64,000 nucleotides of DNA from Orbicella franksi (Eukaryota): positions 31,124,001-31,188,000 of the forward strand of contig OZ116703.1 in NCBI GenBank assembly GCA_964199315.1. Reading direction: 5' to 3'. The notes beneath the pieces were generated by a model. That model saw nothing but the letters and a program-made list of their open reading frames with translations. It was not told the origin of the DNA and searched no databases. Both the position numbers and the translations under genes were made by a program. Positions 1 to 64,000 of this stretch are shown in pieces (position 1 is the stretch's first letter; each line of letters starts with the position of its first letter).

Positions 1-196
1 TGTAAAAGATGTACATGATGTGTGAATTTATGGCAAAAACCAGGATTGTATTTGTTAAATGTAGCTTAAAGTATCTGTGCTTAAAAAGGGATTGCAACCC
101 TTCTCCCCCTTGCTACCCTCTCCTTCCATTCAGTCTATTAGGCCATTGTGCTGTTTATGTACAGCATAGCTAATGAATGTCTGTTTGTTGTGTTAG

Positions 197-3100
197 CAAA
201 TCTTGAAGAACTTCAGAATGAAGAAAGACGCGAAAAGGAAAATTACAAGGACCAGATTGAGGATTTGAAAGCAAAATGTCAAGAAAAACAAGAAATTGTC
301 AACAGATCCAGGTTTGTTTAATGTACTCTTGCATTGCAGAAATATAACTGAACAGCTACAAAACCGGCTGCTGTTTGGGAAAGGAGTCTGCACTCCCCAC
401 CCCACCCCCGAAGGCAAGAACGTAAACTGTACTTGAGAGAGCAGCGGAAATCGAGTCTACAAAAGATGAGGACTACTTGTTATAAATGTTTGCTTCATGC
501 AGCGTGTGATTGTTTTTCAGTGACGACTTTATGATGTTCAAGAATGATGTTGCAAAACAGGCAATCAACAGCCGATCTGGAAAACCCATTTCACCGAAGG
601 TTCGTTGCTAAATCAATAAGTTTTTATCTTTAATATTGTTGGTGACAAATTACTCCTTAATTTTGGATCAAAATTTCAGCATTAATATCTATACCATGGC
701 AACATTTGGCGCCAAATTTCTCGATACAATAAACAAGTGAAAAACCCACAATTGTAAGCATAATTTGTTGCCCATGACATTGAAAGGTATTTAGGCTCAG
801 GAAATTATTGTAATTTTTCAAATAATTTTGAAATTATTTTTTAATGTCACTCATCACTATTTGATTACAAATACTAATTTCCTTGACAATAATAATCCAA
901 GGACAATAAAAATGGAGAATTTAGAACCTTCTCTCTCTGGAAATCAAACTGTGAATCATGTTGAACTTAACTCATTCATTACATGTGCAGACTATGTCAC
1001 TAAAAGCTGTTTTGCAGTGAGCGTTTCCACATAATATCTGCTATCATTCTTACTGTAATATATTTCTGTAACTCTTTGATCTCTTTAATAGGATCTTGAA
1101 CAATACCAGATGTTAGAGCTAAAGAAAGAACAAGAAGTCATGCAGGTAATAACACATTCTTTAAATTGTAAAAAAAACTATGCTCAGTTTTCGTCTTCAT
1201 ACTAATAATTAACTTACATGAACTTGCAACGCAGTCGTAGAATGGTTGTCTTTCCTTGACTACACTTCGTTCAAGCGTTCCCGATAAAAACTCTTTTGCT
1301 TATCGTGATGGCAAAAAGGTCTGGTTTGTTCATGTCAACTTTTAAGATATGTTAATGGTTGTGATGGTTAATTTGTGTTGCAATGTTATCTTTTAAGGTT
1401 CGGCTGGAGAATATTAAACTGAAAAACCGACTGAAAAAGAGAGAGATGCAGTTGAAAGCTAAGGTGATTGTTTATTTCAATTTTTAGGTGTGTAACTAAT
1501 AATGTCCCGTAAGTTTCCTTCTCACCCGAACAAATACTGTTATCTGTTTTCACTTTTACATGCTACCTGGTTTTGTAAATCAAAACCAAATCACGGCTGA
1601 AGCATGAAGCATGAAGCATGAAGCAAAAATGGCCCGTTAAACCAAGGAAAAATATGTAAAAATACAACAAACTATAACGAAACATTAATAAGAACTAACT
1701 GGAAAGTGTTTCATGACTAAAACGTTTCATTGAAAAAACATAAGCATGCTTATTGAGCACAATTGACCGTAACTTTCACGCTAGTCAACTTCACGTAGTT
1801 TTAACCGACAAACAATGTTGCTGAAAAATTGCCTGGCGTAACACACCCTGACACGAACGCTTCCGCAAGCATTACACGAAGCAGAATTAATTTCTACTTT
1901 TCGCAACGTTTGTAACCAGCGCAGCGAGCGTTCCCTCGCGAACGAAAGAGCTTTGGTGCTTTCGTCCCAACTCCGGACTTCGCTCGAACATGAACGCTTG
2001 CTACTGAGGCTACATGTACAAAGATCATGGCAATACTGCAATACTTTTGTGCACTTTTTGTGGCTTTTATAAACCTTCAGAACAGTAACTGATTTGAAAT
2101 AAAAATCTTTTGGTTATAGTTTGTGGTAGCAATTGTTTACATTCATTTTATTGTGTTTCCAGGAGGAGCTAGCTGAGGGACTTCACCTAATAGACTTTGA
2201 ACAGCTCAAGATTGAAAACCAGACTTACAACGAGAAGATTGAAGAGAGAAATGAGGTTAGTATGGCGCCTAAAAGTGCAGCCAGTCAAGCGCGTGAAAAG
2301 GAGTCGCTTGTTTTTGGGTTTACTCCTGATTGGTTGAGAAAACGGCATGTTCACGCTGATTGGTGAAAGTATGTTGCACAGTTTTTCTTACCATTCTTGC
2401 ATTTCACTAACCTTTATGGCGACACTTTGTACCTAGGCGCCTTGGCCTTTTAGCAGACAGGTCTTTGCCCCTTTCAACCCTCTCCCCTCCCTCTAAAAAG
2501 ACATTCCGCTTGAGAAAATTGAAAATCGGACAGTCCCACACGAAAGCACTACCCAATATCTTTTTTTGATAAGTCACACATTAGAGTTTCAACCATGCAC
2601 AGACTAAAAATAAAACCTTGTACAGCATAGTGAACGGAAAAACATTAAAAGTTCTGCTCAGTAGTTTTCATTTGAATGGTCACACACAAGGGTTTCATCC
2701 ACAGACTTTTAAGTTAGAACCCTGCAATTTGCACAGCGTAGGAAGCAATTCCACATGGAAGAGCTGCTCAATACCATTTATTCAAATACAGCCTCCTTCA
2801 CACACGTTTTCCAGAAGAGAAAAGGTTCATTCAACCCTCCGGTTTTGTTGTGCTTTAGGAGCTGTTAAAACTTCGTAAGAAGATCACGACCACAGTACAA
2901 GTTCTAACTCATCTGAAAGAGAAGTTGCAATTTGTACAGGCTGAGAACAGTGAACAACGAAGCAACCTAAGAACAGTGGAGGCCCATGCTGCACAGGTGG
3001 GTCATTTGAGAGAAGAGTTTGTAAACGCTGGTCTTGCTGTTCAAGATGGGCTGTATTGTGTTGAGTTTTTGGTTAAACACTGTTTTGCTGCTCGGGGCTC

Positions 3101-3951
3101 AGTTATAAATTATTTGTGTAGTTATATCATCTGCGCCTTGAAATTAGTTGCTAGTGCAGCAAATAGGCTCCTATGCAGGTAGGCTTAGCAGCTAGTGGCA
3201 TAACTTAATTTTTCTAATAAAATTCCAGTTAAAAACTGACAAAGAAAAAAAAATCAATGACATACATACACAAGTCATACGGGAAACGTTCTATCACAAA
3301 TCAGTTAATCGGATTTTTTATTCTTATTTCTCTGTCCTTTCCCTTTATAGAAACGAGACATCTTAACAAGGACGAAGCAAGTTAGAGACGCGCTGAGAAT
3401 AGAAAATGTCAAACTCAGGCAAAAGTGTGGCCTTCTTGGAAACGAGCCTTTACTAAGAGACTACGAACAACGAAAGGAGCAGGTAGTTATAAATAAAACG
3501 CGCTCAGTTCTTATGAGATTCTGTTGAAACACTCCAAACTGATGACGAAGCTGTTTCTGGTTGGCTGTTATTTGCGCGGGAAAATACAAAACCTAGCAAC
3601 AACCAACCAGAGGAACTGTGCAGATCTACTTAGAGCTTCGTCATCAATATGGAATGTTTCGGGTCTATTCTCACACGATTCTCGAGCCGGGAAAGTTATG
3701 AATAGCGCTTCTCTCTTTATTTGAACATCTAATCTGTCGAAATCTTGGCCTAGTTTCTAATTTTTTTTTTTAATTACCTTACAATTTATACTAAGAAGGG
3801 AAGTCTCTGAATTTTTTTTGTTTGTTTGTAGAGCGACGAACTTCGAGCGAAGATAGAGCGGTTGAAGATGGATCACGCTGAACTCACAATGAACTGCAGT
3901 GGAGTACGAACAAAAATCGAAGGAGCAAGACAAGAAGAAAAACCGCTTTAG
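197..3951 (+). CDS. CCDC96: Coiled-coil domain-containing protein 96 / cilia- and flagella-associated protein 184, 3' part (last 8 coding exons; 5' end outside window)
   Basis: GT-AG exons 197-311, 521-599, 1092-1145, 1398-1463, 2163-2255, 2859-2996, 3351-3482, 3832-3951 (TAG) join in frame. Translation includes GLHLIDFEQLKIENQTYNEKIEERNEELLKLRKKITTTVQVLTHLKEKL and KRDILTRTKQVRDALRIENVKLRQKCGLLG, recognisable as the CCDC96 C-terminal (DUF4201) region. Confidence 0.93.
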
Positions 3952-4194
3952 AGTTTAGTCTAGTTTATATGTTAAAAATCCTTTAGAATCTTATTGTATA
4001 TACTGATACATTCTTATTTTATTGTAAATTCACCTTCGTTCAGGCTAGTGTCTAGAGCAACAGAAATCGTACATGTGTATAAAAAATTTGGTAATGTTTT
4101 CATCCGTTGTTTATTGTTGTAAATATTTCTTTTATAATTGTGATATCTTCTTTCACCGATGTAAATGTACAAGGAAATATAAAGTTTGTATCAC

Positions 4195-4200
4195 AATAAA
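4195..4200 (+). terminator. Candidate polyadenylation signal of CCDC96
   Basis: AATAAA about 245 nt after the stop, at the end of an AT-rich 3' UTR and before a MITE. Confidence 0.5.
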
Positions 4201-4263
4201 ACTTGAACATTTATGTTCTTAAATAAGCAGTTATGGGCAAAATATTCTCAGGCGCCCTCCACG

Positions 4264-4595
4264 CTGCGCCGGAGGAATTTAAAAACGCAGCTTTCTTTCT
4301 CTGGTTAGGCCTTTCGTCCACACCAATCCGTCACGGAAACGGAGCTTTCCGAAAACGCTCTTCAAACCGGAGCCGGGAATTTAAAAACACCGGCTTTGCG
4401 TTGTGCGGACAGAAAACATTTCGAAAACGACGAGGTTACAATAATCCTATGATTTCCCTGCTCGAGTTTTACTTAAACACAAATCCCAATAGCCGGTGAT
4501 TGTTGCGTTTTGGAATTTCTCCGGCGTAGTGTGGACGGAACACATTTGATGCGTTTTCAGAGTGAAACCTGCGTTTTCAAATTCCTCTGGCGTAG
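4264..4595. mobile_element. MITE-like non-autonomous element
   Basis: Near-perfect terminal inverted repeats CTGCGCCGGAGGAATTTAAAAACGC (4264-4288) and GCGTTTTCAAATTCCTCTGGCGTAG (4571-4595). A partial relative starts near 60420. Confidence 0.75.
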
Positions 4596-5955
4596 GGGTG
4601 CGTACCCCTCCCTGGGATGAAGTCTTCTTTGTATTAACGTTAAAAGTTTGTTCACCTCGCCAGTGAGTTATGCCATTCCTTAGTGAGTGCTAGTGGCGCA
4701 CCCCCTCCTTATAAAAATCCTGGGTCCACCCCTGCAATTGAGTAGTCTGTGTGCGGTCGCCACTGTTGGCCTTGTTTTTCTGCTCGTAGACCAACAATTG
4801 AGTTCTTGGTACTAGAACATGTATCGCCTCTGGCCACTTGAATAACAGATCACAGAGGTAAAAAAGGAATGCTGACATTCAGTTCACGGTTCACCTTTCA
4901 TGTTCACGTTTCGCGCAAATCAGTCCCCCGGGCGTTTAGTTGAAATTAGACTAAAAAAGGTTCTTCAAAAGCAAAGTCTGAGGGAAGAAAATGGGGCGAA
5001 TTTTCTACAGGCCATTTACAATCCCTTCACCGTCACTTTAAACGATGCAGGAAGGTTATATGGCTAAGAGGGGTCCTAAGATTGAGGGAGAGCGGGAATG
5101 CGAGAAGCAGTTTTCGCCTCCCCTTCCCAGTGTATGCCTGCAACACAGGCTAGGAAATTAAAATTGGCGCTGTTGTCAAGCGGGGCTGATGATGGCAGTG
5201 AAGTGGACGTGTATTATTTCATCCTGTCTTATCGAACCTACAACGCTACCACGAGCAACAAGATGTAAGAGGAGAACTCAATACTCGAAAACGAAGCACT
5301 CAAAACACGAAAATGAAGAACCGGCATCTCGAAAACGAAACACTCAAAAGACAAATCGAAAAACGAAGAGGCTTCAACTCGATATTAAATAAACAGCCCT
5401 CCCAGGAGGACCCTGTGAGAACTCGAAAACGAAGTGTGAATTTGTTGAAAGCCAGCAAACTGCCCGGGCAAACTGCATGACTTGAACAGAACGCATCCAT
5501 TCTCGAATGCTTTTCCTTTTATTGCGAATGCAATCTAAATCTCGATCTCACGCTAGAAACGATTATTTTTCATGTATTAGAATTCGTTTTTATTTTGTTA
5601 TTTATTCCTGAAGGGCACGGCTGAAATTCAGGCATGGAGCAATCACAGCAAGTAGAAGCGCGCCCTTTTGGCGCCAAAATCCTCTCTGAAATGTGCGTGC
5701 GCAATTCTATCCCAAAAGGATCTGGGACTCAGGAAATGTCACTACTCCGTAAACGTTCATTTCAGCGAGCACGCAGCGAGGATTGTCGTGGTCTTTATGT
5801 GGTTCTTATCCCAATAAGTCTCTCGAAACCTTTCGAGAACTGTTATTAGGGTCATCAAGATGGATTAACCCCAGTATTTCTTTCCAACGCAACCGTAAAG
5901 TTGTTGATCATTCGCGTGAGTTTCATCTCCGACGTGCGGTTTTGTATTTCGAAAA

Positions 5956-8900
5956 ATGTCCGGGGTTATTGGGAATATGCAAGCAGACAGTGTAAGATCA
6001 CGATCTTACGAATCCATCAACACAAAGGTAACTAGCTTAACTGAGAAAAGAGACTTTTCTTTAAGATTATTACTTTGAAAATCTCTAAACAACTGCTTAG
6101 CGTTCTGAAATGCAGTCACCGAGGGACATCTTACGTACTCATTGAGTTAGGGAAGGCAGATGGCTTCAGATCGGGTTGAAAACCTTAATTTATATCAGCT
6201 TAAAATTAGGTTTATTCAATCTTGTTGATTTAGCGTGTACTGTGGTATTTGGAATTATATTTTCAACACTGAGTGATTTTTTACGCTAACTTAATGTTGC
6301 CCCATTCACGATTCTTCTTTATTTTAACGCAATCGAAAATAAACGTCGAAATTTTTCAAGATCATCGATCTCAGAATAATTCAGCAAGCTGGCATGCATT
6401 GTCTGCATAATTAATGATATTTTTTATTTGGGTACAAGTTTCATTTTCTCCACTTCATTCAGTGAATGGAGCCATGAAAAATAAAACCACATGGTTTTAA
6501 TTCGAATCCTACAATACTATGATGAAGCGAGGAAGCTCAAAGTGAAGGGATAAGGCTTAGTAATTTTCTCCATCATTCATTTATTTAGTAAATTAGCAGC
6601 TATGAAACCCACACAGCGGTCAAATGCAAGAGATATTATAATAGGGACTCGCCTGAAAGCGCCGTTGGGCTATTTCTTCGTCCATCTCTTCGTAGATTTC
6701 CAAATAAACTGTTTCTATACTTGTGGAATCTTTTATTTTCTGTAGTTCCCAGTATACACTGTATTCAACTCAAGTCTTAATGTTAAAGTTACCTGTGACA
6801 TTTACGTTTTGAATTTGAATGGTGTGATCGTTTTCAACCAGTTAAAAAATATATATATTTAACCCTGTAACAGGTAAACAGTTACTGCAATTGAAAGTTT
6901 GATAAATTAGTCATCGTGGATTTTTTTCCCTTTTGATTTGCTTTGATCAACAGATGAACTGTAACCATCAACATATCAGAAAATCATACTAACATTGTTT
7001 TGAAGACAAAACATCCTCTTTAAAAACATTTGCACTTACTACCATTATAAAAGAAGGGGGTCTTTAACTTGCTTTGTGGTACCATGTAAAACAATTTATA
7101 CCTCAGAGTTTTTAATGAATTTCCAAGGCAATAATTTTGGCAGAACTTCTAGTATCTGTAGAGAAAGCTTGTGGTTTAGGTGACAAATTATTTATTTCTG
7201 TGTCTCACACAGCTAATTATGGTGTCCCTAATAGTACAATTAAAATATAAATATCTTTCTTTTAGGCACGCATGGAAACCACTTTTGGAACATCTGCTTT
7301 TTCTCCTGTGACAACAATAACACGAGGTAATATTAGAAAAATACCAAAAACTAAACTTTCAATTTCACAATGTCATTTCACTTTCACTAAGACTCTGTAC
7401 ATGAGGTAGAATAACAGTGGCTGGAGTGATGTGTCAGTGGGTACATAAAGTACCTGATGTTCATCAGCTAATTTCTGGCAAAGGATCCGAATCTCCTCAA
7501 TCACAATTTGGATGCCTTAATTGTTCCACCTCTGCAATTTAATGTTCATGTAATGTTATACAACAAAACAGACATTAATGCCCAGTAAATAAGCGTTGAG
7601 AATTTTTACAAGCCATTGATTGAAGCACGGAAAAAGTTAAGTATGTAAAATAATTATTGGAAAAGGAATTCTTGAAAGGGTAAAGTAAAAGGCTCTTAAA
7701 AATAGATCTCATAGACTGGAAGTGCGTGGCTTGTCACATCAGACACTGACTCTATGCATGAAGTGGTGGAGAGTTAGGTTTTCTCAATTTATTGAATGCC
7801 ATTTATTAAATATTGTTTCTAATTTTCATTTCAGTTGATAGTGAACGCGATGCTTCCCTTAAGAGGAATTCTGCTAGTATGACATGTGTCTCCTCAAGTA
7901 ATAGCACAAGCTTAGGTAGAGAATGCGACATAAATGGTGCAGTTGGTTCAGATCAGGTAAACACGTTTTTGAATCCTTAGAATTCTAATGACTACCAGTA
8001 TATAAAAACCCAAGGCTGGTTCTGATTTGAGACAGTTTTTAGGATTGTTTGGACTGCTAAATTTGCCAAAGGCACTTGGCAGTAGACCAATTTGAATCTG
8101 AGACAGTGCCAAGTGTGAGACAATTGTCTGAGTGCCAATGTATGTAACAATTAACATGTACTGTGCTACCCTCACAATAATGGTATGGTTACCCAAAACT
8201 AACATTGAATATTAATCTTTATTTACTGAAAACTTATTTGGTATAAACATTCATTTTTCATTAGCATTGTTAAATTATGGAATGAATTACCAAGAGATGT
8301 AGTGGAAGCTAATATACTTTCAGCAGTTTAAATCTAAGCTCAAATTGCACTTAATTATTTAATTGTAATGAAGGACCTTAATTTTAATTTTGATTTTATT
8401 GTACTTTTTAAGGGAGTTTTCATATAGGGATAACCTCTTTTAAACTTCCTTCTCTAGTGGCTTCTTTTTTTACCTTATTTTTAGTTTTAATTGTATATGT
8501 ATTTTGCTTCTGGAATAAAAAAAGTATGTATGTATGAAGAGCTAAGCATTGCTCCAGCGCTTTCATTAGAAGCTGGCTACCACAGGAGCTCTGGCATCTG
8601 TGAGTCATCGAGTCATCGGCTGCTTGGCTGTGTTTGTCGACAAAAACTTCAAAAATGAAACTCTTATAATATTTACTGCCTACCTATTTCGCAGTTCAAA
8701 TAAACTGATAAAATATTTCTTACATTTACCTTGACTGTTCATGTATATAAAAGTGTACACATCCATCAAATATGATTGCAAATTGCAAAACATTCAGCCA
8801 TTTTCAGCAGTATCATAATAAAACTTAACCTTGCTTTTAAACTATTACCATGTGGTTGGTCGAGAAAAGATGGCAGCAAAGTGCGCACCCATATACAGTC

Positions 8901-11900
8901 TGGACAGGCTGATTCGTTTACGTTCTTTTGAAAGCAAAACAGGTATTTGAATAAATTTATTTGACTTTGGAATTGTTCTTTCATAAACCTATCGTGTTCT
9001 TCTTTGCTTACGGATGAATATCAATTGCACGAAACGAAACGCTTCATTCCAATGATGAAATTTCGGTCGGCCCAACTGATTCTAAGACTATACAGTCTGA
9101 AGTCACAGATAAGACCTCGCCATCTTCACAATTTTTGGAAAGTCGTGAGCCACGCAAAGGGCCATCAATTGAAGAAATGAAAGACTTTATTTGTTCATCA
9201 TTTGGAAATTCATTCCACAATCCTGTTCACGGTTTTAACACTTGCAGAACTTTATGAAGGAAGCTGATGTACTTCGATAACCCAAACAGAGATAAATCAT
9301 TTGCAGGCAGCAAGCAAAGAAGATCAGTTCCAGCATATATTCATCATCGACTTTACTAACTTTGATGCCCAGAAAGCTGGAAATCTTATTCCTGAAAGTT
9401 TAAATTTCAAAATTTTCTGGGGAAACATGTCCCCAGACCTGCCTAGCAAAGGTTATATACCCTGAGCCGCCTACTTTTATGCTGGCAGACATCTACTTCA
9501 AATGTTATTGAAAGCACTGTGCTCTTGTTTGTTTTTAGGGAAGTTTTGATGCAGTGTGCTTTAAACGCCATCACAGAACATCATCAACAATATCCGCTCG
9601 CTCTCATCATTCCATTTCAAGTTGTACAGAGGAAGATGAAGAGGTTTGCGTGGTGTTATTTGCAAAATAATCCAAATCGTTATAGTAAGCTCATAACATG
9701 TATGTTGAATGGAACTGCTGTCATTGAAGTTCATTTAATCAAAGCATGTTAATTTTGGTTCATGTAAAGTCGTCTGAGTAAAGTTTTGAACAGGATAAAC
9801 AGTATTAATTGGCAGGCGGGCTAGACCAATAAATTTATAAGCATTCCAACACTTGCCACAGGTTATACCTCATCATATTATTAATTTTTCAAGTGAGACT
9901 TGCATAATTAATATTAAAAAACTGACAGACCAAGACTTGGACGTATACGTACATGTGTGGATTTTGAAAAGGACCTGCTAAAAGTTTAGTTGTAGCTCAA
10001 ATTCATTGTTACCCCTAATAATTACCAATCATATTTCCAAACATTTACAGGACCTCCCTCCAGTGAGATAAGTAGCCATCTGGGGGCATTAAAACAGTAT
10101 TTTTAAAGGTGTCAATAAAATGGAGCCAGAAACTTTCCATACCCTCCCTAGGGAAGGTTTTTTTTTTGTTTGTTTGTTTGTATGAAACCCCTTCTCCCAA
10201 CCCACTAGAAATTCTTGTTTAGCATAACTATTTTCTCTAAAAACTTTGGTCTTTAATGCCCCCCCTCCCCCCTCCTCCTTGCAATTTCCAGTGACCTTCC
10301 TCCTTCTTTGCACTGGGAGTGGTTATTCCTGGAGCGGCACATTAAGAAATTATGTAAATTACATGCAAATTATATGCAATATCCAACAAACTTTTGTTTT
10401 TGTGAACTTCAGGCAGTTGTGTTGTTTGTGGATGAACCATCATCAAAGCTGTTCTGCATATTGTGTCAACGAGTGTTTAAAGATCCTGTTATTACATCAT
10501 GTGGGGTAAGACTGTTTTCTGCTACAAAAGTCCTCTAATGGCAGTCTGATAATTAATAAAAAATCTGGTAATTAATTTAGCGCAGAACTATGTTATTCCC
10601 TATCTCATAATGATTGAACAAGAGTATGAACGCCTAATTAAGCCTGAATCAGAATTTAAATTTGCTTTTAGGTGAGGATTGAACTCCCTTTCAGCTCTCT
10701 GTCAGTGAATGAGTTTAATTTCTTTAATTAAGGCTGGTTTTCACTAGCGACAAAGTCCACTTGGAGTTGTAGTCATAAGAGCACCTATGACCTAGTGAAA
10801 ATAAAAAAATCAGAGTTGCAAGCGGTTGATTTGGGGGAATCAGAACATTTCCATTTTCTTGAGATTCCTTCCACAACTGTGGTCAATGTAAACTAAATTG
10901 TCCGAGTCCAAAGCAGAAGCGGAAGGACCTACATACCAATTATAAGGCTAGAGATCTTTTGCACTGACTATCTAGTTGTCATAAGATTTTAAGCATCACA
11001 AGCCTTGGAGTCATAAGCTTCAGATTTATTTTTGCTAAGATCATATTACTCTGTGCTTCTGATTGCATCAACAACTCTGACTGCAACTTTGTCACTTGTG
11101 AAAACCAGCATTTGGTATATTCAGCAAATTGATAAACCAAAAATTGCTTGGAATGCAACATATTTAGTTAAAAGTACTTATGAGTAGATTTTTTTACCTG
11201 TGTTTTAATTTTAAATTTTCCTTTTTGTTTTGTTTCGCTTAGCACACCTTTTGTCGAACTTGTGTTCTTTCAAGAGCATCAGAAAAGTGCCCGGTTGATG
11301 ACAACAAACTCTCAATAGTTGTTGTTAACCTTGCAGTGAGTAATTCTTGTATTTTTATTTTCTATTTCAAATAATCCTGTAGTTGTCTACGCAGTGGCTA
11401 GAAGTTGGTAGGCTTGCTAATTGTATTATTATCCTTTTCTTGTCAGGTGTCTGAGCAGATTGGTGAATTGTACATCCATTGTAAATATGGCTGTAAGCTT
11501 AAGTCAACAGGATCCCCAACAGATTATGAAGTAAATCCTTCTGGGTGCCCTGTGACAGTCAAACTCTCTAACAGACAGTAAGTCATGACTCTTTGTAACT
11601 CATACTGTAAATCAATGTATGTTTGTACAAACGTGTAATAATCCACTTTTTTTTTCAGTGAACATGAGAGGATCTGTCAGTATGCTCCAACTCAGTGTCC
11701 AAACAGTTTGCAATGTCCTACTTTGCTCAAAATGGTAAATTCTTTCAAGTGCAAAGACTAGTTATTATTACATACTTTTGGTAGATGAGTTTTCCATGTA
11801 GGATTGCATACATGTATATTTTGACTGGTTAAGCGTGGCAGGTAATTTAGCAGTAAGTTATCTTTATTACATGTCCTTATAACTACTAAATATACTTAAT

Positions 11901-14900
11901 AAAACTATTTTTTATATGGCTTGTGTTTGTCGCCAATATCATTAACACTCTGATTGGCTCATTGTAGGGCGTTAATCTCCCTTAATGCCCACAGGCCAAT
12001 TAGGGGCCTTTGAAAATAAAGCAAAAAGCCATATAATAGACAACTTATTAACGTCAAACGTTTGGTCCTTACAGGAAAATCTCAAACCTTGACCTCGCCT
12101 TATTGACCTCACTATCCCTCGGTCAATACAGCAAGGTTTCAGTTTGAGATTTTCCCGTGAAGACCTCGCTCTGAGTTAATAAGTAGTTATTAAAGGTGTT
12201 AAGGTCACTATATGAATGTAGAAAATGGTCATCTGTGGGCTATGTTGCTGGAAACCTTATCACACTGATGATAATGATCATAATCTTTCTAAATCTTTTT
12301 TGTGTGAAACTTTCTCAAATAGTTAGCATCTTTTACTGCAGGTAAGTTGAAGCAATCTTTACTTTTTCTGATGAAATGGCTGTAGCTGTTGTCCTAATCC
12401 ATTTCATTCATTGACACATATTCTGATTGCGTGTTCTGTGTATGTACCAGTGCACGTATTTACTGATTACTGCATAACTCTGTCAACATCAACTAGGATC
12501 TTGAAGATCATTTACAAGTTTGTGAACACATGAGATGTCCACACCAAAAATATGGGTAAGCGATTCATCAAATATGCAGATCAAATTGATTTAGACTGCT
12601 GACAGTCTGTTTTTCTCCCGAAATGAGGCAGGGATTGTGAGAAAGGCCTTTCAGACTAGAAGGGATTGGCATGAGACATGGGTGTGGCACAACCCTGGCC
12701 CTTTTTGTCCATACCACCCTTTTGTGCTCATACTCACAGGTTAACACTCATTTGACCCTTAAAGTACATGTAAAGGCCAGCTGCTGGCAGTCTAAATTGA
12801 TTACAATAGACAAATATCCCGGCTTTTCATTACACAGGTCGTTTTTCATATGGGTCCAAGCCTAGAGTTTAATTTAGTGTTCAGTTTCAAAATCAGTCAA
12901 AGTTATTGTGTACTTTTACAATTTAAACATTTCTTTTGTAGCATTTTGCATTTGAAATTGTACCCTTATTTCAGCATGTTGTGGCTCCTTCTGGAGTTAT
13001 CCCACAGAATTACATGTACCTGCTTGATTCCAAAGTGATATAATTATATTGTTGTTTTGTAATCTTTTAATTTTAGATGTCACATGGAGGGCAATCATAA
13101 AGAGGTTCGACTTCATCTTGAGACATGCAAGTTTGAAGCTGTCAAGGTATACTGCCATGTATGTTAATGACAAAGAAGCATTGTACAAACGTCTTGTCTA
13201 CAAATTTGATCTGTTTTCTTTTGTTCCCTCTGGCTTACATTGGTTGATATGAAAATTATTTCCAGGCCATAGTGATTACATGTAAGTCAACTGGGAACAG
13301 AATGCTATAATCATTAGCATGAAGATATTTAAGTAACGGCCATTAGTACTAGGGTGAGCGAAGCTTGTACATGTACAGATTATTATTTCCTAGTCAGACT
13401 AGTCAAAGTTACATTGTATGAAGTAAATTGCATATTTTTAACAACTTTTGGCAGGAATTTCTGCAACATACTGACAAGAGAATGGAAGAACTCAAAACAA
13501 CACTGAAAGATAAAGATCAGGTAACAAACGGTACAAAAATAGGACAGTTTTCATTAAACTTCACATTTTGAACTTTTTAAACTACAGTTTACTAGGTTTA
13601 TTTGGTGAAATTGTTTTCAGGAAATTGTCTTTCTCAAAGCCATGATTCTGAAGTTGACAGAACGAGTTGATAGAATGGAAAAAACTGTCGACATCAGAAT
13701 AGGTAAGTACGAAGGGTTATTCTTTGGTTGCATTTGCTATTGTAGTTAGGTTAAGTCTGCATACGAGCCAAGTGGCCCATTAGGCCAGAGCTTATCCCGG
13801 TTTCTGTAGCATGAAGCGACTAGGAGTATTTCTACTCCCCCCTGGATGGGATGCTAGTCCATTGCAGGGTTACCCCCAGCATTAAATTCGCTGGTATCCA
13901 TTTATACACCAGGGTGGAGAGAGGCACTGAGAGTACAGTATCTTTCCCAAGAACACAATACGATATCCCCGACCAGGGTTCGAACCCGGACCGCACAATC
14001 CAGAGTTTAGCGCACTAATCATGAGGCCACCGCACCACCAATACTTTCTATCGTAATCAGTGTAAATTCATCCTGAAACTTTCTCTGTACTGTTACTTCA
14101 TTAGATCTTTTGGATGAGAGCCAAACAAAGCTGTCCTCAGATTTATTGGATTCAAGGCAAAGCATTTCACAAATCCAGGTATAAAATACTTGTGTGAAAT
14201 GTTTTTGTAAGGCCTGTACTATTTTTAAAGTTTTCATGTAATTATTTACGTCTGTCGAAAAATTCTCCGGCAAATTATCTTAAGACAGATATTATTTTAA
14301 TTCCAAATACAAAGGTGAAAATTAGCTATCTTGGTTCACTTTCTCCGAGAAATACTTAAGCGAAAATGGAAAAAAGTTACTTTCATTTTATTTCATTATT
14401 TTGCAAAATATGGCTAAGGAACTGTACAAATGCATAGCCTGTTTCCTTGTGACTTAAAAACTCATTGTTCTCTTTCCCTTAGGCTACAGTTTCAACTTAT
14501 CATTCTATAAAAACACTTACTGACACGTTTAAAGGATTTTTTTTTGTATAACTGTGAGGGCCAATCTTTTCTTTTCTTGTGTTGAACAGACTGACTTGGC
14601 AAATGTAGAGGCGAGGCTGTGGGGTGTTGGAAGTAAGTCATATATCGTTTATTTTTGTTTTTCGTTTGCGCAACCTACCCAAACTTTGGAGCTCAAGCCA
14701 GAAATCTCAGTATGACAATTCTATTTCTAGGAAATAACACTATCTTGGTTGAAGTAATTTTTAGTAATGTGTGTATTTTCTTTCAGCGTTCGATATCCAG
14801 CCGTTATTCAAGTGCAAAGGAACTTTTGTTGGTCACCAGGTAAATATTGTAAAAGTAGCGTTGATTTTAATACCTTGGCATTACAACAGAAGGTATTAAT

Positions 14901-17900
14901 TCTCTAACTTGCCACAACTTTCCATCAAAAAGAAATATGCCTCATCCATTCTTACCTAGAGTAATAACGGACACCATATTCCCTTCTACTCTCTAGGGTC
15001 CCGTGTGGACATTGTGTACTCATGGTGAATGGCTTTTCAGTGGCTCATCGGACAAGACCATTAAGGTAATGTTTAGATTCGGCTTAGACGATTTAAAGTG
15101 CGCGTGATTCCTAGCTGTAGTATCCAACAATGACGTTATTTTGGCTCGTCAAACAATTATTTTTCCATGGTGTCAGGGAGCCCTGTAGTAGCCCGCTACT
15201 CCAAGAGCTTCCAATAAAGAATTAAAACCTGTTGTGAAACACGCAAAATTAATTTGTTATTTTTGAGTCGTTGGTCGAACCACGTCTTCGACAATTCAGC
15301 ATTTTTTGTTCGCTTTCCAAGTTCTTATCCGATAAACTTCTCATTGAAAAAGAGGAAAATCCATGTAACCCGCAGTTTACATTCTTATCTTTCGTGTTTC
15401 AAAAGGTTGTAAAGTGCATTTTTTTCTCTCTTATGGGAATTTTCTACTTTTGTTTTTGAAGGTGTGGGACACATTGACAACCTACAAATGCGTGAAGACG
15501 CTAGAGGGACACAGTGGAATCGTGCTGGCTTTGTGTACACACGAGTAAGTCGCGCTTTGGAAAGTGGCAAAAATGATTCTCTGCTTTTAGCTTTGCGTTT
15601 CGTGAGCTATGTAAGTGGCTCACAGAACAAACGTGGCGTGCTCTAACGAATGGAAGGGATGAAGCGTTTCAGACCAGTCAGGTGTGAAAGCTAAAAGAAA
15701 TCAACTTTTGGTTTTCGCGACTTTTCCCGCGCCTGCCAGAAGTGACGTGTTTTCCTGCGTTTAGAGCACAGCATGTTTTCCCACGCCTTACACCGCTTAC
15801 AAATTTTTCTGCGCTTGTCAAGGGCTTTCAAGCTTCATCCAGGGGTTCAGTTAGTTGGGGCGCAGCGCGAAAAATGCCGTACACGGCTGAGCAAAACCAA
15901 CTAACTGAACGCCTAAAAGAGGCTTAGGACTTTCATATTTTCCCGCGATTTCCCCCTGATGTTTCCCGCGCTTACCGTCGCTGGTCAGCTGCTTATTTCT
16001 GGATCGAACTCTGATTGGCTCATTACTTTTTCTGCCACGGTGATTGACTGTTTGCCTTATTTCCACCTTACCAACATCTCACCTTCTTTGCCTGTTTTGT
16101 GTTACAGCAAAAAGCTCTACAGTGGATCAGCAGACTGCACTATAAACGTACGTGGCTTAGTTATGAGAATATACAGATAATATTCCCGTACCCGATGCAG
16201 CCTGTCAGAAAAACTGAAGTTCCGTCATGTCACTGAGCTGAACTGGAAATCCCCTTCTCTTAGGGACGGACCAAGGGTTGGGGTTGGGCAGTTACCGTCA
16301 AAAAATCCTGGACAGCAAAAACTGCTGAAAAAAAATCGTGCGACAGGAGCCACGGGGAAAAAAATCGAGCATGTCCTTTCTACTATTTAGGTCCTGTTTT
16401 TTGGCATGAAAAAAGTTATTGTACAAGCTTTTGCCCACCAGAAAAAATCATGCACGACGTAAGGGCGAGAAAAAAAATTCATGTCCCGGAAAATTGCCCA
16501 AATTAATTGCCCAACAACCTTGGCACACTCAGTTCTAACTGCCATTAAAATCTCCTCAAATTATCTAGAGAATGTAAACTGTGCGTAAAATGAGTATAAC
16601 TGAATGTCATGACTTACATGTAAATTCTCTCAACTATTACTATGAGAATTGTATGGAGACGATTTAAGAGAACTTGCATAATGATATCAACGTTTCCGTT
16701 TCGATGTCAGGTTTGGTGCCTGGAGGCTCTTGAACTGCTTGACTCTATTCGTGGTCACGAAAACCCGGTCTGTACGTTGGTAACAAAGAGGAACATGCTG
16801 TTCAGCGGATCGCTCAAGAAAATCAAGGTATGTAGACTGTTCCACCAGTCTGTGTTCGAGAACTGAAGTCGAATTGCACTGTGCAGGATGGAGGACATTT
16901 CAGTTCGAAATATGGTTTCTTTTGTCTTTTCCGTATTTATGTTACTGTGAGTCGTGGGTGTAAAAATGTACGTTTGTGTTTTCAAAAGCAAAGATTCATA
17001 ACATTTCAAGAACTTGTTCAATGATAGCCTGCAAGCAGGCTCACTTTGGACCACAAGCGCGAGCCGCGTAGCCGTTAGCGCAGAATCGAGCAACGAGCCC
17101 GCGAGACGAGAAAGTGCCTCCTCACCAGACTCCACCCCGTCTTATCGCTTCGCTCTTAGCCTCTGGCGCGTGTGACTTAAAGGTGAACTCAACGGTGAGC
17201 CTGGTCGCAGGCTAGTTCAATGATTAAATAGTCGAACTGATCTTTTGCGTCCTCTCCTTGCCAGTTTCCGAGGACGAACGGTATTTAGTTGATGTTTTCA
17301 CAATCTGTGGTTTTGCCGGTTCCAGGTGTGGAATCTCCAGACCATGGAGCTCATACAGGAATTGACAGGCCTCAATCACTGGGTGCGAGCGTTAGTTGCC
17401 TCAGAAAGGCACCTCTTTAGTGGGTCCTATCAGACTATTAAGGTACGTCTTCAGAATGTGCCCAATGCGTATTCAACAAGCAAACAAGATCTTCCTCAGG
17501 GCAATTTTGATTGGAATTTGTTGTCATATGTTTTCTGACTCGCCTGCCTACTCAGCACTACATTACTAGTAACACAGTTTTCTGAATGAGACCGATATTT
17601 CCTTTGGTTTTTCAGTTATGGGACCTAGACACTCTAGAGTGTGTTCGAGTTCTTCAGACATCTGGAGGCAGTGTATACTCCTTGGCGGTCACCAAGGAGT
17701 ACATCGTGTGTGGAACATACGAGAACCAAGTTCAGGTAACACATTTAGAGCAGTTTTCACAAATTGTGGGTGTCGAAAAACAAAAACCAAAGCTTTTACC
17801 TGTCCAGTCACAAAGGAAGCAGACAATCCGGTGAACCAATCAAAACCTCTTAGCAAATGTGTGTAGGTGACGCTAAGCGCGGGAAAACGTGTTCGAGCGA

Positions 17901-20900
17901 GTCACGATTGGTTTGATTGGTTGAGAAAGTGGCGCGAGTATTTTTGCACCAATCAGAAAGAGTAGTAATGCAACACCAAGGCCAAACCGCTCTACCCGAA
18001 CGAACGAAGCAAGTGCACTGTCGGTAAATCTTCGTGGCAGTTTTCAAAGAATTCCGAAAGTTATTGACCAATCAAATTTAACACGAGTAGTCACGAGCAT
18101 GCCAAAACCACGGTGCCATACATGTACGGTTTCCATTGGTTTTAGGACTTTGGGCAGAAAATGTTACAAAAATGCATCCGTAAACCAATATAAGAAGGGA
18201 CAAAACTGATCATTGAGATTCTTCACGAAGCCTTATTTTTGATTAGTAGTTGTCTTAATTTAAAAGCTTGATAAACTTTTCTCTTTCCATAAGGTGTATG
18301 ATGTCAACACACACAAACATTTGGAGACGCTCAATGGTAAGTTGTGATACTTCTTCCTTCAAATAACAAATTTTTCATCGTGTTGCACTTTCATTATTGT
18401 TACTGAAAATGTTAGACTGCGAGCAGTCTCTTTCTTTTCCTAGCGTGCGACGCGAAATCTCGAATGCGAAGCACAAGAAGAACGTTCGAGCAGCGAGATG
18501 CGCAGGCGCGGAAAGAAACAGATTGCTGTCTCGTCCCTTCTCATATTTTCCCCTAATTTGCATAATTTTTAACTTTTCCAATCGCGCGTAGGATTTCGGG
18601 AACAAAAACCAGCTGCTCGTAGTCGGTGGAAAAGTTGACATTTTTCCAGTTTGGGGCATTCCGCTCTATCTCTGCCGCCGTCAAAACATTCCGGTCCAGG
18701 TTATTGTTGTTGGTTATGTACGTTGTTTCACAGGTTTTCGTAGAGAAGACTTGATGGCCCACATTTGAAAACAGGGAAAACGTCGCTCAAAACATTCTTT
18801 TATGGAAATCCGATGTCAGATTTCTTTGCAAAAGTGAATTTCTGAACAGTTCATTAACCTAGCGATACCTGAAAAACGATTTTCCTGATAGAATTGAGGC
18901 TTGGAAATTCGCAAATAACAGTATTGAAGTGCCATGAAAATGCGACTGTATACTTACCGCTTCATCTATTTACCTCAAATGTGGTCAATAATTTGTTTCA
19001 ATCTCCAGATTTCTTTAGTTTGAAAACGTTGAACATTTCCAATCTATAATATTTCGGAAATTGTGTGAGGTACAGTTTTACAACCTTTTAACTATCCATG
19101 TGGTTGGCCAAATTTCACCGTCACCGTCGTCAAATTATCAGCTCTCTTTCAGCAAAGTCGCGAACGCCTTCGACAGTTATTTCCAGTTCACTGTAAAATG
19201 GGATGTTTACGAGACATTTAAAATGTTGCGAGAAAAAGGAAAATTATACCCCTTTTGATGCGTTTATTGACTTGCTTACACTAATGGCCGTCCGTTTTCT
19301 GTTCTGTAACACCCTAAATTATCGAAATGTTTTTATCTGTTGTATTATAGGACACATCATGCAAAATACAGCGAAATGAAACTGTATTGCCAACTATTTT
19401 ACAACACTTCATTTTATCCTTAGCCGTCATTCTGTTAAATAACATTTCGCCGAAGGTTTAGTTGTTCGAAAACGTCACACTTTTACAGTCATCCCTTCGG
19501 CAACCTTTATTTCGCTCCTTCCGCCATCATTCGCCGGGTTGTGGAAGAACTCTTTACAAGACATAGTTCGCCTGTTACTTTGTTCCATATCGCTCGTCGT
19601 ATCATTTGGAGTATGTTCATAACCGAACGCCTGTACTGTTCGCGCAAGTTCTCATTTGCTCGGCGAACTGGCTCTGCATTTTCTGTTTATTTTGCTTCTC
19701 GTTTGCTGTTGACAGTGGTAGTTTATTTTCGCGTTCACTGATCAACAAAATGCCATCTTCTGCCGCTAGTCCGCTCGGCGTTGTTCTTTTCGATCGTGTG
19801 GAAGAATGCGACATTCTAATTTGCGTTTTTCGGTGGTGTTTTGAATCAGTTTAAAACATACGTTCTCTTATTCCAAGCGAGGTTTGGATGTGGCTTTTTC
19901 GAGCGATTCCTCAGCGATTTGAATTCTCTTATCATTGTTGTGTCGCCGTGAAATAAGCAACAGCTTAATTACATGAGCGATTGAAAATTATCTGTGCGGT
20001 TGGCCGGGCCTTACAGAATTTTTAAAAACTAGATTTTTATATCGTGTTTTCAAGCAGTACATCAACATCACTTTAATTCCAAAACAATTTATTTCGGTTT
20101 TTGCTCAAACAAAATTGAGTTTCGACCTGTTTCTGCATTTGAGCATGAAACGAAACAACATTAAAAGATAATATATTTTATGATGGCAATATCTTATTTG
20201 CTTCATCGATACTCTTGTCACTGATCTAAAGACGATCTTCGCCAGAATCTATGGTTCCTACGGTTAGTGTTTGGAAGCAGTGACTCGTTTTGAAGGACGA
20301 ACGCTTAACATACACTTGCGATACAAACTGCATCTTGAAATAGGAGCGCTTAACATACATATTTGCTAGCGAACGAGCAGTCAAACTGCTCATTAAAAAA
20401 AAAAATTCATTGCATTGTTTTCGCATTCTATTCAGTTTCATCGTCAAGAAGTGATTTCAAAAAAAAATAATAATAATCACATCAAGGGAAACAGACTTGG
20501 TACCTGTGTATGTGTCCAACGTTTTTGTATTTATTTCGGGTCACTCTGCCCGCTGTTATTTCCCTGTTGGTCGTTATTTTTCATTCTGTCGAACAATATT
20601 TCATAGAAATCCAGGGGTTTGAAGATGTCGATCACAAGCGCACTGATCTCTTCCTCGGACAATTTCTTGGCATTTTCAGTCAGGGAGGCGCTGTGATTTT
20701 GGATGAAGTAGTGGGCACTGCTTGTGGACATGACTGTATGCGATGAACTTCGTTGCCTTCCACTCGGGCCAAGATCGGTATTGGTGTTTATCTTGTCTAC
20801 GACTTTGATAGCTGGTTCGCTCGAAGACTTTTGCCTTTGAAGCTGTGGATGTTCCTGTTTTGAACTGACAACAGTTTTCGTTGATGGATGTGTAGTTTGT

Positions 20901-22958
20901 GCCCTGGCTCTCGACTCCGCTGGAATCTCCCTCTTCTTGTTCCAGTGCTCCTCGTTCATAGCCGATTTCTCTTCCATTTCTCGTTTTCTCTTCCTCTTTT
21001 CTTTCTTCACGGAGCTGCGATAGCTGTAGCAAGTCGAAGGCCTTTCTTGTTTGCCGCGTGTTATATAACACGAAGTGTCACGTGTGTTTGACTTCTTAAC
21101 TACGCAGTAAATGGAAAACAGCCCACAGTGAATGAGAAAAACAACTCCTTTAAAGGCTATGGGTAGCGTGGCGTGTAACTCAAACACGTTATACGTGTTT
21201 AACTCGTGCGTTTTTCACGTGTCGCGCACGTGTTGTGCACTCTTTACGCGTTTGGGAGGAAACTACTACCTTTCCTCTTGTAACTTGTGTGCGGTCAGGC
21301 CGAGTGTTTTCGAGCTCTCTGAAATTTGAAATAAGCTCCCCGTGTGCTTTACCGAGGCGAGGCAGTAATCTACACGTGGTCAACGTATGTTTTTTTTGTC
21401 TTGGCAGGTCACGTGGGTACTGTATATGGTCTCGCTGTGCTGAGTGCTCCAGGACAGACCCGTTTATTCAGTGCTTCTTATGACAGATCACTCAGGGTAA
21501 TTTGAAAAAGTTATTCTTGTTTTAATGGAGTGGTTTCACGCCTTGTTTTTGTAAGTTGTAGCATTGACTTGTTTGCTTATGTAACAATCAAAACGAGCTG
21601 ACGATTTTTGGAGGAAATTTTACTGTGAAATTTTCCTGGACAGTTGCGAAAACTCTGTGATACAGGTAGTAATTCTCATGAGAATTCTTTTCATCTTCCG
21701 ACTGCCAAGCACCATACAATTCATTTGTTTATGAACCAATCGGGTGCGAGTAGATAATCCTGCATGTGTCCGGAACAGCCATTAGCCGGAGTAATAAATT
21801 CATAGTTTAGGAAATTATGATGGAGATGATTGCGTGACTGACAGATAAGTAACACAAGTCAGCTACACTCTTTGACTAGAATCTTCTTTCCCAGGTCTGG
21901 AATTTGGAGAGCTTCACTTGTGTCCAGACTCTACTCCGCCATCAAGGGAGCGTGGCCGCTCTGGCTGTCACAAAAGGAAGAATATTTTCTGGAGCTGTGG
22001 ACAGTACAGTGAAAGTAAGCTATTCACATCGCTTAGCCCATAGTTAATAGAGGGGAATGGTTATGAAACCCGACAAAGTTCTTTGTGGTATGTTTTTGTT
22101 CGCTTGTTTGGCCTTGACTGTGCACAAAACACAATAGTTGTTTACTCCGGACTGAGGAACTAACCATTAGAAACGTTTTGGTTACGTAATTTATTCATAG
22201 TGTATGAGCGCAAAACAAAAGGTTGTGCACGGTCGTGGACCTTCCAACATAAATCTTGAAATCTTTGTTTGCTCCTTTGATGTTTGCCGGACTTCATAAC
22301 GAGTCCCCTCTATTAATTATGCTTAGCCCTAATGATTGTAACTCAGCCTGCCGGGATCGGTCCTCCACCGAAAAGGAGATTGTTCCTCCTGTGATGTACT
22401 TTAATTACTGGTGTCATTGTGTTTGTGTGCCATTAGGGACCTTAAGCAAACTACGACAACAACGGCAACGACAGCGAAAACACCACCAAACAAACGGTTT
22501 AACGAGCGAAACAATGGCTGTACACGTGCGTTATAAATCTTTGTACATTTCTTTGCCGTCCTCTGCAAAACAACAACGTGAAATGACTAAGTTCTCCGTA
22601 TTTTAGAGAATGTGAACGACAGCGGCTAATGTTTCGTATTTATATGAAATTCAACGCTGGCATTGCATATTAAGCTCAAGTAACTTCTGAGACCGATACG
22701 CGTACTGAACAGATCTGGATGATTGCGAAATTCAAAGGTGAATTATAAATCCTTGTTTTACTAGGCATCGTCCTTGGCGTCGCCGTCGTCTTTGCTTAAA
22801 GGTCTCTAATATCAGGCATACAACTTGATGGTCGTAAAGTTACTATTGAAAGAAAGGATATATATGGCGTGATACTTCTTCTTCTTCGGCTTGAAGTAAG
22901 GCTTTTGTAATTTATGCTGATTTGAAATTCTTCTTTTGTCTCCCAGGTTTGGCAGTGA
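5956..22958 (+). CDS. TRAF7: E3 ubiquitin ligase TRAF7 (RING, TRAF zinc fingers, coiled coil, WD40 repeats), complete, 24 coding exons
   Basis: Exons 5956-6027, 7266-7326, 7835-7956, 10413-10505, 11243-11335, 11447-11577, 11659-11734, 12497-12555, 13077-13146, 13455-13520, 13621-13702, 14105-14178, 14590-14632, 14787-14839, 14997-15065, 15462-15544, 16108-16147, 16711-16827, 17326-17442, 17616-17735, 18294-18336, 21408-21496, 21895-22014, 22947-22958 (VWQ-TGA). All are GT-AG and phase-consistent. Diagnostic segments: [90 protein letters not shown]. Exon 1 and the 3' end of exon 3 are the least certain parts. Confidence 0.96.
13753..14038 (-). mobile_element. tRNA-derived SINE (cnidarian Nin-domain-like family) in TRAF7 intron 11
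   Basis: The reverse complement has a tRNA-like head (GCGGTGGCCTCATGATTAGTGCG...GGTTCGAACCCTGG) and the same body as the + strand copies at 42361, 44505, 55243 and 56968. Confidence 0.85.
19314..19814 (-). pseudogene. Frameshifted copy of the DIFKPLDF small-protein family, nested in TRAF7 intron 21
   Basis: Family motifs appear in the right order but in different frames: ...[10 protein letters not shown]..., MSCKEFF (19544-19564), DVFEQLN (19456-19476), then after a 1-nt shift FGEMLFNRM (family consensus [16 protein letters not shown]). Confidence 0.6.
20531..20977 (-). CDS. Intronless 148-aa uncharacterised protein (DIFKPLDF family), nested antisense in TRAF7 intron 21
   Basis: Open frame [10 protein letters not shown]...[51 protein letters not shown]. 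The motif is shared with four other ORFs in the window. TTATATAA lies at 21061-21068, about 85 nt upstream of the ATG. Confidence 0.8.
   Translation of the reverse strand: MEEKSAMNEEHWNKKREIPAESRARAQTTHPSTKTVVSSKQEHPQLQRQKSSSEPAIKVVDKINTNTDLGPSGRQRSSSHTVMSTSSAHYFIQNHSASLTENAKKLSEEEISALVIDIFKPLDFYEILFDRMKNNDQQGNNSGQSDPK
21061..21415 (-). promoter_or_regulatory. TATA box plus E-box cluster upstream of the nested gene
   Basis: CACGTG at 21079, 21216, 21227, 21373 and 21410; TACGTG at 21192; TTATATAA at 21061. Confidence 0.55.
22434..22808. mobile_element. MITE in TRAF7 intron 23
   Basis: Inverted termini TAGGGACCTTAAGCAAACTACGAC... and ...GTCGTCTTTGCTTAAAGGTCTCTA. Confidence 0.75.
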
Positions 22959-23295
22959 AGTGAAATTGAAGCTATTTGACCAAGCGAAATTCAAGGCTCC
23001 CCAGGCTGTCATGAGTTGTTGGCGTGGGTTTTGCCTTCGGTGAACATTCTTCTAAGACGACTTCAAAGAGGACCAATGAGATATACCTCTGAAAATGTGA
23101 ACATGGAGGTGTACTAGTGGCTGGCAATAAGACAAAGTGTGAATATTACTGTCGTTGAAAGCTTTTTCTATGCTAGAGACAAAATGAAAAAGACGAATTA
23201 CTCAACCTAAGTTGACGATCACGTTCCTCACAAAGTGGATTCTAATCATAACAGACATCAGGATACTGGAATTTCTAACGCATGTGTGGAATGTG

Positions 23296-23654
23296 AAGCC
23301 CCAGCCAAACGATCGCAACATTTAAACGCAACACATCGAAACATTGTTGGGCGAAACATGTTGCACGTGTTTGGCCACCCTGTTGGGACGTGTTGCGCCA
23401 TGTTGGGTATTGAAAATTGAACTAGTGCGCATGCCCTGGCGCAACATTGTTGCACGAACCTGGCCAAACGACTACAACTTCATACAACATCCACAAATGT
23501 TGCATGAAAAATTTGACCATTTTCAAATTTGAGCCAACAACACCCAACATGCCGCAACATGTCGCAACAGGGTGGCCAAACGCGCGCAACATGCTGCGCC
23601 CAAGAACGTCGCGATATGTTGGGTTGAAATGTTGTGATCGTTTGGCCGGGGCTT
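23296..23654. mobile_element. MITE with internal CAACA/TGTTG short repeats
   Basis: Inverted termini AAGCCCCAGCCAAACGATCGCAACATTT and AAATGTTGTGATCGTTTGGCCGGGGCTT. Confidence 0.75.
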
Positions 23655-24368
23655 GACCAAAACATTTTTTCTTTTTTTTTTTTTCTCGCTTTTGTTTGCG
23701 CTTGTTTGCTTTCTCGCTCAGCAATCAACGAAAGAGAAGTGGGCTTTGCTATTAACTTAGAACTACGTGATCGAGCTCTAGTAGAATAGTCGACTTGGCA
23801 TTACCTAAGAGAAACAGAGCTTATTCTCAATCTATCGTCACTCACTCAGGGACCCGTATAAAGACAGAACCTGGGCACGAGAACTTTGCGAACAATTTGC
23901 GGGCAAGTTGATATTTTGGATCATTCTCGATCGAGTTTCAATCAAGAACTGAATGTCAAATCAGAAAATATGCGTTCTCTATGGGGTTTGTTATTTCTTG
24001 CGGCAGTTTTTTTGTGTCAACAGCAGAACTGACGATGATAAAATAATTAAAATGACTTTGTAATTTTCTTTCTTTATTTGGCATCAAACTTGCGTCACAA
24101 TCAATCTCAGTGTTCTTTTCTTTTCTTTTTCGTGTATTATTTTTTGCCAAAAGTTGATTGTCAGAGTTGCAACTCTTTTTGCAAGGTTATTTTGGCCTTT
24201 CATTTACGCCATATGTATATACCAAGTTGTGAAGACTTGAAAATAATATATCTCGTTCAAGTGTAATATATATATATGAAAGAAAACATTTGGCTCTCTT
24301 AATTAAACAGCAGAGAAATTTACCAGACTAGTGGAGGGAATATGTAACTTCTTCAACTCTACCCTATT

Positions 24369-25180
24369 CTAGTCTGGTGTTCCCTAGTCTAGTTTGGTCT
24401 ATTTTAGTCTAGTCTACACTAGTCTAGTCTGGTTTATTTTAGTCTAGTCTAATCTGGTCTGTTTTAGTATTTAGCTCTTATTAACCGAGCTGGAGGTCTG
24501 TATGGGAGAATCTTGACCGAGGTCGTGAGTACAGACCGAACGCAGTGAGGTCTGTACACCGACCGGTTAATAAAATGTTTATTACATGGCAAAGAAGAAA
24601 ACTTTAATTCGTTTAATGTAACTGGTTTGCTAACATTTTGCTTGCGAACGGCGATGAGCTTAACTTAAACCTGCCGAAATTTGCTCGTCCTCTTTACTTT
24701 TTTTTTTTTCATCAGGCCTTTTGGCACTTCCATAAATTATTGAGAAGAAAATAAAAGAAAATGGTGAACATTTTTGTATTTTACTTTGCTACTTTTTCAA
24801 CGCAAAATGAAACCGGTCTAGATGAAGGTCTAGATGGGAAAATCTAGACCGCGGTCAATATCGATTTCAGCCAATCAAATTCGTGAATTCGGTAGTTTCC
24901 AGTCCTTGTGAGACACAGCCATATAATAAAGTCTGATCTAGTCCAGTCTAATCTGGTCTACTTTAGTCTAGTCTGGTTTACTCTAGTCTGGTCTGGTCTA
25001 GTCTAGCTTGGATTTTAGTCCAATCTCTGGCCTACCCTTGTTTGGTCTATAGTCTGGTCTATTTCAGTCTAGTCTGGTCCACTTTAGTCTGGTATACTTT
25101 AGTCTAGTCTGGTCTAGTTTAGTATAGTCTAGTCTGGTCTAGTTTAGTATAGTCTAGTCTGGTCTAGTCTAGTCTAGACT
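24369..25180. repeat. Degenerate pentamer satellite (CTAGT/CTGGT)n, split by an insertion
   Basis: Runs of CTAGT/CTGGT/TTAGT units at 24369-24470 and 24931-25180. Confidence 0.85.
24478..24929. mobile_element. Non-autonomous element with TTATTA...TAATAA termini
   Basis: Begins TTATTAACCGAGC and ends GCCATATAATAA. An element with the same terminal sequences lies in opposite orientation at ~11910-12182. Confidence 0.6.
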
Positions 25181-26102
25181 CGTTCGCCTTCTGATTCTTA
25201 TTTGCCAATCTTGTTCCGCCAGCCCCGTAGAAGAGAGAAACTGGGATTGAGGTTGTTTTTTCGCCTGAAAAAGAAGACTCCTCCTCGCGAGATCAAAACG
25301 CCTTGCCCTGAGCTGCCTGATATTCGTGTTGATAAATGCCCATGACGTGGTAAATGATTCTAAGCACAAACGTTTCTTTTGGAAACGTAGACGCTCTTGT
25401 GGGGACAAAATGAATGCGAGTTGTTTTATTTTGTGTACATTTGCCACTTTAGAACGAGAAGAAATCTGGGAGAGTGCCACCTATGAGACTTGCCCCAGGT
25501 TAACCGAGCATGGTGATCCGTCTAGAACCAGCAGTTCGGAGTCTGTTCCAGACATTTTCATACATAGACGGTTGAGATGCCGGGCAGAGTAAGGGTTAAC
25601 TTGTCTCTAGCAAGGGGTTTTAATACAAGCACTAGGCCATGTCCGAGTCTTCTCGCGAATCTACTCAGTATGAAAATGTGTACCGCCAAAAAGGACAGGT
25701 TTCTTTTCATGCAAAATAAACTATTTTTCATATAAAATTCGGAAATGGCCCATTACCTCACTGCCTAATTATTAGCTTATTACTGACACGTCATGCGTGA
25801 TGCAACTCCAGTGTTTGACGTCTTTCAATACTAACAACTTTTTCCTAATTAAATGATTGTAAAGATTGATTTGCACTAACCGGAAGCTACACAGAAGGTA
25901 ATGCATGACGTAACTGCCTAATTGATTCCTAATAAATTTATGTTGATTCCCTAATTGATGGAAGATGACGTTGAAATCCCGAATGTGAGAAATTATTGTC
26001 GACGAAATGCCTTGGACTACTAGACTATTGTCTGTAGAAGTACAGTTCAAATTAATCATACCGTGAGTAAATTCTTTATGCAAACACAATACAGTAAAGG
26101 TA

Positions 26103-26231
26103 TTTCGCAACAGAGTTGTGACGTATGCGGAAATTACTGCAGAATCCTTACCAAACGTTTCGCAATAAATTAACGAAAGCGACACCTGTTTTCCAGTGAA
26201 GGGCTTCTCGACAAAATGCTTCGCTATAAAG
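26103..26231 (+). promoter_or_regulatory. Conserved promoter module (C/EBP-like, CRE half-site, TATA), copy 1
   Basis: TTTCGCAAC 26103, TGACGT 26119, CTTACCAAACGTTTCGCAATAA 26147-26168, GCTATAAAGC 26223-26232. The same order occurs upstream of the 28.8 kb paralog. Confidence 0.55.
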
Positions 26232-26298
26232 CATGACTGCTATCTGAATATCGCTCGTATTCTTGATTATATTTTCAAAAAATAAACATCAAGAAGAA

Positions 26299-26676
26299 AT
26301 GGAAGTGTTCTCGTTGCAGAGCAACACAGATATAGAAGTTCTCATGATTCTATATTCCAAAGAAAACCAACCGAGGTTAACTAAAAGCTGGTCTACTCTG
26401 TCAAATCTGGCCGAAAGAAGCGATGACAAGATCAGACAATTAAGAGCTCGGAACAGAAGCATGTCTCACAGCCAAAGATGCTTTATGAAAGAACAACGAT
26501 TAGTGCCCTTAACTGAAAATCCAAAGAAGTTGTCCCTAGCGGAAGAGATGAAGTTGCTGAAGTCAGAAATCTTGAAACCTGCGGATATCTTGGAAATCTC
26601 CCGCAACGGAGTGAAAAGCAACGACAAGAAAATGTTCAACACATTCGACAGAGTATTCGTGATCACCTTTTATTGA
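26299..26676 (+). CDS. Intronless 125-aa DIFKPLDF-family protein with a diverged core motif
   Basis: Open frame with ENQPRLTKSWSTLSNLAERS...MSHSQRCFMK...LTENPKKLSLAEEMKLLKSEILKPADILEI...FDRVFVITFY, colinear with the 28858 ORF. Confidence 0.65.
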   Translation: MEVFSLQSNTDIEVLMILYSKENQPRLTKSWSTLSNLAERSDDKIRQLRARNRSMSHSQRCFMKEQRLVPLTENPKKLSLAEEMKLLKSEILKPADILEISRNGVKSNDKKMFNTFDRVFVITFY

Positions 26677-28436
26677 AACTCTTTTAATCTTCTTTATTTA
26701 TTCGATTCATTCATTAATTAATTTATTTATTACTTTTGTCATACAGAGAGAAAGTGGAGGCGGATTTTGAAATCTGGAGGTCGTTGATTCAAATCCTCTC
26801 CCCTTACTGCTATTTGTTCTTGGTGGTCCCGAGTTCAACTCCTGGACCGTGTTGTGTAAATAGCCAACTGCTCAGCCTCCCACCAGTTGGGATTCTTAAT
26901 AGTTTATGTTCTATTTGCAATATTTAGTTATTTGTAGCATCCCCAATTAAAACGACAGTGCTAAATACATTTGACACTTCAATAAAGTTATTAAATGTAT
27001 TATGTTATTATAAGGTCTAGCTCTGCTGATCGACAGCTTTTCACTATCAAACTTCAAGGTTTCCTTCGTCACAAAATCAAACATCTTCGACATCGCTCGA
27101 TCTGCGAACAGTGTAGCCATCAAGTCCGTTGGACGGCTTTTTTTTACTGCCTGGTGTTACACCATGCTGATGACTCCTACCAAGGACGAAACAGCAGTCC
27201 TTGGCTGCCATTCATAGGTAACAGGTTGTGCGCATGCGTTTATGTCAGTTCATAGCTCATTGGTTTATAATAAGCTGCGCGATTCCCTCTAAGCTGAGCA
27301 CATTCGGATAATTCTACAATTTTCGGGTTTCTTTTGTTTTTTTCTTCTCTTAAGCCTAAATATTTTACCCAAGACCAAATTACAAGAGCTTCCGGGATAT
27401 CTGCACTGTCTACTGACAAGTGAGCCCTGGTCTTCGTTGAGAAACCTCTCTTCGTTTCTGTGCCTTTGGATTTTTGAATTGTAACGTCATGAATTACATG
27501 TAATTTACATTTATAAATTACATAATTATAAATTCTCCCCCGGGAGTGAAAATAGTGGGCTATTTAACAATTAAGGCGGGCTATTGACCCTTGAGGGCGA
27601 AGGGTCTAATTGTTTTAGTATCACCCAACTAGTCGGACAGAAAAGGCAATAATGAAGTTAGCAAATGCAAGTTGAATAAATATTTATTTGGGAATAAAAC
27701 GAAAGAAAGCGTCACGCTCGACTGTGCCAATTTCGCTACTCGAGGGGGGCAAACAAACTGCATTATGGGGGATGTGGAAATGGCGAATTTGAAGAAAAAT
27801 CAGTTCATATTATGCATCAGTTTATATGACATCACATACAATACTGACTAATAATTTTCCTAATTAAATTATTAAAGTAACTTGTGCTAGTTGGCTGTTA
27901 CACTCAATGTAATGCACGACGTCATTACTTAATTAACTCCTAAATGATTTCCTGTCCTGGTAATTGATTCTTTAATTTTAATTGCGCAATCCCATCATGA
28001 CAAATATTGGTGGTGAAAATGGTTTGTCATCCAGGATATTACTACATGACTTCTTATTAAGAGTGACGACATGACGTCAGTCCCATTTCGCTAATTATTT
28101 CAGCTAATTAACTAGTTAAGTAGTCTGTCCACAGACGTTAATTTTTTTTCGCTTGGAGTTGTTTTTCTTTGAGCGCGCGAGAGCGGCCGCGAAGCGGGCT
28201 AAATTTTGATCTTTCCTCAGCCCCACCCCCTTGCGTTCTAGCGCGCATATCCCACGCGCCGGGTTAATTTTTCCTGAGCTTGTGACCTTAAACAACTCAA
28301 GACAAACTGGAGGGTCTGTTAACAGACTACTAGTTAAGTGAATAACTGCCGTAACGATAGCCTAACTCTCATCCTTATTAGGAGCCATCATCATCAAAGG
28401 GGTTTTAAAATTGCCTAAATAGTTACATAAGGAGCG

Positions 28437-28769
28437 TTTCGCAACTGGCTTGTGACGTGAACAGAAATCAACATAATATAATCAGTTGAAGGTTTTCTTA
28501 CCAAATGTTTCGCAATAAGGGACGGATATTACGCAATAAGGGATGGAGTGCTACGCGTTTTCTGATTGTCGCTGGTATGCTTACATTTTCAAAAAATGAA
28601 AATGTTTCATTTTTTATGGATACGGTCGAAACACAAGTTTTTGCGTCCTTGCAAATACCGAGATCGAATGCTGCAACTCAATGAAATAATTAGTAAAACA
28701 ATTACTTGTGGTAATTACTGCCAATTACAACCCAATAAAAGTTGTTTACGTAATAATTTTGCTATAAAG
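28437..28769 (+). promoter_or_regulatory. Conserved promoter module, copy 2, with an added PAR-bZIP/D-box-like site
   Basis: TTTCGCAAC 28437, TGACGT 28453, CTTACCAAATGTTTCGCAATAA 28497-28518, TTACGCAATAA 28529, TTACGTAA 28746-28753, GCTATAAAGC 28761-28770. Confidence 0.55.
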
Positions 28770-28857
28770 CTTGTAGTGTCACTAGTTTTCTGACATTATA
28801 TTCTGAATGTTCTTCGCATTCTCGTGTATAACTTCCAAAACAAAATATTCAAGAGAA

Positions 28858-29232
28858 ATGTCTTCACTGGAGTGCAGCACAGTTTTAGAGGCTCTCGAGA
28901 TTCAAAATTCAAGAGAAAACCAACCGAGGTTAATTAACAGATGGTCTACTGTTTCTAATCTTGCCGAACAAAGCGGCGATGAGAAGATTAGCACAAGTAC
29001 TTGGAATGGAACCGCGTCGTGTATTAGTTACTTCATGGAAAAAAGGAAATCGCAAGCTTTGACTGAGAACGCTCAGAAGTTGTCAGACGCAGAGATGGAG
29101 CAGTTGGAGATCGACATCTTCAAGCCTCTGGATTTTTATGACATCTTATTCAGCAGAATGAAGATCAAAGGCAAGAAAACACATGCTAAACGTGTCACAT
29201 TCGCCGAAAAAGTATTTGTAATTAGATTCTAA
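28858..29232 (+). CDS. Intronless 124-aa DIFKPLDF-family protein (alternative in-frame ATG at 28807)
   Basis: Open frame with ENQPRLINRWSTVSNLAEQS...ASCISYFME...[35 protein letters not shown]...KRVTFAEKVFVIRF. Confidence 0.8.
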   Translation: MSSLECSTVLEALEIQNSRENQPRLINRWSTVSNLAEQSGDEKISTSTWNGTASCISYFMEKRKSQALTENAQKLSDAEMEQLEIDIFKPLDFYDILFSRMKIKGKKTHAKRVTFAEKVFVIRF

Positions 29233-29329
29233 AAGAACCTTTGAACCCTTGGATGCTAGATGCAGTGGTAGGAAAATCATTGTTTCCTGGAAAAACAGTC
29301 TCGAAGATTGAAAATCTAGGACTTAGAAT

Positions 29330-29428
29330 CAGGGATCGGGGATCGGGGATCAGGGATCGGAGATAGGGGCTCGGGGATAGGAGCTCGGGGATAGAAGGTC
29401 GGGGATCGAAGATAGGGGACCAGGGACC
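29330..29428. repeat. Degenerate heptamer tandem repeat (GGGATCG-like)
   Basis: AGGGATCGGGGATCGGGGATCAGGGATCGG...GGGGACCAGGGACC seen directly. Confidence 0.8.
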
Positions 29429-32062
29429 CAATTTTTTGGATGTTAGGCTGTCACTGTAACTGGCACTTTTGTAAATGATACAAGAACAATACCAAGTCTG
29501 GAAAATTAACAATTTTGGCCCCTGCACGTGTCAACTATACTGAAATTTTATTTTTCTTGACATGCCGATTAAGGTGGTTTTCCACAGCCTTAAGGAGGTA
29601 AAAAGATCTCAACTTTTACTCTTTTGTAAATTGTTCAGAACCATGTTTAGATTTTAGAGATACTTTGTAATCTATGTTCGCTGTAACTGAAGCGACGCTA
29701 ACCTGAAGCAACAAGAAATAAATAAATATCAAAGAAAGATCCAAAGCGTGAGATTATTTTCAAGGCGTGCAAATGCGCGTAAATTGCGCACTTTTGCTCT
29801 CTTTCGATTTCTCTCTGTAGCAGTTGATTCTTCCGATCCAAATCGAGGACTTCAGAAATCTTATGTTCTTATCAAACTCGCTCTTAGTCACTGGAAATGC
29901 CATATCTGCTTTATTACTGACTGACGGTATTTTGACTAACCATATCACAAAGTCAAGTAAAATATCCATGGCAAGACCAAAAACGGAAGCCTGATATGTC
30001 TTCGAAGCGTTCCAAGCAGGTAAATACAGGTAAATGCAGGTACGATTAGCTCATTCCAGGTTACAGAAGTTTATAATTATCCCAGAATTCTAAGACCTTC
30101 TGGTATTTATCAAATCGGTCTCAAATCTGAGATATTGATTTCGCCCGAAATCCAAACACTAGACAAGGCTTTGCGAATTTATGTTTGACAATCGAGTGAA
30201 GAAAGCGTTTGAAAGCATCCTCCCTCTCTGATGATATACTGACTGTGGTGAAATAAAAGTCTTCGTGTCGTTTCGTTTCGTTTCGTTATGTGCTGCTAGT
30301 CCCAAGGGACTCGGTCGGCAGGAGCAGACTCATTGAGAGACTGGGTCTAGCCTATGAAGAACATGACTGCTAGAGTGTGGTGAGTTTTATTGTTTTGTAT
30401 TTCTTTTGCGATCGTGCTTGACGTGGCTTTACTGGGTGCATTGACGTTAGTTCCAGGGGTTAACTGGCCTTATAGATAATTCGCGTAAAGAATTCTGCTT
30501 TCTGACAAAGTTAAAAGATTATCTCCATAATGGTGCTGTAGCACACTTGAAATTTCACTTTTACAAGGAAAGTTCTGTTTTGTTTGAACCCTAGATATTT
30601 AGCTTGTTATTGTCCTCCTGTGGCATATAATTGAGTAATTAGTATACAGTGTATATGCAGATTTGGGTTGCGTGCTGTAAAATTTGGAAATAATTTTGGA
30701 GGACTTTCAAAATTTGATGGGGCTATATAAGGCTTGGACTTGGTCCAATTTGGCAGTCAGAGGAATTCTTTGATCAGTTCAGTTATTATCAAATTGGACC
30801 AGCATGTAGTCATATTGCCTGTTAATTATGTTGTGCATGGAATAGATTGTGTTACAGTCGCCCTCCCTGAAAGAAGAAAAATTTGGAGAGAGCATCTGTG
30901 TGTTGCTGTTGGTAATTGCGTTTAAGGCCAAGTGATTTTTCCTGGAGTGGAAAATGATCTGCTTAGTTGATCGGTGATGTTTGTAGCTTGTTGAACTTAG
31001 CGCTTTACATTTTATCGGCTACACTGACGAATATCTTGAGGGCTGGCCATGGACACCAAAATGGAAATTTGTTACACTTTGTGGGTAAGATCAAGGTTTA
31101 GAATTTTTAAGGTTGAAAAAGGCAGATTAACGGACGTAATCAGTATTTTATGGCAACAAAATTATTCCACAAGTTGTCTGTTTTTTTTTTATCTGTGAAC
31201 TCTCAAAGGTCATTAACTGTTTCATCTAGAGAGCAAGTTCCTTTGTTGTCTCTGTGTGTCACATCAGCTGTTGTGACACTGAAATGGTTTCAGTGCATGG
31301 ATTAAATATTTAAACATGGGACACGATTATTAATGGCAACACACGGACGCTCGCTGATTTTCTCTTTCAGCGAGGGTGTCTGTAGCACAGGCTGTTTGCA
31401 TGAAACTGTCTAAATTACTTATCAAATGATCATGTTTACTTTGGGATTTGAGCTGACAATTTCATTATTAACTACTTTAAGGTCTTTAAGGGAAAACTTC
31501 AGACCGAGACCTTGCCATATTGGACGAACGACAGCAAGGCTGAGGTTTGAGATTTTTGCTGTAAAGACCGAACATTTGAGCTAACTGGTAATAAGTCGTT
31601 TATTACTTATGGCTTTTTGATTTGTTTTTGCTGACCTGTTATTGCCTCTGGGCAATGTCCCATGGGCATTACGAGAGAATACTGCCCTAGAAAAGGCAAA
31701 TCAATATCAGAGCGTGATTTATATTGGTTACAGACACGGAAATTAATAATATAAAATATTCTGAGTGGGTGAAGAGTCTCAATAGCCAGAATTTTGGAAG
31801 GAAAGTATGAAGCAAAGCTAGTATTTACAGAAGGCTGGAGGGTGCAAACCAAAACATATTCTGTGGGAGGGTAAAGATATTTGATAGTTTCCTGATATGC
31901 TGTAAATGATGTACTGTCATACTTGAATTTAAAGACAATCATAGTGCCTTTATAAAATTTCATAAAAATGTTAATTTGTTTTTCTTTCAGATTGCTTGTT
32001 ATGGAGAGCTTTGTATTAGAGATATCATATTTACTACAAAACTGTACTGTGAAAACCTTGCG

Positions 32063-33661
32063 ATGCTAACAGCTACTGGAGAGATACCCAATCTTTTGCC
32101 AGAGATTGTTGAAAGGATAGCTCTGTTTCTACCAGTCCCAGAAGTCTGCAAATGTATGCAGGTTTGCAAACTATGGAAGGTAAGTAATGCTGCAACTATT
32201 AAAAAGCTTCAATTTGATCAATGCTTTCTGTAAGTTGAGGAATGTTATTTAGCTCTGAAATCACTTGAAGGCAAGGTAGATTTTCATAATTTATACCAGT
32301 CATTCAGTGAAAGTCATCCTGTATCTGTTCCATTTGAATCTGCACTTGAAATCTGAGCAACAGTTAAACATTCCTCCATTCCAGTCGATAGAGATGGCTT
32401 TAGTTTTGCTTCCAGTTTAGCCAGGTCTTTCAAGGAACAAATTTTAACTGCAGGACTGGCATCATCTTTACGAAGAAAAATATTTCCATAAAAGGACCAG
32501 ATATATCGAAACCTAAATTTCTTCTTGAATTCGTTAGATTTATGGAAAAGTTCCCTTCTAGATGGAGTTAAGCTTTCTTGAATAAAGATCTTGTTTTCTC
32601 CTTGTCTGCCCAGACCAATGTCATCAATGGTTAAATTCTTCAACTTGGATCTTGCTTTGTATTGACGTTTGTAAATTGCTTTGTATCGACCTTTGTATCA
32701 ATCTTGCTTTATATCGACCAGGTTAGAACTAATTATGGTTAAATTCAATACATACATTTCTCTGGTCCTTCTATCTGGAACAATTTGGATGAAGAGATAA
32801 AAAGTTTCTCCACGTTTATTTAAACAAACCTTGACTAAGCAATTTCTAAGTTCTTATGCTTAATGCTAGCTTAGTATTTTTCTTTAAGTTACTATTGCTC
32901 TTAATTTAACAATGCTCTGTCTATAACTGGTACTGTTACTACTTATATTTCTTTTTATATTTATATCTATATATATTTTTTCTCTTTCTAAATCTTCTTT
33001 TCTTTATTTTTCCTACAACCGATTTAAAGGGTAATAATTCTTGTAACTACTCAGCTCGTTTAGTTTTTACTATTTTGAGTAGGTTTTTTTTTTGCTTATT
33101 AAGTTTGATGTATTCTTTTGCTAAATGATATTCTATGTATTATGCAAAATAAAATGGTTATTGTTGTTGTTGTTCTCAATAAATTAATGTTTCTTTTGTT
33201 TCCAGGAACTTCTATCTTCAGAACAATTTTCTAAAATGTATGTGATTAACTATTTTAACCTGGATGTGGAAGATGAACCCACTGGTTTTTTAAAAACATG
33301 GAGCAATCCAGACTATTGGTTCTGCTACTGGGCCCGAAGAGAAAATGTTAATCAGGCTTGGGTATTTTCTGATCTTCCAAAGCGCTGGAAATGTGGAATA
33401 GTTCATTTGGCTGATTATTCACTTCAGACGCATCATGACTTGAAGTATAAAGATTTCTGCCGTGCTGTGTACATATTGACCAGGATACAAAGGATGGCAA
33501 AAGAATTGCGTTTGGACTGTGGTAATATTATTGAACCCCTCTGATATTGCCTCGGGTGTAAAATAATGTAGTTTGGTCCCAAGATTTCAAGATCGAAGTG
33601 CTTCATCTAAATTTGACCCCCCTGGGAATTTCTAATTTTTTTACATGGGCACAATAATAAT

Positions 33662-33711
<50 letters not shown>

Positions 33712-35130
33712 TGAAAAAATTACTCGATTCTGATTGGCTGAGAGCAGTGTAGTTCAAGTGTAACATCAGTGCAAAAAGTGTAACACCAGTGCAAATTACA
33801 CATTGTAATTCTGGGTTATGATTGGCTGAAAGACAAAAGGAAATTTTTGATGCCAATGATATTAGGTAAAATGATGAGGAAGATTTTGTGCGGAAACTTT
33901 GAAAAAAGTTTTCTCAAATGAGAAAAAATGGCTTCAAGCAAGGTCTTCTGGCACTTCCATGCAAAATTTTTCATGTTTATATTATTAATAAGTAATCATA
34001 CAGTTTTTCTCATTCAATTTGGAATTAATTTGCACTTGTGAGTTTTTCAAAAAGCTGAAATTGCACTCCTCGAAGCGACTTGTGCAATTTCAGCTTTTTG
34101 AAAAACTCACTTGTGCAAATTAATTCCAAATTGAACTAGAAACCGTATGGTTACCTATACTACTACTACTAATAATGATAATGACAGTGACAATAACAAT
34201 AACAATGGTAATGATATTAAATAATAATAATAGATATTTCTATAGACTAATTACTCATGATAATTTGCATAACAAAGAAATAAATACTGATTTCTGACAG
34301 AAAGCAGAGAAATTTTAACGTAAGTGATCGATGAGACGGTAAGCATGTCCCACTTACTAGTGAGGTACTAAGAATATAATTGTGTTTTTCCAGAAAATAT
34401 CGATGCCCCTCCCCCCTCAACAGAAGGGCTTTTTGATTGAACCCCCCATCCCTTCAGAAATTCCAGCTTCATCTCTTTAAAGATCTAAGACGGAATTTCC
34501 AGTGTTTGGTGGACATCAAGTTACCAGAATGATATCAGCTGCCAGTTGATTATTTTTTGGCACCTCTTTCCTTGAGGGAATGAAGCAACCTGTTCTTAAA
34601 CCATATTTTCTCATATTTTGTGCCATCAAGTTGTAGAACTACTGATGTTTAGAAATATTCCATTTCTTGCAAGTCATAACCATATGACTAAAGGAGTGTT
34701 TTCTTTTCATGGTCATTTCTCAGGAGCTTGGGGTAATGAAGGAGCTGGTCTTATAGAGGTTTGCATGTTTCCCTGGAGCAAACAGACTCTGCCCACTTCG
34801 GACGACATTTTATCAAGTTTCAACTTTCATCCTGAGATGCACAATGGCCCAATGGTGAAAAATGAAATAACAGCATTGAAGATTGATTCAGAGAAAGAAT
34901 CAGAGGACGGAATCCAAAGAGGGCATGTAAGATGGAATACGCTGCAGACGGCATATGATGCAGACGTCAAAAAAGCATGTGATTTCTTTGGCTGGCTTGA
35001 GAACATTTTCACTCCAATGACTCGTATTTGTATTGGGTGTGAGAGAATGAATCCAACACCATGTTTTATTTTGGCGCATCTTGCACCTGGGTGGGTGGGG
35101 GGCATTTTGTCATCTTTGGTTCTTACATGA
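32063..35130 (+). CDS. F-box protein with putative NuiA-like C-terminal domain, paralog 1 (at least 279 aa)
   Basis: Exons 32063-32179 (F-box LLPEIVERIALFLPVPEVCKCMQVCKLWK; acceptor at 31991), 33206-33521 (316 nt) and 34724-35130 (ends PGWVGGILSSLVLT-TGA). Intron phases and the 316-nt middle exon match paralogs 2 and 3. The N-terminus is uncertain: a possible in-frame upstream exon lies at 31049-31084. Confidence 0.88.
32230..33175. mobile_element. Rearranged CR1/L2-type LINE fragment in F-box paralog 1 intron
   Basis: - strand 32230-32661: ORF1 C-terminus (YKARSKLKNL...KIFIQESLTPSRRELF...WSFYGNIFLRKD) plus ORF2 start (YENLPCLQVISELNNIP). + strand 32703-33175: degenerate ORF2 end (VRTNYG...GPSIWNNLDEEIK), AATAAA and a (GTT)n tail. 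Confidence 0.75.
33653..33708. repeat. (AAT)n microsatellite
   Basis: Seen directly. Confidence 0.95.
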
Positions 35131-36432
35131 TAGACATTAGTCCTTCTTTTCTCATAGTTCATCGAGTGAGAATTGGAACCTTGTATATGGCTGGTGCTCC
35201 TGAAAATTAAATTAACCAATCACCATTCAAAAGGGAGGAGAAATAATTATTATTGTACCATCGTGATTCCATGTGTTTGTTAACAGGAAAGGCTTCTAAG
35301 TTCAGTCACATTCTCAGTGGTCTGAGTATAAATGAATTTTTGTGAGAAGAGATTTAAAATGCAAAAAAGCCATAACAAATTGTACAGATGAAAGATATGA
35401 AACATTTTGTTTCTCTAAGCTTTAAAATTGGTGTCAAAACTTGTTCGCAGTGAAATTAGCGGTATTAATTAAAAGGTAAAATTCCAAAGTTAAGAGGCCA
35501 TATTAGGCATGAAGAAATTTAAAAATAATAGTAAATGTTTACAGTGCCTTTTCTCAACAATTCAAAGGTGCTAAAATAGACATACTGAATATCGTTAAAA
35601 GTAGACAGCATGGCTTTGACTAGTGCTTGTTAAGTGTTTTTCCCAGCACATTATGCAAGGGAAAAGTGCTCAAGAATCTGGTATGCGTGTGTGGGGAGAG
35701 AGATTTATGTCTCCCCCTCGGTGGCTTTTTTTTTTTTTTTTGCTTCTCATAGAAAAGAAGGACTGCTTATGGTCATAATTTTTTCCCTGAATAATATATG
35801 TTTTGACATTTTTGTGTTTCAAAATCCTGATGTTGAACTGTCACTCAGGATTTCAAAACAACAGTAGCGTGAAAGAAAGTCAGATTTCACATTATTCTGA
35901 GACAAGGTAATCGAAAATGTAAAATGTAGAGAAATCATAATTTTGAGACCACAGAAGAAAGTCTTGATAATGAACATTTGGATAAATTAAGGTTTAACTA
36001 TGAAAGTTGAACTATTAAAAAACTGAATGATATGACTGAATGAATGATCCAATATTGAGGGACTGAAATGACCGAGTGCTTAAGGGAAGACTGGGTACAA
36101 GTACTCTGTAGTAATATAACAGACACGAATGACCGTGTTTGGCCAAAAATCCAAACACCGAGAAGAGAGTTGAAAAAATGGCGCGCAGCTGATTATTTTT
36201 GACGAACTTCGAGATGTTTGGAAATGTGGTCAAACACTGTCTTGAGTGTTTGATATATATTCTCAATCCAAATTAAAACTAAGGAGAAAACGCGAAGCGA
36301 AGCGATCTGGCGGGGAGGAGACTGGTGAAATAAGCGATATCCATCTTCACCTGTCTACACCCAAGTTTACCGTACATTTCTTAAATTTAAAATTTCATAC
36401 GTGGAATGAAAAAAATATTACAAATAGTCAAC

Positions 36433-36673
36433 AATAGACCATTTTACAGTTGTCTGCTCAGTGACCTGGCCTTTGCATGGCAGCGAGGCTAGAGTTGACC
36501 TTGTTTTGATACAGACCTCACTGCTTTTGTCATGTAAATGCACCTAGTTAGCATCAGAACAACTTGTTTTACACAACAAAAGCAATGAGGTCTATATCAA
36601 AACAAGGTCAACTCTAGCCTTGCTGCAATACAAAGGCCAGGTCACTGAGCAGACAACTGTAAAATGGTCTATT
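36433..36673. mobile_element. Fold-back MITE with ~90-bp inverted arms
   Basis: AATAGACCATTTTACAGTTGTCTGCTCAGTGACCTGGCCTTTG... is mirrored by ...CAAAGGCCAGGTCACTGAGCAGACAACTGTAAAATGGTCTATT. Confidence 0.85.
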
Positions 36674-38566
36674 ACTGGACGAGGTTGAGCAAAATATCGT
36701 GATTTGTCAGTTGCGAACAGATCAATTGTTTGCCGAAGGCCGAAGCAAATAATTGATCTGCGAGACTCTAACATATCACAATATTGTGAGATAATCGAGT
36801 TCAATGATTGTTTTATCACTTCATCAACAAGTTTGTTTCTCAATTTGTAGCTCTCTGATAGCTCGGGGAAGCGATCTGCCATTTTTCACACAAGTAGCGT
36901 GGTTACAATTACGCATGAGCAGAATATTATTTGCAGAAAAACACATTTGGACACCACTACGCATGAACAGAACATTATTTGTAGGCGGTTATTTGCCATT
37001 CTCGTCCCCAGAACCTCCGTTTCTTTTGATCACGTGGTCGGAGAAACGACATTTTAAGACCAGTAGCACTGGGGACGAGAATGGTTATTTGCAGGTCACG
37101 TGGTGAATTCTTTGCCAATGAAAAGGAAAAAAAATCCATTGAATGATAAAAATACTGTCTTGAAAATGTGCGTGGTCAGTTTTCGCATCGAGATTGGTTT
37201 ACTCTAATGGCTCTTATCTTCACGGTTTTTTTTAAGATTTTCCAAAAAAATGATAATAATATCAATAAATAAAGACACTTAAAGGCATGTTATTGTATAT
37301 TTCTGGGATAAAACTTTATTAGTCATTCCGTACACGTTACACTGAAATGTTTCACGTTTGTAATGAAACACTGAGCGATTCAGTTTGCAATGTTTTTCGC
37401 GAATATATAAATACTAAGGGTCGAGCTCTAGTACAACGTTTGTTTCTACTCTGTTATAATGTGTTACATTTCGCAAGGGTGAGTCGGTTTAAGGGTCTTA
37501 AAGGCGCGAAATATTGCTCTCTGACTCGTCCCATTTCGCGAAAATCTTTGCCGCGAGATCAGGACTGGTCAATTTTGAATATATATATACATATATAGCT
37601 AATATCTTTGAGGGAAATTAAAACTAAACAAAGTCAAAATAAAGTACATGACTAAATTAAATATGAACTAAAAAGGAATAATTCTTCCTCTTAATACGAC
37701 CATTCTTATATTTAAATCGGATTACTAACTGTGAAATATAGCCACGAATGAACCGCTTGACGTCGCTAGGAATGCGTCGCACGAATATTTTCATGAATTC
37801 TACGCCACGTGAAAATAACAAGCAGTGGGGTACGATTGTTATGTACATAAATCAAGCAACGAGATAACTTGTTTTTCTGAAATCTACCACAAAATAAATT
37901 TCGCTGACCAACTAACGACAAAAATTACCTCGATCGGTTCTCTTTTCATCAGATCCTTAAATAGCCAATCCCACTTACATCTCTTATTTGCAGGAAATGA
38001 CTGAAATACATATATTTAATTTTCGATTTCAAAGGTGATACACCGTCTTTTCTTTGTAAGAATATTGTTTTTCCCGCCCAGACTGAGTATTCTTATTTTT
38101 CTACCGATTTTAGGATGAAAATATTTTTGTGAATACTCTTAGACTATGCCGTACGACGTTTATGTTTTATTGCCTTTGATGGTGTTGAAGTAATTTTGGA
38201 GCCAGACGGCAGGCAACAAAGCCTGATATGGCACACACAACATCTTGCAAAAATGTTATTAGTATCGAACATTGGGCTAATGATGTTGTTGTTGATTTTT
38301 GGCCAGTTTGCCGTTTAAAGAAAGGAATAATTTTTTTACGATTTAGGTAAAAACAAATAATTGTATTATATTTACAAATTTTCAACACACAAGTATATTC
38401 TTTTCAAAATCTCAGTTCAGGGTTCATTTTTAAAATGTTCTTAAAATTTCGCAAATTTCACCTCGACATTCTTGTAAAATATATTTTTATAGGAAAAAAA
38501 GACGGACAGAAATAGTGTAATACTACCATGAACGTAATTCTGAACCCCTCAAATTCAGATTCAGGT

Positions 38567-38769
38567 TCACCCCGTTATAAAATCCTTCAGTATGAAATCT
38601 TGCCACTCGATGACTGTAAACCTGCCCGGTTCTTTCTCCTCCCCGCTCTGACTATCTTCTACGTTCATTTTGTCAAACAAGATTTCGTAGAAATCCAAAG
38701 GTTTGAAGATGTCCAATTGCAGCGCGCGCATCTGTTCCGGGATCAGATCCTTGGCATTTTCAGGCAAGT
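38567..38769 (-). pseudogene. 5'-deleted copy of the DIFKPLDF-family gene (paralog of 50933-51376)
   Basis: Retains [33 protein letters not shown]...GRFTVIEW. The 400 bp matching 51130-51529 of copy B, including the ATG, are absent (junction TTTTCAG|GCAAG). Confidence 0.8.
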
Positions 38770-41040
38770 ACGTTTTGAAAAAATCCCGAAGGACAGAAGA
38801 GAAAAAAAACGTGATGCTTTTGTGGGTACTGGAGCGACCAAGATACAACCATTGGACGGCATTGAATTCTACGGTAAGAAATAATAAACTGGAAATTCAT
38901 TATGCAAGAATAAGCGAGATCGGGCTGTGGAGGTGTCTTTAAAAGCGAGGAAAACATTAACAGGGGCGGAGCCAGGCTATTTTTAATTTTCGAGCGCCAA
39001 AGACTTTCTTAGTGCAGAGTGCCTTAGCGGTTGCCTACCGCTAAGGCACTATGGAACTAAGGCCCGAGGGCCTCAAGGTTCTAAGCCCCTAAGGCATTAA
39101 GGTGTAAACTTGAATGCTTGTTTTTTCAATTAATTATTTAGCACTGCAGCAAGTGATCAGGTGGGTTAGGTACCTGTGTTTCCCACGTAAAACAAGTTAT
39201 ACCCACCTCAAAGCTATACTTGTTTCAGAAAAGCCTTTGCTCTCCTTGTGGTACTATTCTCTTTAGAACAAAACCAATTTGTTCTAAACGCATGTGCAGA
39301 TTAGTTAGTGTTTGTGTTAACTAGACATTAGGTGGAAGATATAGTTCACACAGGATCACATACAAACGTTGAGTGCTTTTCCTTGTGGTAGAACCCAGCA
39401 TGTAAGATGCATGTGCTCTAGTATCGTTAGGGTTACACACTCCGGTTTCATCGCCAGCGCCACCTGGCTTTTTATATGTCACGTAATATAAATCTCAAAT
39501 GTATTTCAGACGTACAATCAGCTTGTAGAAGTCGTTTGGAGTATATATCAACTAGAATTGAAAATGAATGCTGATACAAAATATTCGTATAAAGATTATT
39601 ACTTTAATACAATAATCAATGTATACAATAGCATTGTTAAACACATTTTAGTCACTGTTGTATCAGACAACTCTAACAGAGGTATCATCTACCCACTCAA
39701 AACTAACATTAAATTATTTCTAAGAACCTATTAGCTTTAAATTAAATTATTAGCTCGAGATTTCTATGAAATGTAGCTAGATGTGAGGTTTGGCTAATTA
39801 TGTACCACAGCTCAGCCACTCAGATTGTAGCAATTGCATTAATTTTAAACCTATACTAGCAGAATTTTATCAAAAAAATTATCTAAATTCCATCTTAACA
39901 ACTTATTTTAAAGTTCATTTTTGAATATTATACTTAAATATATGTCATTCAAATTTGTTTTAAAATATCCAAAGTTATGCATTAAACTGTTAAAGTACAA
40001 GACTAGAAATATTTGAGAACCTGACTAAATGTGGAATCCTGTGACGGAAGCCACAAACCTCAGTCGACTGTTTTCACACTTATAAGTGTTCTCAAATATC
40101 GCATGGCTCTGGTACCTTTACACATATTGATTTACATCTGCGCAAACAAAAACAAACTATGGTGAGGTGTGTTTTCCACTTACATAACACATGGATTTCT
40201 TGTCAATCAGGAAAGCATGAGGTGTCCATGATTAAAGTTTTACCACAACATGCTGCTAATTTAATATTCTATCAACTCTGCTGAAAGTAAGCAGTTCATA
40301 AAAGAAGCTTAGACGCCGTCCCCATATGAGCTCTGACTGCATTTCAGTCTATCTAATGAAATTAGTCTAAAACTATTCACTCTCGTGTTTTTGTCATGAC
40401 TAAGCACAACGTTCAACAACATAAACTAATCGTCCTTACAATAAGAAAATCAAAACTGCATCCCATTAACTGACTGCTGTTGACCCTGAAAGAGTAAGCT
40501 GTATAGATGTTAGGTTAGCAACTGGTTATCTTGAGACAATTTTTTTTGGCAGAGTGACAACTTTTGTTATTTTTTCATTCTTCTTATGATCTATGAAAAA
40601 ATTATTCCACAAATTTTCTCTGCAAACATTACTTCACTTTGAAAACACAAAACACTATATGCAATGGATAGCAACAGTAACAGAGCTACTTTTAGACATA
40701 ACATTTCTCGGCAGAGTTTCTGACCATTCTCTCTCCACAGCAACACAAGACATAAAATTATTCTTAACATTCCAAGACAGCTGGAAGAGAAGCCCTGAGG
40801 CTTAGTCTGGTGGTTTGCAATAGGCTGTTTCTTGGTTCTTTCTTGCCTCTTATTACAAAATAAACTCAGGTGTAAAACGTCCTACAAAAATGGGTTTACT
40901 CACAAGTTTACTTTATAGAACTCCCAACCATTTCCATTTGAGTTACTTCAACAATGGCTAGTTTTGACACAGTAGCAAAAAACGCTCCAGATACATGTAA
41001 CCAATCGAAATAATGTTATTTCTAAGTATTGGAAAATGAA

Positions 41041-44000
41041 CTAAGTTAAAGCCAAAGATGTAAGCACGCCTCCCACCCACCCTGGGGAAAGTTTTGCCAG
41101 AATAAAACACGGCACTGGATTCATTGCATCACAACCAATGGCAATTCGAACCATTGTGGAGAATATTGGTTTGAGCCAATCAAAGAAAGTATTAGCCTTC
41201 TTTAGATCAACACTATACGATGTTCCTAAAGTATTCCAGCTGACATGGCCACGCCCTTCTTCGGAATCTTCATCTTCATTGTTGTCTTCTTCCTGCGACT
41301 CTGGTTCTTTATCATCAAACAATGGGTTGTTGTTCATCTCAGGATTAAAGTGAAAAATTGTAAAAATATCCTCTGCAGTAGGGAGGGTGTCTTTGTTCCA
41401 GCGAAACAAGCACGTTTCTACCTCACCTGTGCCCTCATTAGCCCAGGCTCCTAAAAAAATAATCATCACCATTTTAACAAAGAGATTCCTTATAACCACA
41501 TGTAACATATCACAGATGACATCAAAATGTTGTAAGAACAATAAAGTGGCTCATGAGCTGTTTGTAAGGACCAATAAAATTGCCAGGATAATTTGCCATA
41601 TTACATAACACTAAGAAGCCCAATTTACAGTTCTGCGAAAGGTAACTTGGCCTCCGCATGAAAGCAAGGTTTGGACCGACCAGATAAGAAACTATTTAAC
41701 ATGGCAAAAGAATAATTTACATTTGAAAACGAAAAAGATTTGTATCATAACAAAGACAAATCTAATAATAATAATAACAATAATAATAATAATAATAATA
41801 ATAGTAATTGTAATTGTAATAGTAATAGTAATAGTAATAGTAATAATAACAATAATTCTAATAATCTTATAAAAAACAATTTGGAAAAACATTTAAGCAG
41901 GAAAATTAATGTAAGTACAGTAACATGACGTTTCAATGACTTCATGTCATCATTGTCAAATGAACAAATTAAAAATGACAGCAAGGCACATTTATAGTAT
42001 TTAGGATGTGAGAAAATAAAATTAGCAAACATTACATGAAAACATTCACGTAAAACGTTTTGTGCAAATGGAATCCACTTGCAATATTCCATTTGTGCAA
42101 AACTTTAGCCTCGCTTCTGTTCAAAGGCCTGGGCTATTTATTGTGATGGCTCCAAGCCTCCATAATTTCAAAATCACCTCACCATAAAACTAGAAAATAT
42201 ATGACTCACAGTAAACTATTGATAATGTAAGTGTTCTGAACTCTGGGCTGGGCATTCAAAGAACAATTACAGAAAGCTTTGCCAGGATCTTTCAGCTGTG
42301 GTCTTGGCATGTTGCCAGGCAAAATGCCATGGATTAACCTGCTGTAACCTAGAATCTGAAGTGGTGCAGTGGCCTCATGGTTAGTGCACCCGCCTCCTGA
42401 TCGAGTGTTCCATGTTCAAGCCCTGGCCACAGACATTGTGTAGTGATCTTGTGCAAGACACTTTACTCTCATAGTGCCTCTCTCCACCCAGGTGTATAAA
42501 TAGGTACTGGTAAATTCAATGCTGGGGGATGACCCTGGATGGACCAGCATCGTATTCAAGAGGGGAGTAGAAATACTCCTAGTTGCTTCATGCAGCTGAA
42601 ATGGGGATGAGCACTGGCCTGATTAGCCACTTGGCTCGTATAGAGACTTTCCCTTTAACCCAACATCTGATCCATAATTATATGCACACGCCTAATAGTT
42701 AGCATACTGGACTTTGGACCTGGTGGTTTGGGTTCAAGCCCTGGCCTGCATCACTGCAAAGTGTTTTTGTGCAAAACATTCTGCTCTCACAGTACCTCTC
42801 TCCACCTAGGTATATAAATGTCTACCAGCATACATGTATTAAAAAGCTGATAGGAAACTCTGTGAGGGACTAAAAATCCCAACCAGGTGAAAAGTAGACT
42901 TGTACTCCTAGTCTCTTAATGCAACAGAAACTGGGATATTAGCTCTGGAGGTCTGGAAGGCAGACTTAACATCTACCCTAACCCTAAGACTCACTATTTT
43001 CCAGACGCTCTACCACTATCATGGTCAGATGCTAGTTGCCATAATGATTTATATTTCCATCACATTTGAAAGGGTCTTTTAATTATATGCCTAGGTAAAC
43101 ACCCAGTTTGGAAAATTCTCTATACCACTGATTAGTCTTCCAGTAAATAAATAAATATGATACAGTATTGTTTACCAATACAAATGTAATTTGTCTACCA
43201 AAACTAGCTTATTTCAATCCCCTATCCCAGACACCTAGAAAGCCATGCCCTTCACAGCAACTTACCGCAATCTAGCTCCAGATCCACTGCGGCAATCTGT
43301 ATCCTAGTCAAAATGTACAATGCCTTGAGAAGATCTTTATACTTAAGCTCTTTATCTGACTCTATTGTATGATCGGCCAAATGGACAATGCCACATTTCC
43401 AGCGCTTTGGAGGGTCAGAGAACACATATACATTAGATTTGTCTGCATTTTCATCCCAGTAATAGAACCATTCATCTGGAGTAGTCCACACATTGAGATG
43501 CCCAGTCGGTTCCTCTTCATCAGTTAAATTATAGTGTCTGAGCACATAGTGTTTACAGAACTGCTCTGAAGAAAGAAGTTCCTAGATAACAAATAAAAAG
43601 AGTGATAATTTTTTAGCATCACTTTTTGAGATTTTGTTTTTGTAAAAATACCTTTTAGTTGTTGGGTCTGGGCTATGTTATGAGTGGAGGAATGGATGAG
43701 TGAGTGAGTGAGAGATGTATGAATCATAGTAAGTGGTTTCAACCCAGGAGTATCAGTAGTTCCTCTTGTGTGATCCTCCGGGTGAGGGTAAGTTCTGAAA
43801 AGTACTGTTGTTGGTCACTGATGTTTCAACAACCTGAGCAATATTATTGAATATTACTTGTCAGGCAATGGTGATACAAGTCTGGTCCACTGTAAGGTAA
43901 GAGTAGATGAGATAGTATTGGCTGAAAGACTTGCGTAAAGTTTGTCAACAGTCATTGGTTGGTTCTAGTAAGTTTGGATCTGTCTATTTCGTGAAATTAA

Positions 44001-46086
44001 GTCCATCAGTTTGAGGCCCGTCTATTGTTAGTCAAATTAAGTCAGTCTGTTTGAGGTCCGTCTACTGTAAGTCATAAAACTGATTGGGACTCTGCTCAGT
44101 GCTTTACCTATGCTACAAATTATTTTCAATGACTTTAGAAATAGCTAGTACACTAACATAGAACAAATGCCCTACCAGCACCTCACAAACGACTTGTTCA
44201 TGACAAAAACAAAACCGAAAAATGGACTCAAATAGACCTACTTAATTTGACAAATCATTTTTGTGTCAGAACTTACTAAAGAGTTCAAACATGTACTCAC
44301 CTTCCATTCTTTACAGACTAACATACAGTTGCACACTTCTGGCAAAGGTAAGAACGCAACTATTTTTGAAATTACTTCTGATGGTAGGAACAGAAGAGTT
44401 GTCATCTTGTGTTTTGGAGAAGAATTGCTCTGTGTAAAAACAAACCAAAGATGTGCTCATCAGCTGTTCAAGAAATCAGCTATTTATTTACAAGTTTGAG
44501 TAACGCAGTGGCCTCATGGTTAGTGTACTTGCCTCTGGATCAATCGGCCCAGGTTCGGGCCCTGGCCGGTGACATTGTGTTTTGCTCTTGGGCAAGACAC
44601 TGTGCCTCTCTGGCCAGGTGTATATATGGGTACCGGTGAATTTAATGTTAGGGGTAACGTTGTGATGGACTGGCATCTTATCCAGGAGGGAGAAGAAATA
44701 CTCCTTGTCACTTTGTGCTACAGAAACTGGAAATAAACGCCGGTCTGATGGGCTACTTGGTTAGTACAACGACTTTACCTTGAGTAACCTGTGCTGACCT
44801 TTCTTAATGGCTTGGAGCGAATTTAACGTCCCATAAATGGCAACAGTAGTCCACATTTTTGAGGCCCCAGGGGGGAGGTATCTCATACCCCGTTAATTTT
44901 TGGCCTAAATATCCCGCATCTGTTAATAATTTCTAATTTCCAAAATTAGCAATTTTCCTAGTTGATATCTAGGGATATCTGTTCTAAATATCCATTATCT
45001 TATTAATTTTTTTATCCAAAATCAATATTCTGTATCCCATCAATCTTGCCTCTATTTTCTACCCTTCCGTACCCCAAAAAGACCCGAAAAGGGTCTCCAG
45101 AGAGTATAGCCCACCAGTTCAAAGATTGTAGCCCAATAACATAATAAGCATTAATTTGACATGGTGGTGTCTTATAAAGTCGCCCCGCCAAAGATTAGAA
45201 AAACAAAAGCTTCAATTCAAAGCATTCTATCAGATACATTGGCCCAAAGTTATGGAGTTTATTACCCAAAAATGTAAGAGACCTTCCTGCATTATTTGTA
45301 TTTGGGCAGCGTATTAGATAGACTCCTCTGCGGCCGTTATTAGGGTCATCACGCAACGGTGGGGGAGAAGCGTTGCGTGACGACCCTAATAACGGGTGCG
45401 GAGGAGGCTACGTATTAGAAAGTTTGATTTAAATTCCTTTCTGGCTGATGCTCATTGTTCTGATTGTATTTCATGTCATACATGATAGACACTTTAGTAT
45501 TTTATTAAGTCTATATGTATTTGTAAATAGTTCTAAGCCACACTCAACAATCATGCACATGTAAATAATCTCATTCATTTCATACTCGTTTCATCAATTG
45601 TAAATATTTTTATTAATTTTAATTTATTTATAGTGTCCCCATTTAGTGGTTATTTACTGCTAGTTTAGTTTGACACCTAAATAAAGGTATTCATTCATTC
45701 ATTCATTCGGTCATTCATTCAATATTAATTCGAAACTTATCTCGGGATGACCGATAATAATCAAAGATTAGTTATTATATTAGTTATCACGTTATTAAAT
45801 AAAATTATAAATACAAAAGTGATTATTCGTGTATAAATTAAAATGCAAGTTAAGTTAAATAGTAAAAACAGCTTTTATGTTCATGCATCCAGCAAGAAAC
45901 TGCGAGAAAACATGAGTGGTTGCACGTATGCTGATCGCGCTGCAATTTACGCAACGTAAAATGTACAACATGAAATGCTTTGGTGCTTAAATTTCTTTTT
46001 TTACCGTACGTAGTTCACATGACTAATGTCAGTGTCATTCTTGTATCCTCACTCACCTGTTTCTGCAGCTGGGTGACTTCAGCCAT
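41041..46086 (-). CDS. F-box protein with putative NuiA-like C-terminal domain, paralog 2 (294 aa)
   Basis: Exons 46086-46057 (MAEVTQLQKQ), 44429-44301 (F-box FLPSEVISKIVAFLPLPEVCNCMLVCKEWK), 43581-43266 and 41450-41041 (ends PGWVGGVLTSLALT-TAG). All GT-AG, no stops. Confidence 0.9.
41762..41860. repeat. Compound (AAT/AGT/TGT) microsatellite; orthologous (AAT/AAC)n tract at ~54610-54755
   Basis: Seen directly in both duplicate copies, with different expansions. Confidence 0.9.
42361..42650 (+). mobile_element. tRNA-derived SINE, followed by a second partial copy; paralogous copy at 55243-55507
   Basis: GCAGTGGCCTCATGGTTAGTG head and ...GCCACTTGGCTCGTATAGAGACTTT tail. Confidence 0.85.
44505..44780 (+). 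mobile_element. tRNA-derived SINE; paralogous copy at 56968-57263
   Basis: Same family consensus, at the same position in both duplicates, so it predates the duplication. Confidence 0.85.
45217..45723 (+). mobile_element. 5'-truncated CR1/L2-type LINE 3' end, specific to copy A, containing a small hairpin MITE (~45320-45410)
   Basis: Encodes SIRYIGPKLWS...LPKNVRDLP, followed by AATAAA and an (ATTC)n tail. Flanked by TTCAAT (45211-45216 and 45718-45723). Copy B has a single TTCAAT at 57690-57695. Confidence 0.85.
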
Positions 46087-47192
46087 GTTTCGGAACAAAA
46101 AATGTGCAAGGCGTTATATCCGAGCGTAATTGTCACCAGTCTCTTGCACTCACGACGTAAATTTATGTATCGAGCATGGCAAATATACACAGTTTCGAGC
46201 AGTTTTCACTTCTACTTTTATCGATAAATACTACCATTTTTTCACAGTCGGTTGCAAACCTACATAAGGGGTTTAGGGACTGGGTTGGCCTTTTAAAAAC
46301 GGAACAGTTTTTTCTGGTTGGACTCGCAGCGACAACGACTAGCCGTTTTTGTACTAAAATTCGAACAACTTCCCAACGCTGGAAACTCTTGTAGACTCAC
46401 CGTCTTTCCTACCTAGCTTCTATATGCATGAAAGAATATGCTGACCAAAAATTGCAAATTACCTTAGCCTCTTCTAGGCGTTCAGTTAGTTGGGGCGCAT
46501 TGCGAAAATTGCCGCTCTTCTCCCCTATTTTTTCGCTCGCCGATTTTAGCGCTGTGCCCTAACCAACCGAACGCCTGGAAGAAGCTAAAATTACCCAGAT
46601 ACACATCGTAGTGATACAACGCAATACCAAAGACGGTTTCGTTAACTTTATTTCGTGATTTCGACATTATCTATCGACAGAAAGTCATGCCTACGTCTCG
46701 AGAAACAGATTTCCTAGTGTATGAAAGGGTTGAAAAAATTCGTGCCTGTACTAGATCACCCACCCATCCCACCCCGTCTTCAAAAGTCAAATTGTTCACC
46801 CCAAGGTTATAACATGGTATTTCTTTTATTCTTTATCTTGTTCTTTTTGAGAGCCTCTGACTCTTCTTTCTGGAAACTATGCCAACAACAGTAAAAAACA
46901 AGGCCAACTCCAATCTTAATTTAATTCCCCGACCAACATGCTGAAAACGTCAAACATTTAATGCGCTAAAAACGTGAATGATTAGTTCATAACCTCGCGC
47001 ACTTGACAGAATCCTCGAGAAATCTTCAATGGTTTTTCTGGCCAGAATATAGGTCTGCGATTACGAGGAAATATAGTCTAATAAACTGACTTCTTAGTTT
47101 ATTGTGACAGAACTAGGAGAGGTTAAAACTTTATTACTGATGAAAGCCGTGTCATTATATGAACAATGGAGTTAGGAGAATACAAAACCAAC

Positions 47193-47484
47193 CTGACTCA
47201 TGGCGGAGAGAAGGCAAATGGTGTTCAGAAATACTCATCTTTGCGCCACTGTTTAATTTCCAAGTGTATTCCTGCACAACATTCAACATTCCGCGCACAA
47301 GATACAACGCACCTCGATCCGGTGAATCCTGGAAAAACACACAACAGTCAAACATTGCGCAATTATGGAAACTGAGAATAATAACTCCAACAACATCTTA
47401 ACGGAACCACCAACAATGTGGAGAAGAAGTTGTTCATGTAGGAGAGAAGGTACGGCTCTGAGGGTTTCACCTTATGGTCGATTT
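47193..47484 (-). pseudogene. VPS35L: Two orphan, inactivated VPS35L exons carried by duplication copy A
   Basis: 47328-47193 ([23 protein letters not shown]...) is 136 nt versus 138 nt at 63940-63803, a 2-nt deletion. 47484-47402 (IDHKVKPSEPYLLSYMNNFFSTLLVVP) is followed by TTAAGA instead of a GT donor. Confidence 0.88.
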
Positions 47485-48639
47485 CTAAACAAAACAGAAG
47501 AAAACTTAAAACGTTGGCAAACCAACAGCCTGCGAAATCAGCCGTCCTTCTCGAAGGACGGCTGTTTTGGCAGGCTAGCATATCAAGTTCTTTAAAAAAT
47601 TATTTACATTTTGTCCGTCCAACACCAAACTTAATATAAGTCTCGCGCGTTGACAAGAATGTTTTTCATAGCATGCTAAAAGGTTAACAGCTGAAAATGA
47701 AAGCAGAGACACACAAAAACACCTTTCATTTTTTAAGAGGCAATGCAGTGTTTTGAAGTATTGATCATAAATGTGTTGAGAGTGTGAGATAGAAAAGGTT
47801 AAGTACGTACAATAGATATGCAAAATCCCTCAACTTGCTTTAAGATCAGCCATATAAATATCACCGTTTACGAAAAACAAAACAGGTTACAATATCAAAG
47901 AATACATACACATATAGCTAATATCTTCGAGGGAAATTAAAACTACACAAAGTCAAAATAAAGTACATGACTAAATTAAATATGAACTAAAAAGGAATAA
48001 TTTTTCCTATTAATACAACCATTCTTATATTTAAATCGGATTACTAGCTGTGAAATATATAGCCGCGAATGAACCGCTCGACGTCGCTAAGAATGCGTCG
48101 CAGGAATATTTTCATGAATTCTACGCCACGTAAAAATAACAAGCAGTGGGGTACAACTGTTTAATATGTACATACATCAAGCAACGATATAAGTTGTTTT
48201 TCTGAAATCTACCGCAAAGTAAATTTCGCTGACCAACCAACGACAAAAATTACCTCAATCGGTTCTCTTTTCATCAGATCCTTGAATAGCCGATCCCACT
48301 TAAATCTCTTATTTGCAGGAAATGACTGAAATACATATTTAATTTTCGATTTCAAAGGGGATACACCATCTTTTCTTTATAAGAATATTGTTTTTCCGGC
48401 CCAGACTGAGTAGTCTTATTTTTCTGCCGGTTTTAGGATGACAACGTTTTTGGGAAGACTCTTAGACTATGCGTATGACATTTCCGTTTTATTGCCTTTG
48501 ATGGCGTTGAAGTAATTTTGGAGCCAGACTGCTGGCAACAAAGCCTGATATGGCACACAAAACTTCTTGCAAAATTTTATTAGTATCAAACATTCGGCGA
48601 GTGCTGTTTTTGTTTATTTTTGGCCAGTTTGCCGTTTAA

Positions 48640-50680
48640 GGTCATTCAACTGAAATAGAACCTGTACTGAGATTTTTGTCAAACTTTGCCTATTGATTGT
48701 TTATATTATAGGAACTTAAATTTTGAAATAAAAATGAGGGGTCCCCATGTTCGTTTAGGAGCAACAGCACCTTGTCTATACCCATATAAATCCTTATAAT
48801 AGCACCATGATTGTAGACATGATTGCTCGCTAAATTCACGTTTCCGACGACTGTTTTTTTGTTCTACACTAAGAATTGGTCCATAAATATTTTACACAGA
48901 GAAATTTATTACTTAATTCAAAACAACAGAAATAAAAAGATAGTTCACCATACTCGTTAGCGAGAAAATGACGATTTATCTCTATGGCGAGGTCTGTACG
49001 GGTCCGCAAATGATCCCGGACCGCAAATGATCCCCAAATTGGACCGCAAATGATCCCGGACCGGAAATGATCCCCATATTGGACCGCAAATGATCCTGAT
49101 CAAAAAATAAGGAATGGCATGGATGGTGGGATGGTGTAAATAGGGAATTGGCGTACGTGAATACCGATGTTTTCATTAAAACCATCTTATAATTATAATG
49201 GCTTACAACTTGCTTTTTTTCATACTTTCGACTAAATTTTGTCGCTAACTACGATGTTATGAATATCACCACTCAATCATCAAAACACGACTTGGCTTGC
49301 ATTTCTTTGCAATTCTCAGTAAAATTATGATCAGTGCAACATACGCTACATATCCTCCTTTGTTAAACATTGATAATTCGGTGTTATAGTTAAATCACAT
49401 TTTATCAGCCAACGCCACTCGTCTAAAGTTTTAAACTAAAATCTAACCATGAAGCAACTATTAATGAAGACGCTGCACCTGAGTAGACCTACAAGCCTAC
49501 AACGCCGGCTACAACGCTTCATTACTCTGTAAAACACCTAGTGGTCCCCGGGTAGTGGTCCCAGTGTGTAGCACTGGAAATTTGAACAAATTTGTTTTGT
49601 AATTTTTCCTTGGTCGTATTTTGGCTTTAATTCCTCGGAAATGACTACTTGAGAATTCTAAGAAGCCAAAATTCCAAGCTATAATTATGAACTTCAGCTG
49701 CATGACCACGCAAGGCCAAGGCTTGCGCTTCGTTTGACAATTAGCTGTTTGATAGATGTTTGATACTATCGCCACCGGGATTTCGAGAATGTTTACAAGT
49801 GTGTATCTTTCTAAGACTTCTAATTCAATAGATCGTCGTCACGTGACGTGTTTTTATCCTCATCAGGCATAAGAGGCGGTATACCTATATCTGTTTACAA
49901 TTAGCGTGCTTCGTTTGGAAACCAGAGCATTTTGAATTTCAGGGTTATGGAGGTTGCGTGACACAGGGCTACGATCGAGTTTGTTGAAAAATATATACTT
50001 ATCTCATGATTTTGAGCCTTTTTAGAAGTTAGAGCATTAGAAAAAGGGTTATGTTATTGCTTGTTTGTTTAGTACTGATAATCAGTCGCCTAGAAAGCCA
50101 AAATAAGTTCCAGATTTTAAACTATATTCCGGCCGCCATATTGGTGTACCACAGATGTACACCCGGCCAACATGGCGTTTTCTTACTGGGCAGTGTAAAT
50201 TTCTGGGAAACATTTACGACGAATATCTGAAGTTTGGGGAAACGCACAGGCTTAAAACTTGGAGAAGTGCCTTATTTAGTTATCTTCTATAGGGTACATT
50301 ACAATTTCTTAGCTTTTTCCATTGGCTGGTTTTCGATTTATTATTTTTTTTTTTATTGCGTAACAGCGAAAACGATCTGTACCCTTCGCAGAACAAAACA
50401 GCAACTGTGGAATATTTTTTTGTAAAATGATAAAATTTGTTTTTAGTTCATTATTTTTGTACATGTTCTCACCTTCCTCTGATATAAATCCATGCCATTC
50501 CTTATTTTTTGATCGGGATCATTTGCGGTCCAATATGGGGATAATTTCCGGTCCAGGATCATTTCCGGACCCGTACAGGTCCAGCTGTAAAGAAAAAGCC
50601 GCCATTTTTTAATGCGCGCGCGCTAATCACGCGCGAAATTATGCGCAGTAGGGATGCGCAATGCAATACTGGGAATGACC
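48640..50680. mobile_element. TTAA-targeting non-autonomous DNA transposon (Kolobok-like, ~454 bp) interrupted by a nested element
   Basis: TTAA (48636-48639), GGTCATTC...GAATGACC, TTAA (50681-50684). The empty TTAA site is at 38315-38318 in copy A. The superfamily call rests only on the TTAA TSD and purine-purine termini. Confidence 0.8.
48995..50577 (+). mobile_element. 1.58-kb non-autonomous TIR element, copy 1
   Basis: TGTACGGGTCCGCAAATGATCCC...GGACCCGTACA termini with subterminal GGACCGCAAATGATCCC repeats. Direct repeat GGTC at 48991-48994 and 50578-50581. No transposase ORF. Confidence 0.9.
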
Positions 50681-50932
50681 TTAAAGAAAGGAACAATTTT
50701 TTTACGATTTAGATAAAAACAAATAATTGTATTATATTCGCAAATTTTCAACACACAAGTATATTCTTTTCAAAATCTCAGCCCAGGGTTCATTTTTAAA
50801 ATGTTCTTAAAATTTCGCAAATTTCACCTCAACATTCTTGTGAAATATATTTTTATAGGGAAAAAAGACAGACAGAAATGGTGTAATACTACCATGAACG
50901 TAGTTCTTAACCCCTCAAATTCAGATTCAGGT

Positions 50933-51376
50933 TCACTCCGTTATAAAATCCTTCAGTATGAAATCTTGCCACTCGATGACTGTAAACCTGCCCAGTTCTT
51001 TCTCCTCCCCCCTCTGACTATCTTCTACGTTCATTTTGTCAAACAAGATTTCGTAGAAATCCAAAGGTTTGAAGATGTCCAATTCCAGCGCGCGCATCTG
51101 TTCCGGGGTCAGATCTCTGGCATTTTCAGTCAACATCCGGTCTTGCAGATAGGGACTGGTAGAGGTCGTGGCGAAAAAACTGCTACACGACATGGTTTGA
51201 TTTTGACTTCGAAATGATCCTTGCTTTTCATTCACTGCCGGTTGTTTAGTGGGAAGATCAGTGACACTGTTGGATCGTGTTCTAGCAAGTTCTGCGTGCC
51301 CAGAGCTGGTTTTCTTGCCTTTCGCTCTTTGAGATTTTACGCTGGTTTCATCCGCGACTTCTCTCGTTGCCTCCAT
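50933..51376 (-). CDS. Intronless 147-aa DIFKPLDF-family protein
   Basis: Open frame MEATREVADE...TMSCSSFFATT...[36 protein letters not shown]...GRFTVIEWQDFILKDFITE. Confidence 0.8.
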   Translation of the reverse strand: MEATREVADETSVKSQRAKGKKTSSGHAELARTRSNSVTDLPTKQPAVNEKQGSFRSQNQTMSCSSFFATTSTSPYLQDRMLTENARDLTPEQMRALELDIFKPLDFYEILFDKMNVEDSQRGEEKELGRFTVIEWQDFILKDFITE

Positions 51377-53882
51377 TTTTAGTGCCAGATATCCTGAAGC
51401 GTACTGAGTATTTGAAGAATAATGCAATCATGTTTAAATTTCCAAGGCGTGGTCAAGAAAAGTGTTTTGTTTGTTCAAGTTGCCATGGCCACTTGAATCA
51501 ACAAACGTATGTTGTTTTGTTCAGTTCAAGCAAGTACGTTTTGAAAAGATCCTGCAGAACAGACTAGAAAAAAACGTGATGCTTTTGTGGGTACTGGAGC
51601 CATCAAGATACAAACATTGGACGGCATTGAATTCCACGGTAAGAAATAATAAACTGGAAATTTATTATGCAAGAATAAACAGAATGGGGCTGTGGAGGTG
51701 TCATCAAAAGCTAGGAAAACATTAACAGGGGCGGAGCCACGCTATTTTTAATTTTCGAGCGCCAAAGACTTTCTTAGTGCAGAGTGCCTTAGCGGCTGCC
51801 TACCGCCCTAAGGCACTATGGAACTAAGGCCCTAGGGCCCTAAGGCTACAAGGCCCTAAGGCATCAAGGTGTAAATTCGAATGTTTGTTTTTTTCAATTA
51901 ATTAATTAGCACTGCAGCAAGTGATCGGGTGGGTCAGGTACCTGTGTTTCCCACGTAAAACAAGTTATACCCACCTCGATTGGTTGATAAAGATCAAAGC
52001 TATATACTTGTTTCAGAAAAGCCTTTACTCTCCTTGTGGTACTATTCTCTTTAGGACAAAACCAATCTGTTCTAAAAGCATGTGCCGATTAGTTAGTGTT
52101 TGTGTCGACAAGACATTAGGCGGAAGATATATTTCACATGGGATCACATACAAAAGTTGAGTGCTTTTCCTTGTAGTAGAACCCAACATGTCAGACGCAT
52201 GTGCTCTAGCATCGTCAGGGTGACACACTCCGGTTTCATTGCCAGCGCCTTTTTATATGTCATGTAATATAAATCTCAAATGTATTTCAGATGTACAATC
52301 AGCTTGTAGAAGGCGCTTGGAGTATATATCAACTAGAATTCAAAATGAATGCAGATACAAAATATTTGTGTAAAGATTATTACTTTAATACAATAATCAA
52401 TGTATACAATAGCATTGTTAAACACATTTTAGTCAGTGTTGGTGAAATTGTATCAGACAACCCAAACAGAAGTATAATCTACCCACCCAAAACTAACACC
52501 TACTGATTTCTAATAACCTGTTAGCTTTAAACTAAATTATGAGCTCAAGACTTCTATGAGATGTAGCTACATGTGAGGTTTGGCTGATTATGTACCACAG
52601 CTCAGCCAATCAGATTGCAGCAATTGAATTAATTTTAAACCTATACTAGCAGAATTTTATCAAAAAATTATCTAAATTCCATCTTTAACAAATTATTTTT
52701 AAGTTCATTTTTGAATATTATCCTTAAATATGTGTCATTCAAATTTTAATGTTTAAAATATCCAAAGTTATGCATTAAGCTGTCAAAGTACAAGACTAGA
52801 AATACTTGAGAACCTGACTGAATGTAGGATCCAGTGACGGAAGCCACAAATGTCAGTTGACTGTTTTCACACTCTTCAGTGTTCTCAAATAGTGCATGGC
52901 CTGGTACCTTTACACATATTGATTTACATCTGTGTGAGCAAAAACTATGGTGATGTGTGTTTTCCACTTACATAACACATGGATTTCTCGTCAATCAGGA
53001 AAGCACGAGGTGTCCATGATTAAAGTTTTACCACAACATTTTGCTAATTTAATATTCTATCAACTCTGCTGAAAGTAAGCAGTTCATAAAAGAAGCTTAG
53101 ATGCCATCCACCTATGCGTTCTGACTGTATTTCAGTCTATCTAATGAAATCAGTTTAAAACTGTTCACTCTCGTGTGTTTGTCATGACTGAACACAACAT
53201 TCAACAACATAAACTAATCGTCCTTACAATAAGAAAATCAAAACCGGAGGAAAAAAAAAAAACAGTACGTCCCATTAATTGAGTGGTGTTGACCCTGAAA
53301 GAGTAAGCTGTATAGTTGTTAGGTTAGCAACTGGTTACCTCAAGACAATTTTTTGCCAGGGTGACATCTTTCATTATTTTTCCATTCTTTTCATGACCTA
53401 TGAAATACTTATTCAACAAATTTTCTCTACAAACATTACTTCACTTTGAAAACACAAAACACTATATGCACTGGATAGCAACAGTAACAGAGCTACTTTT
53501 AGACAAAACATTACTCCGCAGAGTTCTGACCATGCTCTCTCCACAGCAACACAAGAAAGGCCCTAGGTATAAGTGTAGCCAGTATTCTGACAAAATTATT
53601 TTTAACATCCCAAGACAGCTGGCAGAGAAGTCCTGAGGCTTAGTCTGGTGGTTTGCAATAGGTTGTTTCCTATTTCTTTCTTGCCTCTGATTACAAAATA
53701 AACTCAAGTGTAAAAGGTCCTACAAAAGTGGGTTTACTCACAAGCTTATTTTATAGAGATCACAACCATTTCCATTTGTGTTACTTCAACAATGGCTAGT
53801 TTTGGCACAATGGCCAAAAAGAAACCCCTCCAAATATGGTAACCAATGGAAATAATGTTATTTCTAAGTATTGGAAAATGAA

Positions 53883-56800
53883 CTAAGTTAAAGCCAAAGA
53901 CGTAAGCACGCCTCCCACCCAACCTGGGGAAAGTTTTGCTAGAATAAAACACGGCACTGGATTCATTGCAGTACTACCAATGGCAATTCGAACCATTGTG
54001 GAGAATATTGGTTTGAACCAATCAAAGAAAGCATTAGCCTTCTTTAGATCAGCACTATATGATGTTCCTAAAGTATTCCAGATGACGTGCCCACGCCCTT
54101 CTTCGGAATCTTCATCTTCAATGTTGTCTTCTTCCTCCGAGTCTGGTTCTTTATCATCAAACAATGGGTTGTTACGCATCTCAGGATTAAAGTGAAAAAG
54201 TGTAAAAATATCCTTTGCAGTAGGGAGGGTGTCTTTGTTCCAGGGAAACAAGCACGTTTCTACCTCACCTGTGCCCTCATTACCCCAGGCTCCTAAAAAA
54301 TAATCATCATCATTTTAACAAAGAGATTCCTTATTACCACATGCAACAGATCACAGATGACATCAAAATGTTGTAAGAACAAAAAAGGGGCTCATGAGCT
54401 GTTTGTAAGAACCAATAAAACTGCCAGGATAATTTGATATATTATACAACACTAAGAAGCCCAAATTACAGTTTTGTGACAGGTAACTTGGCCTCCGCAT
54501 GAAAGCAAGGTTTGGACTGACCAGATTAGAAGATTACTATTTAACATGATGAAATAATAATCTACATTTGAAAAGTAACAAGATTTGTATCATAACAAAG
54601 ACTAATCTAATAATAATAACGATAATGATAACCATAACAAACAATAACAATAATAATAACAATAACAATAATAACAATAACAATAACAATAATAATAATA
54701 ATAATAATAATAACAACAACAATAATAATAATAACAACAACAAAAATAATAATAACATAGTTTTAAAACCAGGGTAATTCGGTCACCAAATACTGTTATC
54801 AAGGGGTTCCCTGAACAAATTAAATAGAACTTAAATAACAATAAAAGTCCTAAAAACATTACAATAAATGTAGTAAATGATAAAAGCTATATACAATATT
54901 TAAAAATTCTAAGAGCTTTCACTAAAAAAGTCCTTAATCATTATTTTAAAAATTAACAGAGATTTAGTTTCTTGCATGCTGGATGGTAGCCTCTGTTCAA
55001 AGGCCTGGGCTATTTACTGTGTTGGCTCCAAGCTTCCATAATTTCAAAATCACCTCACCATAACACTAGGAAATATATGACTCACAGTTAACTACTGATA
55101 ATGTACAAAGTGTTCTGAACTCTGGGCTGGGCATTCAAAGGACAATTACAAAAAGCTTTGCCAGGATCTTTCAGCTGTTGTCTTGGGCAAGTTGTCTGGT
55201 AAAATGCCATGGATTAACCTGCAGTAACCTAGAATCTGAGGTGGAGGCGCAGTGGCCTCACTCACCTCCTGATCGAGCCCTGGCCACAGACATTGTGTTG
55301 TGACCTCGGGCGAGACACTTTACTCTCATAGTGCCTCTCTCCACCCAGGCGTCTAAATAGGTATTGGCAAATTCAATGCTGGGGGATAACCCTGGATGGA
55401 CTAGAATCCCATTCACAAGGGGAGTAGAAATACTTCTAGTCACTTCATGCAGCTGAAACAGGGATGAGCACTGGCCTGATGGGCCACTTGGCTTGTGTAG
55501 AGACTTTCCCTTTAACCTAGCATCTGATCCAAAACTATATGCACAAACCTAATAGTTAGCATACTGGACTTTGGACCTGGTGGTTTGGGTTCAAACCCTG
55601 GCCTGCATCATGCCTGGGTAAACACCCAGTTTGGAAAATTTCCTATACCACTGATTAGTATCCCAGTAAATAAATAAATATGATACTGTATTGTATACCA
55701 ATACAAATGCAATTTGTCTACCAAAACTAGCTGATTTCAATCTCCTATCCCAGACACCTAGAAAGCCATGCCCTTCACAGCAACTTACGGCAATCTAGGT
55801 CCAATTCCACTGCGGCAATCTGTATCCTAGTCAAAATGTACAATGCCTTGAGAAGATCTTTATGCTTAAGCTCTTTATCTGACTCTAGCGTATAATCGGC
55901 CAAATGGACAATGCCACATTTCCAACGCTTTGGAGGGTCAGAGAACACATATACATTAGACTGGTCTACATTTTCATCCCAGTAATAGAACCATTCATCT
56001 GGAGTAGTCCACACATTCAGATGCCCAGCTGGTTCCTCTTCATCAGTTAAGTTATAGTGTCTGAGAGCATAGCGTTTACAGAACTGCTCTGAAGAAAGAA
56101 GCTCCTAAGTAACAAATAAAAAGAGTGATAACTTTTTAGCATCACTTTTTGAGTTTTTGTTTTAGTAAAAATACCTCTTAGTTGTTGTGTCTGGGCTATG
56201 TTGTGAGTGGAGGAATGGATGAGTGAGTGAGAGATGCACGTATCATTAGATAGTAAGTGGTTTGAACCCAGGAGTAACGGTAGTTCGTCTTGTGTGATTG
56301 TCCGGGTGAGGGTAAGTCATGGAAAGTACTGTTGTTGGTCACTGACATTTCGACAACCTGAGCAATTGAATATTGCTTGCCAGGCAATGGTGATATAAGT
56401 CTTGTCCACTGTAAGGTAAGTGTAGCCGAGAGAGTATTGTAATGTTTATCAACAGTCATTGGTTGGTTCTAGTAGGTTTGGATCTGTCTATGGTGTAAAA
56501 TTATGTCGGTCAGTTTGAGGTCCATCTACTGTGAGTCATAAAACTGACTGGGACTCTGCTCAATGCTTTACCTACGCTACAAATTATTTTCAGTGACTTT
56601 AGAAATAGCTAGTGCACTAACTTAGAACAATCACCCTACCAGCACCTCACAAACGACTTATTCACTACAAAAACAAAACCGACAAGTGGACTCAAACAGA
56701 CCTACTTAATTTGACAAATCATTTTTGTCTCAGAACTTACTAAAGAGTTCAAACATGTACTCACCTTCCATTCTTTACAGACTAACATACAGTTGCACAC

Positions 56801-58073
56801 TTCTGGCAAAGGTAAGAACGAAACTATTTTTGAAATTACTTCTGATGGTAGGAAAGGAATAGTTGTCATCTTGTGTTTTGGAGAAGAATCGCTCTGTGTA
56901 AAAACAAACCAAAGATGTGCTCATCAGTTGTACAAGTAATTAGCTATTCATTAACCAGTTTGAGTAACGCAGTGGCCTCATGGTTAGCGTGCTCGCCTCT
57001 GGATCAAGCGGTTCAGGTTTGGGCCCTGGCCGGTGACAATTTGTGTGGTTCTCTTGGGCAAGACACTTTAATCTCACAGTGCCTCTCTCTGGCCAGGTGT
57101 CTAAATGGGTACTGGTAAATTTAATGTTAGGGGTAACCTTGCGTTGGACTGGTATCTCATCCAGGGGGGAGTAGAAATACTCCAAGTCACTGCATGCTAC
57201 TGAAACTGGGAATAAGCGCCGGCCTGATGGGCTACTTGGTTATTATAATTTAAGACTTTACCTTGAGTAACTTGTGCTGACCTTTTTTAAATGGCTTGAA
57301 GCGAATTTCATGTCCCATAAATGGCAACAGTAGTCCACATTTTTGAGGCCCCATGGGGGTATCTTATATCCCGTTAATTTTTGGCTTAAATATTCTGCAT
57401 CCGTTAATAATTTCTTATTTCAAAAATTAGCAATTTCCCTCGTTGTATCTAGGGATATCTGTTCTACATATCCGCTATCTTATTAATTTTTTCACCCAAA
57501 ATTAATATTCTGTATCCCATCAATTTTGTCTCTATTTTTTATCCTCCCGTATCCCCAAAAAAACCTAAAAGGGTCTCCGGAGAGTATGGCCCACCAGTTC
57601 AAAGATTGTAGCCCAATAACATAATAAGCATTAACTGAACACTGTTGTCTATTATAAAGTCGCCCCGCCAAAGATTACAAAAAAAAAGCTTCAATATTAA
57701 TTCGAAACTTATCTCGGGATGATCGATAATAATAAAAGATTAGTTATCATATTAGTTATCATGTGTTATTAAATAAAATTATAAATGCAAAAGTGATTAT
57801 TCGTGCATAAATTAAAATGCAAGTTAAGTTAAATAGTAAAAACAACTTTCATGTTTATGCATCCAGCAAGAAACTGCGAGAAAACATGAATGGTTGCACG
57901 TTTGCTGATCGCGTTGCAATTTACGCTAAGTACAACGCAAAATGCACAACATAAAATGCTTTGACCCTTAAATTTCTTCTTTTACGGAACACAGTTCACA
58001 TGACTAGTCATAACAGTGTCATTCTCGTTGTATCCTCACTCACCTGTTTCTGCAGCTGGGTGACTTCAGCCAT
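53883..58073 (-). CDS. F-box protein with putative NuiA-like C-terminal domain, paralog 3 (294 aa)
   Basis: Exons 58073-58044, 56893-56765, 56104-55789 and 54292-53883 have the same lengths as paralog 2 (30/129/316/410 nt). All GT-AG, no stops. Confidence 0.9.
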
Positions 58074-58515
58074 GTTTCTGAACAAAATTTGTGCAAGGCG
58101 TATCCGAGCGTAATTGTCACCAGTCTCTTGCACTCGTGACGTTAATTATGTATACAGTGTGGCAAATGTACACAGTTTCGAGTAGTTTTCACTTCTAATT
58201 TTATAGATAATTACTACCATATTTTCACAGTCGATGCTACAATAATGGTTTCAAACAGCTTTCTTAGTACCGTAAAAATTCGGTTACAAACCTGCATAAG
58301 GGGTTTAGGGACTGGGTTGACTTTTTAAAAACGGGACAGTTTTTTGTGGTCGGAGTCGCAGGGACAACGACTAGCCGTTTTTGTACTAAAGTTCGAACAA
58401 TTTCCCAACCCTGGAAACTCTTGTCGACTCACCGTCTTTCCTACCTTGGCTCTATATGGATGAAAGAATATGCTGAACAAAAATTGCAAATTACTTTAGC
58501 CTCTTCCAGGCGTTC

Positions 58516-60113
58516 TGTACGGGTCCGCAAATGATCCCAGGACCGCAAATGATCCCGGACCGGAAATGATCCCGGACCGGAAATGATCCCCATATTGGAC
58601 CGCAAATGATCCCGATCAAAAAATAGGAATGGCATGGATTTATATCAGAGGAAGGTGAGAACATGTACAAAAATAATGAACTAAAAAACATTTTATCATT
58701 TTGCAAAAAAAACTTTCCACAATTGCTGTTTTGTTCTTCGAAGGGTACAGATCGTTTTCACTGTCACGCAATAACAGAAATAATAAATCGAAAACCAACC
58801 AATGGAAAAAGCTAAGAAGTTGTGATGTACGCTATAGAAGATAACTAAATAAGACACTTCTCCAAGTTTTAGGCCTGTGCGTTTCCCCAAACGTCAGATA
58901 TTCGTCGTAAATGTTTCCCAGAAATTTACAGAGTCCAGTAAGAAAACGCCATGTTGGTGTACATCCGTGGTACACCAATATGGCGGCCGGAATATAGTGT
59001 AAACATCTGGAACTTACTTTGGTTTTCTAGGCGACTGACTATCAGTACTAAACAAACAAGCATTTACATAAGCACTTTTCCTAATGCTCTAACTTCTAAA
59101 AAGGCTCAAAATCATGAGATAAGTATATATTTTTCAACAAACTCGATCGTAGCCTTGTGTCACGCAGGCTCCATAACTCTGAAATTCAAAACGCTCTGGT
59201 TTCCAAACGAAGCACGCTAATTGTAAACAGATATAAATATACCGCCTCTTATGCCTGATGAAGATAAAAACACGTCACGTGAAGACGATCTATTGAATTA
59301 GAAGTCTTAGAAAAACACATACTTGTAAATATTCTAGAAATCCCGGTGGCGATAGTATCAAACATCTATCAAACAGCTAATTGTCAAAACGACGAGCAAG
59401 CCTTGGCCTTGCGTGGTCATGAAGCTGAACTTCATAACTATAGCTTGTAATTTTGGCTTCTTAGAATACTCAAGTAGTCATTTCCGAGGAATTAAAGCCA
59501 AAATACGACCAAGGAAAAATAAAATAAATTTGTTCAAATTTCCAGTGCTACACACTAGGTGTTTTACAGAGTGATGAAGCGTTGTAGGCTTGTGGGTCTA
59601 CTCAGGTGACAGCGTCTTCTGTAATAGTTGCTTCATGGTTATATTTCAGTTTAAAACTTTAGACGAGTGGCGTTAATGGCTGACAAAATATGATTTAACC
59701 ATAACACCAAAATATCAATGTGTAACAAAGGAGGATATGTAGCGTATGTTGCACTGATCATAATTTTACTGAGAATTGCAAAGAAATGTGAGCTAAGTCG
59801 TGTTTTGATGATTGAGTGGTGATGTTCATAACATCGTAGTTAGCAACAAAGTTTAGTCGAAAGTATGGAAAAAAAATCAAGTTGTAAGCCATTACAATTA
59901 TAAGATGGCTTAAATAAAAACATCGGTATTCACGTACACCAATTCTCTATCCACACCATCCCACCATCCATGCCATTCCTTATTTTTTGATCGGGATCAT
60001 TTGCGGTCCAAAATGGGGATCATTTCCGGTCCGGGATCATTTGCGGTCCAATTTGGGGATCATTTGCGGTCCGGGATCATTTGCGGTCCTGGGGTCATTT
60101 GCGGACCCGTATA
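58516..60113 (-). mobile_element. 1.6-kb non-autonomous TIR element, copy 2 (inverted relative to copy 1)
   Basis: Reverse-complement match to 48995-50577. Direct repeat GTTC at 58512-58515 and 60114-60117. The empty site (single GTTC) is at 46480-46483 in copy A. Confidence 0.9.
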
Positions 60114-61476
60114 GTTCAGTTAGTTGGGGCGCAGCGCAAAAATCGCGAACATTGTCGTTCCTCACCCCTATTTTTTCGCTCGCCGATTTTCGCGCTGCGC
60201 CCCAACCTACTGAACGCCTGGAAGAAGCTAAAATTACCCAGATACACATCGTAGTGACACAACGCAATACCAAAGACGGTTTCGTTAACTTTATTTCGTG
60301 ATTTCGACATTATCTATCGACAGAAAGTCTCAGTTCTAATTCCATATACACTCTTACATTTTTTTCAAAATATCATTTATATCTATTCAAACATTAGGCT
60401 TGGGTCAACTATGGTCCGTACACACTACGCCGCAGAAATTTAAAAACGCAGCTTTATTTCTGGCACGGAAACTGAACTTTTTTGGAAAAAAAAAAGAAAA
60501 AAAAACTTTGATATAACACGTAAAACAGAAACACTTTTTATCGCTATTTTCCTTCGGGCTAATCCTAAAAAAAACTGGCAGCGTGGATAACATCAGTGAA
60601 TGTGAATTTTATTTTATTCAGTAAGCGAGAATTCCATTACTTACTTTTCGCGCCAAGAGCAATTTATCCTTTTGACAATTTGACACCATAGAAAAAAGTC
60701 AAACAAACCCAGACATTGCCACATCCGTCTTCTTTTCGACGCTTATAATGACCACGTGAGATAAAGTTATATAAAATATACTTTCAATTTTCCTTACAAT
60801 ATATGTTTACTTGTGAAACTCGTAGAAAAAGCTAACCAAACACACATATGCTCGACATTTATCTGTGTGACTATCATTCAGAATGATCTGTTATTTATAA
60901 TTAAGTCACAAATATTTCCCTAGTGTGAGAGACCTTGGATTCAAGTCAGTTTAAGTCCGCGCTGAAACTTATAATCAACATTTCGGAACGGTGACGAGAG
61001 AAAGAAAATAATCGACTGGACGATATTATATTGATGTAAGATCACTTTCTCAGAACCAACATTAAGAGCTGAATATAACAACCAGTATGGAGAATTGAGA
61101 CGCTCATAAAAAAAAAATATAAAAAACAGTAAGCTGTACCGCTAGATAGGACTGATATTGGTGAAAATCTGAATACGCAGACTCATCGAAAGATATTTAC
61201 ACATTTCATCAACAGAGTCTTCCTGCAGTCCATACCGGCTATGTCTATACCACAGGGCCATACATCACGAAGACCCGAGGGGTAAAGCAAACATCCCCGT
61301 CACATCTATACGGTCCTATACAAGACCCCCGTCCGATACACTCTCTCAAAAACGAGATGCAAAGGACTAACTCTCACTTTGTCATGAAATCATTCTTTAG
61401 CTAATTGCATATCAGCCAATATATTTTGACTGGATTTACGCGAGCCTAATATGAAACAATTGACAGCTTCTTCTCT

Positions 61477-63940
61477 TTATGTTCTTGTCTGTAGACTCAT
61501 TTTCTGTGCTAAGCCAGCAAACTCTTTGTGTCCGGAGGCTCCTCTCTGTTTCACATACTCCAGAGTGCGCAGCTGTTGAGATGAATCAGCATGAACAATA
61601 TTAATTAAAGCAACACAACCCGCTTTTATACGGCAAATCGACTCAAAAGCGCTGGAAGAACAGGGCACGAGTTGTTCTTCCAAAGTTTGTTAGGGCGTCG
61701 ATAATTTTTAAAAATATCTCTGTTGTGGCAAAGTGAACATTCCTATTGAGTTACACTATCATACTGCGAGAGCATCCAGTCTTTTCGTTTTTTTTTTCTC
61801 CGCGGGTGAAATAAGAACCTAAAAAAATCAGGATTCTCTCGAAGTTTTCTACACTCTGACAACAGCTTCAACCTCTATGACCTTTGAAGACTAAGTTTCT
61901 GTATCAGTTGTTTTGTATGAGAAAAACACCTATACTTACCGTGTATTTAGTATTTCCAAAGCCGTGTTTCTGAGCGAGATTCCACAGGTTCAGGGCTAAG
62001 GTAGCTAACTGAGGTTGCGACAGGTCCGCGTGACATAACAGCCTTGTAAAACACAACACAATATTTAGCTGGGACTTTCTAAACATGCATGACTCTTTTT
62101 ATCGCTGAAAACTCAAGAGATTAAAAGAAAAACACTTTTCCAAACAACGAGAAAAAGTTCATGAATTGATTTACATGTAACAGTTTTGAGATCTCTCAGT
62201 CCGTTTTTCGACTGTTTAACCAATCAAGAACCAAGTTCGTCTAGGAGGCGAAGAAGTCAAACAGTCATGCATGTGCAAAAAACTTGCACGTACAACGAAG
62301 GACAGCTTTCGGTTCTTTGATTGACCAATATGTTTGAAAACTGAATAAAAATGACAAAAGTTAACTAAATGTCTCAGCAAGTGGAACCGATGTGCTGCGT
62401 AACATTATCATTCCAAAATTGAATGAACAATGAACTCGAGTACTATATTTAGCTGAGCGTAGAATGTAATCCCATTTTGCTGCGTACCTGTTGAAGAACC
62501 CAATGGCTATTGCCGCTTGTCTCTTCAACGCCTAAAGACAAAATACAAAAAAGAAAAAAACATATATTATTATAGATAAGCAAAGGGACTTCAAAGAAAT
62601 CTTAGTCACCTAATTGAATTCAATTGATTTGGTTGTAACTTTTTTAAGTCTATGGATGAAACTCTAGTGTGTGACCATTCAAATGAAAGCTATTGAGCAG
62701 TACGTTCGTGTGGTATTGCCTGTTTACAATTATTTTCCAATTAAGAACGTCGGTAGATTGGAGCAGAAGGTTTACTTACTTCGTCGGAAGTTAAAGACTT
62801 CAAGTGCTCAAACACTGCTTCCATCAATGTAGAAACAATTTTGTTGATCTCGGCCAGGAATTTCTTGTCACAGCCATACAGTCTGTCGTTTGAGTCCACT
62901 GCAAAATAAATCTCTTTTTATATTACTTATTCCTTTTCTCCAAAATAGCAGAATTCGCTAATTAGTTTATTTCTTTCTTCATTTGGCAGTTGTTAATCAC
63001 AGAGTGAAAACCACACATTACACATGGCCTAAAAGCGAGCAAACCCAAAAACGTACCTCTCTCGACGTGATATATGAAGTATTCCTACGGAGACAAGAAA
63101 GGAAAGAAAATATCAACGGAGAGGTGGACCATGTGGCTTTTGAGGGAGGGGGGGGGGGGGCGGTAGCTGATTTTGGAAAAAATATCCTACAAGCATTCTT
63201 GTACAAAAAAATAATCATACATACGACCACTGCCGAAGAAAAAATTCACGCAAGTTCATTGAGCCGAAAAAAATCATGTTACAGGGAGAACAAAATATCA
63301 TGTCTACGTCTCGAGAAACAGATTTTCTGGTGCATGAAAGGGTTGAAAAAAATTCGCGCCTGTACTAGATCACCCACCCATCCCACCCTTCCTCAAAAGT
63401 CAAATAGTTCACCCCCAAGGTTAAAAATTGGTTGTCCTTTTATTTCTTTATCTTGTTCTTTTTGAGAGCCTCTGACCCTTCTTTCTAGGAACTATGTCAA
63501 CAACAGCAAAAAACAAGGCCAACGCCGCTCTTAATTTAATTCCCCAACTAACATGCTGAAAATGTAGAACATATAAAGCGCTAAAACGTGAATGATTAGT
63601 TCATAACCTCGCGCACTTGACAGAACCCTCGAGAAATCTTCAATGGTTTTCTGGCCGGAATATAGGTCTGCGATTACGAGGAAATATAGTCTAATAAACT
63701 GACTACTTAGTTTATTGTGACAGAACTAGGAGAGGTTAAAACTTTATCACTGATGAAAGAGTCATTATATGAACAATGGAGTTACAAGGATACAAAACCA
63801 ACCTGACTCATGGCGGAGAGAAGGCAAATGGCGTTCAGATAAATACTCATCTTTGCACCACTGTTTAATTCCCAAGTGTATTCCTGCACAACATTCAACA
63901 TTCCTCGCACAAGATACAACGCACCTTGATCCGGTGAATC
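61477..63940 (-). CDS. VPS35L: VPS35 endosomal protein sorting factor-like (Retriever subunit, C16orf62), last 6 exons; 5' part outside window
   Basis: Exons 63940-63803, 63084-63057, 62898-62780, 62531-62488, 62042-61940, 61572-61477 (TAA) join in frame: [23 protein letters not shown]...[25 protein letters not shown]...LTSDEALKRQ...[13 protein letters not shown]...LRTLEYVK...MSLQTRT. This matches the VPS35L C-terminus. Confidence 0.93.
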
Positions 63941-64000
63941 CTGGAAAAAACACACAACAGTCAAACATCGCGCAATCATGAAACTGAGAATAATAACACC

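Follow-up and report, generated by a model that had tools for sequence, protein, structure and literature searches.

F-box proteins with a predicted NuiA-like domain in the stony coral Orbicella franksi

We show that three genes of the stony coral Orbicella franksi, here denoted A, B and C, are selectively constrained members of a conserved marine-invertebrate F-box family, with RNA support for gene A. They lie within a stretch of 64,000 nucleotides that was analysed as a whole (the window). For the C-terminal domain of these proteins, modelling predicts a NuiA-like alpha/beta fold with high confidence. Structural modelling suggests a previously undescribed route by which animals may capture nucleases. 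Independent of function, the domain represents a conserved and previously unnamed family which is matched by no Pfam model, and which in structure comes closest to a bacterial inhibitor.

Gene structure, conservation and family distribution

Each of the three genes is intact and consists of three exons (Table 1), with canonical GT-AG introns and reading frames that are open throughout. A tblastn search of the window with coral orthologs as queries recovered these three copies and no others. An earlier interpretation of this DNA, made without database searches (the sequence-only reading), had described three intact F-box genes of shared architecture, and this is borne out by the gene models and by Pfam F-box matches. 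The motifs which it quoted were all found, i.e. the Trp-rich middle region and the C-terminal ends SLVLT, SLALT and SLALT of genes A, B and C, respectively. The end which it gave for the feature, 58073, falls approximately 1.2 kb past the start codon of gene C at 56869.

Both splice joints of gene A (32179/33206 and 33521/34724, each GT..AG) are present in poly-A RNA reads and in assembled transcripts. Exon 1 is followed by a GT donor at 32180. From about 33425, exon 2 encodes a long helix which is the counterpart of helix alpha-1 of NuiA, and exon 3 carries the Glu of an N-E-G motif (34738-34740), the terminal Thr codon (35125-35127) and the stop codon (35128-35130).

Table 1. Positions in the window of the three genes, their exons and the duplicated segments.
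Feature	Position	Strand	Length or support
Gene A, exons	32063-32179, 33206-33521, 34724-35130	+	279 aa
Gene A exon 1: start codon and F-box, 39 aa	32063-32179	+	Pfam F-box, RNA joint
Gene A exon 2: end of F-box, Trp-rich linker, long helix	33206-33521	+	Splice sites; both flanking joints in RNA
Gene A exon 3: core of NuiA-like domain (predicted)	34724-35130	+	
Gene B, exons	44405-44301, 43581-43266, 41450-41041	-	276 aa
Gene B exon 1: F-box	44301-44405	-	Pfam F-box 36.8 bits, gene model
Gene B exon 2: linker and alpha-1 helix	43266-43581	-	tblastn with P0009, 80% identity; GT-AG
Gene B exon 3: NuiA-like domain (predicted); terminal Thr codon 41044-41046, then stop	41041-41450	-	
Gene C, exons	56869-56765, 56104-55789, 54292-53883	-	276 aa
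Gene C exon 1: F-box	56765-56869	-	Pfam F-box-like 39.8 bits
Gene C exon 2: linker and alpha-1 helix	55789-56104	-	tblastn, gene model
Gene C exon 3: NuiA-like domain (predicted); terminal Thr codon 53886-53888, then stop	53883-54292	-	
Tandem segmental duplication (~10 kb), copy 1, with gene B	37583-47000		blastn
Tandem segmental duplication, copy 2, with gene C	47902-58515		blastn

Genes B and C each lie in one copy of a tandem segmental duplication, the two copies being aligned by blastn in collinear blocks of 87-95% identity. They are recent duplicates, with proteins that are 90% identical, a dS of 0.10 and a relaxed dN/dS of 0.45. This relaxed ratio is what might be seen if the three genes were functionless, decaying duplicates or artefacts of prediction, as might two unusual substitutions: in exon 3 of gene B the nearly invariant FPW of the family is replaced by FRW (Arg for Pro), and gene C has Ser-Thr at a site where its relatives carry Cys-Asp/Glu. 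However, all three frames and their splice sites are intact, the gene A transcript is spliced exactly as modelled, dN/dS between A and B/C is 0.16-0.21, and orthologs are present in other corals. Decay or artefact was rejected on the basis of the RNA joints and dN/dS; for gene A it is largely refuted, and for the three genes together we consider it extremely improbable.

The exon 1 peptides of A, B and C match the Pfam F-box with 26.1, 36.8 and 37.6 bits, for a gathering score of 20.5 bits (PF00646/PF12937), and the orthologs P0005, P0009, P0012 and P0007 also match. The predicted structure is a three-helix F-box which resembles F-boxes seen bound to Skp1. In the full-length model of P0005, an ortholog from Oculina, the F-box, linker and NuiA-like domain form one rigid and confidently predicted unit (pTM 0.89), of which the F-box and linker resemble the substrate receptors Fbs2, FBXO31 and FBXO3.

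The family occurs widely among marine invertebrates. An exhaustive homolog search gave 71 representative clusters; a word-indexed search with a diverse alignment added little. Members include sequences of anthozoans, of amphioxus and of an annelid, as well as one euglenid transcriptome, and a fragment in the AlphaFold DB (A0A7S3DTI6) may be a further member. The fusion of F-box and NuiA-like domain is kept across distant animal groups. One family member has an additional N-terminal WGR domain, a domain which occurs in PARP enzymes. No description of the family was found in the literature searched.

Structural and sequence comparison with NuiA

Structure and remote homology searches were carried out with exon sequences and with P0005 in place of the spliced window proteins; P0005 is the nearest relative of gene A in the tree, and is 70-75% identical to it over exons 2-3. 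AlphaFold2 models built without templates reached pLDDT values of 90.9 and 93.2. In Foldseek the best match was chain B of 2o3b, which is NuiA (probability 0.98, TM 0.49), with all other matches at TM ≤0.30, and in the ESM Atlas the best shape match was a NuiA cluster, with a TM of 0.61 on both sides over 110 aligned residues. The NuiA-like fold proposed in the sequence-only reading was thereby recovered with the tools, AlphaFold and Foldseek, which it had named as a check. Residues 113-279 of the full-length P0005 model align with residues 1-143 of NuiA, and in structural comparison NuiA, aligned end to end, outscores the fold ranked second by over 3 Z units. Related sandwich folds of unrelated function are also matched, weakly, and a search of the Swiss-Prot part of the AlphaFold DB returned no reviewed protein with a TM above 0.3. 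Language-model features point in the same direction, as clusters of NuiA or NuiA_2 ranked first for all three divergent members used as queries (scores of 0.92, 0.88 and 0.88; mutual identity 25-32%), and scores fell sharply after the NuiA families. A SUKH-like fold was also considered, because FBXO3 pairs an F-box with SUKH, and was rejected, as FBXO3 matches only the F-box and linker (residues 6-131) and not the C-terminal domain.

Sequence comparison gave a different picture. Neither PF07924 nor PF23151 matched the window domains or 44 family members even at an E value of 10, and scans of the C-terminal domains and 44 relatives with Pfam and NCBIfam found nothing besides the F-box. Searches of PDB sequences with family HMM profiles did not return NuiA, giving only chance matches, e.g. 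myoglobin and UTP14. With hhalign, the family alignment A3 was compared to NuiA alone, to 32 NuiA homologs and to 199 NuiA homologs; local P values were 0.009-0.02 over 28-30 columns and the global P was 0.3, which is non-significant, the NuiA alignments being narrow (Neff 2-3, cyanobacterial). The A3 HMM scored NuiA sequences at a median of 2.2 bits, a value reached by 6.7% of shuffles in the shuffled and reversed controls, and because these scores lie within the shuffled range they were dropped as evidence. Widening the NuiA profile by homolog search and contig scan yielded sequences that were nearly all cyanobacterial and at least 46% identical, a set too narrow to bridge the gap. The sequence similarity to NuiA which had been proposed is not detectable by Pfam, by HMM search of the PDB or by hhalign, even if hhalign does recover the alignment originally proposed, without significance. 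The NuiA strings quoted in that proposal were exact, with a 25-residue C-terminal string matching NuiA of Nostoc PCC 7120 at 100% and the remaining strings found in the translation of the same protein. The assignment of the domain as NuiA-like draws its support from predicted structure and not from sequence statistics.

Genes A, B and C, together with 12 of 12 aligned coral homologs, have the terminal Thr (one homolog has one residue beyond it), and the named octocoral members from Paramuricea and Xenia likewise end in Thr. Conservation of this residue, which had been expected, holds in these corals but not in the amphioxus-type and '...YAV'-type subfamilies, which end 2-3 residues earlier and have no terminal Thr. 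Structural alignment places residue 134 of the model opposite residue 135 of NuiA. The sole invariant Gly of the family lies 8 residues ahead of the terminal Thr, and the offset is the same in NuiA, from the invariant Gly127 to Thr135. Glu24 of NuiA is reported by Ghosh and co-workers (2007) to reach into the active site of the nuclease. In the N-E-G loop the anthozoan clade keeps, alongside a free C-terminal Thr, a Glu which hhalign sets opposite Glu24, in an alignment which is itself non-significant. Within A3, all 16 N-terminally complete sequences whose tail is 8 residues long and ends in Thr carry this Glu. The short-tailed members (tails of 5-7 residues) in which the column is occupied number 11, and 10 of them lack it, the exception being P0057. 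Distant subfamilies (amphioxus and others) have neither Thr nor Glu. The co-occurrence of the two residues may stem from shared ancestry rather than from joint function. The last residue of NuiA, Thr, is a ligand of the catalytic Mg2+ (PMC5587815; PMC2790893), in agreement with the contact to the nuclease metal described in the sequence-only reading.

Possible capture of nucleases by an SCF receptor

The coral protein would be the part of an SCF ubiquitin ligase that receives the substrate, with its NuiA-like domain docking in the active site of a nuclease of the beta-beta-alpha-Me type and its terminal Thr touching the nuclease metal, as in NucA-NuiA. A nuclease captured in this way would be both blocked and ubiquitinated. 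The candidate target would be either an EndoG-type enzyme of the animal itself, strayed from the mitochondria, or a microbial nuclease toxin. That an SCF receptor with a NuiA-like domain captures, blocks and ubiquitinates a metal-dependent nuclease is a tentative proposal, to which we give only a little less than an even chance.

A good possibility, if clearly short of an even one, is that the proteins are SCF adaptors whose C-terminal domain is a general protein-binding alpha/beta sandwich, which happens to be nearest to NuiA in shape, and which bind some substrate other than a nuclease. A structural role would then fall to the Thr, and to the Gly that lies 8 residues ahead, in closing the last beta-hairpin and packing on the linker. 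The non-significant sequence comparisons and the weak matches to sandwich folds of unrelated function are consistent with this. So are the subfamilies without Thr and Glu; that these retain the F-box, the linker and the remaining domain shows the scaffold to be selected independently of the two residues. Against a general sandwich are the lead of NuiA over the next fold along its whole length, the agreement of three independent language-model queries followed by a sharp drop, and the retention together, in the clade of the window genes, of the Thr and Glu, which would correspond to the residues that NuiA inserts into the active site. F-box proteins within SCF complexes also undergo autoubiquitination, and the NuiA-like domain could be a stoichiometric inhibitor whose F-box mainly sets the level of the inhibitor itself rather than delivering a nuclease. 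The evidence from the fold bears equally on this explanation and on nuclease capture, but the rigid unit formed by F-box, linker and NuiA-like domain matches known substrate receptors and the fusion is kept across distant animal groups, and we regard autoubiquitination as the main role to be improbable.

Nuclease capture by an SCF receptor could be placed in a wider setting, which is more speculative and which we hold to be unlikely as a whole. Marine invertebrates would use the receptor in surveillance against stray EndoG-type nucleases or nuclease toxins of intracellular or surface microbes, plugging the metal site with its own Thr so that the nuclease is silenced and marked for degradation. 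This would be a second, independent case after FBXO3-SUKH in which an anti-nuclease immunity fold of prokaryotes has become a substrate module of a eukaryotic E3 ligase. If nuclease capture itself holds, the family would be a new class of animal nuclease regulator, and would tie the ubiquitin system to coral cell-death control or anti-microbial defence, both of which bear on bleaching and disease. Whatever its function, the family adds a second example to the idea that bacterial immunity proteins have repeatedly been recruited as substrate-recognition modules of eukaryotic E3 ligases.

Comparison with known systems

NuiA, by which NucA is inhibited in Nostoc/Anabaena PCC 7120 (PF07924; PDB 2O3B chain B and 1J57), has no significant sequence similarity to the coral domain. 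It stands alone, whereas in the coral proteins the domain shares one chain with an F-box and a linker domain, and bears in its middle an acidic insertion that varies in length. NuiA inhibits NucA; the coral domain is a candidate inhibitor. The nuiA gene adjoins nucA in Nostoc, whereas the coral genes have no adjoining nuclease gene in the window, where tblastn with NucA found none. Such adjacency of nuclease and inhibitor genes is not expected in animal genomes. Pfam NuiA_2 (PF23151), which is common in fungi, is likewise a eukaryotic NuiA-like domain, and clusters with PF23151 are language-model neighbours of the coral domain, but the coral proteins do not match its model.

A possible functional analogue is Drosophila EndoGI, which protects against EndoG-type nuclease that has gone astray and does so by blocking its metal site, binding via a water of the metal's hydration shell and not via a terminal residue (PMC2790893). 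No other protein from an animal that inhibits an EndoG-type nuclease was met in the literature consulted. EndoGI differs from the coral proteins in having an unrelated helical repeat fold and no F-box.

The closest precedent for the coral family is FBXO3, an F-box protein in which SUKH, a recruited bacterial nuclease-immunity domain, binds the substrate (Zhang, Iyer & Aravind 2011, PMC3113570). The sequence-only reading knew of no such animal system; the NuiA-like version is indeed undescribed in the literature searched, but the principle had already been described for FBXO3-SUKH (PMC3113570). FBXO3 and the fungal F-box-SUKH proteins use the SUKH fold to bind substrate, whereas the coral proteins would use a NuiA-like fold. 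FBXO3 also carries an ApaG/DUF525 domain, in which the coral family differs, and it occurs in vertebrates and plants, whereas the coral family has the anthozoan, amphioxus, annelid and euglenid distribution given above.

Gene models, expression and duplication

The window is eukaryotic, with ~38% G+C, and its closest protein relatives come from the stony corals Oculina patagonica and Montipora. Searches with coral orthologs (tblastn) found exactly three family copies in the window, genes A, B and C, which encode an F-box, a Trp-rich linker and a C-terminal domain resembling NuiA, the cyanobacterial inhibitor of the nuclease NucA. The sequence-only reading had placed three such genes at 32063-58073, and what it observed holds in every detail save the end coordinate, which lies ~1.2 kb past gene C.

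Features of the F-box locus, in window coordinates
Feature	Position	Strand	Description
Gene A	32063-32179, 33206-33521, 34724-35130	+	three exons, canonical GT-AG, frames open; 279 aa
Gene B	44405-44301, 43581-43266, 41450-41041	-	three exons, canonical GT-AG, frames open; 276 aa
Gene C	56869-56765, 56104-55789, 54292-53883	-	three exons, canonical GT-AG, frames open; 276 aa
Tandem duplication, ~10 kb	37583-47000 vs 47902-58515		87-95% nucleotide identity; one copy holds gene B, the other gene C
Further pieces of the duplicated unit	60142-60329, 63298-63614
Duplicated ORF between the F-box genes	38567-38848, 50933-51427	-	conserved stretch in common, including FTVIEWQDFILKDF
Low-complexity runs, last introns	41692-41892 (B), 54537-54860 (C)		long trinucleotide and low-complexity runs, same position in both

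Both gene A splice joints (GT..AG) fall at the predicted bases in poly-A RNA reads and in transcript contigs assembled from coral samples, and a single 1,560-nt transcript contig covers all three exons. dN/dS is 0.21 (A-B), 0.16 (A-C) and 0.45 (B-C); the genes are expressed and under constraint. Within the gene A introns, RNA contig depth at 32900-33200 and 33720-34180 is 10-100x the exon depth, with many reads continuing into unrelated sequence; these stretches look like interspersed repeats transcribed from other genome sites.

The proteins of B and C are 90% identical (56-57% for A against either), and their dS of 0.10 is the same as the divergence of the flanking duplicated DNA. In a tree of the C-terminal domain, gene A groups with Oculina LOC144632585 (P0005) and genes B and C with LOC144632613 (P0009). 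In gene B the Pro of the FPW motif, nearly invariant in the family, is replaced by Arg (~41350-41360), and in gene C Ser-Thr precedes MNP where relatives carry Cys-Asp/Glu (~53990-54000); these changes could reflect relaxed constraint or post-duplication divergence. The duplicated ORF has no match in Pfam; it may belong to a repeat, or be one exon of a gene that is not annotated. The runs in the last introns of B and C yield spurious poly-Ile, poly-Asn and poly-Leu ORFs.

Fold and ancestry of the C-terminal domain

The sequence-only reading had proposed AlphaFold and Foldseek as a check. AlphaFold2 modelled the gene A exon-3 domain (34726-35127) confidently (pLDDT 90.9, pTM 0.83) from 44 diverse relatives and without templates. 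Among PDB matches in Foldseek, the chain 2o3b_B of the NucA-NuiA complex stands out (probability 0.98, TM 0.49 across the full length), all others having TM <=0.30; all E-values are weak. In the ESM Atlas the top shape match is a cluster consisting entirely (100%) of PF07924, the Pfam NuiA family (110 residues aligned at 3.1 A, with a TM of 0.61 on both sides). NuiA is again the top match outside the F-box for a full-length model of P0005, where residues 113-279 align with NuiA 1-143; because this alignment reaches upstream, the long helix ending exon 2 corresponds to the NuiA N-terminal helix. The predicted structure shows a rigid fusion carrying a NuiA-fold domain. Bacterial matches among AlphaFold DB clusters, one of them named 'Nuclease', likewise have the matching domain at the extreme C-terminus, and no reviewed Swiss-Prot protein has TM >0.3 to the domain.

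Protein language-model searches used gene A, P0058 (a family member ending ...YAV) and P0026 (a member containing WGR), which are 25-32% identical to one another. The nearest neighbours of all three were clusters of NuiA or the related Pfam family NuiA_2 (PF23151), with scores of 0.92, 0.88 and 0.88; of 256 features, 191-212 were in common. Dozens of NuiA clusters rank ahead of a sharp fall to ~0.55.

The sequence statistics, in contrast to the structure, are negative. The Pfam NuiA and NuiA_2 models detect authentic NuiA, whose sequence came from plasmid alpha of Nostoc PCC 7120, and have no match even at E 10 in the window's domains or any of the 44 relatives. Family profiles searched against PDB sequences did not retrieve NuiA, and HMM scores on real NuiA sequences were indistinguishable from those on shuffled sequences. 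With ~200 cyanobacterial homologs gathered, hhalign of the coral-family profile recovered the coral-NuiA alignment proposed in the sequence-only reading, pairing coral N-E-G...IEV.FPW with S-E-S...FEVFLW locally (P 0.009-0.02) and the whole domain globally (P 0.3); the NuiA alignments are narrow (Neff 2-3). A NuiA fold for the domain is well supported, and true homology with NuiA is likely, with no proof by classical criteria.

Family spread and terminal residues

When 1.84 billion representative proteins were searched exhaustively with a profile, 71 family clusters were found, with named members in the octocorals Paramuricea and Xenia, amphioxus, the annelid Owenia and a euglenid transcriptome, and a second coral paralog type in Montipora. 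The F-box is genuine. Pfam detects it in 15 of the 45 members examined, and a full-length alignment shows the architecture of F-box, linker and domain to be common to the family. WGR domains occur in PARP enzymes. In P0026 (Logan transcript contig, L082:19-1314), closest in sequence to octocoral-type members, an N-terminal WGR lies ahead of the F-box, linker and NuiA-like domain, with Thr at the end; it lends weak support to a tie with DNA biology.

The C-terminal Thr of NuiA is a direct ligand of the catalytic Mg2+ in NucA (PMC5587815; PMC2790893). Conservation of this residue, part of the original proposal, holds for 12/12 coral homologs in the first alignment (the very last residue in 11, followed by one extra residue in the other), but not for members with 5-7-residue tails. 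Across 44 domains the sole invariant residue is a Gly 8 residues ahead of the terminal Thr, and the NuiA family has an invariant Gly127, 8 residues ahead of Thr135. Glu24 of NuiA is reported by Ghosh et al. (2007) to enter the nuclease active site as well. The Glu that the non-significant hhalign alignment places opposite it, in the N-E-G motif of the exon-3 loop, is present in all 16 sequences with a complete N-terminus and an 8-residue tail ending in Thr; those with 5-7-residue tails (ending YAV, YSI, GLW etc.) carry Lys, Arg or His at that position or have a gap, P0057 being the one exception. The anthozoan clade keeps NuiA-like terminal residues. The Thr-ending state occupies one of two major groups in the tree, with scattered losses, so its co-occurrence with Glu may represent only a few evolutionary events; some losses may be truncated predictions.

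Possible targets and known systems

We suggest that the protein would serve as the substrate receptor of an SCF ligase and dock, through its NuiA-like face, onto a metal-dependent nuclease, which would then be ubiquitinated and probably inhibited. Candidate targets would be endogenous enzymes of the EndoG/EXOG type found outside mitochondria, as Drosophila EndoGI suggests by analogy, or alternatively microbial nuclease toxins. A nuclease target is possible, at somewhat less than even odds. The main rival reading is a general binding module with a non-nuclease substrate, which both the Thr-less subfamilies and the missing sequence signal to NuiA keep alive. No nuclease gene was found within the window by tblastn with NucA. 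On Nostoc PCC 7120 plasmid alpha (L001:2171-3411), nuiA and nucA adjoin and are convergent. Their neighbours include a NucS-domain gene and the toxin-antitoxin pair ParD/ParE. A second nuiA-like gene lies on another plasmid of this Nostoc (NC_003267).

The family resembles NuiA in fold and terminal residues but fails the NuiA sequence-profile test, and is therefore named NuiA-like rather than a member of PF07924. Pfam already holds a fungal NuiA_2 family, so eukaryotic NuiA-like domains are not new as such. The full-text literature searched gave no description of the F-box and NuiA-like architecture. The F-box family is real and conserved, and its substrate domain has a NuiA-like fold. Its logic parallels that of FBXO3 and fungal F-box-SUKH proteins, in which a bacterial anti-nuclease immunity domain sits where an F-box protein recognises its substrate (PMC3113570).
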